Source: a virus
Lineage: Duplodnaviria; Caudoviricetes
IMG/VR virus record: IMGVR_UViG_3300015360_000023
Coordinates: 1-64,000 of that record
Length of the DNA: 64,000 nucleotides
Direction: 5' to 3' (one strand)
The notes under the pieces: generated by a model
The model's input: only the letters and a program-made list of their open reading frames with translations
Told to the model about the DNA's origin: nothing
Databases searched by the model: none
Position numbers and translations under genes: made by a program
Shown: one piece after another, positions 1 through 64,000 of the stretch
How the letters are laid out: each line of letters begins with the position of its first letter
Position numbering within the stretch: position 1 is the first letter of the stretch

Positions 1-84
1 AAAATCCGTAAGATTATCGAAAATGACGACAAGATCAAAGACATCTTGACTAAAATGAGAGATTTAAGAGAAGAGCGTTGGTAA
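1..84 (+). CDS. 3' end of a gene truncated by the window start (KIRKIIENDDKIKDILTKMRDLREERW*)
   Basis: Frame 1 is open from base 1 to TAA at 82-84. Not in the ORF track. Product unknown. Confidence 0.6.
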   Translation, partial: KIRKIIENDDKIKDILTKMRDLREERW

Positions 85-124
85 TTCGGAAATGACCTGA
101 TATATAATGTTTCGGAGGTTAGAA

Positions 125-799
125 ATGATTACCGAAACATCAAAAATTTATTCTCTGTATTGTATTGCAAATCTGATAAATGGTAAAGTTTATATTGGTC
201 AAGCAACCGATGTAAATAAAAGATGGTTTGACCATCGTAAGGCTGTTAGAATAAACAAGCCAACTCAACTTATTCATCATGCATTGATTAAGTATGGATT
301 AGAAAATTTTGAATTCGAAGTGGTAGCATCTTGTAAGACGCAGGATGATGCGAACACCACAGAGACAGAATTAGTGAAGCAGTATAATAGTTTTGTTGGA
401 AATGGCGAAGGATATAATGCTACGCTTGGTGGAATGAATGCGCCAAAAACTGAAGAGTGGAAACAAAAAGTATCTCAAACCCTAATGGGTCATGAGGTTT
501 CTGAAGAAACCAGGCAAAAGATTTCGGTGGCTGTTACTGGGAGTATTCGTTCCGAGGAATTCAAAAAGAACGTTGGTGATTTTTGGAGGGGGAAAGAACG
601 AACTGAAGGGCACCGACAAAACCTATCTGATTCTCTTAAAGGTAATCAGAATTGTTTAGGTAAACAAAATTCGTTAGGACATAAGCACACAGAAGAGTCA
701 AAGAAAAAGATTGGTGCCGCTTCCCGAGGTAAACCTAGTACCCATAAAGGTAAAACTTGGAAAATTATAGATGGCAAGAGAGTGTGGCTAAATGATTAA
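125..799 (+). CDS. GIY-YIG homing endonuclease with NUMOD3-type DNA-binding repeats (free-standing)
   Basis: N-terminal LYCIANLINGKVYIGQ...RWFDH. C-terminal GHEVSEETRQKIS and HKHTEESKKKIG repeats. Start moved to ATG 125 because GGAGGT precedes it. Confidence 0.9.
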   Translation: MITETSKIYSLYCIANLINGKVYIGQATDVNKRWFDHRKAVRINKPTQLIHHALIKYGLENFEFEVVASCKTQDDANTTETELVKQYNSFVGNGEGYNATLGGMNAPKTEEWKQKVSQTLMGHEVSEETRQKISVAVTGSIRSEEFKKNVGDFWRGKERTEGHRQNLSDSLKGNQNCLGKQNSLGHKHTEESKKKIGAASRGKPSTHKGKTWKIIDGKRVWLND

Positions 800-908
800 A
801 TTAATTTGTTTTCTTTTAGGTCATGATTGGGTACAGAGTAATTTAGATCCTTGGGAAGAGCCAGATTATTGTCGGTTATGTGGTAAACAAGGAAAAAATA
901 AATGGTAA
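792..908 (+). CDS. Small Cys/His protein, DUF1660-like (38 aa)
   Basis: MIKLICFLLGHDW...YCRLCGK translated by hand. Overlaps the upstream stop and is followed by a terminator. Below the ORF-track cutoff. Confidence 0.55.
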   Translation: MIKLICFLLGHDWVQSNLDPWEEPDYCRLCGKQGKNKW

Positions 909-916
909 TAAACTAT

Positions 917-955
917 AAGGGTATATCTCCTTCGGGAGGTATACCTTTTCTTTTT
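917..955 (+). terminator. Rho-independent terminator
   Basis: Stem aagggtatatctcc / ggaggtataccttt around a C(TTCG)G tetraloop, followed by a T-rich tail. Confidence 0.85.
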
Positions 956-1013
956 GGTAATAAAATGGACTATATAGGTACCACAGAGCCCAAATAAAGT
1001 CCTTATTCGTATC

Positions 1014-1027
1014 AATATTTCTTTATC
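1014..1027 (+). promoter_or_regulatory. ATA-N7-AT(A/C/T) motif, putative late promoter
   Basis: AATA-tttcttt-ATC upstream of 1062. Confidence 0.45.
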
Positions 1028-1061
1028 TATGTAAGGCATATTCTGTTAAACGGGAGACGTA

Positions 1062-1520
1062 ATGTCAAAATTTCAGCTAGATTACTCAGGTTTAGAAAAC
1101 AAAGTCTACAAGAAGGCTTATAGACTTAATGACGTCAAAGACCAACTTGAGACAGTTGCTTTTGATATTGTTCGATTCAAAGATAACGATAAGGGCGCCG
1201 ATCTATGGCAGGTTCAAAGTTCTGATGATGGTGATTACATCGTCTCCTTGTACCAGCCAGATGAAGACGTAAAGGTTGCGGCCCTATGGGAAGTCTTAGT
1301 TAGTAAGACTGCCGGCGATTTACAAATTTCTTATAAGGGCGACCCTTTGGTCAGAGTGAGCGCCAGCCAGATGGGTATCCCTCGTACTGAGCTTAGTCAG
1401 GTTGAATCATATCTTCCTGCAAAATTAGCTTCTAATAAGAAGTTAGTTAAGGCTTTGCTAAATGAGTTACCAGAATCAGCTAAAAAAGAGGTATTAAGTA
1501 AATACCCGGAATTAGTCTAA
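1062..1520 (+). CDS. Hypothetical head-module protein
   Basis: 152 aa ORF, first gene after the terminator. Has VYKKAY near the N-terminus. Confidence 0.75.
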   Translation: MSKFQLDYSGLENKVYKKAYRLNDVKDQLETVAFDIVRFKDNDKGADLWQVQSSDDGDYIVSLYQPDEDVKVAALWEVLVSKTAGDLQISYKGDPLVRVSASQMGIPRTELSQVESYLPAKLASNKKLVKALLNELPESAKKEVLSKYPELV

Positions 1521-1540
1521 CATTACGGAATAGGTGTTTA

Positions 1541-3154
1541 ATGAGCCTCGATAAAATACAAAAATCAGTAGCATCTCTGGTAAAGACAATCCAGAACAAT
1601 GAAAAAGTTGCTACTCCAATTCTAGCCGCAAAGTTAGCTAAAGCAGTTGACGCCTACCCAGGTGATCAAACAATTGGCGCTATGTCTAGAGTTATCAGTA
1701 AGATGGCAGCCAATAACACTACGTTTATTACTAAAGCAGACCTAAAGTCTCTTTATACTAAGCTTCATTCCCGTAATACAAAGTTCGCTGAACTTTTCTC
1801 GGATGAACTTGGCGTAGTTGATAGTTTACCATCTCCTCATCTTTATGAGAGAGATGAAGCAACTAAAGATGTCAATCCTTTCCAAGTTGGTGATGCTGTT
1901 CTAGCAAATGCTCTTAGTAGCGTTTTCGATAAGCACGCTCCTCTTAAAATGTACTCGCAAGAGTTAGCCAACAAAGCATTAGCCTCAGTGGCTACTTCTT
2001 TGGATGCATGGAATCTTAAGCCAACGGCCTTAGCCGTGGATGATGGCAACGATAAGTTCCTAGTTATCAAGGCTGACTATGAGACTCCAAAGGGCATTAC
2101 TAGCCTTTATATCCCAGTTGAAACCACAAACAAGAAGGTTATTGAAGCTTCTGTATTCATGGGTAACTCTGGTCCACAAGAGTTAAATCACTCTTCCATT
2201 AAGTCCTACCTAACTACTCAGGCGGGTACCAAGTTAAGAATGAATGCCGCTGGCATTCTTTCCGTTTTAACTAAGGCTGCCTCTGAGAATAGAGAAATCA
2301 GCGACGCTGAGATTGCATTAACTAAGCTTACTGCTACTCGTCAAGGTAAATCTGAATTTTTTGCTGGCGGTATCGTTGGACAAAAGGTTGCAGAAGCATC
2401 TAGAAATGATGTTGAGCTTCCAAAGTATGATGAATTTGTTTCTTTCGAGAAGCAATTTACTTCTGCTTATGGTCAAGCTTCATTCCAATTTGGTGCTGAC
2501 AAAGTTAAGGTTGCAAGAGAACATATCTCCAGAGAATTATCTGGCTATGGTCACAAGAACCCGCAAGTTACTGTTGCAAAGACTGATGAACAAACCATTT
2601 TCTATAATGTCGCACTTGATGCTGGTAGAGTTGGATTTACTGTTCCAGTTAAGATCTCCAATGGCAAAGTTGTTAAGCCAAGCTTAATGCTAGCTAATGG
2701 GGCTGTTTCTTCTTTCAGTCAACAAGGCGTTAACGAATTGTATGTTAATAACGCAAGCGACTTCAAGGCCGCCGCAGCAGCTTCTCCTCAATTTGGATTG
2801 AAGCCAAGCGATGTTCTAAATAACTTGAGAGCAGCTCTAGGCGAGGGTAACCACGCTAAGGCAGAGGACGCTTTGAACGTTCTTGCAAACTCAGGAGACA
2901 CGAAGGCTTACGCAACTGGTTTCCAGATGTATTTGGGTGGTCTAGCTCAAAAGAAGGAAGCACATGCGCACACTCCTCAATGCTCTCATATGATGAAGAC
3001 CTCTACTAGTGAACACCCAGTTTGCGCTCAAACCGGACTACCAGTTCACAGAATTTATCAAGATAAGGAAGGCAATTGCCGTCCTCTTTATAGAAGAGGT
3101 ATGGATGAGACTTATGAGGGAGCCGTTTTCAATAACTCTAAGATCTTCGGGTGA
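1541..3154 (+). CDS. Hypothetical head-module protein with possible C-terminal Cys/His metal site
   Basis: 537 aa ORF with AGGTG SD. C-terminal CSH...HPVC...C cluster. Confidence 0.75.
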   Translation: MSLDKIQKSVASLVKTIQNNEKVATPILAAKLAKAVDAYPGDQTIGAMSRVISKMAANNTTFITKADLKSLYTKLHSRNTKFAELFSDELGVVDSLPSPHLYERDEATKDVNPFQVGDAVLANALSSVFDKHAPLKMYSQELANKALASVATSLDAWNLKPTALAVDDGNDKFLVIKADYETPKGITSLYIPVETTNKKVIEASVFMGNSGPQELNHSSIKSYLTTQAGTKLRMNAAGILSVLTKAASENREISDAEIALTKLTATRQGKSEFFAGGIVGQKVAEASRNDVELPKYDEFVSFEKQFTSAYGQASFQFGADKVKVAREHISRELSGYGHKNPQVTVAKTDEQTIFYNVALDAGRVGFTVPVKISNGKVVKPSLMLANGAVSSFSQQGVNELYVNNASDFKAAAAASPQFGLKPSDVLNNLRAALGEGNHAKAEDALNVLANSGDTKAYATGFQMYLGGLAQKKEAHAHTPQCSHMMKTSTSEHPVCAQTGLPVHRIYQDKEGNCRPLYRRGMDETYEGAVFNNSKIFG

Positions 3155-3157
3155 TCA

Positions 3158-4288
3158 ATGAGATTATTTAGATTGGCTGATTTACTAGCGACGAAGTACA
3201 AAACTGCCGCCGCTACAGATGCAGAGAAGAACGAAGCTGATATTCGTCGATCTGTTTTGGATCTTTGGAACTTATCTAACAATAAGACTTACGATATCTT
3301 GCGCGTAATTGGTGATGCCGTCCTCAAGGATGCTCCTGGTTCCGAAAGAGAGAGAAGCGCAAAAAGAGGTCACGCCTTTGTAATTAAAGTGCTTAGTGTA
3401 ATTGACCAACTTAAAATTGGTTTGAATACAATCCCATTAGATGAAATTGAATCTAGCCTAAAAGCAGTAATCAATCTTATTGAAGAAGAATCTCAAGATG
3501 GCGGAAGAAACACCGTTGACTTTCCAGATTTAACTGATTTTATTACTTTGATGAATAAGAACAATAGAAATCTTAATCAATCAGATAAAAGACATGTTGA
3601 TACTCAGTATGGTAAAATTAGAACTGTATTGACTAGAATTCATAGTCTTGCTGACGCCATCGTTACTAAGCTGCAAAAAGCTAGAGGCGAACCAATGGCC
3701 GAGAAAAATTACAGACATCACCAAAGAGGTAGATTAGTCCCAAGACGTTCTCCTCTATATAAAGGTGATATCGTTGATTTTTTGAGACAATATGGTCCTC
3801 AATATGGATTAAATAGCACTGATGCTTGGTTACAGGCATTTGAAAATGATCCTCCATTCAAGGAGCAAATTACTACGGTAGTTAATGCTTTGAATAGAGC
3901 GAAGACTCCACGTGATGAAGCTCTTGTTAAAATGCAGATTGCTGAAATCATGAGGGCTCATGAGCTAAGAAAAAGAACCAACGAGCCAGCTTTTGAAGCT
4001 AATGAAGATCAGTTCAAGCAAATGGGCAGGCCGCTTTACGTTTCTCCAGAATTAAAGCAAGAGAAAATGCAACAGCAACAAATGCAGCAAGATACCCAAC
4101 AAGAAGAGTGGGAGAAGCTACAAATGGCTGTTAGACAAAGAGATGAGGCACACGCCCGCCGTCAACTTGAAGAGCAATCCGAACAAGCAAAACGAGACGA
4201 AGAGCAAAGAAAAATCGACGAAGAAGAGAGCATGCATAGCAAGTATAGTAGTTCTCGCCTTGAGAAAATTTTAAAGAGGTACAAATGA
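3158..4288 (+). CDS. Hypothetical helical/coiled-coil protein, putative internal head protein
   Basis: 376 aa. N-terminal RLADLLATKYKTAA. Q/E/R-rich C-terminal coil. Confidence 0.7.
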   Translation: MRLFRLADLLATKYKTAAATDAEKNEADIRRSVLDLWNLSNNKTYDILRVIGDAVLKDAPGSERERSAKRGHAFVIKVLSVIDQLKIGLNTIPLDEIESSLKAVINLIEEESQDGGRNTVDFPDLTDFITLMNKNNRNLNQSDKRHVDTQYGKIRTVLTRIHSLADAIVTKLQKARGEPMAEKNYRHHQRGRLVPRRSPLYKGDIVDFLRQYGPQYGLNSTDAWLQAFENDPPFKEQITTVVNALNRAKTPRDEALVKMQIAEIMRAHELRKRTNEPAFEANEDQFKQMGRPLYVSPELKQEKMQQQQMQQDTQQEEWEKLQMAVRQRDEAHARRQLEEQSEQAKRDEEQRKIDEEESMHSKYSSSRLEKILKRYK

Positions 4289-5001
4289 GAATTTCTGAAA
4301 TGTTAACTGCCATCGCTTCATGGCTAGAAAGTCCAAACAACGAAGCCATGCTATTAGCCGAGTACCACGAAGATAGTGCTAAGGTTGTTGCCGAGTCATG
4401 TGTTCTAGCTGCTGCCCTACTTAAGAATGCCGCTCTAGAAGTTTCTGATATGGAACCACCTGAGCCATCTAAAATTACTCCAGAAGCTATCGAAGAGATT
4501 GCTGCGTTAGCCGCCGCCTTTGATGCATCCGGTGACCCACAACTAAAGAAGCAGGCTTCTGTTCTTGACGAACTATTGATGTCTGTTGCCGCTCCACCAA
4601 ATGCTTATGCCGCTAGAAAAGATTTAGAGGATAAGAGAATTGAAGATTTAAAAAAGAAGTACGAAGACCCATCTAAGGAGCTTCGTGACGTCAACAAAAT
4701 TGCTGATTCCGAGAAGGCTATTGAGAAGAGTGAGATGACTAAGAATTATAAAATCATGGAAGCTCCTCTTAGCTCCAGATATTGTCCAGATCATCCGGGC
4801 GTCCAAATTGCTCGCGTTGGAGAACACCTGTGGCAATGTGAGCTTGACAAGAAGTCTTACAATTATGAAACTGGCTTTGAGTTAAACAATGGGGCAAAAG
4901 TTCCTGGTGGCGATGTCAGTCAACAAACCCAAGGAGTTGATGTTCCATCTCATGCCATTTTCGATACCCGTGAAGGCAGACTGGGTTCTAACAGGTCATG
5001 A
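4285..5001 (+). CDS. Hypothetical protein with a C-terminal Zn-ribbon-like motif
   Basis: 238 aa, ATGA overlap with the upstream gene. YCPDHPG...WQC motif and an AAAFDASG helical-hairpin motif. Confidence 0.7.
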   Translation: MRISEMLTAIASWLESPNNEAMLLAEYHEDSAKVVAESCVLAAALLKNAALEVSDMEPPEPSKITPEAIEEIAALAAAFDASGDPQLKKQASVLDELLMSVAAPPNAYAARKDLEDKRIEDLKKKYEDPSKELRDVNKIADSEKAIEKSEMTKNYKIMEAPLSSRYCPDHPGVQIARVGEHLWQCELDKKSYNYETGFELNNGAKVPGGDVSQQTQGVDVPSHAIFDTREGRLGSNRS

Positions 5002-5010
5002 AGGGTCTAA

Positions 5011-5796
5011 ATGAGCAAGCAACCAACTTACAAAAAAATTCTGGAGCATCCAGATAAAGACGAAATTATCTCTAAACTAGTAATTGGTGTATCTACTACA
5101 GATATACATGACTGGTTAAAAGCTAAGTATACTAATGTAAGTGAGGCTAAGTTTGTTTTATCTGAAAAGATTGTTAAATCATTTCAAGATACTTATTTAG
5201 ATTTCTACAATACTATGAGCCAAGATTTGGCTAATGTTAAGGCGGCCAATGCTCCAGGTGCGACCGATGATTTATCATTGGTTGTTAAGAGTAATCCAGC
5301 TTATCATGATGCTTTATTAAAAGTAGCCAATAAAGAGTTGGATATAGATACCATTATGGCCAAGATGGCTCTTAATGTTGAGACCCGTATGTCTCAAATT
5401 TATGATGAAATTCAAGCCGACCCTCGTAATATCAATACGAAAATCGAGCGTGTTTGGATTGAGTATATTGATTCTTTAGGTAATTTATTGGATAAATATC
5501 ATAAGTGGAAAGAAGCTCGTCAGCCAGATCAGATTATTCAGCACAACGTAACTTTGCAGGTCGTTGATCAGCATATTGCGGTATTTCATGACGTAATCAA
5601 AGAAGTTTTGTCTCAAATGGATTTAGAGAGTTCTCAATACTTTTTAGAGGTTTTTAATGATAAAATGTCTAAATTGAAACCCCCAACTCCAGAACTTGGC
5701 CCTTCTCAAGATGTTAAGATGGCAGAAGCTAAGTTTTTAAATGAAACGATTAACAAAAAAATCAATGATGATGACGATGATAAGGGTAAAAAATGA
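5011..5796 (+). CDS. Hypothetical protein, possibly terminase small subunit
   Basis: 261 aa with an HTH-like N-terminus (HPDKDEIISKLVIGVSTTDIHDWL), helical body and a position upstream of TerL. The TerS assignment is inference only. Confidence 0.35.
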   Translation: MSKQPTYKKILEHPDKDEIISKLVIGVSTTDIHDWLKAKYTNVSEAKFVLSEKIVKSFQDTYLDFYNTMSQDLANVKAANAPGATDDLSLVVKSNPAYHDALLKVANKELDIDTIMAKMALNVETRMSQIYDEIQADPRNINTKIERVWIEYIDSLGNLLDKYHKWKEARQPDQIIQHNVTLQVVDQHIAVFHDVIKEVLSQMDLESSQYFLEVFNDKMSKLKPPTPELGPSQDVKMAEAKFLNETINKKINDDDDDKGKK

Positions 5797-7607
5797 CTAA
5801 GCACTCTCCAACAGTATCAGAAAGCATTCTTCCGTATTCGGATGAAGAGCTAGATCTTTCTGATGATATGAAGGATAAAGTTGAAAAACTGATGGAGTGG
5901 TTTGACGGTCATGGTATCAAATACGATAAGTTCAATCCAAAAGACATCCCAAAGTTGGATTTAGAAAATAGAAAAGCTTATCCTAACACGGACGTGTACA
6001 TGCACATTCCTGGTCAGCATAACACTCAGAAATGGTTACAAGCTATCAGTGATATTTACCGTAAAGAAAAAAACGGAGAGCCAAGACGCAATGCTATTCG
6101 CTCTATTGTCGGTGGTTGGAATGTAATGGAAACTTATGACTTTTTGAACTGGGTCAAATTTTATGAAGCAGGAGATCATATGAAGTACAAGTTCGCACAA
6201 CTATGGTATGAAAATGATTCTCTAGGTCCAGGATATTTCTTGCAGATCAAAAAGGATCAAGCCGCTCAAGAGCCACAAGTGCAAGGAAAAGATATTGATG
6301 TTGCAAAAGCTGACGCATCTGCGGATCATGATAGACGTCAAATTATTGAGAAACAACGCAATAAAATTATTGGTAGATTAGATTCTGCTGAAAAACTTTT
6401 GCGTACTCAAGAAGGTCACGTTTTCTCTGGAAAAGAATTTGAATCACTATTAAACTCTATCTATGAGCTTAAGAAGAAAATTCAGATGGTCAATAAAATC
6501 AGCTCTTCAACTAGACTATATGAAGATATGATTATTCGTCAAGCTAACATTCTTTCTAAGAATGGTTTTTTTAAGGCCGCTAATGTATTGATTTCTGTTG
6601 CTGACGATCCAAGTGCGGGTCCAGCACCAGCGGGCGGTATGCCAACTGCGACTCCACCAGGAGATCCATCAGGTGCAGGGGCTCCCGGTACACCATCCGG
6701 TGGCGCAGCCACTCAAGCCTCTCCTCCAGGCAATACAACGATGCCTCAGAGTCCCCCTGCCGAAACACAACCAAAGGGTATTAGTGGATTTTTATCTCGT
6801 ATGGATGACGGTAAATACGCCCCAGATGATAAGCAAGTTGCAGAAGACAATTTAGAGGTTGAAGATACTTTAGAAGTCGAAGATGCTGAACTAGTAGTTC
6901 ATGCCCAAGTTGCTCCAGAAGAAATTGGTGATGGCGCTAAGCCAGCTCCACTTAGGCCGGCTCCGGTTGCAGCTCCATCGCCGCCAGCTAAACCAATTAC
7001 GGATGAACCTATGGGTTCCCCTAAGTCTCCAGGCAAGCCAGCCGCCGATGAACCTCTTGAGGTTACAGAGGATGATATCAAGTCAACCCCAAAGACTGAG
7101 GGTCCAAGCACTAGTGATTTTGATGCTAAGGTTGATGCAGTATTTGCAAATATTACTGTTGCTGATGTTGTTGCTAAATTAGAAGACTTGGCAAAAATTT
7201 ATAAGACTCGTGAAGTTCCAAGGCAGCTTGGCATCGTTGACATGATGCTTGATAGCCTTGGCCTTGCTTCATACTTTCCATCATTATCCGAAGCTACAAA
7301 TAAAGCTCTAGAATCTAACAACTATATCTCTACTCGTCTAGAAGATATTCTTTCCAAGCTTCGTGGGGCTATGGGAAGCAGTGAAGTTGATTTGAAGGGC
7401 AAGGAAGTTGACAGACCAGAAGTAGCTGGTGTTAAGAGTAAGCTTCAAGAAGACTCTGAAAAAGAAAAAGCTAGAAAACAGATGAGAAAAGATCAAGAAT
7501 CTGAAGAATTAGCTAATAAGGGCAAGGAAACTCCAGAGGTAGAGATTGATGAAGATCTAGCTCCCGAGGCTCCAAAACCAACTCCGGCTCCACTTCCTCC
7601 CGCTTAA
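5793..7607 (+). CDS. Hypothetical head-module protein with long Pro/Ala/acidic disordered linkers
   Basis: 604 aa. KYKFAQ and FFKAAN motifs. P/A/G-rich tracts. Confidence 0.75.
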   Translation: MTKHSPTVSESILPYSDEELDLSDDMKDKVEKLMEWFDGHGIKYDKFNPKDIPKLDLENRKAYPNTDVYMHIPGQHNTQKWLQAISDIYRKEKNGEPRRNAIRSIVGGWNVMETYDFLNWVKFYEAGDHMKYKFAQLWYENDSLGPGYFLQIKKDQAAQEPQVQGKDIDVAKADASADHDRRQIIEKQRNKIIGRLDSAEKLLRTQEGHVFSGKEFESLLNSIYELKKKIQMVNKISSSTRLYEDMIIRQANILSKNGFFKAANVLISVADDPSAGPAPAGGMPTATPPGDPSGAGAPGTPSGGAATQASPPGNTTMPQSPPAETQPKGISGFLSRMDDGKYAPDDKQVAEDNLEVEDTLEVEDAELVVHAQVAPEEIGDGAKPAPLRPAPVAAPSPPAKPITDEPMGSPKSPGKPAADEPLEVTEDDIKSTPKTEGPSTSDFDAKVDAVFANITVADVVAKLEDLAKIYKTREVPRQLGIVDMMLDSLGLASYFPSLSEATNKALESNNYISTRLEDILSKLRGAMGSSEVDLKGKEVDRPEVAGVKSKLQEDSEKEKARKQMRKDQESEELANKGKETPEVEIDEDLAPEAPKPTPAPLPPA

Positions 7608-7621
7608 CGCGAAGCAAATGA

Positions 7622-9079
7622 ATGAAATTACGAGAACTACTTCAACAAATGCAAGCTGTGCAAAAAGAAATGAAGACCTCTCCGGCCTTCATTTGCGGAG
7701 GCACGCCTAGAGATCGATATCTCCAGCAAATTGAAAAGATCTCGGACGTTGATATTACAACTGGTGATAAGAGTATTCAACTGCTTTCTCAAGAGCTAAG
7801 TGCCGCTCTTGCTAAACAGTATAATATCGTTACCAAAACTTTCGATGATGGTCACAGCGCCCTTCATATTGGTAAGTTCAAAATGGATTTTTCATCCAAT
7901 TTTAACGTTGAGAATGTAGACGCAATTCTTGCAAAGATGGGCTTCAAAAACATTACTGAGATGAAGAAAGAAATGTTTAGTAGAGACTTTACTTGTAATG
8001 CCTTATTACTTTCTTTAGACTTAAGAATCCTACTAGATCCAACTGATAGGGCCCTTAAAGACATTAAAGAAAAGAAGATTAGAACTTGTTTATCTCCGGA
8101 ACTTACTCTTACCTCAAATAGAAATAGAGTAATTAGATCCGTTTATTTGGCATCCAAATTAGGATTTGATATTGATGAATCTATTATTGAATTTGTTAAA
8201 AGAAATCCTGGTAGCGTTAAAATTTCTACACCAACTTCATTAACTGAAAAACTTAATCAAGCTTTTTCAATGGATGGAGATAGAGCTGCCCATAACATTA
8301 CTAAGATGGGGCTTTGGGAAGAGATTCCTATTACTAATGTGGTTCAACCTTATTATTTGAAGAAGGGCCAGTTGGCATCTAAAAAAGCTTACTTTCAAGG
8401 TGGTGGCGGAGTTAACGAGCCAACACCAAAGAAGAAAAAATATAAGTCCGACACCGCTATTGTGGTTCAACCAAGATTCGAGGAGCCTCTTTATCGTAAC
8501 TACGATTTATACGATACTCCAGGCAAGCATAGCCCAGGGGCCGGTTGGCACTCCATGCAAAAGTATAAAAGCGTTGAGGAATTTCTAAAGGCAAAAAGGA
8601 AGGAACTAAAGGACAAGTACAAGGCCGATGACTCTTGGATTGAGGATTCTGGTAAAATTACCAAGAACAATCCAATGAAGGCTCGTGCCGAGTTACTTTC
8701 AAAAATAATTAAAATTGGAATCGATTTTCCAATTGACGATCAAATTGAGTCTACTATTGACCATGATGGTGATTTATCTAATCATTCTTTAGAGATGGGT
8801 ATGGCTATGCCGTTACCTCTAAATGATTCTGAGGGAAAGCCTCCGTCAGAATTGGACTTTGGCCATTTAGAAAATGGCGAGCCAATGAAAGCTGATGAAG
8901 ATTTAATCGATTTAATAACCGAGAAGTATTTGGCTCATGAAGCTAAAACTGAACAAAATGGATTACCAGATGGCTTTAATCATTCCGAAGAGGAAGACAT
9001 TGAACCTACTCAAATGAATCCAGAATATGGTACTTTAGGTCCGGAAAGTACTATGTATGAAGATAAATGGAATATTTAA
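7622..9079 (+). CDS. Divergent class II (CCA/poly(A) polymerase family) nucleotidyltransferase fused to an unstructured C-terminal tail
   Basis: ICGGTPRD...DVD (motif A) and FSRDFTCNA (motifs B/C). The motif D position reads SNRNR rather than EDxxR. The tail starts KKAYFQGGGGVNEPTP. Confidence 0.85.
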   Translation: MKLRELLQQMQAVQKEMKTSPAFICGGTPRDRYLQQIEKISDVDITTGDKSIQLLSQELSAALAKQYNIVTKTFDDGHSALHIGKFKMDFSSNFNVENVDAILAKMGFKNITEMKKEMFSRDFTCNALLLSLDLRILLDPTDRALKDIKEKKIRTCLSPELTLTSNRNRVIRSVYLASKLGFDIDESIIEFVKRNPGSVKISTPTSLTEKLNQAFSMDGDRAAHNITKMGLWEEIPITNVVQPYYLKKGQLASKKAYFQGGGGVNEPTPKKKKYKSDTAIVVQPRFEEPLYRNYDLYDTPGKHSPGAGWHSMQKYKSVEEFLKAKRKELKDKYKADDSWIEDSGKITKNNPMKARAELLSKIIKIGIDFPIDDQIESTIDHDGDLSNHSLEMGMAMPLPLNDSEGKPPSELDFGHLENGEPMKADEDLIDLITEKYLAHEAKTEQNGLPDGFNHSEEEDIEPTQMNPEYGTLGPESTMYEDKWNI

Positions 9080-9086
9080 AACAACG

Positions 9087-9100
9087 GATATTGCTACATA
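9087..9100 (+). promoter_or_regulatory. ATA-N7-ATA motif, putative late promoter
   Basis: GATA-ttgctac-ATA in the gap before 9143. Confidence 0.5.
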
Positions 9101-9142
9101 TAATTACATAGATATGTGAAAAATCACTCCAGAGGTCCTAAA

Positions 9143-10084
9143 ATGTCACTACAATCAACAGCACAAGAATTAATCGTGGTAGATCCTGCTCAGGATTTTC
9201 CAATGGGTGATGCAGGAATGCAATTGGTTCCATTGGAAGTCGAAGACCCACATCCCGAACACCCTGCAACTGTTGAGTCTTTTGAACCTCTTGAGGTTGG
9301 TGAGCACGATCATGGCCAGCCAGAAGAAATTGAAATTGTTATGGAGTTACCGGGCGCCCCACCAGGCACCAAGGACCCAGAGCCAATTTTAGAAGTTCAT
9401 GAAGATGAGCCTAAGGAAGATAAGGGCGAGGCCCAAGACGAAGACCCAGCCAAGGCTGCAAAGAATGAAAAATGGGATTGGTCAAAGCGTGGTCCAACCG
9501 GATTCATTGCTTGGGTCAAAGAGCGTTGTGATGATGTTCCAAAGCACTCCGGTTACGACACCGCAGGTCTTGAGAGAGCTGTTGCCTACCTAGAGAGATT
9601 AGATAATGAAGTTTCTAAGGCCATGAGAATGGACTTGGATGGTGAACTAGATGCCAACCAAATTGAGAAGACTAGAGCTATCATCGATAATGGTATTGAG
9701 CGTTTGCACGACCGTCTTGATAAAGTTAAGAGCACCAAGAAGAAGAGCCGCAAGAAGAAGGGCTACGAATTGAATGAAGGTTTCCAAAAGGAAGCTCAAA
9801 AAATTACTGGTGTTAGTGGTGTTCTTGTAACCGTTCCTCTATTGATTTCAAGAATCGCAAGAGTCTGTGTTAACGGAATGGTTTCCGCAGGACATGATAT
9901 CGAAGATTTGTATGAGAGACAAGTTAAGTTCTACAAGCTTAATGACCGTGAACAAGCTGAAGTTATGCAGCTACTAGCTGACATGGGTTACTCCGTTCGT
10001 CAAGATAGAGGCTTCATGCCAGATGAGCAATTAGAAGTTTCTGATACTAATGGTATGGATTGGGCCGCGAACTACAAAGGATAA
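9143..10084 (+). CDS. Hypothetical head-module protein (acidic disordered N-terminus, helical core)
   Basis: Start after GAGGT at ATG 9143. Contains FQKEAQ. Confidence 0.7.
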   Translation: MSLQSTAQELIVVDPAQDFPMGDAGMQLVPLEVEDPHPEHPATVESFEPLEVGEHDHGQPEEIEIVMELPGAPPGTKDPEPILEVHEDEPKEDKGEAQDEDPAKAAKNEKWDWSKRGPTGFIAWVKERCDDVPKHSGYDTAGLERAVAYLERLDNEVSKAMRMDLDGELDANQIEKTRAIIDNGIERLHDRLDKVKSTKKKSRKKKGYELNEGFQKEAQKITGVSGVLVTVPLLISRIARVCVNGMVSAGHDIEDLYERQVKFYKLNDREQAEVMQLLADMGYSVRQDRGFMPDEQLEVSDTNGMDWAANYKG

Positions 10085-10086
10085 TC

Positions 10087-10740
10087 ATGTCAAAGTACAA
10101 CAGACATTCATCGGTTGTGTCAAGACAATCCGATTCGCCAATTGATGAAGATAGCTGGCTTCACAGATTCGAAAAGAGTCTAATGAAGGATGCTGTCCAA
10201 ACCAAGAAACAAGACTCTTCATTGTTTGAACAGATTAATACCATCATGAATGGAAAATCAAAATTCCCTTCTGTTGACGCTGCTGTTCAGGATATGAAAG
10301 AAAGAAGCGGCCTAACCGCTTATATTGAAAAGATCAATAAATCTTCCGAGGGAAACCTTCCAACTTCTAAGAAAATTGCCTCTGATAATCAGCAAGCAAT
10401 TGACAAGAAAGTTGAAATGACACCAATTGTTTTAACTAAACAGCCTCAGATCAAAAAAACTATTGAAAATTACATAAGGGACACTAAAGGCAATTTGCCA
10501 GTGCCAGCCATCATTGATAAGATTCGTTCTATCCATTCAAAAGATGTAACCGATTCTAAAGATTGGGACGATGATAAGCTTATCATTTTGGTAAGTAGAC
10601 TTAATCTATCAGCTAAGAAAGATAATCCTGGAACATTTCAGGACTACGGTAATTTAGGTTCTCGTGATACTGGTTCTGAAGCTGATATTGATCCATCAAA
10701 CACTGATGCTTTCTTTGCTTTAACTCCCGTTAAGCAATAA
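10087..10740 (+). CDS. Hypothetical head-module protein
   Basis: Start after GGATAATC at ATG 10087. Contains SKKIAS. Confidence 0.7.
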   Translation: MSKYNRHSSVVSRQSDSPIDEDSWLHRFEKSLMKDAVQTKKQDSSLFEQINTIMNGKSKFPSVDAAVQDMKERSGLTAYIEKINKSSEGNLPTSKKIASDNQQAIDKKVEMTPIVLTKQPQIKKTIENYIRDTKGNLPVPAIIDKIRSIHSKDVTDSKDWDDDKLIILVSRLNLSAKKDNPGTFQDYGNLGSRDTGSEADIDPSNTDAFFALTPVKQ

Positions 10741-11410
10741 CTTCTGGATCTGATAGTTTACGGCAATTGCAATTGTAGCATAGAACCTGTAAACCTAAAT
10801 GCATTGGGAAATTTTGTTTGATTAACCAGCGATACATTCTTACTCCAGTAAAACATTTAAGTTGACGGCGCTGAACAGCGCCGTCATTGTTTTTATGATC
10901 AATAGTTAATCGCTCAATTCTATCTTCTTTGCATTTTGTGCATTGATTGCCATAAGCTTCCATTACTTTCTTTTTATCACGAAGAGCGTATTTGTCTTTG
11001 TACACGACTCCTTTACTACAATTACAGTTGTAACAGAGTATTTGATATCCATCATGTTGTACTGGATTATTGTATAGCCATTCATACATATGATTTGAAA
11101 TTTGTTTTCTATGAGCGTTTCCGCCTCCAAATTTATGATCAAGTGTTAATTTATAATAGTCATCTTCTCCACATTGAGCGCACATATCTCCATAAGAAGC
11201 AATAATGGCACTTTTTCTACCACGATATCTGGCCAGTTGTTTTTTACCATAATTAGGCGTACTTAAATAGTATTTTTTATCTATTAATTTTCGACAAGAT
11301 TTACATGTATATCGACTTACTTTTTTATCATAAGTATTCCAATTATCTTCTATTAATTCTATACCACATTTATTACATGTTTTTAGACTGAGTTTTTCTG
11401 TTGAAGTCAT
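10730..11410 (-). CDS. HNH-type endonuclease with two tandem HNH/Zn modules
   Basis: Two copies of CxxC-E(D)-x-LT(L/I)DH...MY.WL...Q(I/V)LCYNCN. Inserted in reverse just upstream of TerL. Confidence 0.8.
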   Translation of the reverse strand: MTSTEKLSLKTCNKCGIELIEDNWNTYDKKVSRYTCKSCRKLIDKKYYLSTPNYGKKQLARYRGRKSAIIASYGDMCAQCGEDDYYKLTLDHKFGGGNAHRKQISNHMYEWLYNNPVQHDGYQILCYNCNCSKGVVYKDKYALRDKKKVMEAYGNQCTKCKEDRIERLTIDHKNNDGAVQRRQLKCFTGVRMYRWLIKQNFPMHLGLQVLCYNCNCRKLSDPEVIA

Positions 11411-11421
11411 ATTAATACATA
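11408..11421 (+). promoter_or_regulatory. ATA-N7-ATA motif upstream of terminase
   Basis: CATA-ttaatac-ATA, overlapping the divergent HNH start codon. Confidence 0.5.
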
Positions 11422-11436
11422 TATCGTCATTTCAGT

Positions 11437-13335
11437 ATGAGTAATATTAATTTAGAATCAAAAGAATTATTTCACAAATTACGTAAACAGCTATTAATGC
11501 TTGATCCCGTGATGTTTGTGGAGACCTATCTTACATTAGATGGCAAACCATTCAGACTAAGGGGCAACGGGTATAAACCTTTTTCAGAGGTATATCGTTA
11601 TATCGGTGTCAAAGCTTTAGAACCGAATTCAAAGCCGCTAATCATCGTCAAGGGACGTCAGGTCGGCGCTACTACGATGGCCAGTGCTCTTGAGATGTAT
11701 TTCATGGGCTGCGGACTCTTTGGTACTGGCGAGAAGCCACCGATGAGAGTTATCCACGCTTTCCCTCAATTGGAATTAGCTGCCGCTTATTCTAAAACCA
11801 AACTTAACCAAATTATCTCTACGGCTATGCCGGTAGAAACTGGCGAAGTTAAAAAAGCAGGCGCCAAGCCAAAGTCTCACATGCAGGCTCTGCTAGATCA
11901 ATCTACTGCTACAAATGACTCATTGCATTTCAAACAGTTCAGTGGCGGAAACCATTTGTGGGTTGAGTCTGTTGGACTTGACGGCGACCGCATCATGGGT
12001 CGTACCGCTGATATCCTTTTCTTTGATGAGGTTCAGAAAACGACTAGCATGGCTATCGGAAACTCTCTTAAGGTTTTAACTACCTCCAAGTATGGTAGAC
12101 CATCTAAGGGTGTTCAAGTTTACTTTGGAACTCCAAGACGTAAAGGTTCTGACTTCCATAAAATGTGGCAGTCCTCATCTCAGCAATTTTACTATTTGGG
12201 ATGCGAGAATTGTGAGAAGCATTTCCCTCTTTACACTCCCGGCTCTGATGAGTGGAAGTCAATTTGGGTTTACGGAATGATTGTTAAGTGTCCACATTGT
12301 GCACATGAACAAAACAAACTAGACGCTGCTGAACGTGGCAAATGGATTTCCTCTAAAGACCCTAACGACGAAGATTGTTTAATGGTTGGATTTCATCTTA
12401 ACCAGCTTTACATGCCTATGTTTACGCGTGAAGATATCGATGCTGAAATGCCGGGCAAGCATCCAATTAACACTGAACGTGTTTACATGAATGAAGTTTT
12501 AGGAGAATTCTTCCAAGGAGACTCTAGCCCTATTACTCCGGAAGAAATTAAAGACCAATGTGCTGATATTGGTCGTAAGTTCTCTGCTCGTATTGCGCCA
12601 GTCATCAATAAGGCAAGCCCTCAGATTGTTGTATTAGGTATCGACTATGGAGCTAGAGCTGATTTAGAGCAATTAGCTAATCCAGAAAAGATAAGAGTTA
12701 CAGGCCAGTCTTATAGTACGGCAGTTGTATTATCGGCTAAAGGGCCTAATCTGTTAAGTATTGAATTTGCAACTAAGTTCAAACGTAATGATATGGAAAG
12801 TAAAAAGGGTATCATTGATCAGCTTATGAGACAGTATAGCGTTCAATTGGCCGTTGGAGACATTGGATATTCAAACGACTTTTCAGCTATGTTACATAAT
12901 ATTTATGGAGATAAGTATTTAGTTTCTCGTGCTCATAATAAATTGAATGGACATATTAAATTTTCAGATGATGCATTTCCAAAAGAAATAGTTTTTGAAA
13001 GAGATTTTTATATTGGCGAACTTTATGAGCAATTAAAAAAGGGTCAAATTAAATTTCCATTTGGAGATTATGAGAAGATTGCTTGGTTAATTGATCATTG
13101 TTGTAGTATGGAAATTAAACCCACCGTATCAAGAATGGGCGGGGATCCTACTATTCATTATGTTAAAGGAAGCACTCCTAACGACGGATTTATGGCTTTA
13201 TTGAATGCATACCTGGCATATAAGTTCATCATTACGAGAGGGTTTACTAGTCATAATCCCTTAATTCAGCAGGCAAATTTCAAAGATCGCCATAAACCAT
13301 TGGTAATTGCTGGGTTTATACCTCGTAAGTTTTAA
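11437..13335 (+). CDS. terL: Terminase large subunit (lambda gpA-like, with Zn finger)
   Basis: Walker A-like IVKGRQVGATT, Walker B ILFFDEVQ, CENC...CPHC Zn finger and RNase H-like nuclease VVLGIDYG. Confidence 0.92.
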   Translation: MSNINLESKELFHKLRKQLLMLDPVMFVETYLTLDGKPFRLRGNGYKPFSEVYRYIGVKALEPNSKPLIIVKGRQVGATTMASALEMYFMGCGLFGTGEKPPMRVIHAFPQLELAAAYSKTKLNQIISTAMPVETGEVKKAGAKPKSHMQALLDQSTATNDSLHFKQFSGGNHLWVESVGLDGDRIMGRTADILFFDEVQKTTSMAIGNSLKVLTTSKYGRPSKGVQVYFGTPRRKGSDFHKMWQSSSQQFYYLGCENCEKHFPLYTPGSDEWKSIWVYGMIVKCPHCAHEQNKLDAAERGKWISSKDPNDEDCLMVGFHLNQLYMPMFTREDIDAEMPGKHPINTERVYMNEVLGEFFQGDSSPITPEEIKDQCADIGRKFSARIAPVINKASPQIVVLGIDYGARADLEQLANPEKIRVTGQSYSTAVVLSAKGPNLLSIEFATKFKRNDMESKKGIIDQLMRQYSVQLAVGDIGYSNDFSAMLHNIYGDKYLVSRAHNKLNGHIKFSDDAFPKEIVFERDFYIGELYEQLKKGQIKFPFGDYEKIAWLIDHCCSMEIKPTVSRMGGDPTIHYVKGSTPNDGFMALLNAYLAYKFIITRGFTSHNPLIQQANFKDRHKPLVIAGFIPRKF

Positions 13336-13403
13336 CCAATTCCCTTTAACTGATATATTATTAGTTACGTATAGAAGAGGGATGTGGAAACGAACGAGGA
13401 TTC

Positions 13404-15263
13404 ATGACAGTTCATAAAGCTCAAAAACTATGGGTAGGACCCTCTAACTCAGAATCATACTTAGGATCTAAGTCTGCTCTTCCACAAGTTAGCTCTTTAA
13501 TGTCAAAAAGCGTTTCAGAGATTAGGCGTCAAAATATCTCTGGTGAAGTAGAGGCTGGCCTTTTTAGAGATGGTTCCGGACCTACTCTTAAAGAAGATGG
13601 TGCAACCGCCAATGGCCGCGTTGTGTCTTCTGTTGGTCAACATAAATATGCGCAAGTTGTAAGCAGTGGCGGGGGAGGCTATCGTGGTGGCAACGGAGAT
13701 ACCGTTAAACAAACCCCAGAAGTCTATTCTCCTCTTTGGTTAAATTCCAATCTAAATCTTCCACGTGATAGAGCTACCATCAATGCCTGGTGTCGTAGCT
13801 TTTATGCTTTGAACCCTTTCGTTCATAATGCAATTAATTTACATAGCACTTATCCAATTAGCAAACTAAATATCAAGTGCCCTAATAAAGACATTGAAAA
13901 ATTCTTCAACGATATGATTGAAGAAATTGATTTAATGAATATTTGCGTTCAAATTGCGCAGGAATATTGGCTACTTGGTGAGTCTTTCGTTTACGCTGAG
14001 CTTGATGAAAGCCGTGGTAAGTGGAGTCGTCTACTTATTCAAAATCCAGACTACATGATTGTTAAGCGTACTGTTGTTGCTAATGAACCAATCATCATGT
14101 TGCGTCCTGACGAGAACCTAAAGAAGATTATCTTCTCTAATCGTCCAACCGATATCGAGCAACGTAAACAACTTAATAATCACATCATTGACTCTGTCAA
14201 GCGCGGTGAAAATATTCCATTGGATAATTTCCATGTATCGCATTTGGCTCGTAGAATCAGCCCTTACGAAATCAGAGGAACTGGTCTTCCAGTCTGTATT
14301 TTCCGTCAATTAATGTTATTTGACAAGCTTCGTGAATCCAAGTATGCACAAGCTGATAATATGATTAATCCATTAACTTTAGTTAAGATTGGTACCGATG
14401 GTCCTGATGGATTGCATCCAACTTTTGCTGACTTAGATGCATGGAGAAATGTATTTGAAGAAGCTCAATATGATAAGGATTTCAAGATCTTTACTCACGC
14501 TGGTATCGCTGTTGAGCGCGTAGGATACGGTCAGGGTATCTATGATATTTCTGGTGACATTACTCAGATCATTAAAGAAATTTATGTTGGCTTACAAGTT
14601 CCACCTGTTCTTATGGACGGGGGTGCTGATACTACTTATGCGAACGGCGGTGTGGCTTTGGACGTTCTAAGGCAACGTTACATGCAATTCCGTAACATGA
14701 TGAGCACGTGGCTTAAAAGAAAGATTTTCGCACCAATCTCTAAGATTCAAGGGTTCTACGATTACTCGGGCGGCGAGAAACAATTGATTGTTCCAGAAGT
14801 AGATTGGAACCACATGAGCTTGTTTGACGCAGGCGATTATATCAACAGCTTAGTTACTCTTACTCAGGGCGACGGCCCAGCCAAGAGAGCCTCTTTACAT
14901 ACCCTATATCGTTCTATGGGTCTAGAATTTGAGGATGAAGTCCGTAAAATGCGTAAAGAAGCTATTCAACAAGCAATTGATGCTAAGGAAAAAATAGCTT
15001 TAGGCGCTATGGATTTGAATGCTTTGAGAGCCCTGGATGAGGAAGATGAAATTCCAGAGCCAGAGCAACCAGCAGGTGGAGCGCCTCCAGGCGGTCCAGG
15101 AGCACCATTACCAGGAGAAGTCTCAGGTGGAGCACCACCTCCAGGTGGCGGTCTTCCTGGCCTAGATATGGGTGCACCTCCGGGTGGAGCGCCTCCACCT
15201 CCCCCTCCTACCCCTCCATCAGGTGGAGATGCAGGTGGTGGAGCACCCCCTCCCCCAGCATAA
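13404..15263 (+). CDS. Portal protein with an N-terminal extension and a Pro/Gly-rich C-terminal tail
   Basis: Directly after TerL. NPFVHNAINLHSTYP, YWLLGESFVY and IQNPDYM portal-type motifs. GGAPP-rich tail. Confidence 0.85.
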   Translation: MTVHKAQKLWVGPSNSESYLGSKSALPQVSSLMSKSVSEIRRQNISGEVEAGLFRDGSGPTLKEDGATANGRVVSSVGQHKYAQVVSSGGGGYRGGNGDTVKQTPEVYSPLWLNSNLNLPRDRATINAWCRSFYALNPFVHNAINLHSTYPISKLNIKCPNKDIEKFFNDMIEEIDLMNICVQIAQEYWLLGESFVYAELDESRGKWSRLLIQNPDYMIVKRTVVANEPIIMLRPDENLKKIIFSNRPTDIEQRKQLNNHIIDSVKRGENIPLDNFHVSHLARRISPYEIRGTGLPVCIFRQLMLFDKLRESKYAQADNMINPLTLVKIGTDGPDGLHPTFADLDAWRNVFEEAQYDKDFKIFTHAGIAVERVGYGQGIYDISGDITQIIKEIYVGLQVPPVLMDGGADTTYANGGVALDVLRQRYMQFRNMMSTWLKRKIFAPISKIQGFYDYSGGEKQLIVPEVDWNHMSLFDAGDYINSLVTLTQGDGPAKRASLHTLYRSMGLEFEDEVRKMRKEAIQQAIDAKEKIALGAMDLNALRALDEEDEIPEPEQPAGGAPPGGPGAPLPGEVSGGAPPPGGGLPGLDMGAPPGGAPPPPPPTPPSGGDAGGGAPPPPA

Positions 15264-15327
15264 TTGAACGTATAACTTATGTATAATTGTGTATTTAGTT
15301 ACCGATTTTACATACTGAAGGGTTATC

Positions 15328-16692
15328 ATGGATAAATTTGCTCAAAGAAGAGGATTACTCAATAAACTACATGAGTGGGGAAACGTCAGCGGACGTTCCG
15401 CTGAGAAGTTTTTTAATCCAGAATTTCTTAAGGTTATGACCGCCTTACGCCTTCGTGACGACAATATTAGATCTATTGTTGCCGGCGAGGCTATTGGTGA
15501 TGGCAATCCTGGTAGAGATAAAACTAGTGTAAAGCAACTTTTAAAGTCTGCTAAATCAAATCTTAATAGAAGAGAATATATGCAAGGTGTCTCTGATTTA
15601 GGAAGATTTCATTCAAAATTGCTTGAAGTTGCTAATGAAATCGGCGCCCTTGACTCTAATGTAAATGAAGTTCATGAAGGTTTCTTATTTAAGCATTTAT
15701 CTGATAAAGGTAAAGATAATGAAACTCCAGAAGAATTTGAAAAGAGAACTAAGCACCTTGAGCACTTAAAAGATTTGAAGCAAAGATTTTCATCTGCACA
15801 AAAAAATGTAATGATTAAAGAGGCTAATATTGCTGATTTACTTGTTAATATGGGGACTCAACGTGGTAGAGCCTTAGCCGCTTGGGAAAAAAGATATAAG
15901 GGTCAAACTGCTGCTTTAAAAGCTGAAAGTGGTAAGCAAGTTGAAATTGCTGAAAAGATTTTAGAACTAACATTATCTCAACTTAAAGTAATGGCAACTC
16001 ATCGTGCCGGAAGAAATGTAGATGAGTACATGAGGGCTGCTAAGAAAATATCTGATAAATATGAACTTTATGATATGGAATTCAAAAAGTATTATACTAC
16101 TCATATTAAGGGTTTTTTGGAAAAGATGTTTCCAAAGGAAGTACTAGCTCCAGAGACGACTTCAGCTACTCCAGCAATTCCAGGCTCTCCAAAGGTCCCT
16201 GATTTGTCCTTGCCAGGTAGCCCAAAGTCTGATTCTCCTAAGGCCCCTGACATGGCATCTCCCTCTGTCCTTGGGCCTGTCGGAACGCCACCTACTATGC
16301 CTTCTAGATCAGAGCCTACTGTTTACCGCTCTCCCCTAGCTCCACCAGTAGCTCCAACTGCATTGCATGATACTTTACCTCCAAGTGCAGCTCCAGCTAC
16401 TATTCCAGCTCCAGACACTATTCCATCTCCTGCTCCAGATATGACTGTTGCACCACCAGAATCTGGTGTTGTGCCAACATCTAGAATGACTCCTGATGAG
16501 ATGAGGAACATGGAGCAACAACATGGCGTAGTTGCTAATCACAAAAATTTCTATAGCACTTTACAATCTATGTCTAATGAAAACCCTATAATTTTAAAGT
16601 CTTTCATTTCAACATATGCAAAGAAAATTGCTTCATCTGATCCAACAACCTCCATTCAACTTCTAAATGTAGTTAAGTCTATAAAGGGTTAA
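15328..16692 (+). CDS. Putative internal head protein with a Pro/Ser/Thr-rich linker
   Basis: 454 aa. Starts MDKFAQ and contains MIKEAN. About 120 aa of Pro-rich low complexity. Confidence 0.7.
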   Translation: MDKFAQRRGLLNKLHEWGNVSGRSAEKFFNPEFLKVMTALRLRDDNIRSIVAGEAIGDGNPGRDKTSVKQLLKSAKSNLNRREYMQGVSDLGRFHSKLLEVANEIGALDSNVNEVHEGFLFKHLSDKGKDNETPEEFEKRTKHLEHLKDLKQRFSSAQKNVMIKEANIADLLVNMGTQRGRALAAWEKRYKGQTAALKAESGKQVEIAEKILELTLSQLKVMATHRAGRNVDEYMRAAKKISDKYELYDMEFKKYYTTHIKGFLEKMFPKEVLAPETTSATPAIPGSPKVPDLSLPGSPKSDSPKAPDMASPSVLGPVGTPPTMPSRSEPTVYRSPLAPPVAPTALHDTLPPSAAPATIPAPDTIPSPAPDMTVAPPESGVVPTSRMTPDEMRNMEQQHGVVANHKNFYSTLQSMSNENPIILKSFISTYAKKIASSDPTTSIQLLNVVKSIKG

Positions 16693-16694
16693 TC

Positions 16695-17906
16695 ATGGCT
16701 AACTTGGGCGCAAACTTTTACCCAAAGCTAGTACAGGTTTCCTCTGAAGTGGGAATGAAGCCTGAGGATTTGATTGCCGTTATGGTTTCCGAATCTGGCA
16801 TGGATCCTGGTGCTGTTGAAAAAAAATTCAAGGGTTCGGGACTTGTTGGCTTTATGCCTGACACATTAAAAGGCCTTGGCTTCAAAGGAAGCTGGGAGGA
16901 CTTTAGTAAATTGTCTGGTGAAGAACAGCTAGACTGGCTTAAGAAACTTGTAAACGGTTATAAGAGTGGAAATGGTGGTAAATCATTTAACTCTGCTGCC
17001 CAGTATTATACTGCTAATTTGTGGCCCGTCGCCCTGCAATTACCTGGTGTTCGTCAACAGAATCCGGGAGCCGCATTTATTGAATCCAATCCTGAGACGG
17101 TTACTGATCCTAAGACTGGTAAAAAGTGGAGTAAAAAATACTTTGATATCGGAATTAAGATTAGTCCCGAAATGGAAAGCAACGCCTATAAATATAATCC
17201 TTTATTTGATAGAGATAAAAAAGGTGCCATTACTTATGGTGATATGATGAAGCAAGTTGAAATTAACAAACGCAGCCCAATCTACCAAAAGGCTTTGGTT
17301 GCTATGCAAAGTGCTACTAATTATACACCAGGTAAGGGAGGCCCAGCAATGGTTCAAGATAAAGAGAACGAAGGTTTAGAGAACAAGTATTTAGCTTTAA
17401 CTAAGCAACATACGGGTGGCCCAACAGCTAGTCCAACCTCTGCTCCTGCCCAACCAACTGGAGAGAGCGCTAGCTGGGACGCTAAGCTTACTAGTTTTCT
17501 ACAACAAATTGCAGCTTCCGAAAAATCTAATAAGAAACTATATAAAGAGTTCCTTCCTTCTAACAATATAACTATTTTAGTTAAAGCTAATTTCACAGAT
17601 GCCGTCGAGTTCTCTCGTGTATTATGTACTGCATTAGATGAAGAGTTATTGGCTAATGCTTATACTCATGTTGATGGAAATGATGTAGAAGTTCAATGTG
17701 TTATTCCGGGACCAGCTCAGGAATGTTTTGATGCGGTAGCTCAATTGACGTTTGCCCTTACTGGTGCTTTTAAGAAAGCTACGGCAAAGATAGGCGGAAT
17801 TGATGTTAAAGCTCAATTCCTTATGAATAAACAGTCATCTTATCAGAAAATCAGTCTTAGTACTGCAACTACTCAATACAGGAAATTCCTGCTAAAATTT
17901 ATTTAA
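16695..17906 (+). CDS. Lytic transglycosylase (SLT/lysozyme-like) domain protein, probable virion-associated muralytic enzyme
   Basis: LIAVMVSESGMDPGA (catalytic ES) and SGLVGFMPDT (GLxQ-like) in the N-terminal half. Confidence 0.75.
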   Translation: MANLGANFYPKLVQVSSEVGMKPEDLIAVMVSESGMDPGAVEKKFKGSGLVGFMPDTLKGLGFKGSWEDFSKLSGEEQLDWLKKLVNGYKSGNGGKSFNSAAQYYTANLWPVALQLPGVRQQNPGAAFIESNPETVTDPKTGKKWSKKYFDIGIKISPEMESNAYKYNPLFDRDKKGAITYGDMMKQVEINKRSPIYQKALVAMQSATNYTPGKGGPAMVQDKENEGLENKYLALTKQHTGGPTASPTSAPAQPTGESASWDAKLTSFLQQIAASEKSNKKLYKEFLPSNNITILVKANFTDAVEFSRVLCTALDEELLANAYTHVDGNDVEVQCVIPGPAQECFDAVAQLTFALTGAFKKATAKIGGIDVKAQFLMNKQSSYQKISLSTATTQYRKFLLKFI

Positions 17907-17915
17907 GGAAATGAA

Positions 17916-18311
17916 ATGGTAACCGAACAATCAGTTTTAGATGCAGTTGAAGATTGTAATAAGGACAGAACAAGAACTTTTGCTGAGTTTATTGCAACTA
18001 TCTTTAAAGATAAGTTCGTTGAAATTTACCTTGGTGACTCTTATGAAGAAGTAAGTTTAGAGCAAACTTCTATGGCCTATCCGGCTGTGTTTTGCGGACA
18101 AGTTGTAAGTGCGTACAGAGAGTGCTTGGTTCTTAGGGGAATTTATGTTGATGCTAAGAATAAAGAAACCAGTCTTGGTAATTTAGTATTCATTAGTGAA
18201 AGAGCTATTAGAGGACTTAATGAAATTAATGGTGATGGTACCATGGAAGATATGTTTTTAAGAAGCAAAGAGTCTGTAACCGTTTTCAATAAACTAATTA
18301 GTAAGAAATAA
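17916..18311 (+). CDS. Hypothetical small beta-rich protein (possible Sm-like barrel)
   Basis: 131 aa. Pattern VEIYLG...FCGQVVSAYRECLVL...LVFISERAI. Fold is a guess. Confidence 0.55.
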   Translation: MVTEQSVLDAVEDCNKDRTRTFAEFIATIFKDKFVEIYLGDSYEEVSLEQTSMAYPAVFCGQVVSAYRECLVLRGIYVDAKNKETSLGNLVFISERAIRGLNEINGDGTMEDMFLRSKESVTVFNKLISKK

Positions 18312-18317
18312 TTTATC

Positions 18318-18959
18318 ATGTACACTACCGATCAAATTTTACAACTAGCTACCAGTTATGAACATAGCTGTTTGGGCTTGGTTAAAATTGCTCGACCATC
18401 AAAGTCGAAGGACGATCGTGTATCTGAATATGAAGTCGAAGATAAAGATATTATCGACCTTACTAAGGCTGCTGATTTTTCTTATTCGGCTATTATGAGA
18501 GAGTTAAGACAACATGCTTCTAAAGAACAAGTAAGGGAGTTTCTTGTTCTTTTCAAAAAGGAATTTGATAAGGCAGTTAAGTTAAAACTACAGAAACCAG
18601 AGAAGGTTGCTTTACAAAACTCAGTTGTTAAATTCGGTAAAAAAAACAAGTTAAAAGTTAATAAGAAGATTATTAAGAATGCCGCTGTCAGTGAACTAGG
18701 AGATCCGATGTTGGTAGGAAAGTACCTAGCAGATATCGTTAGATTCACTTTGAATAGAATTCCGTCTGATAAAAGACAAAACGCTATTGATAAGTTGAGG
18801 CAAAAATTTTATACTTTTAATGCTAATGAATTAGCTAAGAAGAACTTGCCTCCGACTTCGGCTATTGGACAATCTATTACATTCGTTAAGCATGTTTTAT
18901 TTAATCAGGATGCTACTTATGTCCGCGAGGTTCTCAATAACATAGTGAGACATTTATAA
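18318..18959 (+). CDS. Hypothetical head-module protein
   Basis: 213 aa. LVKIAR, LTKAAD and IIKNAA motifs. Confidence 0.7.
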   Translation: MYTTDQILQLATSYEHSCLGLVKIARPSKSKDDRVSEYEVEDKDIIDLTKAADFSYSAIMRELRQHASKEQVREFLVLFKKEFDKAVKLKLQKPEKVALQNSVVKFGKKNKLKVNKKIIKNAAVSELGDPMLVGKYLADIVRFTLNRIPSDKRQNAIDKLRQKFYTFNANELAKKNLPPTSAIGQSITFVKHVLFNQDATYVREVLNNIVRHL

Positions 18960-18960
18960 A

Positions 18961-19725
18961 ATGATTTACAGGTTTCGTAAAGTAACCGATGAATTGTTTC
19001 GTGGTAGTGCTCCTTCCCCTAATGATGTCGCTAAATTAAAGAGCCATGTAGGGATTAAAAAAATCGTTAGTTTGGATGGTCCTGCCGCCGCACGCATTAC
19101 TAATATCTGCAAGGTTTTAGATATTGAGCACGTTGTTATTCCTATTGGATTTCCAGATGTACTTGAGCCAGTCTTAGACTTTTTGAAATATGATTTGAAA
19201 AAATTATTTCTAAAAGGTGGACCTACTTATGTTCACTGCGCAGCGGGCAAGGACAGAACTGGTTTAGCTGTAGCTCTAGTCCAATGCAAGTATTTAGGCA
19301 AATCTCCGGAAGATGCTGTCGAAGAGGCCAAGTCACTAGGGTTTGGTTTAGATGTAGATCCTAAAGCCATCTCTATTTTCGAGAAGGCAATCAGGTCATG
19401 CAAGCCATCGAAAGATAACAATGACGCTGATATAGTCTCCAATGAAAGAGAATATATTGGAGACAATAGGGACTCATTTTTGGATGAGGGGCATCAAGGA
19501 TCTTTCGCTCCATTTAATGCCACCCGTCAATTTCCGATGGATCCTGTTTATAATTTCATAATGGATCAGTCTCCGACCCGCGAAAATTATCATTCTAGTC
19601 GGTCAATAAAAGAGCATGATCCTAAAGAAGATGATGTAGTTCCAATGGTTGGCGTCTTTGATAACGATGCTGGTGGAAGAGGTTTCGGACCTACAGAAAA
19701 CGCAGGAGGATTCATTTATGATTAA
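18961..19725 (+). CDS. Dual-specificity/protein-tyrosine phosphatase family protein
   Basis: P-loop YVHCAAGKDRTG (HCx5R) and an upstream LFRGSAP motif. Acidic unstructured C-terminal tail. Confidence 0.9.
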   Translation: MIYRFRKVTDELFRGSAPSPNDVAKLKSHVGIKKIVSLDGPAAARITNICKVLDIEHVVIPIGFPDVLEPVLDFLKYDLKKLFLKGGPTYVHCAAGKDRTGLAVALVQCKYLGKSPEDAVEEAKSLGFGLDVDPKAISIFEKAIRSCKPSKDNNDADIVSNEREYIGDNRDSFLDEGHQGSFAPFNATRQFPMDPVYNFIMDQSPTRENYHSSRSIKEHDPKEDDVVPMVGVFDNDAGGRGFGPTENAGGFIYD

Positions 19726-20371
19726 GAAGGCTTACGCAGTACAAATGACCTATGACGTGTCTGATGATGAAAAACAACAGGCTCAGAGGGCTCTTTTGTT
19801 TTTTGGTCACACTAATAAGCTGCTTGAAATGGCCTCAGATCATCTTGATATCATGAAAACTCCTTTCAAGGATAATCCTGAAATGGACCCTAAAGAGGTT
19901 GTTAAGGCTCGTGCTGCCATCAGAAGGTTTAGAGATAAGTCTGTTGAAAATTTTAATGTCTTCAAAAAAGAAGCTTTTAAATGTGTCAATGTAATGCAAC
20001 CTTTCTCTACTGATACTCAAACTCTTAAGTTAATGAAGTCTTTTATTACATCTATTGATGGGTTAGAAACTAAGGTTAATCAATTCTCAGAACTGTTTAA
20101 TGACTTGGAGTCTAAATCGTTCTCACAAGATATTGTAAAAAACATTGAAGGAATTCAGGAAGAGTGTAAAGATCTATCTGAAATCATTGATGAAAGAATT
20201 AAGAGCCATATTCAGAGTAATATCCTAGCTACTAGCTGGGTAGATAATGTCAGTAATGACCTTCAAATGCAAATTGAAGAGAAGACCCCGCTTATTATGG
20301 ATCTTTTCAATAAACGACAAGACAATCTAAATGAAGCAATTAAGGAGAGAACATCACAAGAAGGTAACTAA
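19718..20371 (+). CDS. Hypothetical helical protein
   Basis: Start reassigned to ATG 19718 after GGAGG. Begins MIKKAY. Confidence 0.7.
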   Translation: MIKKAYAVQMTYDVSDDEKQQAQRALLFFGHTNKLLEMASDHLDIMKTPFKDNPEMDPKEVVKARAAIRRFRDKSVENFNVFKKEAFKCVNVMQPFSTDTQTLKLMKSFITSIDGLETKVNQFSELFNDLESKSFSQDIVKNIEGIQEECKDLSEIIDERIKSHIQSNILATSWVDNVSNDLQMQIEEKTPLIMDLFNKRQDNLNEAIKERTSQEGN

Positions 20372-20389
20372 AAGCTTCATAATAATGGG

Positions 20390-20453
20390 AATATTAACAT
20401 ATATGTTTGAAGTTACTGCCCGAAATGAAATTTTGTGGCAATAATCCATTATA
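20390..20453 (+). promoter_or_regulatory. Two ATA-N7-ATA motifs upstream of the protease operon
   Basis: AATA-ttaacat-ATA (20390-20403) and AATA-atccatt-ATA (20440-20453). Confidence 0.55.
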
Positions 20454-20489
20454 ATTGAAGTGTATTGTGGTGTCTCCAATGGAGAGCGA

Positions 20490-20645
20490 ATGTTTATCAA
20501 ACACGGTGACGGAAAAATATTATCAGTTGTTGAGGACGAAGAGATGACTGAGCAGCAAAAAAAGTCTGCCAGAGATCTATCCAAAAAGGTCGTCAAACAA
20601 TCTGAAGAGACTGATACTTCAGAAGTGAAGAAATCAGGGAGCTAA
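20490..20645 (+). CDS. Small hypothetical protein (51 aa)
   Basis: GGAG SD then MFIKHGDGKILSVV. Fills the gap between the promoter motif and the protease. Confidence 0.6.
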   Translation: MFIKHGDGKILSVVEDEEMTEQQKKSARDLSKKVVKQSEETDTSEVKKSGS

Positions 20646-20648
20646 TAC

Positions 20649-23600
20649 ATGACTTTCATTAAACTAGGCGAAGCACAAGAGATTAAATTGGAGGACATTG
20701 AGTCCTGCCTTCCTGCTGTTAGTGCTGAAATTCTAGAAAACTTTAGGAAGACGGCTGCTGGCCTTAAAAAGGTCGCACCAAAAGCTGAAGACTTTCTTTA
20801 CTTCTCCGCTGTTATGATGCATGCCGCAGAAGCATCTGCACTTAATGATGATGGAACACAAAAGCTAACTGTCAGAGGCGAACCTGTTAAGGTTGGTTGG
20901 GATAAGAGCGGTGGAACATTACGTTGGATGAGTAATGACCCTAGCATTAAACCTTATAAGAATTCTAATGGAGATATATTTCCAGAGGAAGAACTTGTTA
21001 AGGCACATAAAAAGTGGGTTCATAAGCCTCTTTGCATAGATCATAAATCCAGTTCGGTTGATCATGTTAGAGGCTTTATTGTTGATACCTATTACGATCG
21101 CAATCTAAAAAGAGTAATTGCTCTTTGTGCGCTTGATAAAGCAGGCTACCCTCAATTAGCTAGACAAATTTCTACTGGAGTTTCTAACTGCGTATCCATG
21201 GGTACGGCTGTTGGAAAGGCAATCTGTTCTGATTGTGCCAGAGTGGCTCGTGCAGAAGCTGATTTCTGCGACCACATGAGACGCAAGAGTTGCTACGGTG
21301 AAATCAACGTAGACCTTAACCCTCTTGAATTATCTATTGTAGTTAATGGAGCAGATCCAAAGGCTAATATTAAACACATTATTGCTGCTGCAAATACTCT
21401 TAATACTTATGTTGAAAATAAGCAAAAAGAAATTAAGAAGTTAGCAGAAAGCTTTACAGCTAATATTGATTTTACAACTGGTGATAGTCAAGCCGATAAT
21501 AAGGTTACTCACGTTTCAGTTACATCTAAAGATATTGACACTTTTAAGAAAGATGTCGAAAAGGCTATTGTAGACTTCCAGAGTCTGCAATCTTCATTAA
21601 ATGAAGAAAATATGCAAGAACATGGGAATGATCTTGCATCTAATCAACTGTCGGGTGTTGAAAACGCTTCGGCCGATGATTCTGGATTGGCTCCCCCACA
21701 CGCAAGATATGCATCCTATGAAGTAGGGGCGAATGCTATCGACGAACTTCGAGCGGTTATGAAAGCCATCGAGACCAAGTTGGGCCAAACGCAAGTAAGC
21801 TTGGATAAGTTAGCAAACACTTCTACAACGATACAAGAGGAAAATATGTCAGGTACAAATAACATTAACAAGCAGGGTTATTACCAAGGTGCGGGTGGCG
21901 TAAATGAGCCAACCCCAGGTCAAGCTAAGTATCCGAAGGACCCTCTTAATGAGCAACTTCGTGAAAAAGAGGATAGACAAATGGTAGGTCAATCTCCATT
22001 TCCAGAAGTAGGATCAGTTGAGGGTATGCACCCATCTCCAGATTCCGCTGAGACCTCTGATGAACTACAACGCAAGAAGATGCTTGCCCGTGCTGAATCT
22101 GAAGAGAGAGCAGCTCGTCGTACCGCAATCGTTAACCTTGCAAAGGCCGCTCTTGAAAACAAGACTGCTTACTTCCAGGGTGGTGGTGGCGTAAATGAGC
22201 CAACTCCAGGTAAAGTAAAGTATCCTGCTGATAAGGGTCACATGGCTTATGAAGATGATAAGCACATGCATGGCAAGAAGCCATTCCCAGGTGTTGGGCC
22301 AGTTGATGGCGCATACCCAGAAGATTTAAAGAAGAAGGAACTTCTAAGCAGAGCTGCTCTAAGAGCTAAGTTCGTTAGAGTTGCCAACGAAGAAGGAACC
22401 GCAAACCTAGGTAAGAGTGCTTGGGAAGTTTACAGCGGTGACAAGCTTCTATTAACTGCCTCCGTAGATGAACTATCCGGTGGACGTTCTGAAGTTCTAT
22501 ACGACAGCATTGCAACCAAAGACTTCGGCGCCAAGTTACTTGAAAAGGTAAAGGCTCACGGTGTTGATAAGATTCGCTCTCTTGTAAAGAGTGCACAAGG
22601 CGCTCCTCCAGCAGAAGCAGCCCCACCAGCCGACGCAGGCGCACCACCAGCCGATGTAGCTCCTCCAGCAGAAGATACTGGCAAGTCTGGTGATCCAAAG
22701 GAAACCCTTCTTGATACTGCCGAAAAGGCAAGAGACCTTGTCTCTGATGTTGTTGAAGGTGTTAGAGCCCTTACTGGCGAACAAGCCGAAATGGGCGCTC
22801 CAGATGATGCAGCTCCAGAGATGGGCGCGGCAGCTTCTTTCAGCACTGCTACTCTTAATAACTTAAGAAGAGAACTTAACGGAACACTTACCACTGCTAT
22901 GAAAGAGTGCGCTGCTAACCTAAACGACCACGTTCAAGAACTTGAAATGGTTGCCGGTCTTTATGACAAGGGCGCAGTCACTAATTCTAATGAAGCATTT
23001 GTTGGTGCAATCGTTGAGGACGCGCTTACTGAAGCCAGAGCATCTATTGCCGATGGTTTCAAGCTTATGACCGCATTCGTTAAGTATGCTCGCGGTACCA
23101 AAGCAATTGTAAAACGTGCCGAAATTGAGGCCGAACTTGAGGCATTAGCTGAAGGAGAAAACATGACAGGCGAACTAGACGCCAACAATGGCGACGACTT
23201 AATGGCCATGATCTCTGACACCAACTCCGATTTGGATGCTGTCAAGAGTCTTATGGCAGACGATGAAGGACTATTAGACAATGGTGATGAGACTGAAGGA
23301 CTTCTTGCTGATGACGACAACGACATCAAAGCAGGTGACCTTAAGCCAGAAACTGAACTACCAGAGTTTATGAACCAAGCTTCTTACGATAGCCGTTCCG
23401 GACGTGCCGCACTTCGTGCCAAGCTAGCCGCTGACGCTCTTGGTAAGCAAGATGACGGTGAGTCTCAAGATATGTCTCACGCTAAGTTTAGCGATATGCT
23501 AGGCGAAGCTGACAAGCTTGCTGACGGACAAACTGACTTAGATGTCAAGCCATCTGATAACCTAGGCAAGGTTGAAACCCTACCAGAAGTTAACAAGGCT

Positions 23601-24152
23601 ATGATGGATCTTGCAAAAGCTCCACCTAAGGTCCGTAAGGAAGCAGAAGCTATCTACAGACTTGTTTCTGAAGGTAAGCTTGATCCAGCAGACCTAGATG
23701 CTCTTGTATCAGAAGGTTTGGATAAGGATGCAGTTTCTTACTACAAGAAGTACTTTGCTCAAACCGAAGGTGGCTCTGAATTCGCTAGCGAATTAGTCAA
23801 GGAACACGTTAAGGCTCAACTTGAAGCAGAGCTTAACAAGTACAGAGTCAAGCTAGCTCGTTCTTACGAACTTGCTTATGACATGGTTGACCGTGGTTTG
23901 TGCGGCGGAGACAGAGGCGCAGTATCTAACCAAGTTGATGAGATTATGCAATTCAACGATGAGTCATTCGATTCTCTAAAGAGAGTTGTCGCAAGACACC
24001 CAGTAACTAACCTTCGTAAGGAGGGCGGACGTATGCCACAAGTTGGTGTAATCGGTTCTGGTGACCTTAACACTCCATCTTCACAGTCCGAAGGTGATAT
24101 GCTTGCACAATTAACAGCAGCATTTTCTAAGACTTCCAAGAGAAGCTTCTAA
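20649..24152 (+). CDS. Prohead (maturation) protease fused to scaffolding protein
   Basis: HK97/assemblin-like motifs NGDIFP, KPLCIDH, VSMG and ELSIVVNGADP, with a CSDC...C.H Zn insert. About 900 aa of acidic, coiled-coil scaffold-like sequence follows. Confidence 0.85.
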   Translation: MTFIKLGEAQEIKLEDIESCLPAVSAEILENFRKTAAGLKKVAPKAEDFLYFSAVMMHAAEASALNDDGTQKLTVRGEPVKVGWDKSGGTLRWMSNDPSIKPYKNSNGDIFPEEELVKAHKKWVHKPLCIDHKSSSVDHVRGFIVDTYYDRNLKRVIALCALDKAGYPQLARQISTGVSNCVSMGTAVGKAICSDCARVARAEADFCDHMRRKSCYGEINVDLNPLELSIVVNGADPKANIKHIIAAANTLNTYVENKQKEIKKLAESFTANIDFTTGDSQADNKVTHVSVTSKDIDTFKKDVEKAIVDFQSLQSSLNEENMQEHGNDLASNQLSGVENASADDSGLAPPHARYASYEVGANAIDELRAVMKAIETKLGQTQVSLDKLANTSTTIQEENMSGTNNINKQGYYQGAGGVNEPTPGQAKYPKDPLNEQLREKEDRQMVGQSPFPEVGSVEGMHPSPDSAETSDELQRKKMLARAESEERAARRTAIVNLAKAALENKTAYFQGGGGVNEPTPGKVKYPADKGHMAYEDDKHMHGKKPFPGVGPVDGAYPEDLKKKELLSRAALRAKFVRVANEEGTANLGKSAWEVYSGDKLLLTASVDELSGGRSEVLYDSIATKDFGAKLLEKVKAHGVDKIRSLVKSAQGAPPAEAAPPADAGAPPADVAPPAEDTGKSGDPKETLLDTAEKARDLVSDVVEGVRALTGEQAEMGAPDDAAPEMGAAASFSTATLNNLRRELNGTLTTAMKECAANLNDHVQELEMVAGLYDKGAVTNSNEAFVGAIVEDALTEARASIADGFKLMTAFVKYARGTKAIVKRAEIEAELEALAEGENMTGELDANNGDDLMAMISDTNSDLDAVKSLMADDEGLLDNGDETEGLLADDDNDIKAGDLKPETELPEFMNQASYDSRSGRAALRAKLAADALGKQDDGESQDMSHAKFSDMLGEADKLADGQTDLDVKPSDNLGKVETLPEVNKAMMDLAKAPPKVRKEAEAIYRLVSEGKLDPADLDALVSEGLDKDAVSYYKKYFAQTEGGSEFASELVKEHVKAQLEAELNKYRVKLARSYELAYDMVDRGLCGGDRGAVSNQVDEIMQFNDESFDSLKRVVARHPVTNLRKEGGRMPQVGVIGSGDLNTPSSQSEGDMLAQLTAAFSKTSKRSF

Positions 24153-24180
24153 GAAATTAACAATCAAAATAGAGGATAAT

Positions 24181-25035
24181 ATGTCTTACAAAAGCGTATC
24201 AGATTTTGTTGCTGCCGCAATGGACGCAACCCTAAAGAGTGAAGCCCACAAGTCTTTATTCGGAACTCAATATAAATTTGCATCAGAAGATGAAGATGAT
24301 GCAAAGGACAAGTGCAAGTGTGGTCATTCAAAGGATGATTGCAAATGTGACTCATCTATGGCAGATGGCCCAGCAACTGGTACCGGACAGGGAGCAGATC
24401 CTTATGTCTTCAAGCCAGATACTATCAAGCCAACTCCAAAGCCACCAGCAAAGCCAGGAGAAGTTTCTAAAGCTGATGACTCCTTTGCATGGGACGATAA
24501 TGATGCTCGCAAGAAGAAGAAGGATGAAGAAGAAGATTCATCCAGCGACTCTGCAAGCGCATGGGACGACAATGATGCTCGTAAAAAGAAGGATTCAGAT
24601 GATGATTCCTCCGATAGCTCCAGCGCCGATGATGAAGATCTAAGCTCCGAGGCTGCATTTGATGTAGCAATTGATAGCTTACTTTCTGCTTCCGCTGCAC
24701 TTGATGCAGTTGGAATGGAGAAGTCCGCAACCCTAAGCTTGAGACTAGCCTCTTTGGTTGTCGAAGCTAAGAAGAAGGACAAGGATTCTAAGGATTCCAA
24801 GAAGAGCAAGTCCGATTCTAACGATGCCAAGGACAAGGCTAAGGCCAAGGAAAAGGCTGCTAAGGACAAGGAAAAAGCCGCTAAGGAAAAAGCCAAGGAG
24901 AAGGCCGCTAAGGATACTCAAATGGCAAAAGACAAGGCTGCTAAGGACAAGGCCAAGGAAAAGGCTGATAAAGAGAAGGCTGCTGAAAAAGCCGCTAAGG
25001 AAAAAGAAAAGGCTAAGGCCTCTTCAAAGAAGTAA
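24181..25035 (+). CDS. Highly charged low-complexity protein (K/A/E/D-rich tail), putative internal/DNA-binding head protein
   Basis: AWDDNDARKKK occurs twice and the C-terminus has KAKEKAAKD-type repeats. Contains QYKFAS. Confidence 0.75.
   Translation: MSYKSVSDFVAAAMDATLKSEAHKSLFGTQYKFASEDEDDAKDKCKCGHSKDDCKCDSSMADGPATGTGQGADPYVFKPDTIKPTPKPPAKPGEVSKADDSFAWDDNDARKKKKDEEEDSSSDSASAWDDNDARKKKDSDDDSSDSSSADDEDLSSEAAFDVAIDSLLSASAALDAVGMEKSATLSLRLASLVVEAKKKDKDSKDSKKSKSDSNDAKDKAKAKEKAAKDKEKAAKEKAKEKAAKDTQMAKDKAAKDKAKEKADKEKAAEKAAKEKEKAKASSKK
24487..24630 (+). repeat. Imperfect 72-nt tandem duplication inside the CDS
   Basis: gcatgggacga(t/c)aatgatgctcg starts at 24487 and 24559. Confidence 0.75.
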
Positions 25036-25044
25036 GTTTCTCTT

Positions 25045-25092
25045 AATAAACAGATATAATAAGGGGTTAGGATGAAAACCTTAACCCCTTAT
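25045..25092 (+). promoter_or_regulatory. ATA-N7-ATA motif followed by a stem-loop (possible terminator/attenuator)
   Basis: AATA-aacagat-ATA at 25045-25058. Inverted repeat ataaggggtta (25059-69) / taaccccttat (25082-92). Confidence 0.6.
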
Positions 25093-25109
25093 CTATTATA
25101 AAGGACCCC

Positions 25110-25562
25110 ATGTTTAAAAAAGCTGATTTTGAAGACGAAATTTATCGTTCAATGGAAAAACAACTTGTTTCAAATCAAGTTGAAGATAAGCATGGATTTA
25201 AAAGAATTGCAAAGGCTGCCGAGTATTTAGAGGCGGCTGCTGAGATTTTTGATCAAGCCGGCATGACCCGTGAAGCCGAAGAAACTATTAGTGTTCTTCA
25301 TAGCTTAGCTATGGAGAATTTTTCTATTACTGATTTAGCCGGATTAGAAGATAAAGATCTTCATAATATTTTAGAGATGTCTACACCTAGTCAATTGATG
25401 CAACTATATAATAAAGTTTCAAATGTAGTTAAAGGCGAAGCCTCTCTTTCTGACACACTTAAAGAATCACTAAAAGAAAAAGATCTAAGTGATCCGGAAG
25501 TAAGAAGTGGGCTTATTAGTAAACTTAAAAGTGCACTTAAACTAGCTAAATTTTTTGCCTAA
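25110..25562 (+). CDS. Putative internal head protein, paralogue of 25570
   Basis: MFKKADFEDE...AAEYLEAAAEIFDQAGM resembles MIKKSLFEDE...AADYLNAAVEIFEEAGM. Confidence 0.7.
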   Translation: MFKKADFEDEIYRSMEKQLVSNQVEDKHGFKRIAKAAEYLEAAAEIFDQAGMTREAEETISVLHSLAMENFSITDLAGLEDKDLHNILEMSTPSQLMQLYNKVSNVVKGEASLSDTLKESLKEKDLSDPEVRSGLISKLKSALKLAKFFA

Positions 25563-25569
25563 GGATACC

Positions 25570-26394
25570 ATGATTAAGAAAAGCCTTTTTGAAGATGAAC
25601 TAATTAATGGAATGCAACGCGAGTTACATTCACATGAGAAAAAGCAAGGAATGAACAACCTTGTTAAGGCAGCGGATTATCTTAATGCTGCTGTTGAAAT
25701 CTTTGAAGAAGCCGGCATGACCGCCAAGGCTGATCAAGTTCTAAGACTTCTGGGAAAGATTGCCATCGCTGCTGCTCATGACAGCAAAGTAAGACAAATG
25801 CCCTCCTTACAAAAACTAATGGAAGCTGGCGTTACTCACAAGGATTTAAGAAATACTAATGACCCAGTTTCTAGGGCTCGCGTTAACACAGCGATGAGAG
25901 TCCTTGGATATACTGACAGAGAGATTCAAGGATTTCTTGGTGAAAAGTTCATGAGTGAAGAAGACGCTGCGGATATGTTAAATCCTGAAAAGCCATATGG
26001 TAAAATTATGGAGTGGATTGATAAACCAACTACACCAGTGGATCCAAACAATCTGCAACCAGGCGAAGAGATTAGTTTTGAAAGTATGCCAGATTCGCGC
26101 CCAAAGATGGCTCCTCAAGGTCCCGGCCTTGGTGAAATTAGCATGAAGAGCATTCTAGCCAGTGACGAACAACAGGCCAAGGTAAAATCAAAGAGTCCGG
26201 CTAAAGTTAATGATTCTCACACTAATGGATTAACATCTGAAAAGATGGTTGCTAATCTAGAGAATCACGGAACAGTCTTTAATATGACTGATGATAGTGC
26301 GGCAGATGATCTATTAGATTTAGACTTTAATGAGGCTGCTAACGAACTTTTAGAAGGAAATGCAGAGGATAAAACCTTTGAGGACAGCGATTAA
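25570..26394 (+). CDS. Putative internal head protein, paralogue of 25110
   Basis: Start at ATG 25570 after AGGA. Shared N-terminal domain and an acidic tail. Confidence 0.7.
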   Translation: MIKKSLFEDELINGMQRELHSHEKKQGMNNLVKAADYLNAAVEIFEEAGMTAKADQVLRLLGKIAIAAAHDSKVRQMPSLQKLMEAGVTHKDLRNTNDPVSRARVNTAMRVLGYTDREIQGFLGEKFMSEEDAADMLNPEKPYGKIMEWIDKPTTPVDPNNLQPGEEISFESMPDSRPKMAPQGPGLGEISMKSILASDEQQAKVKSKSPAKVNDSHTNGLTSEKMVANLENHGTVFNMTDDSAADDLLDLDFNEAANELLEGNAEDKTFEDSD

Positions 26395-26438
26395 TACGTT
26401 ATATAGTATGAGAGCGGTATAGATAGAAAAGGAATCTC

Positions 26439-27128
26439 ATGCTACGTTTAGTTCAAGTCGGAAATACACTTCCAGCAACCTTCATTGTCGATCCGTCTGC
26501 TGAATTTCAGCCAGGACAAATTGCTGAATTAACTGTTATTGGTAACCAAGTAATGGCTACCGTAAGTAACGGAACTGCTCCTATTGGTGTTATTGATGAT
26601 ATCAAAACCAAAGCATTTACCAATGTTTCTTGGAATGAAGTTGTCATTGTGCCGGCCATAGGTGTACCTGGTCCCAACAGTACTATAGTAACGCCTATTG
26701 ATATCAAAGCTGAACTTAAAAAGCCAAATATTATATCTTCTAGTTTCAATTCAACTGTTAAGGTAACAGTTAATCCAATTAATGGAGTTATTACATTTTT
26801 GGCAGGCACTCAATTGAATTTCGATTTAACTGGTAGCGGTACGCCTAATGCTATTAGAACTATTGTAAATTATACTTATCAAGTAGCTAATATTCCTGGT
26901 GATGATAGTACTGCGGGCTCTGGAAGAATTACTGTTTGGTTTAATAGAATGTTTTTCCAGACTGACCAGTATGAAACGAACCAGCAATACCCGGTCCGTG
27001 CCAATTTATACGTTTCTGAAGCGGGCTTCTTGACCACCAGAAGGCCTAGCAGCATTCACCCCGCTGTAGCTATGGTTACGGCCCCACCTACGCCAATGAA
27101 TCCCATGATCGAGGTTTTGTGGTTTTGA
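26439..27128 (+). CDS. Capsid decoration-like protein, paralogue of 34418
   Basis: Shares STAGSGRITVW and LYVSEAGFLT with TATGSGKVTCW and LYFTSAGLLT of the gene preceding the MCP. Confidence 0.6.
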   Translation: MLRLVQVGNTLPATFIVDPSAEFQPGQIAELTVIGNQVMATVSNGTAPIGVIDDIKTKAFTNVSWNEVVIVPAIGVPGPNSTIVTPIDIKAELKKPNIISSSFNSTVKVTVNPINGVITFLAGTQLNFDLTGSGTPNAIRTIVNYTYQVANIPGDDSTAGSGRITVWFNRMFFQTDQYETNQQYPVRANLYVSEAGFLTTRRPSSIHPAVAMVTAPPTPMNPMIEVLWF

Positions 27129-27197
27129 ACCCGGTGATTGAAGTGCTCTGGTTAATCAAACGGAAAACGACTGATATATAATGTTTCAGAGGTTCAA

Positions 27198-27971
27198 ATG
27201 ACCGACGAAACACAAGACAATCGAATTCACTATCTTTACTGCATTACTAATAAAATCAACGGAAAAATCTATATCGGTCAAACAGTCCAGCCTGATAAAA
27301 GGTGGTATCAGCACAAAAATATGGCCGCTCAAGATCAGCCCATGATGATAATTTCCTACGCTATCAAAAAATATGGTAATCAAGCGTTTGAATTTGAAGT
27401 GATAGCTGGATGTAAAACTTGGGATGATGCAAATGATATAGAAACTTTGTTAGTTTCACAATATGGTAGCCTAGTACCCAATGGATACAATGTTTCACTT
27501 GGCGGCATGAATGCGCCTAAATCTGAAGCTTGGATCCAGGCCATGAAAGCCTGGCATGCTTCATTATCTTCCGAAGAACGAGCGGAAATTAGTAAAAAAC
27601 AAGCCGAAGCAACCGCAAATCAAATTGCTACCAAGGGTCATCCCGCCGCTGGCCGTATCGTTACACAAGAAGAAAGAGAATTGCATCGTAAGACACGTTT
27701 GGAAAACCCTATTAATTACACCGAAGAACTACGACAAAAAATGTCTGAGGCCCATATTGGAATCAAAGATTCCGAAGAGACTAAAGCTAGTAAATCTGCA
27801 AGCGCTACAGAAGCCTGGGAGAAACGAATTGATTATTCTCGTAAATGCGAAGCTCCTGGCTGTGAGATTTCCGGTAAGGTCAAATACAAGATAATTAACG
27901 GAATTCGTTATTGTAACAAGCATGGCCTACGAATGTTACGCTATAATAGATTAGATACTTTAGATAGCTAA
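27198..27971 (+). CDS. GIY-YIG homing endonuclease (free-standing)
   Basis: YLYCITNKINGKIYIGQT...RWYQH and NUMOD3-like YTEELRQKMSEAH. C-terminal Cys/His cluster. Confidence 0.9.
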   Translation: MTDETQDNRIHYLYCITNKINGKIYIGQTVQPDKRWYQHKNMAAQDQPMMIISYAIKKYGNQAFEFEVIAGCKTWDDANDIETLLVSQYGSLVPNGYNVSLGGMNAPKSEAWIQAMKAWHASLSSEERAEISKKQAEATANQIATKGHPAAGRIVTQEERELHRKTRLENPINYTEELRQKMSEAHIGIKDSEETKASKSASATEAWEKRIDYSRKCEAPGCEISGKVKYKIINGIRYCNKHGLRMLRYNRLDTLDS

Positions 27972-27983
27972 TATCTCTGCATA
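27970..27983 (+). promoter_or_regulatory. ATA-N7-ATA motif
   Basis: AATA-tctctgc-ATA upstream of 28016. Confidence 0.55.
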
Positions 27984-28015
27984 TTATTAGTAAATTCCTT
28001 TATCCGAGGCCATCC

Positions 28016-29212
28016 ATGACTTTTAAGCACGTAAAATTTGAAGATTCCGCAATAATGCGTTCCCTTGAGAAAGTAGCAAGAGAAAAGGGTCTTATTAAAG
28101 AAGAAGATCTTATTAAGAAAGCTTCCAAGAGCATTGACTTATCACCAACCCCCGTATTGCTTGTTAACCTACTCAAGCTAGCTAATGGTTTGCGTGATAA
28201 AGGTTATGATGATGCTGCTGCCGAATTAGAGAACAAGGCTATTGCTTACAAGCAAGCCCAGTCTCTTTATGAGACTTCCAAAGAAAAGGGTGAAGATCTT
28301 ATTGATGCCGCTCATCCAAAGGGAAGTCACAAACTTGAAGGCGTTGAAGGCGATGCACTTTTCGAGACCATTCTTGATCAACATTTGGCAGACTTAGAGG
28401 TTGTTGAAAAGAAACCAACCGGCAAGCTAGCCTCTTCTAGAGACATTCTAAAAGCTGTTAGAATTGTTCTAGCAGGTACAGATGAAGAAAATGAAAATGT
28501 TGCACGCGGACAATTTCTTTCCATCGTTTCTGATTTAACTAATTTAGTTGCTAGAGTTATGAGAAATGAGGATTTGTCTGATTGGACTTATCACTCTCCA
28601 ATGAATTTTGGTAACCTTAGAGAAGATGAAGAGGCAGGCACGGGCGTAGCTACCGGGACCACTAAGGGTCACATGGAAGTTCTTACTGGTAATTTGAATG
28701 AACTATCTAAGAAAGGTCCTTCTCAAGAAACCATTAGAGAGATTCAAAAAAATATTAATACGCTAACTTCTCTTATTAGAGATGCTGATCATATTAATCC
28801 TGTTGCCAGAGGAAAATATACATCTGACGCTAGAACTATTTACTCTAGAACCCCAAAGGTATTAGAGGCCCTTCGTGGTGAGGGTGCTGCGGTAGCTCCA
28901 GTTGCTCCAGTTACTATTCCAACAGTAAATGTTACTAGTGGGCCATTAGGAAAAATGTTTGGTCAAATTACTGCGTTAAAAAGCAAACTTAATCTTTGGA
29001 AGTCTTTCAGATCTATTTCTAAAAACCGTGAAGCTATGAATTGGATTAACGAAGAAATTAAATCACTTGATGATATTGATCAGAGATACGATAAAGTGCC
29101 AGAAGATCAAGAAGCCGCTGCGGCCCCCCAAATGCAACGAGAATTAAATGAAGAAGTCGAAGGCATTAATGAATTTGAAGGTACTTGGATTAAACCTGCT
29201 GGCAACGCTTAA
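28016..29212 (+). CDS. Putative internal head/ejection protein, paralogue of 33023
   Basis: SLEKVAREKGLI...LY...DLIDAAHP matches SFVKIAQEKGMI...LY...NIMEAAHP. Confidence 0.7.
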   Translation: MTFKHVKFEDSAIMRSLEKVAREKGLIKEEDLIKKASKSIDLSPTPVLLVNLLKLANGLRDKGYDDAAAELENKAIAYKQAQSLYETSKEKGEDLIDAAHPKGSHKLEGVEGDALFETILDQHLADLEVVEKKPTGKLASSRDILKAVRIVLAGTDEENENVARGQFLSIVSDLTNLVARVMRNEDLSDWTYHSPMNFGNLREDEEAGTGVATGTTKGHMEVLTGNLNELSKKGPSQETIREIQKNINTLTSLIRDADHINPVARGKYTSDARTIYSRTPKVLEALRGEGAAVAPVAPVTIPTVNVTSGPLGKMFGQITALKSKLNLWKSFRSISKNREAMNWINEEIKSLDDIDQRYDKVPEDQEAAAAPQMQRELNEEVEGINEFEGTWIKPAGNA

Positions 29213-29222
29213 TGAGGGATAA

Positions 29223-30437
29223 ATGTCAAAGAAAAACCTAAGAGAGCTAGTAGAAGAAATTCAAAAGTACGCAAAGAAGCCACCTCCACCCCCAGCAGGT
29301 TACAAGGTAGAAGCTCCTGCGCCTACTGCCGCTCCAGTTGCAGGTAATGCACCAGCCGCTCGTTCGGGCGCACGCCCTGTTCCAAAACCAGGTCAACCAG
29401 CAGCAGCGACACATTCAAATGTGTCTACTGAAATACAGAAGATGCAATTCGCTATGCAGAGAGTGGCAAAAACAGTTTCTTCAACTATTAATTACGATGC
29501 TTTAACAAAAGCATTACAAGGTAATCCTGGAGTCGATAAAAGACAAGTTGAAAAGTCTATTGGTAGAGACGCATTCAGTACTATTTTAATTAACAGAATG
29601 CGTGGCGCAAAAACTAAAGGTGTAGAGTTTGATCCAAATCAAAGTAAAACAAAAATGCAAGATAAAAACCCTTCTGATCTGAAGAGTTTGTTTGTAGTAT
29701 TGGATTCTCTTAGAAGAATTGGCGCAGGTAAAGACGAAGGTAATCCTGATGGAGCTTGGGGACCTAGAACTAATAATGGCCTTAAAAATATTGCTTCAGT
29801 TGCTGAGGCGCTTAATAAATTAGGCACAGAATTAGCTATGCAGTCACAAGCATTTGATCCATCGCATATGGAACAATTAAATTCTCTTATTCCAGAATCA
29901 GATAAAGAAATTGATCAGAATGAAAAAGTTAAAAGAGCACCAGTAATTGCCAAACTTTTGGCTGGAGTTCAAGCCTTAGTATTAGATTTTAAAGATCAAA
30001 TATTGGCTAATCCAAACTACGCTGTTTTCATTGATGATCAAAAATCATTATTTGATGTTGGTGCCGATAAAGAAAAGGTGTTTCAGCCTGAAAACGAAGG
30101 CGAGAAACTAATTTATGATTCACTTAGAAATGAAAAAAGTAAAAGTAGATTTATTAGAGATACAAATGGGACAATAGTTCCGGTTGCATCTGTTAAGATT
30201 CCAGCAGAATATACTGGTGGTAAAGAGTTACCACCATTTAATATTACTGGTGCCGACTTAGTTGATAAAGAATCATTCGATCATTGGGCAAATAGTAATT
30301 CTGTTTTAATGAATCTTATGAAGAGCAATCCAACAACCTGGAATAATGTTGTTTCATTTATTCTATCTGATACGCAGAAGCAAATACAACAAAAACTACA
30401 AGGCCCAGCGACTACCCCGCTTCAAGAGACAAGGTAA
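29223..30437 (+). CDS. Putative ejection protein with a peptidoglycan-binding-like motif
   Basis: PDGAWGPRTNNGL resembles the PG_binding_1 DGxxGPxT signature. IQKYAK followed by a Pro/Ala linker. Confidence 0.55.
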   Translation: MSKKNLRELVEEIQKYAKKPPPPPAGYKVEAPAPTAAPVAGNAPAARSGARPVPKPGQPAAATHSNVSTEIQKMQFAMQRVAKTVSSTINYDALTKALQGNPGVDKRQVEKSIGRDAFSTILINRMRGAKTKGVEFDPNQSKTKMQDKNPSDLKSLFVVLDSLRRIGAGKDEGNPDGAWGPRTNNGLKNIASVAEALNKLGTELAMQSQAFDPSHMEQLNSLIPESDKEIDQNEKVKRAPVIAKLLAGVQALVLDFKDQILANPNYAVFIDDQKSLFDVGADKEKVFQPENEGEKLIYDSLRNEKSKSRFIRDTNGTIVPVASVKIPAEYTGGKELPPFNITGADLVDKESFDHWANSNSVLMNLMKSNPTTWNNVVSFILSDTQKQIQQKLQGPATTPLQETR

Positions 30438-30441
30438 TACA

Positions 30442-31893
30442 ATGAGTTTCATTTACGATGATGACAAATTAGTTCTTGATTTACTTAAGAGCGCCGTTGA
30501 ATTTGAATTAAAATTCAACAAGCGGGGCCAAGTTGCGCCTAATGCAAAAATCAATGCTGAATATCAAAACTATCTTAATCTATCAACTAAGTTAGTAGAA
30601 CAACTTAAAACTCAATATTTCCCACAGGAAAAAGATCCTAATGCCATTAAATCTGATGGCCAGACGGGACCTGTTGTTGCGGATATGAATACCCTTGGAA
30701 ATTTCTTTGACTATATTCTTAAAAATAATATCACTGTTGGTAATCAAAAAATTGTTTACGCAGAGGGAGAGAATCCCCCAAATAGAAACTGGTTACCAGT
30801 AGATGCTGAACAATCAAAATTACTTGTAGAAACTGTCGATCAAGAAGGCAATAGAAAAGCTTTGGTCGGAGCCTATCACGTAAACAAAGATTTGTTATCT
30901 AAGTATTTAGTTAAACTATCAGCTCAACTTAATCAAGAAAAAGACGAAGAGACTAAGAGATTTATGAGATCTATGTTAGCAGGTATTATGGAAAAAGTTA
31001 ATGCTGTTTTCCGTACTAAATTAACTCCAGATCATAAAGAAGTAGAAGAAGAGTTAAAAGATAATGTTGTCCTAGATAATGTCCCTAACCCGATCGTTTC
31101 TGGCGGAGCCGATCCTGCTAACCCTCTTCTTGTTAAAGATGTTAAATCTGTTCAGACATTAAATGCATGGATAGAAGACCATAAAATGACCCTTAAAGAT
31201 GCTAAGGGCCAAGTAATTAGTTATACTCAAAACTACGATAGATGCGCTTTCATCAATGCTCTTTATACTAGGGCTAGTACTATGTCTGACTCTGCTCGTC
31301 CAGAAACTCAGAAGGCAAAAGCATATTATGTAAAAATGATGACCCAAATTGCATCTCAAGCAAATTGTGCGCTTAAGGGCGGCGGAGCCAATCCAAATCA
31401 GACTGCTCAGCCTCAGAAGATTAGTGCTCAAGTTATGGCTCGTATTTTCTCAACGCTACCATTTATGGATGGCGCCATCGACTTTACCAGAATCACTACT
31501 TTCTTAAGTCTTGTTGAACCATTAATTCCTGCTACTTCAGGATCTTCTACTGAGGTTAAGGGCGGAATTACAGAGTTTAAAACCTTCCTAAAGCAACCTA
31601 ATGTAAATCAAGTTTCAATCAAAGTTAACACTGGACAGTTTGCACGTTTGTTAATAGAGCCAAATTCTGGTGGAAAAGTATTTGGAGCAATTGAAGCTTT
31701 AAATCAAGTAATTGATAATACTCGTTCTGTTCTTGATCAATTCAGCTCTGCCTATAAATCAAATTTCGGAGAAAATGAATTAAGACTTTTGGGAGATCAG
31801 ATTGGTGAATCACAAACTGATGACTCAATTTATAGAGAAAATGCAAACAACCTAGCTAATATAAAGGGCGCTGCCGTATCGAGGCCAATCTAA
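30442..31893 (+). CDS. Putative internal head/ejection protein
   Basis: Start reassigned to ATG 30442 (AAGGT). N-terminal LLKSAVEFELKFNKRGQ. Confidence 0.7.
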   Translation: MSFIYDDDKLVLDLLKSAVEFELKFNKRGQVAPNAKINAEYQNYLNLSTKLVEQLKTQYFPQEKDPNAIKSDGQTGPVVADMNTLGNFFDYILKNNITVGNQKIVYAEGENPPNRNWLPVDAEQSKLLVETVDQEGNRKALVGAYHVNKDLLSKYLVKLSAQLNQEKDEETKRFMRSMLAGIMEKVNAVFRTKLTPDHKEVEEELKDNVVLDNVPNPIVSGGADPANPLLVKDVKSVQTLNAWIEDHKMTLKDAKGQVISYTQNYDRCAFINALYTRASTMSDSARPETQKAKAYYVKMMTQIASQANCALKGGGANPNQTAQPQKISAQVMARIFSTLPFMDGAIDFTRITTFLSLVEPLIPATSGSSTEVKGGITEFKTFLKQPNVNQVSIKVNTGQFARLLIEPNSGGKVFGAIEALNQVIDNTRSVLDQFSSAYKSNFGENELRLLGDQIGESQTDDSIYRENANNLANIKGAAVSRPI

Positions 31894-32978
31894 TGAGATC
31901 TACCAGTAGAGAAATCAGTTTTTATGTTGATACCATGATAGTTGAAACACTATTAACGGATTCTCATTTGGTAAAATCTGCTCAAGCAGGCGGCTTCATT
32001 TCAGGATTAATTGGTAAAGTTAAAGACTATTTCGGTGCACATTTTAACTCTGAAAATAAGGCTGGAAGTGTTATTAACATGTTGGCACCTGGAGTTATCT
32101 CAATTGGTTTGGGTGCTATGGGATTACCTTGGCTTGGTGCTATGTTGGCTTTTGCTGCAAGTATTTTTAATATCAATGTCAGCGAGATAATAGAAAGCAT
32201 TTGGAATGGAATCAAAGGTATTGTTAGTTCTGGTAAGCAAACAAGTTCAGAACACATAGATAGTTTAGTTGATTCTTCAATTTCTTCTAACATTAAACCA
32301 GCTACTCAAGATGAAGCTGATAAAGCAAAAACCTCTTTAGAAAGTAGAAACTCTGCTCAACTATTAAGAGATGCCAAATTGCTTAAAATGGCAATGATTG
32401 CTTATGAAGAGTCTCCTGAAAATTTTGTTAAACAGGCAGGTCTTCTTGATTGGTTTTCTGGTAAGAAAGCCGGTGTAGGAAGTTTACTTGGCATAGTTCT
32501 AAAATGGGTCTTTAAGATTGTCTTAGCTTCTGCTGGTTTCATGGTTGCCGGAGATATTGTTAACAAAGTTTTAGATCGACCAAATGCATTAGATGGAACT
32601 TTGAAAGACGGCAAGCCAACAACCGAAACTTCTGTTGCCATGCCTGTTAATATTTCTAAGCAAACTAGATTTAAAGTCAACCCTGGCGCTCAAGATATTT
32701 CTCATAAGGGAAGCAGTTGGATTGAAAATGTCCAGAACTCTGAAGGCGGCATTTCCAATATGCTTATGAGCTGGGCCAAAGAAATTTATCAAGGATTAAA
32801 TGGTTTAGACTCCATTATCCAAAATACGGCAGGTTTTCAAGCCGCTGTTGAAGCCATCTCTTGGCAGAACCATTCCTCTGCTGGCGGACCTATAGTTTAT
32901 ATTCCGCCTATGTTCACTTCTAAGAAGATGGTCGTCGACCATTTCATCGATGAAGTGGCCGAAAAAGCTCCTAAGTAA
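31893..32978 (+). CDS. Putative membrane-inserting ejection protein
   Basis: Hydrophobic segments GVISIGLGAMGLPWLGAMLAFAASIF and VGSLLGIVLKWVFKIVLASAGFMVAG lie downstream of LVKSAQ and FVKQAG. Confidence 0.6.
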   Translation: MRSTSREISFYVDTMIVETLLTDSHLVKSAQAGGFISGLIGKVKDYFGAHFNSENKAGSVINMLAPGVISIGLGAMGLPWLGAMLAFAASIFNINVSEIIESIWNGIKGIVSSGKQTSSEHIDSLVDSSISSNIKPATQDEADKAKTSLESRNSAQLLRDAKLLKMAMIAYEESPENFVKQAGLLDWFSGKKAGVGSLLGIVLKWVFKIVLASAGFMVAGDIVNKVLDRPNALDGTLKDGKPTTETSVAMPVNISKQTRFKVNPGAQDISHKGSSWIENVQNSEGGISNMLMSWAKEIYQGLNGLDSIIQNTAGFQAAVEAISWQNHSSAGGPIVYIPPMFTSKKMVVDHFIDEVAEKAPK

Positions 32979-32980
32979 GG

Positions 32981-32994
32981 CATAGGAATGCATA
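32981..32994 (+). promoter_or_regulatory. ATA-N7-ATA motif
   Basis: CATA-ggaatgc-ATA upstream of 33023. Confidence 0.5.
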
Positions 32995-33022
32995 ATATTA
33001 CCAACTTTAATAGCGAGAAAAT

Positions 33023-34270
33023 ATGAAAAGATCTGAAATATTCGATTCTTTTGTCAAAATAGCCCAAGAAAAGGGAATGATCTCTAATGACTCTAGCGAG
33101 GCAAAGAAGAAGATCGAGCAAACTGGTAGAGCCGGTTCTGATGATATTTCTACTATTGAAGCTTTGTATGGTGTTAAACCTGATTCTGCCAAAGGCATGG
33201 ATTATAAGAATAACATTATGGAAGCAGCTCACCCTAATTCTGTTGTCGTCTCCCCATCTTACGATAAGTTAAATGGTTTAGTTGAGAACAACATTGAGCG
33301 TCAAAACATTTTATTGAACATCGTTAACAAACCAGTTAACGGATTATCTACTCAACACAAGTATGCTGAGACTCAGCTTCTATTAACTCTTGTCAGAATT
33401 GGCGATGAGCTTGATAAAAGAGATGAAAACGAATTACGTGCCCTTTCTGATGTATGCCTTGAGCAAACCAGTAAGAAATCTTTTACCAAGACTGCCCAGG
33501 ATCCAGTTACTTTAACGATCGCGGGTATTGCGGCTATTTTAGGTGGCGTTTATTTAAAGAATCACATGAGATTCATTAGTGATGGACTAGAATTAGATCA
33601 CGCTAAATTGACTGGTGAAATTGATGATATGCTTAATTCCAATTCAGATTGGGGCGTTGGATATCAATATAAGCAAGAATTCACCCAAACTATGCAACAA
33701 TTTAGAATGAAGCTAGATACTTTCTATAAAGTATATCAATCAGTTGTTCCAGTTATCAATGACATTGAAAAGCCAAGAGATAAGGCAGAACTTATTGCTA
33801 AATCTAAAGAACCAGATACTCAAACAGTTCAAAGGGCTATTGCCGCTTTTAGAACTGCGGCCGATAATTTAATTCCTGAAATCCAATCAATCATTAAGAA
33901 TTTTTCTAATGAAGGATTTAAGCAAAGACAAATTCAAGAAAAAGGTTTCTTATCAAACTTAGTTGACAGCACTCAAATTTTACATGGTGGCAAAGGATTA
34001 GTTGGTGATGACTTTGATGACGTCCGCCACGCTTTAGAAACATATCTATTAGATATGGGTAATCTAAAGAAGACCTTAGGTGATGTTGGCAGTGTTCAAC
34101 AAAAGATTACTAGTGATTTACAGGCTGCATCAGCTAAGAGTTCAGAACTATTTGGTGGTCCAGAAGCTGTTCTAAATCAAAAGAAGCCAGAAGAAGATCA
34201 AAGAACTGCTCTTCAAAAGGCAGAAGAAGAAGCCGTTAAACTAACTAAAAGTTTAGGATTTGGAAGTTAA
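33023..34270 (+). CDS. Putative ejection protein with one TM segment, paralogue of 28016
   Basis: FVKIAQ, QHKYAE and FTKTAQ, the last followed at once by VTLTIAGIAAILGGVYL. Confidence 0.65.
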   Translation: MKRSEIFDSFVKIAQEKGMISNDSSEAKKKIEQTGRAGSDDISTIEALYGVKPDSAKGMDYKNNIMEAAHPNSVVVSPSYDKLNGLVENNIERQNILLNIVNKPVNGLSTQHKYAETQLLLTLVRIGDELDKRDENELRALSDVCLEQTSKKSFTKTAQDPVTLTIAGIAAILGGVYLKNHMRFISDGLELDHAKLTGEIDDMLNSNSDWGVGYQYKQEFTQTMQQFRMKLDTFYKVYQSVVPVINDIEKPRDKAELIAKSKEPDTQTVQRAIAAFRTAADNLIPEIQSIIKNFSNEGFKQRQIQEKGFLSNLVDSTQILHGGKGLVGDDFDDVRHALETYLLDMGNLKKTLGDVGSVQQKITSDLQAASAKSSELFGGPEAVLNQKKPEEDQRTALQKAEEEAVKLTKSLGFGS

Positions 34271-34417
34271 TCTGGGCATAATGTTTTATTTAAGTAATAT
34301 AAGCGTCTTTTCTATCTGAAAACAGGTAATAAAAGAATATGCTCTATAAGATTTTGTAAGTTAAAGGTGTAAGTAACCATTGTCGCGGGTTTGATAGCGA
34401 TACATTAGGAATATAAA

Positions 34418-35101
34418 ATGTCTCTAAAACTACTACAACCAGGTACCCAACCATTGGGTCAATATGACGGTCTTGACTCTGAAGTTCTTACTCTAAAGGG
34501 TGGAGAAGTTGTTACTTTAGTTAACAGTGCTCTATCTGCAAATGATAAGGCTGCTAAGGATTCTTTCGACGGTTACTCTAACCCAAGCGGTCTTCCAGGT
34601 CGTCCAGTTGTCACTAAGACTCTTAGCGCAACTTCTCGTCCATTGTTCTTGGCTGATGAAGGTATCACTGGATACGGCACTCTATTCGGCTCTGTAGTCG
34701 GTGGAACTGTTGGTCAAGTTGTTACTGGCGGTGCGGTCCTTGGACCTCACACTGCAACCGGCTCTGGCAAGGTAACTTGCTGGGATAAACCAGGTCTTTA
34801 CGCAGTCTCCCTTGATGCATGCGATACAAACGCAAGCACGGGTCTTCAACCAACTCATGCAACTCTAACCACGGGTATGCCACTTTACTTCACCTCTGCT
34901 GGTCTATTGACTCCAACCATTGCTTCCTCTCCAGGTGGCGCAGGTCCAGTCGTAGCTCGCTTCGTCGACTTCGAGACCTCCGGTTCTCTAGTTACTACTC
35001 AATCCAGCATGGTCGCTGCCCTAAACAGCCCATCCGGTCAAGCAGCAACTACTAGAAGCTTTGCATTCGCAACCTTCTATTTCGCACCACCAGTTGCCTA
35101 A
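34418..35101 (+). CDS. Capsid decoration/cement protein
   Basis: Immediately upstream of the MCP, small and G/T/S-rich, with the C-ending codon bias of highly expressed genes. Function is positional inference. Confidence 0.65.
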   Translation: MSLKLLQPGTQPLGQYDGLDSEVLTLKGGEVVTLVNSALSANDKAAKDSFDGYSNPSGLPGRPVVTKTLSATSRPLFLADEGITGYGTLFGSVVGGTVGQVVTGGAVLGPHTATGSGKVTCWDKPGLYAVSLDACDTNASTGLQPTHATLTTGMPLYFTSAGLLTPTIASSPGGAGPVVARFVDFETSGSLVTTQSSMVAALNSPSGQAATTRSFAFATFYFAPPVA

Positions 35102-35117
35102 GTAACTGAATAATTCA

Positions 35118-35167
35118 AGCGTTTCTTGGATTGAGTTTCAAGAAACGCTCTATCACACGCGAGTGTG
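35118..35167 (+). promoter_or_regulatory. Structured MCP 5' leader: 11-bp perfect stem plus GNRA hairpin
   Basis: agcgtttcttg (35118-28) / caagaaacgct (35139-49), then cacac-GCGA-gtgtg (35154-67). Confidence 0.6.
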
Positions 35168-35208
35168 TCGCTGGTAAGACTGGCAAAAATTCCACTAGGA
35201 GATTATTT

Positions 35209-36222
35209 ATGAATATGTTTTCCAACAAAGGCGAAATGAACGCCTCATCCCTTAAGGATGCTCTACAAACCTTAGTTAAGTATGCAGCCGTTCTTGAAGA
35301 GAACACTCCATCTAACATGGGTCTTGCAGGTCAAGCTTCTTTGAGTGACGACAAGCGCGATGAGCTTATCTCCCGCGCAATTATGACTCAAGACGGCAAG
35401 ATTGCTCTAGCTCAGGCTATGGCAAACCCAATCCGTAGAAACTTGGACTACCATGGTATTGCTCGTAGAGCACTTGTAGTCGATCCATTGCCACAGGGTG
35501 CAATGCCAACTTACGATAGAGATATCGACGTTGCCGCAGTTGTTATCTCCAGCAACGGTACTGGCCCAGAGTCCAGAGTATTCGGCGACAGAGTTGTCGT
35601 TCCAGAATTCGAAATCTACGCAAACCCAACTGTTAGAATCGCAGAAGTCAAGCGTCGTAGATTCAACGTTATTGACAGAGCAGTTCAAAAGGCTCGTCAA
35701 GAAATCATGGCACAAGAAGATGCAAACATCTTCGCAGCTTTGGATGCAGCATCCTCAGTTGAAAACACCCTAACCGACATTGCTGATGCAGGCCTTCTAA
35801 AGAGAGACCTTGTCGAAATCAAGCAACAGATCGACCGTTGGGACCTTGTTACTACCAAGTACTTCATGAACATCAATGAGTTCACCGATATCCTTAAGTG
35901 GGGATCTGGTGGCGGTCAAGGTGTTGGTGGTGGTGACTTCGATCCAGTAACTATGAGAGAAGTTCTACAAACTGGTCTTTACGCTCACATCTGGGGTACT
36001 GACATTATGGTATCTAAGATCGTTCCACCAGGAACCATCTACGGTGCAGCAGACCCAGAGTTCGTTGGTGTTATGCCAATTAGACAAGACATTGAAGTTC
36101 TACCAGCAGACGAGCCAAAGCAATTGAAGCTTGGATGGGTAGTTTCTGAAATCATCGGTATCGCTATCGTTAACCCACGTGGTTGCGCAGCCGGCCGTAA
36201 GTCAGTTGTCGTCGGAGCCTAA
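35209..36222 (+). CDS. Major capsid protein (HK97 fold)
   Basis: AGGAG SD before ATG 35209 gives about 337 aa. PEFEIYANPTV, IMAQEDANIFAAL and IGIAIVNPRG motifs. Strong expression codon bias, a terminator downstream and head-module context. Confidence 0.88.
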   Translation: MNMFSNKGEMNASSLKDALQTLVKYAAVLEENTPSNMGLAGQASLSDDKRDELISRAIMTQDGKIALAQAMANPIRRNLDYHGIARRALVVDPLPQGAMPTYDRDIDVAAVVISSNGTGPESRVFGDRVVVPEFEIYANPTVRIAEVKRRRFNVIDRAVQKARQEIMAQEDANIFAALDAASSVENTLTDIADAGLLKRDLVEIKQQIDRWDLVTTKYFMNINEFTDILKWGSGGGQGVGGGDFDPVTMREVLQTGLYAHIWGTDIMVSKIVPPGTIYGAADPEFVGVMPIRQDIEVLPADEPKQLKLGWVVSEIIGIAIVNPRGCAAGRKSVVVGA

Positions 36223-36244
36223 TAAGCCTGATTGAATAAGTTCA

Positions 36245-36285
36245 AAACGCCTTCAAGCGAAAGCTTGAGGGCGTTTCTATTTGTG
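36245..36285 (+). terminator. Rho-independent terminator after the MCP
   Basis: aaacgccttcaagc-GAAA-gcttgagggcgttt followed by ctatttgtg. Confidence 0.85.
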
Positions 36286-36288
36286 GTC

Positions 36289-36302
36289 AATAACTAAGCA
36301 TA
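36289..36302 (+). promoter_or_regulatory. ATA-N7-ATA motif
   Basis: AATA-actaagc-ATA, 6 nt before ATG 36309. Confidence 0.55.
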
Positions 36303-36308
36303 ATCATT

Positions 36309-36845
36309 ATGAGCATTACTTTTGATTCTGATATCGAACGCGACATGGAAACAAAGACCGAGCCCTGTATGTGCGCTCAAATGGCCGAGCATTGGTCCGA
36401 TTTTTATGAAGGTCGAGATACTCCTGCCATCCGCGATAACCTCAAACAAGAAGCTAACCCAGGCTGCTTTCATTGTAAAGGGTCTGGTATTGAAAAAGTT
36501 GAACATGAAATTAATGCTCCAACACTTAATCTATCTAATATGAATGCTGCTGTTCTTTTTGATATTCTAGGTATCAATGGTGAGAAACATGAATTAACTA
36601 TTCCAGAAGCTCGCCGTGCTATTATTAGATCACAAGCTCGCGGTTCTTTAGAACAATTTGTTCGTCCAGAAAGAACAGAATACGGAAAACCAAGAGAAAT
36701 TTCTCCTGGAGTTGTAGATTTAAAACCGTTACGCCTCTTCGAGAGGGGCTTAACCAAAGAACAAATTCAGGCTTACATAGTAAGGTTTGCTGATTTTGTT
36801 AGTCAAGTAACTCGAAGAGGCGCTACGAGGATTTTCTGGGGCTAA
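36309..36845 (+). CDS. Hypothetical protein with Cys pairs (CxC...CxxC)
   Basis: 178 aa with CMC and CFHCKGSG. Its stop overlaps the convergent CCA gene stop. Confidence 0.65.
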   Translation: MSITFDSDIERDMETKTEPCMCAQMAEHWSDFYEGRDTPAIRDNLKQEANPGCFHCKGSGIEKVEHEINAPTLNLSNMNAAVLFDILGINGEKHELTIPEARRAIIRSQARGSLEQFVRPERTEYGKPREISPGVVDLKPLRLFERGLTKEQIQAYIVRFADFVSQVTRRGATRIFWG

Positions 36846-38074
36846 ATTGAAGTCGCGTAATCCAGTAGGAAACTGGAAGTATTGTTCTCTGGATGTCGCA
36901 AAACTTCCAAATAACATTCCTCCAAAATTCTCTTGATCTCGGGACCTGGCTTGACGCCAATTAGCATCAAATCATTCCCATTTAGCCGCAATTCTCTACG
37001 GGCCAAGACCGTAACTGATTGGTACTTCGTAAAGAGCGCCCTAGATTGGTATCCCTCAGCCTCAGTCAATTGTAGAAATTGTTCCAAGGTGGATTCCCAA
37101 GCTTCGGGGCTATGGTTCTTGACGACCGCCATAAAGCTCTTATACGCAGATTCCGTATCCTTCTCTCGAAAAGCATGATACCGCTCATGCAATTGCAAAA
37201 GAAATACTACTTTCTTAATTTCTCTATTGGAGAACTTGAGGTTGGTTAGTTCCAATTCTGCAATTGAGGAAGGATAGTTGCTGTACATGAAGGCTAGACG
37301 AGTTTCCAGTTCACCTGTAGCTCTATCTTGCCCTGCACGGAATAGCCCATCACTTGAAAGTAGAGGGCAAGTAATGTAAATTGCTCCGCATTCCTTCAAT
37401 AGGTCAAGACCTACCTTGGCATAGGGCGCCATCAGCGTCTTGCAGAGTTCGTCTGCAACTCGTTCCTTTGATACCTTTTCCAAGGTATTAATAGATTCAC
37501 ACATTCCTTCAAACGTTGCTTGTTCTACATCATAGCCAAATCTAGCCGCAAAACGGCAAACTCGCATGATGCGCAATCCGTCTTCTTGGAAGCGTGCTTG
37601 AGCAGATCCAACGGCCCTTAAAACTCCTGCTTCTAGGTCTCGCATACCTCCATAAGGGTCGGCAATTCTATCAGCAATTGGGTCATAAGCAATAGCATTG
37701 ATCGTCAAGTCTCGGCGGGCCAAGTCTTGCTCTACATTCAGAACAAAGAAGACTTCATCGGGCCTTCGGCCGTCAGCATAAGCCCCCTCAATTCGGAAGG
37801 TAGTAACTTCAAAATGGTTTTCAACACCTTCACCTAGAACCACCGTTACCGTACCATGTTGTAGGCCGGTTGGAAGGGTCTTGGGAAACAGCGCCATCAC
37901 CTTTTGAGGAGTGGCATCTGTCGTAATATCCCAGTCCTTTGGAGTCTGCCCGAGAAGCATATCTCGAACGCATCCACCTACGATGTAGGCTTGGTAGCCC
38001 TCAGCGCTAAGAACGCGGCAAACTTCCAGAGCCCCTGGGTTTACGTGCTGTTGTGAAATATTCGTGTTTTCCAT
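36842..38074 (-). CDS. cca: CCA tRNA nucleotidyltransferase (class II, no HD domain)
   Basis: IVGGCVRD...KDWDITTDA, flexible loop TTFRIEGAYADGRRP, ARRDLTINA and canonical EDGLR. Start taken at the second ATG (38074). Confidence 0.9.
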   Translation of the reverse strand: MENTNISQQHVNPGALEVCRVLSAEGYQAYIVGGCVRDMLLGQTPKDWDITTDATPQKVMALFPKTLPTGLQHGTVTVVLGEGVENHFEVTTFRIEGAYADGRRPDEVFFVLNVEQDLARRDLTINAIAYDPIADRIADPYGGMRDLEAGVLRAVGSAQARFQEDGLRIMRVCRFAARFGYDVEQATFEGMCESINTLEKVSKERVADELCKTLMAPYAKVGLDLLKECGAIYITCPLLSSDGLFRAGQDRATGELETRLAFMYSNYPSSIAELELTNLKFSNREIKKVVFLLQLHERYHAFREKDTESAYKSFMAVVKNHSPEAWESTLEQFLQLTEAEGYQSRALFTKYQSVTVLARRELRLNGNDLMLIGVKPGPEIKRILEECYLEVLRHPENNTSSFLLDYATSI

Positions 38075-38081
38075 AGCGCGC

Positions 38082-38109
38082 ATGATAAATCCTAAAAAAA
38101 TGATGTCAA
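38082..38109 (-). promoter_or_regulatory. Sigma70-type promoter for cca
   Basis: Minus strand reads TTGACA (38109-38104), a 16-nt spacer, then TATCAT (38087-38082). ATG begins at 38074. Confidence 0.65.
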
Positions 38110-38140
38110 CGGGGTCGTGATAATTATCCCGGCAGGTTGC

Positions 38141-38154
38141 AATAATCAGGTATA
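38141..38154 (+). promoter_or_regulatory. ATA-N7-ATA motif
   Basis: AATA-atcaggt-ATA upstream of 38183. Confidence 0.55.
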
Positions 38155-38182
38155 TTATTGATCCTATACTGGAAAGAGATGC

Positions 38183-38887
38183 ATGAAACTAGATAACTTT
38201 ACAGAATTGTACGAGCTTGTTAGTAGTGGAATAGAACATATTCCAGCTAGAAAACAAGCTATGCGTCTAAGAAAAGCAGGCCTAGAGTCTTTTGCTTCTG
38301 AGACAGGTTTCAAGAAATTAGCTTTCGATACTAGAAGAATTGATCAAGAAACTGAATATAATCCTCGTAGAGGTCTTCAGAACTATAGCCGTAGTGAAGC
38401 TTTTATTACTGAAGCTGTTAGTCAGAAGCTAGCAAATCTTTCTAAACTGCGCAATGTCTTAGAGGGACTACGCCACGATTTTGGTAAACAACATCAATGG
38501 CAGGACAGTAATGCGCGTGTTCTACTATCAACTCTTGATAAAGGTTTAAGAACTGGTATTGATGATGGTGATTATGCTACATCTCAACCGGCTCAAGGTA
38601 GCCTTAACTACATTGAAGAACTTCTTCATGTTAGATATAGGTTGGGGTTTGATGATCTTGTTAGATTGGGTGAAAATGATTTAAGAAGAGTTATTTTATC
38701 TAAGGACGAAGAGTTAACTGAGAGGGATGCGCATAAGACAACTATTACTAAAAGTGATGTTGCTTCTCAGACTTATGATACACTAATGGAAAAATTATTT
38801 GGTGGTGTTCGTGCAACCGCTGATAATCCAGAGGTTGAAAGAACAGTTACTATTACTATCAAAGACAAATTTGTTGCGGAGAAATAA
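38183..38887 (+). CDS. Hypothetical protein, possibly head-associated
   Basis: 234 aa. Contains FKKLAF. Confidence 0.7.
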   Translation: MKLDNFTELYELVSSGIEHIPARKQAMRLRKAGLESFASETGFKKLAFDTRRIDQETEYNPRRGLQNYSRSEAFITEAVSQKLANLSKLRNVLEGLRHDFGKQHQWQDSNARVLLSTLDKGLRTGIDDGDYATSQPAQGSLNYIEELLHVRYRLGFDDLVRLGENDLRRVILSKDEELTERDAHKTTITKSDVASQTYDTLMEKLFGGVRATADNPEVERTVTITIKDKFVAEK

Positions 38888-39640
38888 ATGAGCAGCGAAA
38901 GTGAATTTGGATATTCATTAAAATATAACACACATTTTATTGTAAGGAATATTACGGGGACACCTGCATCTATGCTTCATCTACAGGGAGATAATCCCGC
39001 TATTCCGGAACCATATAGATCTGCTATTCATTATTTATCTCCTAAAAAAGCAGTAAGTATTTTTAATTATCCTATTAACCCAGGGCAGACTAGGGATTTA
39101 TTACAGATTCCTGGAATTCAAGAATCTGATATTAGAGCGTCTCTTCTTAAAGGCGTAATAAGACACAAACTTTTATGTGGAGACATTGAGTTAGTATCTA
39201 GTAATATTGATCTTCTTCAAGCTAGCCCAGAACAGCGCGACTGGCTTCATAGTTTTGGATTTGATGACGGTGTAATGGTCAAGTGCGATCAATTACATGA
39301 AGATGTATTTACGTGTATCGATGGCTACATCACAGCAAATCATCCAGGTGGTGGCGGGACTCTTTATTATTTATGGAGACAAGAAATTCCATTAATTGGA
39401 TTAAGAAATGGCATTAATAGAACATTCTTTACACCAGATAAGTTTCTTAATGGCTTAACACTAGCTGGAGATCGTTTTCATATTCAAATAAAGCATAATG
39501 GTAAAGATTTATATGAGGGAATTGATTATACTATCAGTGAGTCTTCTGGTCCTGGAACTGGGTATGACACAATCAATATGATCTCTCTAACGCCAGTCGG
39601 CCATAGTTTATTGTTTGCTACATATGCCATAACTGCATAA
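38888..39640 (+). CDS. Hypothetical virion protein
   Basis: 250 aa. N-terminal FIVRNIT...SLLKG domain resembles 50523. Beta-rich C-terminus (GLRNGINRTFF...DYTISES). Confidence 0.6.
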   Translation: MSSESEFGYSLKYNTHFIVRNITGTPASMLHLQGDNPAIPEPYRSAIHYLSPKKAVSIFNYPINPGQTRDLLQIPGIQESDIRASLLKGVIRHKLLCGDIELVSSNIDLLQASPEQRDWLHSFGFDDGVMVKCDQLHEDVFTCIDGYITANHPGGGGTLYYLWRQEIPLIGLRNGINRTFFTPDKFLNGLTLAGDRFHIQIKHNGKDLYEGIDYTISESSGPGTGYDTINMISLTPVGHSLLFATYAITA

Positions 39641-39738
39641 TTAGGCAATCAATTTGTAAGAATAATATAATAATTAGGTATAGTAGTACATAATTAAGAA
39701 GATTTGATGTAAGTCAACCTCGTAAATAGGATACAACA

Positions 39739-41235
39739 ATGGTTTCAACTCGTTTAAATGCATTGGACCAAGCGCTAGATATCGCTGGTTCACTTACTCA
39801 AAGCGCTACCGCTACGTTAGCTAACGAACCTCTTGGTTTGGGAGCTGCTCTTTCCGGTCAAACTGGCGCAACTGCCTCCATCACCACCTTCTCCGGTGGT
39901 TTGGTTACTTTCACTGGTCTAACTGGTATGACCGCTGCTTCCAGAGGTAATTTCCTTACCGTTACTGGTGCGGCTTCTGCTGGCAACAATGGTACTTTCT
40001 TAATCGCTGAATTCGTTTCAGCAACCTCTGTCCGTGTTGCTAACGCATCCGGTGTTGCTTCCGATGCAAACAGCGGCGCCATCTCTTGGACCGAAAGACA
40101 ACCATACGCTCTAGAAGACGACCTAAACTTTGTTCGTACTGACCGTGCAGCAATCAAGGGTGTCGCATTCTCCGCAGCTATTCCAACTTATCAGCGTCCA
40201 ACCGCAGTTGGTACTAACGTTCCAGCTAACTTATCCAACATCGCAAGCAAGACTTTAGATGCGCACGCATGGGTTATCAATAGAAAGTTCCCTGCTGCAA
40301 CTGTTGCTTCTACTGATACTTTTGATACTATCACTAGCGGCGGCAACTTAAAGCATGCTGATGCAACTAATAGAACTGGTGTTCCTATCCAGGACGGTGC
40401 AGACGCAGGCGCTCACGAAGCTACTTACGTAGAAATCATCAATCCAGCAACTGAAGCAGCCCTTCAAATTGTTGGTGGTGCTAATGACGGTTACAGAATC
40501 TTCGGTCGTACCAGAGCAGGAGCATCTACCTCTCCAAACAGCGTAGAAATTGAATTTAGAGCAGTTCCACCAGGTTCTCCTCTATCTGCCTCTATTGCTT
40601 ATACTTGGGAAGCTTATCAACCAACTACAGTTGACTATTACTACGGTTTCCGTGAGAGAGCAGACCAACTAACTGAAACTTCATTTAGAACTGTATTGAG
40701 CAACGGTATCGTTGGTGATGCGGACATGCAACAAGATATTAACGACATTCGTACCACCGTTGGTATTGGTGATAACGTTACTAGCTTGGCTGGCCTTCTA
40801 ACTAACACGGGTAACTTCTTCCCATTCGTCAACTTACCAGACGGCACTCCATCAGTTGTTGAAGCTTTCAACACTCTTAATGCTCAGATTGGTAACCGTG
40901 ACTACACTGGTGCTATTCTTGTAGACGGTCAGACCATCACTGCATCCTTGCAAGCATTATCTAACGCTATCGCTGGTGCAACGGTTGTTCGTACAGTTGA
41001 ACGTCTTGTAGCAGATATTAACGCAGGCACTCCTCATACCATTCCAGGAGCACAGACCTATACTGTTGACGGTTCCTTTAACGGTCAAAACATGTGGGTT
41101 TTCGTTCGCGGAACCTTACAAGATCCTGGCCCAGTTGTTGATTATAATAACTATGAAGAGACCAGTACTACAAGCGTTACTTTCTATGCTAAAGTAAAAG
41201 CTTTCGATCATATTAACTATATGATCTACGCCTGA
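39739..41235 (+). CDS. Abundant structural protein (collar/appendage-like, T/A/G-rich)
   Basis: 498 aa with MCP-like codon bias. TATA-gtagtac-ATA motif at 39679-39692 upstream. Confidence 0.6.
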   Translation: MVSTRLNALDQALDIAGSLTQSATATLANEPLGLGAALSGQTGATASITTFSGGLVTFTGLTGMTAASRGNFLTVTGAASAGNNGTFLIAEFVSATSVRVANASGVASDANSGAISWTERQPYALEDDLNFVRTDRAAIKGVAFSAAIPTYQRPTAVGTNVPANLSNIASKTLDAHAWVINRKFPAATVASTDTFDTITSGGNLKHADATNRTGVPIQDGADAGAHEATYVEIINPATEAALQIVGGANDGYRIFGRTRAGASTSPNSVEIEFRAVPPGSPLSASIAYTWEAYQPTTVDYYYGFRERADQLTETSFRTVLSNGIVGDADMQQDINDIRTTVGIGDNVTSLAGLLTNTGNFFPFVNLPDGTPSVVEAFNTLNAQIGNRDYTGAILVDGQTITASLQALSNAIAGATVVRTVERLVADINAGTPHTIPGAQTYTVDGSFNGQNMWVFVRGTLQDPGPVVDYNNYEETSTTSVTFYAKVKAFDHINYMIYA

Positions 41236-41243
41236 TATAGTAT

Positions 41244-41483
41244 GTGAGTATGGATAAGCCAGATCTCACAATTACACAAGTTGAAGATCCCCTAAACAGG
41301 TGGTGTTCTTCCGGTCATGTCGCTCCCGAAACTTTTAAGTTAGAGGGGCCAGATGGCAAGGAAGGACCCACCCGTTTTTTTAAGATTGGTGGACATGGGA
41401 TAAATGGTATTTATTGTGAGCCTTGCTTATGTGTAGCAAGTCATTTAGGTAAAATTAAAAGGGAAGCTAATAAAGGTAAGTAA
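41244..41483 (+). CDS. Small Cys/His (Zn finger-like) protein
   Basis: WCSSGH...YCEPC. Confidence 0.55.
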   Translation: MSMDKPDLTITQVEDPLNRWCSSGHVAPETFKLEGPDGKEGPTRFFKIGGHGINGIYCEPCLCVASHLGKIKREANKGK

Positions 41484-41485
41484 TC

Positions 41486-41881
41486 ATGACATATTCTGAA
41501 GATATTATTAAGTTACGTAAGAGAGTATTAGATGCTGTTGCAGTTGGTGTAGTTGATTCTAATTTAAAAGATTTTTATGAAGCTACATTGTTGCAAATTA
41601 TGAATGAGTCCGAGAGGCAAAGACAAAACGCTGTAGCTCAAGCTGAGACGCTTAGAAAGCAAGCAGCAGTTTGTGATGGTCAAGCTTCTGGTTATTCAGC
41701 TATGAGCAGTATGGTTTACAATGTATTAAATGCTTACATTGTGCAAGCCGAGCGCACTCAAGCTCAAGAAGCTGAGCAGGCTGCAAAAAGAGCAGAAGAG
41801 CAGGCATTTCAAGCTCCAGAAGTGGAAGTTGAAACTGATCTAGAAACAGAAGAATCTAAAAAGAAAACTAAGAAGAAGTAA
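41486..41881 (+). CDS. Hypothetical coiled-coil protein
   Basis: 131 aa, A/Q/E-rich heptads. Confidence 0.65.
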   Translation: MTYSEDIIKLRKRVLDAVAVGVVDSNLKDFYEATLLQIMNESERQRQNAVAQAETLRKQAAVCDGQASGYSAMSSMVYNVLNAYIVQAERTQAQEAEQAAKRAEEQAFQAPEVEVETDLETEESKKKTKKK

Positions 41882-41906
41882 ATCAATAGTTTTGCATCTA
41901 TAGAGG

Positions 41907-42659
41907 ATGACACTCTCAAAATCAGACTTTAGAGATGCAGATTTAGTTGATTCTCATGAATTAGCTTCTGACGGCTATACGTCTTATAAAACAACTGCCG
42001 TAACTTCGACAACCTCCGGAACAAAAACCGTTGAGGTTTCACCTAGTAGCGATATTTTTGGCTTAATTTTTGATGCAGATGCGCCTGTCTCTGTCGGTGA
42101 TCGTGTACGTTTAGTTGGCACCACAGGTGGTGCCGATGGATATTATACAATTGCATCTGTGGTAGATAATGATACCTTTACAGTATTAGAGAATATCAAT
42201 ACTTCTACTGGTGGTAGTGCCGTGTTTATTTATCGTCCGGGTGCGTCTTTAGTTGGATTTGATCCAACTGGATTAGCTGTAACTACAGCTAAAAATATAC
42301 AAGATGCTCTTAAAGATGTTGCAAATAATGCATCTGGTATTAGTGCTAATGTACATAGAGCATTAAGACAATTAATTCATTTTATTGATGAGGGTCCAGC
42401 CGAAGGATTTGCAACTGGAGCTTATAGAACAATGTTACCTGCATTAAGTCCATTTCCAACATCATTCATTTGGTGGGAGTCAATCGCTCAGACAGAAAAA
42501 ATTGTTGAGAAAACCTATACCTATAACCCAAATAAAACTGTTAGCCAGGTAGTGTGGCAAATGTATGATACAGATGGAGTTACTATATTAGTTACAGTTA
42601 CAGATGTAATTACATATTCAGGTATATTTGAGACGAGTAGAACTAGGAGCATAGTGTAA
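41907..42659 (+). CDS. Hypothetical structural protein
   Basis: 250 aa, T/S/G-rich. VSVGDRVRLVGT...YTIASVVD beta-barrel-like segment. AATA-gttttgc-ATC motif at 41885-41898. Confidence 0.6.
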   Translation: MTLSKSDFRDADLVDSHELASDGYTSYKTTAVTSTTSGTKTVEVSPSSDIFGLIFDADAPVSVGDRVRLVGTTGGADGYYTIASVVDNDTFTVLENINTSTGGSAVFIYRPGASLVGFDPTGLAVTTAKNIQDALKDVANNASGISANVHRALRQLIHFIDEGPAEGFATGAYRTMLPALSPFPTSFIWWESIAQTEKIVEKTYTYNPNKTVSQVVWQMYDTDGVTILVTVTDVITYSGIFETSRTRSIV

Positions 42660-44989
42660 TGGCTAATGAATCACCAGCCTCAATTTTATTTGACCGTGAT
42701 GGCTATGATTTAGCTATTGCGCATGGCGATTCTATTACTGCTGATCAGCCTGGTTTTTTAGCTATTGGTAAGGATGGTTCTACCGCTCGTATTATCACTC
42801 TTGATTCATCCGGACGTTCTGTAGTTGTAGGAGCTGGTTCAGCGGGCTCTCCTGCGGGCGGCTTGATTACCATTCAGGGAGATGCTGCTGGCACACCCCT
42901 TCCTACCTCTATTGCCTCACTACCTTTGCCATCAGGCGCAGCTACTGAAGCAACCCTGGCTACTAGGTTAGCTGAATCTACATTCACTGCTCGCATTAAT
43001 ACTTTGGGTCAGAAGACTATGGCCAATTCAACGCCAGTAGTTTTATCATCTGATCAATCTACCCTTCCAATTAGCGCAGCTTCTTTACCACTTCCTTCTG
43101 GTGCTGCCACCGAAACAACTTTACTTACACTATTAACTGCATCTACTTTTACTACCAGAATTAACACTCTGGGTCAGAAGACGATGGCTAATAGTACTCC
43201 CGTTGTTATTTCTTCCGATCAATCTACAATAACAATTACTGGCGCCGTCACTGTTACCGGAACAGTCACTTCCAATCAAGGAACGCCCGCCGCTTTAGCT
43301 AATGCTTGGCCTATTAAAATAAGCGATGGCTCTAATTATGCTCCTTTAACTAATGCAGCTCCCGTTGGAAACGAACAAGGTTTAGTAGTAAGAAATATTC
43401 CATCTGGAACGCAGGTTATCTCTGGAACTGTTACAGCAACCGTATCTGGAACGGTTACCGCCAATCAAGGTACACCTGCTTCACTAAGCAATCCATGGCC
43501 AGTTCAATTATCGAATGGCACTAATACTCCGATAATTACTAATACTACACCAGGTGGTTCTGATCAAGCTTTGGTTGTAAGAAATATACCGTCTGGTACA
43601 CAAGCTATTTCTGCGGCTTCTCTGCCATTACCAACGGGGGCGGCCACCGAGGCAACATTAGCTACTAGGTTAGCGGAATCTACATTCACTACTCGTATTA
43701 ATACTTTAGGACAAAAGACTATGGCTAATTCTATGCCTGTAGTTATTGCCTCCGATCAAACTACATTGGCTATTACTGGTTCAGTTTCGGCCACTCAAAG
43801 CGGAACTTGGACTGTTCAGCCTGGAAATACAGCGAATACTACTCCGTGGTTAACTACTATTAGTCAAGGAGGTAATGCAGCCACTGTAACTGGCGCTAAT
43901 GCACTTAAGGTAGATGGTAGCTCTGTTACTCAGCCCGTTAGCGGAACTGTTACGGCTAATATTGGCACTTCCGGCTCATTAGCTCTTGATGCATCTATTA
44001 TAGCACAATCACTTATAGATAATAATGCGTTTACTGATGGTGTTACTAGAGTTCAACCAGTTGGATATATTTTTGATGAAGTAGCTGGTACAACTCTTAC
44101 TGAAAATGATGCCGCGGCAGCTAGAATCGATTCTAAACGCGCTCAAATTCAAGTAATTGAAGATGGAACTACTAGAGGCACAAGAGCTACGGTTAAAGCA
44201 GCTAGCACTGCCCCAGTATCTGGTGATACTTCATTAGTTGTCGTATTAAGTCCAAATCAACCACCTATTCTAGTCACAACATCTCCAAGTAGTTCAACTC
44301 CGCTTCTTGCTTTTGGTGATATTGCTTTAGCAGCTATTACAACCGTAGCATTACGTCGTACTACTTATACCGAGCAAAGCGTTAATTTTACTGGATCAAT
44401 TGTTTCATCATCGGCAAATGATTCATCCGCAGGTACAGGCGCACGTACAGTTCGTATTTATTGGATGAATCAGGCAGGCGCCACAACTGGATTTGAAGAT
44501 GTTACTCTTAATGGAGTTACTCCAGTTAATCTAGTTACTTCAACTAAATGTTTTATTGAGGCTATAGAGGTCTTAACAGTTGGTAGTACTAGATCTAATG
44601 CTGGAATTATTACTTTGAAAACGGGCGCGGCAGGAGCTGGCACAACTGTTGGAACTATTGGAGCAACAGATAACATTACATTTTGGGCCCATCATTATGT
44701 GAAATCAGGACTTACCTGTAATGTAACGGGTATCCTTATAGGGTCTAACGTTACAAACAGTTCCGGTTCGTGTATTGGGTCTCTTCGTTCACAAGTATTG
44801 CCTGTTGCAGATCAAGTAGATAAGCAGGTTTCTGACGGAATTACAGTAGCTGGATTAGATAGTTCGGTATATCGTTCTTATGGTTCTCAGATTCAAGTAG
44901 CTGGCCCGGCACGTATTACTTTAATTGTTACCACTGCAACGGGTTCTGCATTTAATTATCGTGGCTCATTTGATGCCTATGAAAGCTAA
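42659..44989 (+). CDS. Fibre/spike-like protein with internal repeats and a C-terminal domain shared with the next two genes
   Basis: LPLPxGAATExTL...RINTLGQKTMANS three times, NQGTPA...WP...VVRNIPSGTQ twice, and C-terminal SSSANDSSAGTGARTV. Confidence 0.7.
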   Translation: MANESPASILFDRDGYDLAIAHGDSITADQPGFLAIGKDGSTARIITLDSSGRSVVVGAGSAGSPAGGLITIQGDAAGTPLPTSIASLPLPSGAATEATLATRLAESTFTARINTLGQKTMANSTPVVLSSDQSTLPISAASLPLPSGAATETTLLTLLTASTFTTRINTLGQKTMANSTPVVISSDQSTITITGAVTVTGTVTSNQGTPAALANAWPIKISDGSNYAPLTNAAPVGNEQGLVVRNIPSGTQVISGTVTATVSGTVTANQGTPASLSNPWPVQLSNGTNTPIITNTTPGGSDQALVVRNIPSGTQAISAASLPLPTGAATEATLATRLAESTFTTRINTLGQKTMANSMPVVIASDQTTLAITGSVSATQSGTWTVQPGNTANTTPWLTTISQGGNAATVTGANALKVDGSSVTQPVSGTVTANIGTSGSLALDASIIAQSLIDNNAFTDGVTRVQPVGYIFDEVAGTTLTENDAAAARIDSKRAQIQVIEDGTTRGTRATVKAASTAPVSGDTSLVVVLSPNQPPILVTTSPSSSTPLLAFGDIALAAITTVALRRTTYTEQSVNFTGSIVSSSANDSSAGTGARTVRIYWMNQAGATTGFEDVTLNGVTPVNLVTSTKCFIEAIEVLTVGSTRSNAGIITLKTGAAGAGTTVGTIGATDNITFWAHHYVKSGLTCNVTGILIGSNVTNSSGSCIGSLRSQVLPVADQVDKQVSDGITVAGLDSSVYRSYGSQIQVAGPARITLIVTTATGSAFNYRGSFDAYES

Positions 44990-44997
44990 GGAATAAT

Positions 44998-45966
44998 ATG
45001 TCACTTACACTAGCACCACAATTTACACAAATAAATTATACTTGGACTAACTGGAAAACTATTCAAGTTTTAAAAACTGGCAATCATCAATATGATGATG
45101 ATAATTCAGTTTATACAATTTATTTTTACGATGGCCCCGAGGTTCATATTTGTACCATATGGAAAGGTACAATTCCAGAAACTATTATTACTAATGGTAC
45201 TTATACTCAAGTTCAAAATAATATTGACAAATCAGATTTTGAAACTAATTTCAAACCTTATGGTAATAAATCGCTTGAACCATCTGCTAATGTTGTTTTA
45301 GGATATGCGACTTCAGTTAATGATGCTCTGACCATTATGCGTGCAACAGCATATGCGCAGCCAAGCACTAACGCTCAACGTTCTTTATTATCGAGTAATG
45401 CTGATGATACTTCGGCTGGCACTGGCGCAAGAACTATTAAGATTACGTATTATGATCAAACATTAGCTGGACCATTTTATGAGATAGCCTCTTTAAATGG
45501 AGTTACTCCAGTAAACACTGTAGCCTCTAATATTTGTTTCATAGAAAAAATAGAAGTTAATACAGTTGGTAATCAGTTAAGTAACGTAGGAACCATAACA
45601 TTAAAAGCGGCCGTCGCAGGCGGCGGAATCACTATTGGTACCATTGCAGCAGGAGACGGAGTTACTTACTGGTGTCATCATTATGTTGGGACTAATAAAA
45701 TCTGTAGAGTGATATCAGTTATTGGGTCCATCGATGGAATAAACAGCGGAGCGTTAGAGGTTCATAAATTGGTACCCACAAGTGTAACAACTCCAGAAAC
45801 AACAATTTCACCTAAACTTAGAATAACACCAAATAATACTGGACAAATAACTTTTGATGTTCCTATTACCGTAGTAGGGCCCGCCTTTATTGCTGTATAT
45901 GGCCGTTCAGATGCAACGTCTGGTAATTTAGATTGGTTTTCTAAAATTGGATTTTATGAGGTATAA
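44998..45966 (+). CDS. Virion appendage-like protein, paralogous C-terminal domain
   Basis: SSNADDTSAGTGARTIKITYYD...NGVTPV...FIEKIE...GTITLKA...WCHHYV. Confidence 0.65.
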   Translation: MSLTLAPQFTQINYTWTNWKTIQVLKTGNHQYDDDNSVYTIYFYDGPEVHICTIWKGTIPETIITNGTYTQVQNNIDKSDFETNFKPYGNKSLEPSANVVLGYATSVNDALTIMRATAYAQPSTNAQRSLLSSNADDTSAGTGARTIKITYYDQTLAGPFYEIASLNGVTPVNTVASNICFIEKIEVNTVGNQLSNVGTITLKAAVAGGGITIGTIAAGDGVTYWCHHYVGTNKICRVISVIGSIDGINSGALEVHKLVPTSVTTPETTISPKLRITPNNTGQITFDVPITVVGPAFIAVYGRSDATSGNLDWFSKIGFYEV

Positions 45967-46785
45967 ATGCCGATAACAGACAGACCAGTAAATAATTCTA
46001 TTCTATATGATGAAAGTGGGAAAGCTATCTTAGTAGACTCTGGTAATGGAGCGCTTATTGTGGGAGGGTTAGAGCATGCTATTGGCGACGGCCTCATTTC
46101 TACTGCTGGCGTATCTAGCGATCATGCTAAAGGTTATGTTGCAACAGCAAGCACATCCATTACAGTTGCAAGAGCCTCTACCTATGTAGAGCCAGCTTCT
46201 GCCTCACAAATGGAAATACTTTCATCCAGCGCAAGCGATTCATCCGCTGGAACCGGAACAAGAACGGTAAGAATTACGTATTATGATGGCTCTTTGAATG
46301 GGCCATTTACAGAAGATAAAACTATGAATGGTGTTGCTGCTGTTACGACAACTGCAACTAATATGAGATTCATAGATAAAATTGAAACACTAAGCGTAGG
46401 ATCTAACGGAACTAATGTTGGAACAATTACTTTAAGGGCAGTAAGTGCAGGGGCTACTGTAGGAACTATTGCTGTTAGCGATGGTATTACTTTTTGGGCA
46501 CACAAATATGTTCCTGTAAATACTAAGTGTTTTATTAAAAGGTGGTTTGTTGGTGTTCTTGGAAATAGCGGCGTAACATTTTTACGCACTAATCAACCAC
46601 TAACAGGAGTTTCTTTTGAGAAACAAATGACTCCATCTGTAAGAGTAACTACTGCGCAGCCATCACAAATTTATGACATGGAACATTTTATCGTACCTGG
46701 TCCAGCTAAGATTAGTGCGTGGGTCAGAGCAGATAGTAACACTGCTGCAACTTGGCATGTTGGATTTTCGTTTTATTGTCTTTGA
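45967..46785 (+). CDS. Virion appendage-like protein, paralogous C-terminal domain
   Basis: SSSASDSSAGTGTRTVRITYYD...NGVAAV...FIDKIE...GTITLRA...WAHKYV. Confidence 0.65.
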   Translation: MPITDRPVNNSILYDESGKAILVDSGNGALIVGGLEHAIGDGLISTAGVSSDHAKGYVATASTSITVARASTYVEPASASQMEILSSSASDSSAGTGTRTVRITYYDGSLNGPFTEDKTMNGVAAVTTTATNMRFIDKIETLSVGSNGTNVGTITLRAVSAGATVGTIAVSDGITFWAHKYVPVNTKCFIKRWFVGVLGNSGVTFLRTNQPLTGVSFEKQMTPSVRVTTAQPSQIYDMEHFIVPGPAKISAWVRADSNTAATWHVGFSFYCL

Positions 46786-46853
46786 GTTCTATTAAAATTT
46801 TGACATGAATGGTGTAAGAACTTAATACTAAACCAATGACAAAAGGAAACACA

Positions 46854-47771
46854 ATGGCAGTTACTCCGTTAACTAATCGTCCAGTTCCACAAAATTCAAA
46901 TGAAAGCCGCGCAATGTTCGTATGGGTAGGCGCAACCGCTGCTCTAGACCCACTAGACACTGATGCAGATCAACAAGCTCTACTTAACTTCTGTGGCACC
47001 AATGGTGTCAACGTACTTTTTCTAGACATTTGGCGCTACCTAGGTGGTGCTAACTGGACTAACGCAAAGCGCGACAGACTTAAGCTTTTCAACGATGCAG
47101 CTCACCGTTCCGGTATCAAGGTCCACGCTCTATGCGGTGATCTTGGTTGGGGAACTCTTCAACAATGGGTTATGAAGAATATCATGAATCCAATCATGGC
47201 ATACAATGCTATGTGCACTAAGACATCTGAACAATTTGATGGTATTTGTTTAGACGTAGAGTATTGGCAAGACGAGGTTGCTTACCCAGCAGCTACTCAC
47301 CTTCCAGGGCTATGCGACCTAATCAAGGCTATGCGTCAACAAGCTGACGGGTCTCTTTCCGTTGGATGTTTCGCAGGGTTCTTCCTTAAGGATAACTCTG
47401 GGGCCCGCGCTCTACTTACTTACAATGGTAAGCTTGCTCAAGACGGCGAACATTTGATGGATGTTTGTGATTTCGTTATTCCAGGAACTTATCGTGATCA
47501 TGCTGCTGATAACGGAACTGATGGTGTTGGACAAATTACTTTGTTCCAGCCATGGTACGATTACGCCTCTACTGAAGGAAAGAATTTTGGACTATACTGT
47601 GGTTCTGAAACCATCAATATTACCCCAACCTACATCACGTACTTCGGTGGAACTAAGGCTGCTATGGAAGCTGAGCACACTTTAGTCTCTAACGCATTTA
47701 AAGTTGAAACTAACTCCGTATTTCTTGGTCAAGCTATCCATAGCTACGATGGTTGGAAAGCAATGTCCTAA
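46854..47771 (+). CDS. TIM-barrel glycoside hydrolase-like protein (GH18-like motif)
   Basis: FDGICLDVEYW resembles the GH18 DxxDxDxE motif. NGVNVLFLD and IKVHAL barrel strands. Start after AAGGA at 46854. Confidence 0.55.
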   Translation: MAVTPLTNRPVPQNSNESRAMFVWVGATAALDPLDTDADQQALLNFCGTNGVNVLFLDIWRYLGGANWTNAKRDRLKLFNDAAHRSGIKVHALCGDLGWGTLQQWVMKNIMNPIMAYNAMCTKTSEQFDGICLDVEYWQDEVAYPAATHLPGLCDLIKAMRQQADGSLSVGCFAGFFLKDNSGARALLTYNGKLAQDGEHLMDVCDFVIPGTYRDHAADNGTDGVGQITLFQPWYDYASTEGKNFGLYCGSETINITPTYITYFGGTKAAMEAEHTLVSNAFKVETNSVFLGQAIHSYDGWKAMS

Positions 47772-47796
47772 TCAAATTAAGTTTCTAGAATGATGA

Positions 47797-47832
47797 GACG
47801 CCCGGTAGAAATACCGGGCGTTTCTATTTGTG
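47797..47832 (+). terminator. Rho-independent terminator
   Basis: gacgcccggta-GAAA-taccgggcgtt followed by tctatttgtg. Confidence 0.85.
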
Positions 47833-47871
47833 TGACTAATTTGATATATCATTAATAGCCAGTGGGGTTTA

Positions 47872-48732
47872 ATGAGAGTATTAGTCTTGAGCGGTGGCGG
47901 GAGTAAAGGTGCTTATCAGGTCGGCGCCCTCAAACACATCATTGGTGAGTTAGGTGTTGTTTATGATGCCTTTTGTGGCGTCTCTGTTGGGGCAATTAAT
48001 TGCGCCTCTTTAGCTATGTTCTCTTCTGGACAAGAGGAGCAATCTATCTCTGTTCTTGCTGATATGTGGGCTAAAATAAATACCTCTCAAATATATAAGA
48101 GGTGGTTTCCATTTGGACGTTGGCATGCACTTTGGAACAAGAGTTTTTTTGATAGTTCTCCTATGCGCAATCTAATTAGAAACAGTTTAGATATTAAAAA
48201 GATTCGAGCTAGCGGTAAACCAATTAACGTTGGTACCGTATCTCTTAGCTCTGGAAAATATACTATTTTTGATCAAACCTCAGATCATTTTATAGATGCC
48301 GTTACCGCCTCAGCCTCCTTTCCTGGCATGTTAACTCCGGTGAAATTCCTGGGCCAATTGTGGACGGATGGAGGGGTAAAAGAAATATCTCCAATCAAGA
48401 AGGCCGTAGAGATGGGGGCGGATGTTATTGATGTCATAATTACGTCTCCACATACACGTGTCAATAGATTTTTGGAAAATCCAACTACGGTTGATATTCT
48501 AAAACGCTCTATTGATCTATCTACAGATAAAATTATGGCAAATGATATTGAGAAAGTTCAAATGCATAATGTGCTAGCTTTAGCAGGTCTGGAAGATAAA
48601 AGGTATGTCAAAATTAATATATTAAGACCAGATTTCAATCTAATTGAAGATCTACTTGATTTCAGACCTGAAAAAATCCAAGAAATGATGGAAAAAGGGT
48701 ATATGGACGCTAAAAACAAATACACAATGTAA
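47872..48732 (+). CDS. Patatin-like phospholipase
   Basis: LVLSGGGSKG (oxyanion loop), CGVSVGA (GxSxG) and WTDGGV (DGG). Confidence 0.92.
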   Translation: MRVLVLSGGGSKGAYQVGALKHIIGELGVVYDAFCGVSVGAINCASLAMFSSGQEEQSISVLADMWAKINTSQIYKRWFPFGRWHALWNKSFFDSSPMRNLIRNSLDIKKIRASGKPINVGTVSLSSGKYTIFDQTSDHFIDAVTASASFPGMLTPVKFLGQLWTDGGVKEISPIKKAVEMGADVIDVIITSPHTRVNRFLENPTTVDILKRSIDLSTDKIMANDIEKVQMHNVLALAGLEDKRYVKINILRPDFNLIEDLLDFRPEKIQEMMEKGYMDAKNKYTM

Positions 48733-48760
48733 TAATTCTACATATCTAGTGGAGATATAA

Positions 48761-49114
48761 ATGGCTTTTAAGAACATCAAGAAAACCCAAGGTAGGGATT
48801 TTAACTTCTGGAATTCAACCGCTGTAAGCTGGGCGCAGTTTGGGGCACCAGATGGCTATACCCTTCTTGATGGCTATGGGCCTGATTTGGTTATTACTTT
48901 TCCAACTCAAGGCATCATGTTCACTAATGAAACTTCAGCAAGCGTTGTAGAGTATTCGTTTAATGGATCTACGATTCATGGAGTTTTGGATGGAACTGCC
49001 GGCAGCACTACTCGCGTAGTTATGTTTGATAATCGTGTAGCTTCTTTGATTTGGTTTAGATTAAAATCAGGCGGCACAGCAACTATAACGACCACCGCGT
49101 GGGGAATACGATAA
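48761..49114 (+). CDS. Small hypothetical beta-rich protein
   Basis: 117 aa with GGAG SD. AATA-attctac-ATA motif at 48731-48744. Confidence 0.65.
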   Translation: MAFKNIKKTQGRDFNFWNSTAVSWAQFGAPDGYTLLDGYGPDLVITFPTQGIMFTNETSASVVEYSFNGSTIHGVLDGTAGSTTRVVMFDNRVASLIWFRLKSGGTATITTTAWGIR

Positions 49115-49133
49115 CTTGATATAGTAAGGTATT

Positions 49134-49466
49134 ATGGGAAAGAGTAAGCTAATCAAGAACAAGTGTGAGATCGAGACGTGCTCGATTACGGACCCTAACC
49201 TACTTCAATTGCATCATATTATAGAAAGAACGGAAGTCAATACTAATAATAACAATTTTAACCTCGCAATCTTGTGTGCCAATTGCCACGGTTTGACGCA
49301 TAGTAGTAGGCTAAAGATTATTGGAGTTTACCCATCTACACAATTACCTAATGGTAGAACTTTGGTGTATGAGTTAGATGGTAAAAGAAATATTGAAGGT
49401 ATTGATAAGCCTTACGTTAAGTTCGAAAATAAATCGTTCAAGTTACATGGAGTGAAGGATGAGTAA
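49134..49466 (+). CDS. Small HNH endonuclease
   Basis: CEIETC...LQLHHII...NLAILCANCHGLTH. GATA-acttgat-ATA motif at 49110-49123. Confidence 0.85.
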   Translation: MGKSKLIKNKCEIETCSITDPNLLQLHHIIERTEVNTNNNNFNLAILCANCHGLTHSSRLKIIGVYPSTQLPNGRTLVYELDGKRNIEGIDKPYVKFENKSFKLHGVKDE

Positions 49467-49779
49467 AATAGATAAGACATTCTTGAGAGATGTCGGTGGT
49501 ACGGTAGAAAAGACAAATCTTGATGATGCGGCTAATCTAAGTAACAAAGTGCTTCAAGAACAAGAGACTCGTCGTAGGCTCTTAGCCCATGCCAGAATTA
49601 TTGGCTGTGAAAGAGATATGCTTTTGCTCTTTGCAAAATACGATAAATTGATGCGTAACTGCACCAACGATAAAGAAAGAGCAGATATTGCCAAACTTGG
49701 AGCTGTAGATACGTACAGACTATTGGGTGGCGGTGGGGAGTTGTACGTTGACGGACAACTTGTTTGTAAAGATAGTTAA
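49459..49779 (+). CDS. Hypothetical protein
   Basis: 106 aa ORF overlapping the upstream stop. Confidence 0.65.
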   Translation: MSKIDKTFLRDVGGTVEKTNLDDAANLSNKVLQEQETRRRLLAHARIIGCERDMLLLFAKYDKLMRNCTNDKERADIAKLGAVDTYRLLGGGGELYVDGQLVCKDS

Positions 49780-49789
49780 GGAATAAACG

Positions 49790-50023
49790 ATGAGTAATGA
49801 AAAATTTGTAGGTGAAGTTGTCTGGTTCGACCCTAAAAGGGGTTTCGGATTTATTACATGGGAAAAAGATGGCGAAAAACAGAAAGATCTGTTTGTTCAC
49901 TTCTCTGATGTAGCTTGTGAAGGTTTTAAAACCTTATACAAGGGACAGAAAGTATCTTTTGGTCTAGGTACTAATGTACGTGGCGATCCAAAGGCAACTG
50001 AAGTAACCATTCTCAAGAACTAA
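49790..50023 (+). CDS. cspA: Cold-shock domain protein
   Basis: [15 protein letters not shown] (RNP1), DLFVHFSDV (RNP2) and [13 protein letters not shown]. Confidence 0.93.
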
Positions 50024-50317
50024 TTACTTCTTGATTACGAATATTTGTATAATTTGGATTACTAGAGATAGTAATCCGGTGATGAATAGTATTTGAATTT
50101 TGAATAGGTCGCGGTTTGTTTCTTCGGCCTGTTTAACAATTTTATCAAGTTTTTCGTCTTGATCTTCTTGGATTTTCTTAATGTCTCTTAAAGAGTCAAT
50201 GATTTCTTCATTTTGCTCAGCGACTTCTGACTGAATTTCAATAGTCTTTTTGTTGACTTCTAGAATTAACTCCAGGTCCTTTTTCTTTACAGTTTCATTG
50301 TTTAGTTTCTCAACCAT
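50024..50317 (-). CDS. Coiled-coil protein with a C-terminal TM helix (holin/XhlA-like)
   Basis: Heptad-rich N-terminus, then LFKIQILFITGLLSLVIQIIQIFVIKK. Holin function is inference. Confidence 0.5.
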   Translation of the reverse strand: MVEKLNNETVKKKDLELILEVNKKTIEIQSEVAEQNEEIIDSLRDIKKIQEDQDEKLDKIVKQAEETNRDLFKIQILFITGLLSLVIQIIQIFVIKK

Positions 50318-50340
50318 CGGACCCTCAGCATATTTTAAAG

Positions 50341-50520
50341 TTATTTCTTTTTCCCTTTCCTACCCTTAATTTTTGATATGACATCATCAAGTTTGTCATT
50401 CAGCTTTTTATAATCTTCTATAGTCTCATTTTCCAAATCATCAATTGGTAATGGTTCTGTAACAGAAATTGTTTCACTTATACTTGCGGCGGCAGCAGCT
50501 ATATTGCGTCTACGTGACAT
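50341..50520 (-). CDS. Small hypothetical protein (59 aa)
   Basis: Hand-translated MSRRRNIAAAAAS...KGRKGKKK*. AGGTG SD. Fills the gap in a minus-strand operon. Confidence 0.55.
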   Translation of the reverse strand: MSRRRNIAAAAASISETISVTEPLPIDDLENETIEDYKKLNDKLDDVISKIKGRKGKKK

Positions 50521-50522
50521 GA

Positions 50523-50936
50523 TTACACCTTTTGGATCATAAGTTTCGTATCTGCATCAGCGGTCTCTGCATTTTCATTTGCAAAGATTTCATCAGATTT
50601 CTTTTGGTCATCTTCTGAGACATTAAGTTCTTCATAATTTTCTTCTTTAATGCTGAGCATAGATCTTTCTCTAGTTGGGATAAATGTTTCGCGGGTAAGT
50701 GGAATATTTGCTATTAAAACCTCTGGAGCGACCTTACGTACGATTATCTTATCTCTTTTCTTGAAGATAGAACCTGATTCAACGGATTTTTTAAGCTGAT
50801 CAACCTTGTATTGATAATGCTTTGTGTCCATTAAGTTAACTGAACTATACGCCTTTATTGTGAGATTCAAGTCAGCTAAACTAACATTCATCTTAGAGAT
50901 GTTGGTTACCCAAAATGTAACTGCTTCTTTTTTCAT
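50523..50936 (-). CDS. Hypothetical protein, distant paralogue of the 38888 N-domain
   Basis: FWVTNISKMNVSL...SVESGSIFKK versus FIVRNIT...SLLKGVIRHK. Confidence 0.6.
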   Translation of the reverse strand: MKKEAVTFWVTNISKMNVSLADLNLTIKAYSSVNLMDTKHYQYKVDQLKKSVESGSIFKKRDKIIVRKVAPEVLIANIPLTRETFIPTRERSMLSIKEENYEELNVSEDDQKKSDEIFANENAETADADTKLMIQKV

Positions 50937-51015
50937 ATTATAATGTTGATTTATTCCTAAAAATTGGCGCTACTACTATTTAAGTATTGTATTGCTAGCG
51001 TATTTTAGGAGAATT

Positions 51016-51483
51016 ATGAGCAAAAGCAACACTTGGGAAACCGATCTATTAAAACTTGTATTTCAGAACATTGATGCCGCTCTAATTGGTGATGCAGTCG
51101 GACTTCGTGGCTCATCAACTGCCGGAGTTCTTTATTTAAGCCTACATACAGCCGATCCTACCGAAGGGGGCGCTCAAAATAGTTCAGAGGCAAACTATAC
51201 AAATTACACAAGAATTTCACTTGTAAGAAGTGCTGGAGCTTGGACTGTTACCGCTGTAGATGTTGGTCCCTCAACAGTATCTAATGCCGCTCAAGTTACC
51301 TTCCCTCAGGCAGGCCTGGCCTCTCCAACTAATGTTATTTCACACGTAGGAGTTGGTACGGCTCTTACTGGTGGCGCTGGTAAACTTCTATACTCTGGTG
51401 TTTTAGCAACAGGAACTTTAACAGTTAATCAAAATATTACCCCAAGTTTCGGGGCAGGTCAATTAGTAATTACCGAAGATTAA
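51016..51483 (+). CDS. Tail fibre-associated small structural protein
   Basis: LYLSLHTADP...ANYTNYTRIS...SNAAQVTFP, a motif set common before phage fibre genes. AGGAG SD. Confidence 0.65.
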   Translation: MSKSNTWETDLLKLVFQNIDAALIGDAVGLRGSSTAGVLYLSLHTADPTEGGAQNSSEANYTNYTRISLVRSAGAWTVTAVDVGPSTVSNAAQVTFPQAGLASPTNVISHVGVGTALTGGAGKLLYSGVLATGTLTVNQNITPSFGAGQLVITED

Positions 51484-51500
51484 TTTAATGTGGAGATGAT

Positions 51501-54500
51501 ATGGAACAGTTTGCGAATAATGCAGACTCCACATTAAATGGAGCAATCAATAATTCTACAACTTCTATTGTTGTAGCTAATGGTTCTTCGTTTCCTTCAG
51601 TTGGAGATTTTAGATTAATTATTGGCTCTGATCCAGATACTGCCGAATATGTTTTAGCCACCGCTCGCTCTGGAAATACAATTACTGTTGTAAGAGGTCA
51701 AGAAGGATCCTCCCCTCAATCATGGGTTGATGGAACTACAGTTACTCATATCCTTACTAAGGGTGCCGTTGAAGCACTTCGAGATACTCTTAAAGGTAAA
51801 ACACTTCACTCTTCATTAGAAACAATTAGCAATCCTCAAGATGGTTACGCTCTTACTTGGATTAATATCGATGGCTATTGGGCAGCTCGTCCAGGTAGTC
51901 CTTTTACTGTTGTAGGTAATGAGTTATCTACTACTGGCAACATAACTGCTGCAAAATATTCATCAGGAACTATTCCTCTTACAACTGTTGGATATAGTTA
52001 TGTATCAGATGCCAATCAATCATTTACGGTACCTGCTGGTGTAACCAGTCTTAAAGTTAAAATGTGGGGGCCTGGCGGTGGCACCGGAAACTATTCCGCT
52101 TCAGGTGGTGGTGGTGCTGGTGGTTATAGCACAGGCTTCATTTCTGTTACTCCGGGTGAACAGCTAATTCTTGTAATTGGTAGTGGTGGTAAAAAACCAG
52201 TATCTACTAATGGTAATGGTGGTTTAGGTGGTTGGCCAGGAGGTGGATATGGTACTAGAGGAGATGCTTCTGGTGGTGGCGGTGGTGGTTACTCAGGTAT
52301 TTTTACTGGCTCTATAAGTCAAGCTAATGCAATTGTTATTGCTGGTGGTGGTGGTGGTGCTAGCGGATTTGGTAACTATGGAGCCGGTGGCGGCGGTGGT
52401 TTAACTGGGGGATCTGGAGTAGGGCAAGCAGGTAAAGGTGGCTCTCAGGTAGCGGGAGGCTTGAATGGAAATAGTACTTCATCTCCAGCGTATACTGTTG
52501 GAGGTATGTTTACTGGTGGTGTCGCTTTCACGGACAACACAACTTCTGTAGGAGTTGATTGTGGTGGTGGTGGTTCTGGATATTGGGGTGGTGGTGCAGG
52601 TCAAGGAGATGGGGCAGCCGGTGGCGGAGGTTCTGGGTTCCTTCATGCCACTAGAATAACGAGTGGAGCAACAACAGCGGGCGCTAATGCTCCTTCAGGC
52701 GCAACTGCTGCTCAGCCAGCTAATATTACAGACATAAATTATGTTGCTGGAGTTGGCCTTGGTGGCGCTGCAAGCGGCTCTGGAAACAATGGTGGTGATG
52801 GCTACATTGTATTTCAATGGGGCGGACTTACCAGCTTTGACAATGATTCGATAGATTTAGCTAACGGCTCAAGTATTACCATTTTGGAAAATAATCTTAC
52901 TATTTCTCCAGGATCTAATGGAACACTTACTTTAAGTAGTTTTGCGTCTGGTACTGGCGGAATAACCCTAGCATCAGGAGGTGATGTAATTGTATCTTCT
53001 GGAGGTGCTTCAAAATATAAAATCTACTCTTCTGGAGCCGTGGTAATTGGTGATGCCGTTAACAACGATACGTCAGCAGAAGCTCAGGCCGGTCTGGCTG
53101 GAGCATTAATAAATATAAGTGCTGCTACCGGCACGGCCACATCTATTTCTAATCAAGCATTAGTCTATAACATTGCTGGCGTATTAGTTACACAAGGCCA
53201 TTCTGGAGTCACTGCTAGAGTTGGTACTACTGACATTGTCACTATAACGTCCACTGGCGCAACTATTACTGGAGAGACTTGGTCAACACAGCGCCTTCGA
53301 TTGGGCGCGTTAGGAAATACCTCCGCTACAATAACTGGGTCATCAATCACTGGTGCTAACGATACTATATTTGCACATTCAAATGTAGATGTAGTATCAC
53401 GTTTAATAACTTCTCTTAATAGTGGTACTAGCGTTAATAGTACACTAAATACGGGTGCTGGCGGTAGCGCCACAATAGGATTATCAATCGTTGCTGCTGG
53501 AACAACTTACACAGGCATTCCTGCATGGACAGGAAATGCAACGATTGAGCAGGTTGGGGCCACCACATCTTCATTGCTATTTAGTAAAGTATTAGGCAAT
53601 GGAACTTCTCGTGCTGTTACTGGTCGTATCTGGCAATCTGGTGCCTGGACAATTGGTGATGCAGCTAATAATGATACTTCAGCTGAAGCACAAGCCGGTC
53701 TTACTGGTCCACTTATCAATCTTTCTCCAGCCACAGGAACATTTACTAGTACAGCCAACCAAGCTCTTAATTTCAATATTGCGGGAGCACATCATATTCA
53801 AGGTAATACTGAAGTTAGATTTGACATAGCAGCAAATTTGGCTGGCTATTTTGATTCTAATAGAACATTTAGAATAGGTCCAAGCGCCTCCTCCAGTGCA
53901 ACCACATTTGGTGGTTATGTTATGCCTACCTCAGGCGAGAGCATGTATGGTTATAATGCGTCTGGCGATTTTGCCATGAGGTATGTTTCAGGTTCAACAT
54001 CAAATCATGCCTTCATTGATTTGCTTAATACTGCTGGTGGCGCATCAACAATGGTAATGATGCGTATTGCTGCCGGTGGTACTGCCAGTGGTGTGGCTGC
54101 TTGGGCAGGAAATGGTTTTATTGAACAGGGTGGGTCCTCTACATCTTGTATAGCATATACAGCTACTAATAATACTGGTGGCGGTAGAATTGCAACTGGA
54201 AGAATGTATCAGTCAGGCGCATGGTGTATTGGTGATGCCACTATCAATGATACTTCAGCAGAAGCCCAAGCCGGGTTAACTGGCCCGCTTCTAAACATTA
54301 CTCAAATCACTGGCGGTTCATTAACTTCAATTGCTAACCAATCCCTACATTATAATAGTGCTGGTGTAAATACTTTACAGGGTCATGTTGGTCATGCGTT
54401 AATTGCAAATACTACTACAGTAGCCTCTACATCTACTACTAAATTTATTACTAACGTTGGTAGGAGAGTTAATACTGTAGTAACTACCACAAGCTTAGGC

Positions 54501-54746
54501 GTTTCTGCTGGAACAGAAGTTATTATCGTTGGCGCCATTGCCTCTAGCGTTACAATTACCTTGCCATCAGGTCCAACAGCTGGAGATATTTACACTGTCA
54601 AAGATCAGCTTGGAAACGCTGCAACCAAAAACATAATTATTAGCGGGAATGGCAATAATATAGATGACAATTCATCATATACGATGAATGCTAATTATCA
54701 AAGTATTACTGTCATATTTGCTAATGGTTCTTGGAGTGTAATCTAA
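51501..54746 (+). CDS. Long tail fibre / receptor-binding protein with a glycine-rich domain and three internal repeats
   Basis: N-terminal STLNGAINNSTTSIVV...TVVRGQEG. FTVPAGVTSLKVKMWGPGGG Gly-rich domain. IGDAxxNDTSAEAQAGL three times. C-terminal ITLPSGPTAGDIYTVKD domain. Confidence 0.8.
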   Translation: MEQFANNADSTLNGAINNSTTSIVVANGSSFPSVGDFRLIIGSDPDTAEYVLATARSGNTITVVRGQEGSSPQSWVDGTTVTHILTKGAVEALRDTLKGKTLHSSLETISNPQDGYALTWINIDGYWAARPGSPFTVVGNELSTTGNITAAKYSSGTIPLTTVGYSYVSDANQSFTVPAGVTSLKVKMWGPGGGTGNYSASGGGGAGGYSTGFISVTPGEQLILVIGSGGKKPVSTNGNGGLGGWPGGGYGTRGDASGGGGGGYSGIFTGSISQANAIVIAGGGGGASGFGNYGAGGGGGLTGGSGVGQAGKGGSQVAGGLNGNSTSSPAYTVGGMFTGGVAFTDNTTSVGVDCGGGGSGYWGGGAGQGDGAAGGGGSGFLHATRITSGATTAGANAPSGATAAQPANITDINYVAGVGLGGAASGSGNNGGDGYIVFQWGGLTSFDNDSIDLANGSSITILENNLTISPGSNGTLTLSSFASGTGGITLASGGDVIVSSGGASKYKIYSSGAVVIGDAVNNDTSAEAQAGLAGALINISAATGTATSISNQALVYNIAGVLVTQGHSGVTARVGTTDIVTITSTGATITGETWSTQRLRLGALGNTSATITGSSITGANDTIFAHSNVDVVSRLITSLNSGTSVNSTLNTGAGGSATIGLSIVAAGTTYTGIPAWTGNATIEQVGATTSSLLFSKVLGNGTSRAVTGRIWQSGAWTIGDAANNDTSAEAQAGLTGPLINLSPATGTFTSTANQALNFNIAGAHHIQGNTEVRFDIAANLAGYFDSNRTFRIGPSASSSATTFGGYVMPTSGESMYGYNASGDFAMRYVSGSTSNHAFIDLLNTAGGASTMVMMRIAAGGTASGVAAWAGNGFIEQGGSSTSCIAYTATNNTGGGRIATGRMYQSGAWCIGDATINDTSAEAQAGLTGPLLNITQITGGSLTSIANQSLHYNSAGVNTLQGHVGHALIANTTTVASTSTTKFITNVGRRVNTVVTTTSLGVSAGTEVIIVGAIASSVTITLPSGPTAGDIYTVKDQLGNAATKNIIISGNGNNIDDNSSYTMNANYQSITVIFANGSWSVI

Positions 54747-56266
54747 TGTCTTATCAATCTTTTCCTAAAGCTACAAGTTCAATAAATGACGGATACGTAT
54801 TAACATACGTAGCTTCTGATGGATATTGGTCACCTAGACCAATTGGACAAACTTGGCAAACAGTTTATGATGTTAATTTTGCTACTCTTCCTACTCAGTC
54901 ATTTAGCGGTAACGGTAATGTAACTGTTGATGGCAAACAGTGGACTGTGGAAAATTTTGGAGCAGCAACCTCGTTTGGTATAGTGAATGGAACAGGTTTG
55001 CAGTTTGTATGTAACACCTCCAATACTGATTATAATAACTCAACAAGAAATGGTTTAATACTTAGTACAAAAGTTAGTAATCTATATCCTCAATTTGGAT
55101 TAACAAACCATAAAGTAAGAATTACTAGTTATGTTACCAATAATGCTGATCAGAATTATGAATTTCTTGTTTTTGGATTTGAAGATAGTGATTCTCCAAC
55201 ATCTCTAAATTATACTTTACTTAAAGGATATCAAAATGGAGCTATGTTGGCCCAAAAGGGAACTTTAAGTGGTAGCTCTAATCCTAATTTAGATACAACT
55301 AATACTAACGATGATGTATTACAAGTTACTGCAAATTTACCAACTCATTTTGAAATGAATACTGGTTTATATTCTGGAAACTTTCCAACACAAGATAATC
55401 TAAGACAACGTAGAGTATATATGCGTTCAGGTGAATTTACACCAAGCATTTCCAATTCTCAGGATTTGAATGTTGTATTTTCTGCTATTACTAATAATGC
55501 TAATGGTAATTTTGTGGCCAATGTTATTAGATTTAAAGTAGAAGTATTAGCTCCTGGAGGCTCCGCCCCAGTATCTACTGTAAATAATGCAGTGGACTCT
55601 AATGCACAATTTACATCTGTCTTAGATAATGTTGTAGCAAATGGATCATATCCTAGCACAGTAGCTACTAACTGGAGTGGATCATATACTGCTGATGGTT
55701 ATAGTAAAGTAATCATTATAGGCACCGCCGCTGGTGGTATGGGCACAAGCGGTGCGCAAATGCATTTAAATCTTAAAATTGATGGAGCTACAGTTAAAAC
55801 TGTAAGTAGATATTCTAATAACAATGGTATTCACGCAGTATTTCCTACTTTATTTCATAGTACGATATTATCTTCTGGAAATCATACTATCGCTTTAACA
55901 CAGACAGGAACTTCTGGATTTAATGATTTTAATGATTTTGCTAGTATATGGGTTTATAAAGTTGCCAATGTAACAAATTTGGGATGGGAATCAACCCAAA
56001 CCGCTAATTTTACTGCAAGCACCTTTAATACATATATTCCGGTTGATACTGCAAGCAATGCAGTTACCATTACGTTACCACTGTCTCCAGATAATGGCGA
56101 GCGCCACATTATTGCTGATGTTGGTGGGTTAGCAGCTACCAATAATATTACAGTAAATGGTAATGGTCGTAATATAATTGGTTCTTCCACTTATGTTATT
56201 ACTGGCTCTTATAATACATTAGAAGTTGCATATCATGCTGAAAAGAATATTTGGGTGATTATATGA
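54746..56266 (+). CDS. Tail fibre/RBP-like protein
   Basis: TAATG coupling. Shares the DGYxLTy...DGYWxxRP linker and the C-terminal ITLP.SP.NG..IIAD domain with 51501. Confidence 0.7.
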   Translation: MSYQSFPKATSSINDGYVLTYVASDGYWSPRPIGQTWQTVYDVNFATLPTQSFSGNGNVTVDGKQWTVENFGAATSFGIVNGTGLQFVCNTSNTDYNNSTRNGLILSTKVSNLYPQFGLTNHKVRITSYVTNNADQNYEFLVFGFEDSDSPTSLNYTLLKGYQNGAMLAQKGTLSGSSNPNLDTTNTNDDVLQVTANLPTHFEMNTGLYSGNFPTQDNLRQRRVYMRSGEFTPSISNSQDLNVVFSAITNNANGNFVANVIRFKVEVLAPGGSAPVSTVNNAVDSNAQFTSVLDNVVANGSYPSTVATNWSGSYTADGYSKVIIIGTAAGGMGTSGAQMHLNLKIDGATVKTVSRYSNNNGIHAVFPTLFHSTILSSGNHTIALTQTGTSGFNDFNDFASIWVYKVANVTNLGWESTQTANFTASTFNTYIPVDTASNAVTITLPLSPDNGERHIIADVGGLAATNNITVNGNGRNIIGSSTYVITGSYNTLEVAYHAEKNIWVII

Positions 56267-57021
56267 GTTATCTTACAGACACAATACGAAGAGGTACTTT
56301 CGCTAATCGTCCCTCTTCTGCTCCTGATGGTACACTATATGTGTGTACGGATGGACCAGTACAATTCGTGAGAAAAGGTGGAGCTTGGCATCCTTATCAT
56401 GGCTCTATGGCGCTAGTTCAACCAGTTGCCGCTTCTAATTTTACAATTAATCAAACTAGTAATAATGGTACACTAACAGATGATGCAGGCGGCCTATTTT
56501 TTACAGCTTTAAGTAGAAATATTGGTGAAGATGTTATCTTTGCAACCCAAACTAATCCCGGTGGAACTGGAGCAGCCTATACATTAACAGTTGGTTTTAT
56601 TCCAAATCCTGGAAGTAGAAATGGAACTGCTGGGTGGTTTAATTATCATTTTACTGGAATAGGTCTATTTAATTCAAGCACTAATCAAATTAAAGCTCTA
56701 ACAGTTTATACTACAGGCACCGGAGAGTTTCGTTTACAACTTATCAGTAAAACTGGACTTTTGGGCAGTGGTTCGGCCTCTATTGACTATGGGGCATATT
56801 CTTTTGCATCTGCATCTATGGTATGGTTTAGAGTTCAAGATGATGGAGTTACTAATAGAACTTGGTCAGTTTCAAATGATGGTAAACATTTTAAAGCACT
56901 TGCAATTGAAGCAAGAACTACGGGATTTTCTAGTCAGCCTGATAGAATTGGAATGTATATGAATGCCTGGAATGCAGACGCAACAATGACTATTCTAAGC
57001 CATCAATTAATTAGTCCATGA
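56263..57021 (+). CDS. Beta-sandwich/lectin-like virion protein
   Basis: ATGA overlap. GTFANRPSSAPDGTLYVCTD N-terminus and VWFRVQDDG...WSVSNDG beta-sandwich-like region. Confidence 0.6.
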   Translation: MSYLTDTIRRGTFANRPSSAPDGTLYVCTDGPVQFVRKGGAWHPYHGSMALVQPVAASNFTINQTSNNGTLTDDAGGLFFTALSRNIGEDVIFATQTNPGGTGAAYTLTVGFIPNPGSRNGTAGWFNYHFTGIGLFNSSTNQIKALTVYTTGTGEFRLQLISKTGLLGSGSASIDYGAYSFASASMVWFRVQDDGVTNRTWSVSNDGKHFKALAIEARTTGFSSQPDRIGMYMNAWNADATMTILSHQLISP

Positions 57022-57031
57022 GGTAATGTAA

Positions 57032-58108
57032 ATGTCATTTGTTGGGCAATTAGGATTACGAGAAAGTCAACCAGGCAATCTCCAGCTTGGAATTATTTCA
57101 TCTGTGTCTTTGATTAGCGCACAGATTGATGGGACTTCGACTATCGCTGCCTCTTTGGCTGCATCTGGTGCCTTAACTGCTCAAGTGGATAATATTGCAG
57201 CTATTGATGCATCGCTCACAGGAAGTGCTGCTGGGAGCGCTACCATCGATAATGCGGCTGCTATCTCAGCTACTATTACCGGAATTTATCTAGTAGAGTC
57301 AACTATAAATGGATTTTCTAATACTTCGTTTTCTCTTTTAGCTGCTGGAGATATGATAGTAACTGAAAATAATACTGCAAATGTTTCTGCAAATCTTGTA
57401 GCAAATGGAAGTTTATCATCCACTATTCTTAATGTCGCAACTGTTTCCGCTAATCTCACAGCAGATGGTATTATTGCAAGCTCTATTCTAAATACATCGA
57501 CAGTTAGCGCGGTTGTTCATGCCTTTGGTAATATTTCTAGTCAATCTAATAATCAAGGAACTATAACCGGATCTATTATTGGAACATATCCAATGTCTGC
57601 CGTAATTACTGGCACTTCTAATGTAGATGTTAGTCTTTCTGGTATAGTTAGTGCATTAGCCATTATAAATGGTACTTCTGCCGTTACTGGTAGCTTGGCT
57701 GGAATTGCTCCAATCAGTGCCACTGTCGATGGAACATCTGAATTTTTAATAGGCTATTCTTTTATAAAAGCAGAAATAGCGGGAACTTCCACTATATTTG
57801 CTAGATTATTTAATTATCTTCAAGATAAAGCTATTATAGATCCGATTGATCTAGAAGATACCAATATCTTTGTTCATTCTCCGCCAATATCTCAATACAT
57901 TAAAAAAATTATTATTGTAGATCCTACTGTTCCTCCAGTTGTGCCAGTAAATAATTCTATAATGGCTTCTGGCAATAAACTAAATGGTCCATTCTCTTCC
58001 GTCCTTCTGAAACATATTGTTCCTCCACCACCTCCGGAACCACCAGAGCCACCACCATTACCTCCTGAAGATATTCCAATAGTTAGTTCGGGTATAAAAG
58101 TGCATTAA
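57032..58108 (+). CDS. Repetitive A/S/G/T/I-rich beta-solenoid-like structural protein
   Basis: Repeated A.I.G/N...+.A.L units and a Pro-rich tail. Confidence 0.6.
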   Translation: MSFVGQLGLRESQPGNLQLGIISSVSLISAQIDGTSTIAASLAASGALTAQVDNIAAIDASLTGSAAGSATIDNAAAISATITGIYLVESTINGFSNTSFSLLAAGDMIVTENNTANVSANLVANGSLSSTILNVATVSANLTADGIIASSILNTSTVSAVVHAFGNISSQSNNQGTITGSIIGTYPMSAVITGTSNVDVSLSGIVSALAIINGTSAVTGSLAGIAPISATVDGTSEFLIGYSFIKAEIAGTSTIFARLFNYLQDKAIIDPIDLEDTNIFVHSPPISQYIKKIIIVDPTVPPVVPVNNSIMASGNKLNGPFSSVLLKHIVPPPPPEPPEPPPLPPEDIPIVSSGIKVH

Positions 58109-58129
58109 ACAGCATAGTAAAAGGATAAC

Positions 58130-58483
58130 ATGAGCGCTACAGAACTTTATTATTTCCCAGGACAAAAAGCCACAGTTTTTTTGGAAACTTTGAATGCTAG
58201 CGGTGTGCGTGCAGACGGTTACACCGCTCCTGATGGTTATCCAAGCATCACTAGAGTAATTTTCCCTGATCTTTCTTTAGCTTCCGCTTTTCCACAGAAT
58301 ATGGTTAAGCTAGATGTTGGTCTTTATTTCTTTCAATTTACTTTGCCAACTGGAGCTGCATCTGTCGGCAGTTACTTGGTAGATGGATATTATAATCTGC
58401 CAGGTACTGGTAATTATAGCAGGAAGTTATGGCAGATCATAGTAACAGCGCCGTTTGGTAACTTCGGCACAACCTCAGGATAA
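58130..58483 (+). CDS. Small Ig-like structural protein
   Basis: GQKATVFLETL...VGLYFFQFTLP...GSYLV pattern, similar to the N-domain of the next gene. Confidence 0.55.
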   Translation: MSATELYYFPGQKATVFLETLNASGVRADGYTAPDGYPSITRVIFPDLSLASAFPQNMVKLDVGLYFFQFTLPTGAASVGSYLVDGYYNLPGTGNYSRKLWQIIVTAPFGNFGTTSG

Positions 58484-58485
58484 CA

Positions 58486-59385
58486 ATGGTAATCAAAGCT
58501 CGCGGAGAATTGATTGACGTCACAGATCAAGTCAATTTAACTGTACAATTTAGAAACACTGCTGGGACGCCCGTTGATACGGACTCTTTCCCAACAATTT
58601 CTATTGTTCAACCAAGTGGCTTGGTAGCTATGTCTCCTACCTCTGCGGGAGTGGCTCGCATTGGCGTTGGCAAATATTCTTTTATCTACACTGTTCCTAT
58701 CAATGGCCCCTATGGCGTCTTCAATGACATCTGGGTTGGATTCGTTAATGGATTCAGAGTCCAAACTCAGTTTGATTTCGTAGTTCTTCATACTCAAGTC
58801 CCAGCCATCAACATCGATGGTTACGCTCATCTTGGAGATGATCCGGGCTTTCAATATTCACAAGCTGCTATCAAGAACATCAACAAACTTCTTAAGTCTC
58901 TTAAAGCTAGATTAAATAGTTCAGGTAAAGCTAAAGCTACTGATAAATACGGTAACGTAGTTTATGTTGACTGTGATATCTTCTCGATAGACATGTTAGT
59001 TACCTTCTTGGCTACTGCTCTTTGGGATTTCAATCAAGTTCCATTCTTTACCTTCTTCCAATTTGACGATGATAACTTCGTTGAACAATTTGGAGAGATC
59101 CTAGTAGAAGGGGCTACTCTTTATTCTTTGGCTTCAAAGTCTTTGATTGAAAGAGGTCGCGAGTTTCAAGTAACTGATAACGGATTGAATTTCAATCCTC
59201 CTACGGTCAGCGACTTGATGAATACGCAATACAGCGCCTTGCTTTCTCATTACTGGGAAAAGCTAAAGATGATTAAGGCAAGTCTTAGACCCGCCCCCAG
59301 AGGACTAGGCGTATTCTCAATGAACTCTGGTATCAATCCAGCCGTTGCTAGATTACGTCATTTACGTGCTCGCAGAGTTATTTAA
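58486..59385 (+). CDS. Head-tail adaptor (neck) protein with an N-terminal Ig-like domain
   Basis: N-terminal VGKYSFIYTVP beta domain. C-terminal helical ...LIERGREFQVTDNGLNFNPP... adaptor-like region. Inference from pattern and context. Confidence 0.55.
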   Translation: MVIKARGELIDVTDQVNLTVQFRNTAGTPVDTDSFPTISIVQPSGLVAMSPTSAGVARIGVGKYSFIYTVPINGPYGVFNDIWVGFVNGFRVQTQFDFVVLHTQVPAINIDGYAHLGDDPGFQYSQAAIKNINKLLKSLKARLNSSGKAKATDKYGNVVYVDCDIFSIDMLVTFLATALWDFNQVPFFTFFQFDDDNFVEQFGEILVEGATLYSLASKSLIERGREFQVTDNGLNFNPPTVSDLMNTQYSALLSHYWEKLKMIKASLRPAPRGLGVFSMNSGINPAVARLRHLRARRVI

Positions 59386-59765
59386 CTGACATTGAATTGC
59401 TGAATAAAATCACGCAATGGCGTTTTGTCGATAATTTTTTCAGGCTCAACTACTACACCTTCAGAGTCGATAGGCTTATCTATAAGCTTACCTAAAAATT
59501 TGATCATTTCAAAATTATCAATATTCTTTCTCATATGAACCCAAGAATAAGTGTCAAAAATCTTATCTGGTTCTTCAAAAGCAAAAATGCCTTGGACTTT
59601 TTCATAAGCTAAACCCGATGTATGCCCAAATAAATCTTTGCCTTTAGGTTGAGCGCGGTAGAAAATCTGAGAATTTTCCTTTGGGACTTCAGGAATTGTT
59701 TCTTGTGCTAGTTTTTCAAACAGTATTGCCTGTTTAAGAATACTATCAGATCTTATTTGTTTCAT
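59382..59765 (-). CDS. Small protein with an ADP-ribosyltransferase-like motif order (tentative)
   Basis: IFYRAQ...HTSG...GIFAF...SEGVVV. N-terminal ILKQAILFEKLAQ. The ORF is well supported, the fold is speculative. Confidence 0.4.
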   Translation of the reverse strand: MKQIRSDSILKQAILFEKLAQETIPEVPKENSQIFYRAQPKGKDLFGHTSGLAYEKVQGIFAFEEPDKIFDTYSWVHMRKNIDNFEMIKFLGKLIDKPIDSEGVVVEPEKIIDKTPLRDFIQQFNVS

Positions 59766-59770
59766 ACACA

Positions 59771-59790
59771 AATGTGAATTTATTCACATT
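59771..59790 (-). promoter_or_regulatory. Perfect 9-bp inverted repeat containing a minus-strand ATA-N7-ATT motif
   Basis: aatgtgaat-tt-attcacatt. The minus strand reads AATA-aattcac-ATT just upstream of ATG 59765. Confidence 0.5.
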
Positions 59791-60403
59791 AGCGCTCAGT
59801 TTTTCGTCTCTCGTAAGATGGCGTTAAATGTAGGATATCAGGTTTCTTGGCAAGCTTGTAGAATAGATCTACCCTTTGCATAAGCATAGAGTGCTTGTGT
59901 TTCTCTGGTCCTTTTAGAGGGAACGTGATAAAGATACGGTCATCTCCATGGTCCCCGCCCCATAGGACGACCTCTTGAACAGAGAATTCAACCTCATCGA
60001 TGTCAGATTCTTCAATCTCTTCATCATGATAGGCTAGAGTTACATGTGGTTTGTAATCTTTGAAGTTCTTAGCAAAATCAATATGTTCTTTATCAAAGTG
60101 CTTTGCCAATTCATCACGTAATTCATGAAGTTCGGCGGATTTGACTGGAGCAATAAGGGCGCACTTATCTCCATGTTTAGGAAAGCAGGTTACTTTATCA
60201 ATAGATACACGAAATGGTTTTATTTTTGAAACAACATCATAAGTGCTTTCTAAAGCCTTAGAGATTTCAGAAATAGGCCAATTATCTTCAAAGCATAGAA
60301 GAGTAATGTGATATTCGGATGGCCCCTCTTTTTCACCGGGTACGTCAACTCCTGCTAATAAGCGCCCTGTTTCATGAGGGACTCGAATTCCTAAAAATGC
60401 CAT
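59789..60403 (-). CDS. 2H phosphoesterase (RNA 2',3'-cyclic phosphodiesterase/LigT or Acb1-like)
   Basis: Two HxT motifs, EYHITLL and KPHVTLAY, with typical spacing. C-terminal extension LMQRVDLFYKLAK. Confidence 0.88.
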   Translation of the reverse strand: MAFLGIRVPHETGRLLAGVDVPGEKEGPSEYHITLLCFEDNWPISEISKALESTYDVVSKIKPFRVSIDKVTCFPKHGDKCALIAPVKSAELHELRDELAKHFDKEHIDFAKNFKDYKPHVTLAYHDEEIEESDIDEVEFSVQEVVLWGGDHGDDRIFITFPLKGPEKHKHSMLMQRVDLFYKLAKKPDILHLTPSYERRKTER

Positions 60404-60444
60404 GGCTCTTGTATCCTATATCTGAACGTACGTCCTGTCAAGGA

Positions 60445-60999
60445 ATGGGAAAATATGACTATTTCGCCATGTACGGTATGGCATCTAAGGATAAAAAACT
60501 TCCATTATCAGCCGTCAAAAAGCTACCCTATAAATCTTTGAATCGAATGATTAAGAAGATGAGGGAGTATCTTAAAAATGACGGTGTTGTTCAAGAAATG
60601 TTCAAAGAGTACGAAGTAGATATTGAAGAGATCGATCTAATTCCAATGCGCTTTGGTACTCTCGATGTGTCTGCAAAAACTGATCATGGTGTAATTATCT
60701 TTAATTACAAACTTTTGACTGATGGGGACTTCTTTAAAGACTTCTCTTATGGAGTTCACGAGATGACCCACTGGCTTCAGCAAACAACCGGAACAAAACC
60801 AACTAAAAGTTCTGACGAAGGAAGCTATTTGGACAATCCATTTGAGCAAGAAGGATTTCAAAACCAAGTTGAATATATTGCTAAGCAATTTGGTGAAGAT
60901 GAAGCCGAAAACTACGTAGATGATTTGTTAGATCATCATGACGTTGAAGATGATAAAGAATATGAAGAAAAGAAAGAAACCTTGATGTCCAAAGTCTGA
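60445..60999 (+). CDS. Zincin-like metallopeptidase
   Basis: GVHEMTHWLQ (HExxH) and a downstream NPFEQEG. Start uncertain (60445 or later). Confidence 0.7.
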   Translation: MGKYDYFAMYGMASKDKKLPLSAVKKLPYKSLNRMIKKMREYLKNDGVVQEMFKEYEVDIEEIDLIPMRFGTLDVSAKTDHGVIIFNYKLLTDGDFFKDFSYGVHEMTHWLQQTTGTKPTKSSDEGSYLDNPFEQEGFQNQVEYIAKQFGEDEAENYVDDLLDHHDVEDDKEYEEKKETLMSKV

Positions 61000-61008
61000 G
61001 GAGAGGCT

Positions 61009-61022
61009 AATAAATTAGAATA
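61009..61022 (+). promoter_or_regulatory. ATA-N7-ATA motif
   Basis: AATA-aattaga-ATA, 5 nt before ATG 61028. Confidence 0.5.
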
Positions 61023-61027
61023 ATAGT

Positions 61028-62992
61028 ATGCCTTTCTATCCTACACCAGTTCGTTCTGGTACATACAACGTTGCTTCGCTTGGAGATGGGTACACCATAA
61101 GTGTATCTTGGCGTCAAGCTTTTCCAACGGGTTCGGCAAACAACATTGCGTATAATATCTATTATTCAACGATTAAAGAGAACGTATTTGCTGAAGGTGC
61201 AAAATATGTTTCCATTGATGATGCTTTAGTCGCCAACATTATTGATTTGATTCCAGGTCAAGTATATTACTTCTGTGTACGCCCTATTGAGTATAATTCA
61301 AGTACTAATGATCTAAATGATTTACCTATTGCTTATGATAACCTTAGAGTTTATCCACAGAGTTTTTTAAGAGCAGATATTTCTAGTTCTGATTTGATAA
61401 TTCCATTGCTCGACGTATCTGACTTCCCTCTTTCGGGAGCTATACGAGTCGGCGCAGAAGCTATTCAATATTCTTCTATAGATGTACCAAATAACAATCT
61501 AATAGTTCCACCAGGGTCTGCGGGCTCACCTGTACAGTTAGTTGATCAAGGTGGTTCAAATTATTTCACTCCGTTTACTGGAAATACAGGCTCAGGCACC
61601 ATTGCCAGTTTAACTACCGTTCCAGCTTCTGGCGCCCCCACAGAAGATTGGAATATCATCTGTAATTTTGTGCAAAGAAACAATCTTAATGCACCAATTG
61701 TTGGTACTGCTAAGTTTATTGCAATTGGAACCCTCTCTGGACAAAAATTAGATGGATATGCGAATCCAATTGTATGGACGGCTAATGGCGGCGTTGTTTC
61801 CAATGGAGTAATTAGTTTTGCTATCAATGATGCTTCCCCAGTGTTTGTTGAAGGAGATGGCTTCCTTGTCAAAGTACAAGGCGCAGGCATTGGAGTTCCC
61901 AATGGAAGAGGATACGCCAATACTAGCGCTCGCTCTCATACGGTAGCAGGATTTGATGGATATTCTCTATATAATCCAAGTGTCTTTTTATATATTCCAG
62001 GTGATGATAGTAGTTGGGATCAAATCTTTGCATGTCAAAATCGCTTTGAATATCCAAATTATCAATACACTAATGCTGATGGATATCATCAAGTCACTAA
62101 AGACTTATTGCATGCTGCCTGGCAAGAAATGGATGCTGCCAATGTTGATTTTCCGATGTATGATTTTTCGGGTTATCATAGGACAGATCCAGTTCAACTG
62201 TTAAATGGAACTTGCGTAGGTAGTTACATTGGCGGCGAAATGGGATGCATAGATAAATACGGTAATGTGCAAATCCTAAGAGGGTTCTCATTACAAGATC
62301 AGAATACTCAACGTCAAGAAGTATTATTATCTATAACTGGACGTGATGCTATTTTAATTAAGATGGTTCATACTGGCATTACTTGCGCTTGTTATTTACC
62401 GTCTAGCGAATATCAAGATGATAGATGCCCTAAATGCTATGGAACTAAATTTGTTTATGGATATGAGCAATATTTTAATCCACGTAGTTCTAATGGTAGA
62501 ATAAAAGTTCGTCCAGGGCCAACCGCCGAAAACATCAAGCAAACTGAGGCCGGTTTAGAATCAGAGTTCCCAGTTGATTTGTGGACTTTGGCTGTTCCAA
62601 CCATTCATACTAGAGATATTATTATTCTTTTTGATCAAGATGGAATTAATGAAGAGTTTAGATATGAAATATCAGATGTAACTAGAAACAATACTATTGT
62701 TGGATTACAGGGCGGTCAACATATGAAGGCCTTGAGAATCAGAAAATATGATCCTGCGTATCAAATCAGAGTATTTAGAGATAGCTCTGAATTCCCAAGC
62801 AAGTTAAACACTAGCATTGGATTTGTGCCAGGTATTCCGCCTCACACCCATGAAATCGTAATTAGTGAGAAAATAACTTCTGTCAATCAGATTAATCAAA
62901 CTACAGCCGTTTCGCAGGGACATAACCACCCAATCGTCAATGGAGTAGTTATGGAGGCGCTTGGACACACGCACACGATTATACTTCCATGA
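61028..62992 (+). CDS. Multidomain neck/head-closure-like protein (FN3-like N-terminus, Zn finger, His-rich tail)
   Basis: SVSWRQA...YNIYYS...YYFCVRP (FN3-like), CAC...CPKCYGT and three C-terminal HxH motifs. Confidence 0.55.
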   Translation: MPFYPTPVRSGTYNVASLGDGYTISVSWRQAFPTGSANNIAYNIYYSTIKENVFAEGAKYVSIDDALVANIIDLIPGQVYYFCVRPIEYNSSTNDLNDLPIAYDNLRVYPQSFLRADISSSDLIIPLLDVSDFPLSGAIRVGAEAIQYSSIDVPNNNLIVPPGSAGSPVQLVDQGGSNYFTPFTGNTGSGTIASLTTVPASGAPTEDWNIICNFVQRNNLNAPIVGTAKFIAIGTLSGQKLDGYANPIVWTANGGVVSNGVISFAINDASPVFVEGDGFLVKVQGAGIGVPNGRGYANTSARSHTVAGFDGYSLYNPSVFLYIPGDDSSWDQIFACQNRFEYPNYQYTNADGYHQVTKDLLHAAWQEMDAANVDFPMYDFSGYHRTDPVQLLNGTCVGSYIGGEMGCIDKYGNVQILRGFSLQDQNTQRQEVLLSITGRDAILIKMVHTGITCACYLPSSEYQDDRCPKCYGTKFVYGYEQYFNPRSSNGRIKVRPGPTAENIKQTEAGLESEFPVDLWTLAVPTIHTRDIIILFDQDGINEEFRYEISDVTRNNTIVGLQGGQHMKALRIRKYDPAYQIRVFRDSSEFPSKLNTSIGFVPGIPPHTHEIVISEKITSVNQINQTTAVSQGHNHPIVNGVVMEALGHTHTIILP

Positions 62993-62996
62993 TAGC

Positions 62997-63010
62997 AATA
63001 ACCCCGTATA
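62997..63010 (+). promoter_or_regulatory. ATA-N7-ATA motif
   Basis: AATA-accccgt-ATA upstream of 63035. Confidence 0.55.
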
Positions 63011-63034
63011 ATACCAGCAAATTGAGAGTAATAA

Positions 63035-64000
63035 ATGAGTGATCCAATATCCCCCAACTTTAAGCCAGGCGTAGGTAGATTAGTTACGGACAGATTCGAT
63101 TTTCAGAATCATGTTGATGGATATAGCTTTAGGCATAAGGCTAATAATATGGATCTTTTTCCAACTGTAGTTATTAGTGCCGTCACTCATTCTAACGTTC
63201 AAAGCGCTATTGAAGCTTTAGTTGCTGTAGTTTCTCCTCCTGATATCATTGTTACCGATGCAACTTTGTTTGCAAAGGGCATCGTTCAATTAGCTGGAGA
63301 TATTGGTGGAACCGCAACTAATGTTAGAGTCACTAAGATTCAAAATTTTGCAGTTGCAAACACTGCCCCATCTTCTGGACAGGTATTGGCTTGGAACGGT
63401 GTCCAGTGGACCCCAACGACTTCCGTATCAACTTTCACGGCAGCTAATGACCTTTTTGGTAGCAACGTAACTCAAACTGTTGTCGGTATTCAAAGCAGAC
63501 CTGTCGCTAATATCCTTCCAACTAACAATCAAGTATTAACTTGGGTCGGCGCCAACTCTAGATGGGAGCCTGTTCTAAGTACTCCTACTGGAACTGGATT
63601 TGCAACATTAACTTCTGGTGCTTTTGATGGCACTGCTACCGCTAATATTCGTTATACAGGCGGCAAGTTACAAACCGACACTAATCTTCAATTTAAGAAT
63701 AGTTCTATTACTGGAGATTTAGCTTGGGCACCAACTTCTGTTAACAAAACTATTACATTGCCAAATGCTACGGATACTCTTGTTGGTTTGGCTACTACTG
63801 ATGTCCTAACTAATAAAACAGTAAACGCATCTAACAATACAATTACTGATACGAGCATTGCTACAGGAGACATTTTAATTTCTAATGGAACTAAATTTGT
63901 TCGTCAGGTAAAGGGATCTAATGGAAGTTTCTTAGGCGTATCAGGCGGCGTTGTTGGATATTATACACCAGCCAACAGCACTCCAACTGGAACTGGATTT
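63035..64000 (+). CDS. Tail fibre-like protein, truncated by the window end
   Basis: Hand-read ORF MSDPISPNFKPG...AKGIVQLAGDIGG...PSSGQVLAWNGVQW. Absent from the track, consistent with no stop before the end. Confidence 0.7.
   Translation, partial: MSDPISPNFKPGVGRLVTDRFDFQNHVDGYSFRHKANNMDLFPTVVISAVTHSNVQSAIEALVAVVSPPDIIVTDATLFAKGIVQLAGDIGGTATNVRVTKIQNFAVANTAPSSGQVLAWNGVQWTPTTSVSTFTAANDLFGSNVTQTVVGIQSRPVANILPTNNQVLTWVGANSRWEPVLSTPTGTGFATLTSGAFDGTATANIRYTGGKLQTDTNLQFKNSSITGDLAWAPTSVNKTITLPNATDTLVGLATTDVLTNKTVNASNNTITDTSIATGDILISNGTKFVRQVKGSNGSFLGVSGGVVGYYTPANSTPTGTGF

Follow-up and report, generated by a model that had tools for sequence, protein, structure and literature searches.

What does a short pattern repeated near the starts of many viral head proteins do for the virus? 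The question is raised by a 64,000-nucleotide stretch of DNA (the window; IMGVR_UViG_3300015360_000023:1-64000) from a 202.6-kb genome, that of a phage-G-like giant phage related to Bacillus phage G. The pattern consists of a hydrophobic residue (Phi), Lys, and Ala or Gly at alternate positions (Phi-x-K-x-[A/G]), often followed by Gln, and a sequence-only reading had taken it for a probable maturation-protease site and packaging tag. The answer reached here is that it is probably the recognition motif, and putative cleavage motif, of the lineage's prohead serine protease, the N-terminal domain of a 1167-aa protein. Enrichment, conservation, and junction context are observed and the protease fold is modelled; cleavage, the bond cut, and a role in targeting are inferred from them.

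Enrichment and conservation of the motif

The head region comprises 32 plus-strand proteins (1062-38887), named here by their first coordinate. Within residues 1-30, the motif occurs in 12 of the 32, compared to 3.0+-1.6 expected from whole-protein shuffles (0 of 400 reach 12) and 3.0-3.4 from local shuffles of residues 2-30, 2-40, or 2-60 (0 of 2,000). No excess is seen in the remaining 193 proteins that the genome encodes (14 carriers against 12.6 expected). When 1,600 gapped dipeptides were scanned without bias, K.A came out on top (15 proteins versus 5.2 expected; family-wise p ~0.013), and only one pair of carriers, 25110 and 25570, are BLAST-detectable paralogues. Motif density is 0.4-1.0 matches per 100 aa in the first 40 kb and 0.03 in the fibre-rich 140-160 kb. 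Both the clustering at head N-termini and the sparseness in fibre genes that the sequence-only reading described are thus borne out, and all of its hexapeptides lie in the genes and at the positions it gave.

Orthologues drawn from 160 related metagenomic contigs show what is conserved. Excess identity at positions 0, 2, and 4 is +0.13, +0.21, and +0.17, and is about zero at the x positions and flanks; the conservation check proposed earlier therefore comes out in favour of the motif, with the three specified positions alone kept while the rest drift. The motif Lys is more conserved than other Lys residues (p=3.5e-7), as is the motif A/G compared to other A/G (p=2.9e-6), while the control patterns Phi.K.[ST], Phi.K.[DE], Phi.R.[AG], and Phi.E.[AG] have an excess of only -0.10 to +0.08. 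The Lys position is Lys in 0.94 of cases and Arg in 0.01, without Glu. Position 4 accepts Ala or Gly, with Gly predominating in the 30442 protein; the residue after it varies (Gln 30%, Ser 9%), and hydrophilic residues occupy x3 in several families (31893, 30442, 9143). Since codons vary at the motif positions, selection acts on the protein. The i, i+2, i+4 spacing, the choice of Lys over Arg, and the small residue at position 4 fit an extended substrate strand, and the last of these is not predicted from helix propensity. Judged by these comparisons of sequence, Phi-x-K-x-[AG] qualifies as a genuine short linear motif, maintained by selection and particular to the head module. Some conserved hits (portal 326, MCP 228, and TerL 545) lie within folded cores and are probably structural.

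Several of the instances first quoted do not hold. KYKTAA, QHKYAQ, and QYKFAS begin with K or Q rather than a hydrophobic residue, the 3158 site lacks conservation across 4 orthologues, and the 1062 protein has no orthologues among the related loci compared. In the 30442 protein, FNKRGQ is conserved but LLKSA is not. MDKFAQ, MIKKAY, and MFKKAD begin at residue 1, which leaves too little sequence ahead of them to mark a useful leader. Where the protease leader has LKKVAP, diverse homologues show L-K-x-[IV]-A-P, so that instance was rejected.

The protease-scaffold fusion and the head-protein sites

The 1167-aa protein (20649..24152, plus strand, as are all features below) is a protease-scaffold fusion encoded between the portal (13404-15263) and major capsid protein (MCP; 35209-36222) genes. 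It matches the profile of PHROG 18299, "head maturation protease," at E 3e-12; a Pfam search returned no family at E<=0.01, and PDB sequence and profile searches gave no hit. A leader (residues 1-44) is followed by the catalytic domain (residues ~45-250; 20781..21398), a C-terminal helix, and a scaffold-like region that is helical, acidic, and rich in Pro/Ala and has 17 motif matches. Its relatives form a family of 1100-1600-aa fusions, and it is 34% identical to phage G gp19. The AF2 model of the protease (mean pLDDT 82.6, core >90) aligns in VIA-align with the VZV protease (Z 11.4, rmsd 2.8, 118 aligned) and with T4 gp21 (Z 10.4, rmsd 3.1, 128 aligned), and the best 38 rows are herpesvirus proteases or T4 gp21 without exception. 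As modelled, the domain has the assemblin/T4 gp21 (clan SH) fold. H132 (in C-I-D-H-K) and S183 (in V-S-M-G) are invariant in 42 diverse sequences, down to 40% identity, which suggests that they are the catalytic residues. The domain also has an E-L-S-I-V-x-x-G-A-D block and a CxxC...CxH insertion, with C193, C196, and C207 invariant in the 42 sequences.

Motif sites flank this domain and fill the region behind it. On its N-terminal side lies F32-R-K-T-A36 (20742..20756), with the motif in 93% of orthologues; the majority of 50%-identity representatives retain F-x-K-x-A, and the matching place in phage G gp19 reads LVKTA. At the end of the C-terminal helix, I262-K-K-L-A266 (21432..21446; motif in 78% of orthologues) precedes a hypervariable linker: identity falls from 0.85 in the preceding 30 residues to 0.22 downstream, where there are 57 inserted alignment columns. 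In the scaffold part, L645-V-K-S-A(-Q) (22581..22595) is followed by GAPPAEAAPPADAGAPP, with the motif in 100% of orthologues and Q in 96%, and [LIVM]-[FY]-K-x-A-Q with a Pro/Ala linker recurs in diverse fusion representatives. Across 136 diverse fusions, Phi.K.[AG] occurs at 2.16x and Phi.K.[AG]Q at 8.6x the shuffled count, compared to 0.9-1.2x for spacing variants, and the 20 residues after the motif are 16.8% Pro versus 4.3% in the background and 0.9% upstream. In the scaffold of these fusions, Phi.Q.[AG] stands at 1.8x, Phi.R.[AG] at 1.5x, and Phi.E.[AG] at 0.87x; the mild enrichment of the first two indicates that helical periodicity supplies part of the scaffold signal.

Elsewhere in the module, sites occur in two contexts, either where a conserved leader gives way to a Pro/Ala-rich linker or where a variable stretch meets a conserved domain, which bears out the domain/disorder junctions noted in the sequence-only reading. 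The MCP site, L22-V-K-Y-A26 (35272..35286), lies within a 42-residue N-terminal extension without counterpart in the phage G MCP. Upon maturation, the mass of the homologous PaBG MCP falls by ~20% (PMC7412058). The portal site, Q79-H-K-Y-A(-Q-V-V-S) (13638..13652), is in a variable N-terminal region ahead of the conserved core, and all of its orthologues have K and, at +5, Q, while most have M, L, V, or F at the first position.

Conserved N-terminal leaders are present in the 33023, 28016, 24181, 31893, 29223, and 18318 proteins. In the 33023 protein (mean identity 43%), F10-V-K-I-A(-Q) (33050..33064) has the motif in 100% of 50 orthologues and is followed by an indel-rich linker, and the internal F154-T-K-T-A(-Q) (33482..33496) has it in 94%, with x positions only 4% and 20% identical. 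The 40 orthologues of the 31893 protein (mean identity 40%) keep K and A/G of L26-V-K-S-A(-Q) (31968..31982) in 100% and Phi in 92%, compared to x positions 20% and 8% identical. I13-Q-K-Y-A (29259..29273; motif in 76-80%) ends the leader helix of the 29223 protein (mean identity 23%) and is followed by KKPPPPP and a Pro-rich linker. The 28016 protein has two sites, L17-E-K-V-A (85% of orthologues) and L32-I-K-K-A (69-77%), within 28064..28123. In the 24181 protein, Q30-Y-K-F-A(-S) (24268..24282), with K, Y, and A each in 100%, separates the leader (identity 0.75) from a variable acidic/Cys-rich stretch (0.33), and in the 18318 protein, L21-V-K-I-A(-R) (18378..18392; motif in 77%) has 38 inserted columns downstream. 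The 30442 site, F25-N-K-R-G(-Q) (30514..30528), has the motif in 62-73% and Q in 85% of orthologues of a protein with a mean identity of 22%, and a variable Ala/Pro-rich region with 51 inserted columns lies downstream.

At other sites, the conserved part comes after the motif. M162-I-K-E-A of the 15328 protein (15811..15825; motif in 93%) has identity of 0.16 upstream and 0.51 in the domain downstream. F214-Q-K-E-A(-Q-K) of the 9143 protein (9782..9796; motif in 100%, x1 identity 0%) follows a long acidic, indel-rich N-terminal part with 51 inserted columns, and identity then rises to 0.78; at F43-K-K-L-A of the 38183 protein (38309..38323; motif in 100%), it goes from 0.43 to 0.84. A site additional to those listed earlier is L32-M-K-D-A of the 10087 protein (10180..10194; K in 100%, motif in 76%, x1 identity 0%). 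The 15328 protein also begins with M1-D-K-F-A(-Q) (15328..15342), and M-x-K-x-A-Q is found at the extreme N-terminus in 93-97% of its 60 orthologues (mean identity 34%). The 25110 protein begins with M1-F-K-K-A (25110..25124); in the N-terminal alignment, another F-x-K-[LI]-A-[KQ] appears around residue 30 of its orthologues, with R in place of the Lys in the window copy.

Weighing cleavage against other roles

Inside the prohead, the protease would free itself by cuts flanking its catalytic domain and then cut the scaffold part at many sites, and N-terminal leaders would be trimmed from the MCP, the portal, and about 12 internal or minor head proteins. The candidate cut follows Lys, giving a hydrophobic P3, Lys at P1, and a small P2'; by analogy with F-N-K/S in HK97 and the clan's P3-x-P1 rule, this position is most likely, rather than after A/G. 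Several conserved leaders would probably also draw their protein into the prohead, and the packaging-tag role suggested by the sequence-only reading is plausible, as several upstream leaders are themselves conserved.

A link to the protease is the best reading because the motif occurs on either side of the catalytic domain (at residues 32 and 262) and recurs throughout the scaffold part of the fusion. It is supported by the N-terminal enrichment in head genes, which withstands composition and look-elsewhere controls; by phage G gp19, which keeps the site ahead of the catalytic domain; and by precedents in HK97 (K103/S104), SPN3US (A-X-E), and the N-terminal processing of the PaBG MCP. The motif has the hallmarks of a prohead-protease site: fixed positions two apart, free x positions, and concentration in head proteins, at N-termini, in the scaffold, and around the protease. 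The maturation-protease proposal survives in this form, with a head-specific motif and the protease link as best explanation, and loses several instances that are due to chance or not conserved. If the cut follows Lys, the new ends would pass as tryptic in standard proteomics.

In phage G, the overall motif density is raised (38 vs 22.9+-4.4), the N-proximal enrichment is weak (5 vs 2.5 expected, p ~0.09), and the MCP is without any leader, unlike that of the window; the weak N-proximal signal and leaderless MCP count against the protease reading. The multi-omics paper on phage G reports no cleavage sites. Several upstream leaders are also conserved beyond the need of a discarded propeptide, which speaks against a propeptide reading.

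An uncleaved docking or capsid-targeting motif, binding the scaffold, the protease, or an inner capsid pocket and so recruiting proteins to the prohead, is possible but considerably less likely. It would account for leaders conserved as units, such as F-D-S-F-V-K-I-A-Q-E-K-G-[LM]-I (33023) and S-L-E-K-V-A-R-E-K-G-L-I (28016), and it has a precedent in P1 DarB, with its 30-residue N-terminal capsid localisation signal (PMC9024508). It also suits the three or four sites that begin at Met1 (15328, 19718, 25110) better, since a cut there would remove only 3-5 residues. However, docking leaves unexplained the sites within the scaffold and flanking the catalytic domain, as well as those where a variable stretch leads through the site to a conserved domain (9143 at 214, 15328 at 162), and the i, i+2, i+4 spacing, free x, and A/G equivalence suit an extended protease substrate better than a helix interface. 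Docking and cleavage are mutually compatible.

Helical structure is predicted for many carriers, and a designed coiled coil of LKKIAWQ repeats weakly matches the protease leader, so the motif might be a generic helical or coiled-coil feature (Phi at a, Lys at c, small at e) without specific recognition. The mild enrichment of Phi.Q.[AG] and Phi.R.[AG] in the scaffold part would agree with this, but local-composition shuffles fail to give the N-terminal enrichment, and neither the spacing variants nor Phi.E.[AG] are enriched. Substitution of K by R is almost absent, Gly is tolerated at position 4 and dominant in 30442, x3 is hydrophilic in the 31893, 30442, and 9143 families, and the sites sit at segment ends beside Pro-rich linkers instead of being spread through helices, all of which make this reading improbable. 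More improbable still is covalent chemistry at the invariant Lys, which would be cross-linked through an isopeptide bond or modified and so mark head proteins, with Phi and A/G serving enzyme recognition. HK97-type capsids do use Lys-based cross-links, a background precedent that would suit the strict Lys without Arg and the frequent Gln three residues on, but many conserved sites lack Gln, no transglutaminase-like or other modifying enzyme was found in the head module, and the junction/linker context and protease-flanking sites would be unexplained.

Comparison with known prohead proteases

Cleavage by a prohead protease, the reading preferred here, has a close parallel in HK97, whose gp5 is cut at K103/S104 within T-F-N-K/S-L-G (PMC10275583). 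The novelty earlier claimed for a Lys-x-Ala specificity was therefore overstated. The HK97 cut, like the one proposed here, comes after Lys and has a hydrophobic residue at P3; it lies where the N-arm begins. The Delta-domain has five more Phi-x-K triplets, L-T-K-S-G among them, and the prohead serine protease gene (gp4) lies between those for the portal and MCP, as here. Gp4 and the 20649 protein have the same order of blocks, [DN]-H-K, S-[VM]-G, and E-[IL]-S-[VI]-x-x-x-[PG]-A-[ND] (N-H-K and S-V-G in gp4, D-H-K and S-M-G here), although sequence and profile comparison of the two finds no significant similarity (E 0.09-0.18). Unlike in HK97, the protease here is fused to a ~900-aa scaffold, and the MCP leader measures ~25-42 aa rather than the 103 aa of the HK97 scaffolding domain; the motif also calls for a small residue at the second position after Lys, often has Gln, and is carried by many proteins beyond the MCP.

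Herpesvirus assemblin provides the best structural match (the VZV protease, Z 11.4) and is likewise a protease fused to a scaffold. At the sites of its release and maturation, P3 is hydrophobic and P1 small (Ala), and it cuts between Ala and Ser. Here, in contrast, the residue after A/G varies (Q 30%, S 9%), and the main constraint is on Lys.

The capsid-targeting sequences of T4 terminate in a site for gp21. The leaders described here are alike in form to these and to that of P1 DarB, being short, N-terminal, and on proteins that may likewise be packed inside the head, with no sequence similarity to either. A Glu-specific motif of the T4, phiKZ, and SPN3US type was considered and rejected, as the invariant residue is Lys (0.94) and Phi.E.[AG] is at 0.87x and not conserved. 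In those phages, P1 is Glu and cleavage was mapped by experiment, whereas here the sites are deduced from sequence, with an invariant Lys, then x, then a small residue. T4 gp21, whose fold (Z 10.4) is common with the 20649 protease, phiKZ gp175, and SPN3US gp245 all combine auto-processing, N-terminal propeptides on many head and ejection proteins, and multiple sites in proteins of scaffold type, and the A-X-E of SPN3US at P3-P1 follows the same P3-x-P1 logic as the motif described here.

The genome and its head module

The window makes up the initial 64 kb of a genome that is one contig of 202,609 bp, on which the gene model places 227 genes. Among the head genes are those for the large terminase (11437-13335), the portal (13404-15263), a 1167-aa protein that includes a prohead-protease domain (20649-24152; the 20649 protein) and the major capsid protein, which has the HK97 fold (MCP; 35209-36222). 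Among annotated phages, Bacillus phage G comes closest, with 53% identity in the MCP and 34% in the protease, gp19. Relatives are visible at the protein level only, a megablast of the protease gene against annotated phages having given no DNA match. Most of the other head-module proteins matched no PHROG or Pfam family; of ten head proteins scanned against Pfam, none had a family match.

Between the portal and protease genes lies a 403-aa protein (16695-17906) with an N-terminal lytic-transglycosylase-like domain, matching the PHROG baseplate hub or lytic tail protein entries, and it has no copy of the motif discussed below. At 125-799 and 27198-27971 lie two genes that resemble GIY-YIG homing endonucleases and share 39% identity, and the second breaks into the head module. 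Outside the window, about 74 kb from the MCP gene, residues 6-80 of a small open reading frame (ORF; gene start 109358) resemble the last 75 residues of the MCP (262-336; 52% identity), and a 125-aa ORF at 137889 resembles portal residues 324-371 over its own residues 69-113 (52%). Judged by sequence, both seem to be pieces of core head genes that were duplicated.

Enrichment and conservation of the motif

The sequence-only reading had proposed that Phi-x-K-x-[A/G] (Phi, hydrophobic) recurs near the N-termini of head proteins as a maturation-protease site and packaging tag. Every hexapeptide that it quoted is present at its place, and the clustering holds. The motif falls within the first 30 residues of 12 of the 32 plus-strand proteins between 1062 and 38887, where sampling from each protein’s own composition expects 3.0 ± 1.6; when only residues 2-30, 2-40 or 2-60 were shuffled, the expectation was 3.0-3.4, and no shuffle reached 12. 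No excess is seen among the remaining 193 proteins (14 versus 12.6 expected). Because the motif had been picked after the data were seen, all 1,600 gapped dipeptides (gaps of 0-3) were enumerated, and K.A ranked first (15 proteins versus 5.2 expected; family-wise p ~0.013). With a Gln added (Phi-x-K-x-[AG]-Q), the head region has 9 occurrences versus 1.6 expected, a count reached in 0 of 300 shuffles. The motif had also been called sparse in the fibre genes, and its density indeed falls from 0.4-1.0 per 100 aa in the first 40 kb to 0.03 at 140-160 kb, a region rich in fibre genes. In phage G, the excess near N-termini is weak (5 of 27 versus 2.5 expected, p ~0.09), and the overall density in the head module is raised (38 versus 22.9 ± 4.4).

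Close paralogy was ruled out as the cause of the enrichment, 25110 and 25570 (proteins are named by gene start) being the sole carriers that BLAST detects as paralogues. A DNA-level motif was ruled out as well: codons vary freely at the motif positions, so the constraint acts on the protein.

Elsewhere in the genome, the extended motif occurs 10 times versus 4.0 expected (p ~0.007). Several giant proteins (673-2384 aa) at genome positions 80212-107417 carry it, and a small minus-strand protein at 59382-59771 has two N-proximal motif copies, ILKQA and FEKLAQ.

For conservation, MCP and portal searches each returned IMG/VR contigs by the hundreds, up to 480 kb long, from which 160 loci with 10-kb flanks were taken as the orthologue set. 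Head-protein orthologues are only 22-65% identical, which makes conservation informative. Over 66 motif occurrences in head-protein families, identity exceeds the protein mean at Phi (+0.13), K (+0.21) and A/G (+0.17), that is, at positions 0, 2 and 4; positions 1 and 3 and all flanks lie within about 0.05 of zero excess. The motif Lys is more conserved than the other 762 Lys (p = 3.5e-7), as is the motif A/G relative to other A/G (p = 2.9e-6), and in the controls Phi.K.[ST], Phi.K.[DE], Phi.R.[AG] and Phi.E.[AG], the excess at the central residue is -0.10 to +0.08. At 23 well-behaved sites, the central position is Lys in 0.94 and Arg in 0.01, and position 4 is Ala in 0.85, Gly in 0.07 and Ser in 0.03. 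Gln takes position 5 in 30% overall and in 85-100% of the families of 9143, the portal, 15328, 30442 and protease site 645.

Not every instance was borne out by this comparison. KYKTAA (3158) and LLKSA in 30442 are not conserved, the 1062 protein has no orthologues among the 160 loci, and the first position is not always hydrophobic (Q/M/V/F in the portal, Q in 24181).

The protease-scaffold protein and the placement of sites

The protease has 1,581 relatives among 1.8 billion representatives, 194 of them at E<1e-30, and nearly all are fusions of 1,100-1,600 aa whose catalytic domain starts at residue 40-58. The putative catalytic residues H132 and S183 are invariant in a 42-sequence alignment reaching down to 40% identity. 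An AF2 model built from that alignment is confident (pLDDT 82.6); an earlier model, whose alignment was shallow (66% identity or more), reached pLDDT 45 and was discarded, the more diverse alignment having cured this. The best structural matches of the AF2 model are all herpesvirus assemblins or T4 gp21, with Z 11.4 (rmsd 2.8 Å, 118 aligned) and Z 10.4 (rmsd 3.1 Å, 128 aligned). Searched against the PDB by sequence and by profile, the protease gave nothing meaningful, and a homologue search restricted to 121-385 aa returned only fragments of the same family, without family names.

A Cys-rich insertion at protease residues 193-213 (21225-21290), with the pattern C193-x-x-C196 ... C207-x-H209 ... 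C215, looks from its sequence like a zinc-binding element; C193, C196 and C207 are invariant in the 42 sequences, and phage G gp19 has the insertion too. Some relatives (P0203, P0204 and ~1500-aa representatives such as P0015 and P0038) carry Hint/intein domains (PF01079, PF05203, PF14890) and a protease match split by an insertion of ~430 aa, suggesting inteins within the prohead protease domain.

The rest of the 20649 protein is helical, acidic, Pro/Ala-rich and scaffold-like, with 17 motif matches. In 136 diverse fusions, Phi.K.[AG] occurs at 2.16 times the shuffled count and Phi.K.[AG]Q at 8.6 times; spacing variants reach 0.9-1.2 times, Phi.K.[ST], Phi.K.[DE] and Phi.E.[AG] 0.7-0.9 times, and Phi.R.[AG] (1.5 times) and Phi.Q.[AG] (1.8 times) are mildly raised. 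Downstream of Phi.K.[AG]Q sites, Pro makes up 16.8% of the next 20 residues, versus 0.9% upstream and 4.3% in the background. An F-x-K-x-A ahead of the catalytic domain is widely retained, including in gp19 (LVKTA). LKKVAP, near that site, was rejected as an instance since diverse homologues show L-K-x-[IV]-A-P, a different element; the Pro after its Ala was therefore dropped as scissile-bond evidence. Comparing the boundaries of phage G gp19/gp20/gp21 with the motif sites of the fusion was uninformative, as BLAST and family HMMs detect homology in the protease domain alone. The scaffold part also holds the peptide Y-[YF]-Q-G-[AG]-G-G-V-N-E-P-T-P-G-x-x-K-Y-P twice, at residues ~408-432 and ~505-529 (21870-21940 and 22160-22230), and a CCA-type nucleotidyltransferase-like protein of the head operon (7622-9079, residues 246-277) has it as well (60-69% over 25-32 aa).

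Across the head proteins, the sites recur in two arrangements. In one, a conserved leader is followed by the site and then by an indel-rich or Pro/Ala-rich linker, as in 33023 (site at residue 10), 18318 (21), 24181 (30), 29223 (13; IQKYAK-KPPPPP), 30442 (25; FNKRGQ-VAPN) and the protease at sites 262 and 645 (the latter SLVKSAQ-GAPPAEAAPP). In the other, a variable or acidic stretch precedes the site and a conserved domain follows, as in 9143 (214), 15328 (162), the portal (79) and 38183 (43). The MCP site (residues 22-26) lies within a 42-residue N-terminal extension; the MCPs of phage G and Tunturi_5 have no extension, and those of PaBG and Rctr197k have the extension and no motif. The PaBG MCP reportedly loses ~20% of its mass on maturation (PMC7412058). 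Conserved matches within folded cores (portal 326, MCP 228, TerL 545) are probably structural. In one relative (L071), the 33023 orthologue has its leader duplicated internally (RSDVFERFAEIMKEAY), with an I-M-K-E-A copy of the motif retained.

Proposed recognition, targeting and cleavage

The motif looks as a prohead-protease recognition motif would be expected to look: its fixed residues alternate with free ones, its Lys is strict and comes with a small residue, it keeps to head proteins, its sites flank the protease domain and run through the scaffold, and they sit at accessible junctions. The observation behind the sequence-only reading is confirmed, and its protease-site interpretation is partly supported: lineage-specific, centred on Lys and conserved over a very large megaphage clade, the motif would serve the assemblin-fold protease-scaffold protein in processing or recognition. 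Some features better fit a docking or targeting role, instead of cutting or in addition to it. Motifs starting at Met1 (15328, 19718, 25110) and the well-conserved leaders suit such a role, for which the N-terminal signal of P1 DarB is a precedent (PMC9024508). A complex prediction of the protease domain (44-275) with the 33023 leader (1-40) scored 0.01 versus a mark of 0.32 and counts neither for nor against binding. A possible but somewhat doubtful reading for the whole phage-G-like clade joins both roles in an “address plus scissors” code, in which the leader would import the protein into the prohead and a Lys-specific protease of the assemblin fold would then cut at the motif.

The clade of phage-G-like megaphages is very large and for the most part uncultured (those 194 protease representatives and hundreds of IMG/VR contigs of 200-480 kb), and most of their head proteins are without a known family. 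If validated, the motif would set mature protein boundaries for cryo-EM model building and single out the unknown proteins that are carried inside the head or ejected; under the dual code, it would by itself predict the packaged and processed head proteome, here ~15 proteins. Cuts after Lys resemble tryptic cuts, so standard virion proteomics would have missed such processing, and existing phage G datasets would need non-tryptic or N-terminal-labelling re-analysis. The phage G multi-omics and jumbo-capsid papers contain no cleavage-site data. The motif yields precise and cheap experimental predictions.

Known systems hint at where a cut would fall. The prohead protease of SPN3US, gp245, recognizes A-X-E at P3-P1, cleaves itself and removes N-terminal propeptides (PMC10052503), a logic that the features of the present motif match. 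Because of this parallel and that of HK97, Phi(P3)-x-K(P1)|x-[A/G](P2') is favoured as the putative cut site; the sequences are also compatible with a cut after the A/G, the motif then spanning P5-P1. A Lys-directed specificity, if validated, would widen the assemblin-fold protease clan, whose T4 and phiKZ members are Glu-directed and whose herpesvirus members are Ala-directed. The claim that it would be new overlooked HK97, where cleavage of gp5 falls at K103/S104 within T-F-N-K|S-L-G (PMC10275583; sequence read from NC_002167), a Lys cut that the putative Lys-centred site of the present phage matches.

Follow-up and report, generated by a model that had tools for sequence, protein, structure and literature searches.

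The gene and its product

The whole 64,000-nt stretch of viral DNA analysed here, which we call the window, carries on its plus strand an open reading frame that precedes genes for the large terminase, the portal, a protease-scaffold and the major capsid protein; the coordinates of all features are collected in Table 1. The frame itself consists of a single enzyme domain followed by a disordered tail.

Table 1. Features of the nucleotidyltransferase locus and of the head genes in the window.
Feature	Position	Strand	Remarks
Open reading frame fusing enzyme and tail	7622-9079	+	485 aa
Mini class II nucleotidyltransferase domain, residues 1-253, head and neck only	7622-8380	+	PF01743, AF2, Foldseek
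Motif A, G26-G-T-P-R-D31, and catalytic D42-V-D44	7697-7753	+	invariant in the 47-sequence alignment
D89, candidate third carboxylate within K-x-D-F-S-S-N	7886-7888	+	invariant in the 47-sequence alignment
Motif B variant S120-R-D-F-T-C-N-A (canonical R-R-D-x-T-x-N-A)	7979-8002	+	BLASTP alignment
Motif D variant S165-N-R-N-R169, in the place of E-D-x-x-R	8114-8128	+	BLASTP, phmmer
Domain junction with two Lys-x-Ala/Gly sites (Y-L-K-K-G, S-K-K-A); gene boundary in split relatives	8354-8389	+
Scaffold-like peptide K-K-A-Y-F-Q-G-G-G-G-V-N-E-P-T-P-K-K-K-K-Y-K-S-D	8381-8458	+	predicted disordered
Tail/adaptor, mostly disordered, acidic, with conserved islands	8459-9076	+	alignments, AF2
I-I-K-I-G site in tail	8705-8719	+
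Near-invariant C-terminal tail peptide ...Y-E-D-K-W-N-I	9017-9076	+
Large terminase, ~3.8 kb downstream of the enzyme gene	11437-13335	+	PF05876 GpA_ATPase
Portal protein	13404-15263	+	phrog_16240, E 3e-52
Prohead protease-scaffold fusion, 1167 aa; protease region ~20961-21284	20649-24152	+	phrog_18299
Scaffold copy 1 of the shared peptide	21870-21947	+	12/16 identical
Scaffold copy 2 of the shared peptide, 291 nt past copy 1	22161-22238	+	15/16 identical
Major capsid protein	35209-36222	+	phrog_2522, E 1.6e-77
Canonical CCA-type enzyme (EDGLR, RRD, body and tail domains)	36842-38083	-	comparison copy

Sequence and predicted fold confirm the assignment of the product as a class II nucleotidyltransferase of the CCA/poly(A) type with its catalytic residues intact: residues 22-154 match the PolyA_pol head domain in Pfam (PF01743, E 1.7e-11), the AF2 model has a pLDDT of about 90 over residues 1-250, where order ends, and the best Foldseek matches of the domain are 4WBY, 4WC2, 1VFG, 3WFQ and CCA enzymes, over about 240 columns. 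In an alignment of 47 sequences, G26, G27, R30, D31, D42, D44, D89, R121, D122, N126, R169 and R172 are invariant, and motif A is present in 111 of 113 representatives of the family; every residue that binds metal or nucleotide is strictly conserved. The first-pass annotation, which had placed a class II enzyme with an intact catalytic centre in the terminase/portal/scaffold block, is borne out by the PF01743 match and by these invariant residues. D89 pairs with the canonical-strand Glu in BLASTP and phmmer alignments alike and may have a catalytic role.

The same annotation had taken all catalytic motifs to be intact, which holds for GGTPRD and DVD; motif B departs from the canonical form. 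Its residues 120-127 (SRDFTCNA) pair in BLASTP with RRDLTINA of the canonical copy in the window, retaining R-D and N but replacing the first Arg of RRD by Ser, and SRD is found in 108 of the 113 representatives. Motif D had been read as a replacement of EDxxR by S-N-R-N-R, and this is what the alignments give: the segment pairs with EDGLR of the canonical enzyme (BLASTP) and with EDPVR of the Aquifex aeolicus A-adding enzyme 4WBY/1VFG (phmmer), and of the template residues the Arg alone is kept. The body and tail domains (PF12627 and PF13735) have no match in the frame at E up to 1. The enzyme domain is thus one without the parts that hold tRNA and with an altered base-reading motif. This loss of the tRNA-binding domains had been overlooked in the earlier reading, as had the fusion of two genes described below.

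The canonical copy on the opposite strand matches PF01743 at E 1e-39, as well as PolyA_pol_RNAbd and tRNA_NucTran2_2, and has a sigma70-like promoter match at 38109-38082; the separate cca gene with such a promoter that had been noted earlier is therefore present.

Two genes joined in one reading frame

The frame joins two genes that usually stand apart. In most of 80 related loci, an enzyme of about 255 residues and a tail protein led by the shared peptide are encoded by separate, overlapping genes; at 31 distinct split junctions, the stop codon of the enzyme overlaps the ATG of the tail gene, with a ribosome site of the AAAGG type, and at three loci an HNH gene sits between the two. A programmed frameshift in the split relatives was considered and ruled out, since the +1-frame ORF starts at a separate ATG located 8-32 nt ahead of the stop; the ribosome site and the inserted HNH gene contradict it as well. 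The tail itself has no Pfam family and no ESM Atlas match, and PHROG yielded nothing usable for it.

Relatives add further modules to the enzyme, namely lysozyme, a weak M15, PcfJ, HAD_SAK or DUF5661. One homologue in the same genomic slot (P0446) is fused to a virion-type enzyme, the tail lysozyme Phage_lysozyme2, with a clear match, and also has a weak M15 match (M15_3); another (P0486) is fused to the RNA-repair phosphatase HAD_SAK; and a PcfJ module adjoins the enzyme or is fused to it. A Peptidase M15 identity was also considered for the downstream protein of a distant clade (P0512) and dropped, as this protein has no match in Pfam and the weak M15_3 match occurs only in the fused homologue.

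A peptide shared with the protease-scaffold

The tail part opens with a peptide of about 25 residues, KKAYFQGGGGVNEPTP, which begins at residue 254 (nt 8381) and has a pLDDT below 50 in the AF2 model. It recurs in the product of 20649-24152, which matches the head maturation protease family phrog_18299 (E 3.2e-12). The sharing goes far beyond chance: a peptide profile gives E 1e-25 and 4.5e-17 for the two carrier proteins and E 3 for the runner-up among 2,900 ORFs from all six frames of the 202.6-kb record, and within these 202 kb the peptide is exclusive to the tail and the protease-scaffold gene, where it occurs twice. At the DNA level, synonymous differences separate the three copies, so it is the amino acid sequence that is conserved and not the nucleotide sequence. 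Both scaffold copies are present in 121 of 121 scaffold homologues, in one relative (G004) at the identical spacing of 291 nt, and the peptide is conserved in the tail family as well; a GTEEPTP variant appears in the tail only where scaffold copy 1 has the same variant. The scaffold-like peptide reported earlier, with starts at 8381, 21870 and 22161, is thus real and family-wide. One relative (G005) has a tail from which the peptide is gone, although its enzyme and scaffold copies are retained.

The Tyr of A-Y-F-Q-G is invariant and occupies a flexible loop rich in Gly, which immediately follows the enzyme domain and occurs two times in the scaffold. A cut site of the 3C/TEV type (A-x-x-Q|G) was rejected, since many scaffold copies have L, N, G or H for the Gln, in contrast to K-x-[AG]-Y-[FYW] and P-T-P...K-Y, which persist. 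The peptide as a docking site of the enzyme itself is a weak candidate, being disordered beside the enzyme domain in the AF2 model. For the protease-scaffold, a model of residues 90-560 with 47 homologues reached a mean pLDDT of 47, with the protease domain itself poorly modelled.

Candidate cleavage sites of the form Lys-x-Ala/Gly accompany the peptide; in the frame, the candidate cut positions follow residues 249, 256 and 366. K254-x-A256 is kept in 108 of 121 sequences; the scaffold contains 17 hydrophobic-x-K-x-[AG] sites, compared with 4.7 +/- 2.1 in shuffled sequences; and of 32 head-block ORFs, 13 have the same pattern within their N-terminal 45 residues, compared with 22 of 166 elsewhere (Fisher p 6.5e-4), the major capsid protein having L-V-K-Y-A at residues 22-26. 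In the shared peptide the site is flanked by a polar residue (N-K-x-A), whereas capsid and scaffold show L-V-K-x-A, and cutting at the junction is uncertain for this reason.

Genomic setting and relatives

In a clade of 430-480-kb phages related to phage G, whose gp27 is 53% identical to the major capsid protein, the enzyme gene is a fixed and syntenic member of the terminase/portal block. Synteny with the terminase holds at 72 of 80 loci, the enzyme is found in all 17 capsid-defined contigs that extend far enough upstream, and on a 414-kb contig a relative with 33% identity still has the gene in its slot upstream of the large terminase. This fixed position in the packaging block suggests that the gene is probably important to a clade that is widespread in freshwater and soil. 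Searches of cultured phages yielded no near relative of the enzyme, only canonical tRNA nucleotidyltransferases at about 28-31% identity, and phage G, the nearest isolate by its capsid protein, lacks both the enzyme and the peptide. Neither tRNA genes nor a packaging RNA were found in the 202 kb, which make up about 47% of the genome.

Motif D and nucleotide choice

The enzyme is a member of a large uncultured family of huge phages, with SRD and DFSSN as hallmarks. Close homologues, which form the megaphage clade, keep the altered template as [ST]-N-[KR]-N-R, so that the check proposed earlier, whether homologues conserve SNxxR, has a positive outcome. Across the wide family the Arg is almost invariant, and the Asp position has D in 59 cases, N in 29, and S, Q and others in the rest, M, K, H and V among them; same-slot orthologues show at least 11 different residues there. 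More distant members retain x-D-P-x-R, and the 33%-identical orthologue in the same slot has D-D-P-R-R. With the Asp position free and the Arg near-invariant, N-x-N-R appears to be derived and is not proof of a U/G specificity; the pattern looks like relaxed constraint at the Asp rather than a designed new template. The proposal of the first-pass annotation that SNxxR confers a U/G-type specificity is thus not supported, in view of the retained Arg, the family-wide drift at the Asp position and the D-D-P-R-R orthologue.

Experiments on related enzymes bear on this pattern. Selection by E. coli poly(A) polymerase depends chiefly on the Arg of EDxxR; E211A and D212A hardly alter specificity, the latter mutant still adding more than 90% A (PMC2532741). 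From a library of the human CCA enzyme that included Asn and Ser, only x-D-x-x-R was recovered, which argues against a normal CCA or A-repair activity for an enzyme with Asn in place of the Asp (PMC11784652). Given the retention of Arg169 and the drift at the Asp position throughout the family, nucleotide choice would be expected to be dominated by the Arg, either like that of poly(A) polymerase or loosened; a clean switch to U/G is not expected.

Possible function

The reading we favour, tentatively and with somewhat less than even confidence, is that of an active RNA 3'-end enzyme with Arg-dominated nucleotide choice, which is loaded into the prohead by its scaffold-like adaptor, trimmed by the head protease and injected. 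The adaptor would accompany the scaffold and bring the enzyme into the prohead as this assembles, the head protease would trim the adaptor at the Lys-x-Ala/Gly joints, and the enzyme would exit with the DNA and repair or tail the RNA 3' ends of the newly infected cell. RNA is the substrate suggested by family membership. There is precedent for enzymes that are packaged in capsids and delivered with the DNA (PMC5512222). Against loading, the enzyme of most relatives is not covalently tagged, so that a contact between enzyme and adaptor would be required, and in one relative the tail is without the peptide; for an anti-defence cargo, in turn, a strictly conserved core gene would be unusual. The more general claim, that a clade of 400-kb-class phages loads an RNA 3'-end polymerase derived from a tRNA enzyme through mimicry of a scaffold peptide, releases it at Lys-x-Ala and injects it, is possible but doubtful.

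The untagged enzymes and the tail without the peptide would also fit a late cytoplasmic enzyme that is never packaged, has no more than an operon in common with the head genes and adds tails to RNA, mends it or labels transcripts for degradation, its peptide binding, for reasons unconnected with loading, a common factor such as a chaperone, the protease or a host protein; the HAD_SAK fusion, which suggests RNA repair, requires no packaging either. We consider this unlikely, though a serious alternative, as the position in the terminase/portal block is kept through deep divergence, the peptide is otherwise exclusive to the scaffold, lysozyme fusions and fused or adjoining PcfJ modules occur in the same slot, and the domain joints carry K-x-A/G sites. 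Instead of being cargo, the enzyme might serve morphogenesis or packaging, within the head under assembly or at the packaging motor, by acting on an RNA or DNA end used there or by nucleotidylating the Tyr of A-Y-F-Q-G in its own tail and in the scaffold, much as GlnD and GlnE modify tyrosines of proteins. Such a role draws on the core syntenic position just upstream of the terminase, the absence of tRNA-binding domains, the changes in the acceptor-side and template motifs, and the invariant Tyr in its Gly-rich loop after the enzyme and twice in the scaffold. It is improbable all the same: class II enzymes are known solely as RNA 3'-end polymerases (PMC3925840), the 202 kb contain no packaging RNA or tRNA, the AF2 model predicts no docking of the peptide on the enzyme domain (pLDDT below 50), and the proposal is pure inference. 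Its variant in which the enzyme nucleotidylates the invariant peptide Tyr in both scaffold and tail is very improbable.

That S-N-x-x-R re-specifies the pocket, the packaged enzyme adding U and/or G instead of C/A, we regard as quite improbable. The motif is kept as [ST]N[KR]NR in the megaphage clade, x-N-x-x-R is absent from the output of the CCA/A-repair selection (PMC11784652), and the template sets specificity and can be engineered, as in the G-adding poly(A) polymerase for which PMC2532741 cites Cho et al. 2007. Yet Arg169, a hydrogen-bond donor suited to C/A, is retained, addition of G requires amino acids at the motif positions that hydrogen-bond GTP (PMC2532741), and both the behaviour of D212A in poly(A) polymerase (more than 90% A; PMC2532741) and the at least 11 residues at the Asp position of same-slot orthologues count against a dedicated template. 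The least probable alternative, by far the weakest in our estimate, is a catalytically dead structural head protein that retains the fold alone; it would account for the non-canonical motifs B and D and for the structural genes all round, but not for the residues that stay invariant in sequences as little as about 30% identical, namely the two DxD carboxylates, GG-x-x-RD, R-D in motif B, N126 and R169.

Were loading and injection to hold, this would be the first RNA-tailing or repair enzyme delivered from a capsid, and one with a natural template other than EDxxR. Activities delivered by phages at infection include RNA polymerases, ADP-ribosyltransferases and anti-restriction proteins; carriage in the capsid would add RNA 3'-end chemistry to this short list, and the peptide copied from the scaffold would provide a tag for predicting or engineering the capsid cargo of huge phages. 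Class II nucleotidyltransferases are the textbook case of a protein template, EDxxR, that reads nucleotides, and hundreds of natural sequences in which the Arg is kept, the Asp wanders and the tRNA-binding half is lost offer a test of which parts of the template matter.

Comparison with known systems

With class II tRNA nucleotidyltransferases (4WBY/1VFG, the CC-adding 3WFQ and bacterial CCA enzymes), the phage enzyme has in common the head and neck fold over about 240 columns at 23-27% identity, as well as GG-x-x-RD, DxD, R-D-x-T-x-N-A, the Asp of motif C and the Arg of motif D. Unlike them, it has SRD for RRD and S-N-R-N-R for E-D-x-x-R, its motif A-B loop is without a D-G-R-R-P-type sequence, and it lacks the body and tail domains, which in tRNA nucleotidyltransferases hold the acceptor and T arms of the tRNA (PMC3925840); in their place a disordered adaptor follows, and the gene lies in the head/packaging block of a genome that encodes a canonical enzyme separately. 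The catalytic core is also like that of E. coli poly(A) polymerase I, where Arg-dominant selection (PMC2532741) fits the conserved Arg and drifting Asp seen here; that enzyme retains EDxxR, RRD and RNA-binding C-terminal domains, and its similarity to the phage enzyme is weak (E 6e-4).

The T4 internal proteins and Alt carry a capsid targeting sequence and are delivered with the DNA, and the cut motif in T4 is Leu/Ile-x-Glu. As there, a short peptide is common to the scaffolding core and unrelated proteins, with candidate head-protease sites adjacent. The putative targeting peptide here differs in being about 25 residues long and bipartite (K-x-A-Y-F ... E-P-T-P-x-x-x-K-Y), in lying inside the fusion and in reproducing a segment of the scaffold; the candidate cut motif is Lys-x-Ala/Gly rather than that of T4.

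Herpes scaffolds recruit the portal via a short Tyr/Pro/Gly motif. The product of 20649-24152 resembles the UL26-type fusions of herpesviruses, though unrelated to them in sequence: a protease is joined to a long scaffold in which short motifs recur and cut sites at small residues are numerous.

Polyvalent proteins, modular strings of enzyme domains encoded next to portal and terminase genes, are predicted to accompany the DNA (Iyer et al. 2017, PMC5512222). The lysozyme domain, which phage-type polyvalent proteins contain and which is fused to members of the enzyme family, and the PcfJ module, fused or adjoining, are likenesses to them. The survey of Iyer et al. 2017 describes minimal Pol-beta nucleotidyltransferases only, in conjugative elements and with proteins as predicted targets (PMC5512222); a class II domain of the CCA/PAP type in a phage head block, as described here, is absent from it.

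A minimal class II nucleotidyltransferase

The enzyme-tail ORF begins with a PolyA_pol head domain (Pfam, residues 22-154), and among solved structures it stands nearest, in sequence as well as in fold, to the Aquifex A-adding enzyme (4WBY, 4WC2, 1VFG), the CC-adding enzyme 3WFQ, and CCA-adding enzymes (~240 columns, 23-27% identity); AF2 models residues 1-250 confidently (pLDDT ~90). The first-pass annotation described the catalytic motifs as intact, which is true of GGTPRD and DVD, but not entirely of motif B, where alignment with the canonical enzyme of the window gives SRD in place of RRD.

More than 300 homologues of the protein exist, many from 400-511-kb contigs, with 176 loci in IMG/VR; residues 1-252, used as the query of an exhaustive search without profiles, recover 168 cluster representatives (E up to 1e-10), the majority of them standalone proteins of 240-260 aa. 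All members share K-x-D-F-S-S-N and S-R-D-F-T-x-N, two signatures that distinguish the family from canonical class II enzymes; SRD is present in 108 of 113 representatives. None of its members contains the body and tail domains, which hold the tRNA in class II enzymes (PMC3925840) and are both present in the canonical window enzyme (PF12627, PF13735). Because the catalytic residues are unchanged down to ~30% identity, the family is very probably active. It is found in none of the cultured phages in GenBank; we rate it a variant of a known enzyme type in an unusual, conserved context.

Coordinates of the features discussed
Feature	Sequence	Position	Strand	Remarks
GIY-YIG-like ORF	window	107-799	+
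Enzyme-tail ORF	window	7622-9079	+	485 residues
Motif D	window	8114-8128	+	S165-N-R-N-R169
Gene following the tail	window	9116-10084	+
Cys-rich ORF	window	10730-11410	-
Protease-scaffold	window	20649-24152	+	1167 aa
GIY-YIG homing endonuclease	window	27198-27971	+	phrog_314, E 8.7e-37
Capsid protein	window	35209-36222		phrog_2522, E 1.6e-77
Canonical enzyme	window	36842-38083	-
Promoter match	window	38072-38109	-	TTGACA-16-TATCAT, 11/12
HNH insert	related locus L020	5121-5720		weak PF01844
HNH insert	related locus L035	10749-11360		weak PF01844
HNH insert	related locus L055	2732-3409		weak PF01844
Gene following the enzyme	distant-clade locus L105	8758-9666

Motif D

The SNxNR sequence does occupy the place of motif D, as had been proposed, aligning with EDPVR of 4WBY and EDGLR of the canonical enzyme. 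Across the family representatives the Arg is kept almost always, and the templating-Asp position reads D (59), N (29), S (9), Q (5), or, in the remainder, residues such as M, K, H, and V; members closest to the canonical outgroup mostly have x-D-P-[KR]-R, and N-x-N-R marks the megaphage subclade containing the window phage. The E211A and D212A variants of E. coli poly(A) polymerase still give >90% A addition and R215A abolishes selectivity (PMC2532741); from a human CCA enzyme library in which Asn and Ser were allowed, selection for A or CCA repair recovered only E/D/G-D-x-x-R (PMC11784652). Given these results and the family pattern, a standard CCA or A-repair enzyme is unlikely, and the change looks like a relaxed constraint on the Asp, with the Arg still in charge. 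The earlier suggestion that SNxxR shifts specificity to U/G is not supported: the Arg is kept, the Asp position drifts, and a U/G template would have to offer hydrogen-bonding partners for U or G (PMC2532741).

Two genes and a shared peptide

The single fused ORF occurs only in the window and ~17 close loci; most others have two ORFs, an enzyme of 252-263 aa ending in ...K-G-K-x-N-V-x-K-stop, and a tail in the +1 frame, with an N-terminus M-S-V-N-K-K-A-Y-F-Q-G-G-G-G..., an ATG 8-32 nt ahead of the enzyme stop, and an AAAGG-type ribosome site before it. In three loci, an HNH endonuclease gene lies exactly between the two. A frameshift linking enzyme and tail is unlikely, because the tail has its own start and ribosome site and can be separated by these HNH genes. 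As the loci indicate, the ORF arose by gene fusion and fission, a history which argues that both products work together. The AF2 model fits the two-part layout, with the peptide disordered and the remaining tail poorly ordered; islands of conservation are spread over the tail, its C-terminus (...G-P-E-S-L-x-Y-E-D-K-W-N-I) is nearly invariant, and no relatives outside the enzyme/tail family were detected in Pfam or the ESM Atlas.

Two stretches of the protease-scaffold, whose N-terminal part is a head maturation protease (phrog_18299), match the peptide that opens the tail (from residue 254, nt 8381). Its near-identity to two scaffold repeats, remarked on in the first-pass annotation, is exclusive to this pair: a peptide profile searched against a six-frame set of 2,900 ORFs from the record finds only the two proteins (E 1e-25 and 4.5e-17; next best E 3). 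At the DNA level, synonymous differences separate the three copies. Since exactly two copies are present in all 121 protease-scaffold homologues examined, the peptide is by its distribution a scaffold element first of all, imitated by the tail. Its two parts, K-x-[AGS]-Y-[FYW] and E/x-P-T-P-x-x-x-K-Y, are held apart by a linker of variable, Gly-rich or inserted sequence, an arrangement that would suit a docking motif. A short G-T-E-E-P-T-P variant appears in the tail only in genomes with the same variant in scaffold copy 1 (three cases, which may share ancestry), a suggestive co-occurrence; in one genome it is confined to the scaffold. The AF2 model of a protease-scaffold fragment is of very poor quality. 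The scaffold homologue P0174 (1572 aa) has Hint/intein and homing-endonuclease Pfam domains, which suggests that the scaffold gene of this relative contains an intein.

A hydrophobic-x-K-x-[AG] site lies in the first 45 residues of 13/32 ORFs of positions 1-36300, against 22/166 elsewhere (Fisher p 6.5e-4), L-V-K-Y-A at capsid protein residues 22-26 being among those counted; the scaffold has 17 such sites, compared to 4.7 +/- 2.1 in shuffles. The enzyme/tail joint offers Y-L-K-K-G and S-K-K-A (K254-x-A256 kept in 108/121), and the tail I-I-K-I-G at 362-366 (kept in 97/121); these would fit as candidate protease sites, with polar flanks at the joint unlike L-V-K-x-A.

Genomic context

Eighty loci share the order of five conserved upstream genes, enzyme, tail, two conserved genes, in some loci an HNH gene, large terminase, and portal, the terminase synteny itself being counted in 72. 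All 17 capsid-defined contigs that reach far enough upstream are also in the enzyme list, which on this evidence places the enzyme in the core gene set of the clade. A 33%-identical representative (D-D-P-R-R) occupies the same slot on a 414-kb contig with a matching upstream gene-size pattern, followed downstream by an overlapping gene and a GpA-type terminase.

Several neighbors deserve mention. The gene following the tail is kept in 77/80 loci; its product is acidic and variable at the N-terminus, is highly conserved over the C-terminal half, which ends in D-W-A-A-N-Y-K-G, and gives a weak DUF7201 coiled-coil match only. The Cys-rich ORF, on the opposite strand between head genes and terminase, has repeated CxxC...C-Y-N-C-N-C and is HNH-like by eye; found in only 38/80 related loci, it is probably a mobile homing endonuclease. 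A GIY-YIG homing endonuclease sits inside the head block, and by eye the GIY-YIG-like N-terminus of the ORF at 107-799 is very similar to it. The sigma70-like promoter match of the canonical cca gene ends at the annotated ATG, so translation may in fact begin at the Met four codons further in, and the transcript could be leaderless.

The window makes up the first 64 kb of a 202,609-bp IMG/VR virus record, which is 47% complete by CheckV; complete relatives measure 433-481 kb, one with terminal repeats. The capsid protein shares 53% identity with Bacillus phage G gp27 and 88-100% with hundreds of metagenomic copies, which places the window phage in a large clade of uncultured huge phages related to phage G. 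The gp27 alignment covers only residues 43-327 of the window's capsid protein, and the 88-100% identity holds over >100 metagenomic clusters, against only ~60-70% for enzyme and scaffold of the same genomes. The scaffold homologue P0135 bears the NCBI label 'Candidatus Berkiella sp.' MAG, which either hints at the host or reflects a binning artefact. No tRNA or tmRNA gene is found by ARAGORN in the 202,609 bp (~47% of the genome), despite the complete canonical CCA-type enzyme gene.

Possible roles

The reading we consider most likely, though tentatively, is that the scaffold-mimicking adaptor would bring an active mini class II ribonucleotidyltransferase into the prohead, where it may be cut free at the K-x-A/G joints, to be released along with the DNA and act on RNA 3' ends early in infection; loading, cleavage, injection, RNA substrate, and nucleotide choice are steps we infer, and what the data show directly is the family membership and conservation of the enzyme, its two-gene origin, the synteny, the exclusive and conserved peptide, the enrichment of K-x-A/G sites, and the fusions. 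Against it stand the loss of the peptide from the tail in one complete relative, the enzyme without a joined tag in most genomes, and the strict core-gene status, odd for cargo. A late RNA enzyme that is never packaged is rather unlikely, and a morphogenetic or packaging function, nucleotidylation of the tyrosine in the peptide included, distinctly so; the U/G template is less probable again, the drift at the Asp under a retained Arg speaking against it, and a catalytically dead structural protein is scarcely credible with catalytic residues so invariant.

Partner domains of relatives bear on delivery and substrate. One family member is joined to the HAD phosphatase known from 'Swiss army knife' RNA repair proteins, which points to RNA 3'-end healing, and a PcfJ module is fused to or beside the enzyme in some others. 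In the homologue P0446, the enzyme is fused to a phage tail lysozyme with a weak M15 match; this fused part takes the syntenic slot that a separate gene downstream of the enzyme holds in the 414-kb relative. In the distant-clade locus L105, the gene following the enzyme starts with M-I-K-N-A-G-Y and has a W-E-E-Y...W-K-N-N-W module, which recurs twice in P0446, each time before a cell-wall hydrolase domain, and may be another adaptor-like module. The lysin fusion points to delivery with virion or DNA; polyvalent proteins of the phage type, which include lysozyme domains, are predicted to be packaged (PMC5512222). The nucleotidyltransferases in that survey of polyvalent proteins are minimal Pol-beta only, and from conjugative elements only (PMC5512222), whereas the enzyme described here is of class II type and lies in a phage head block.
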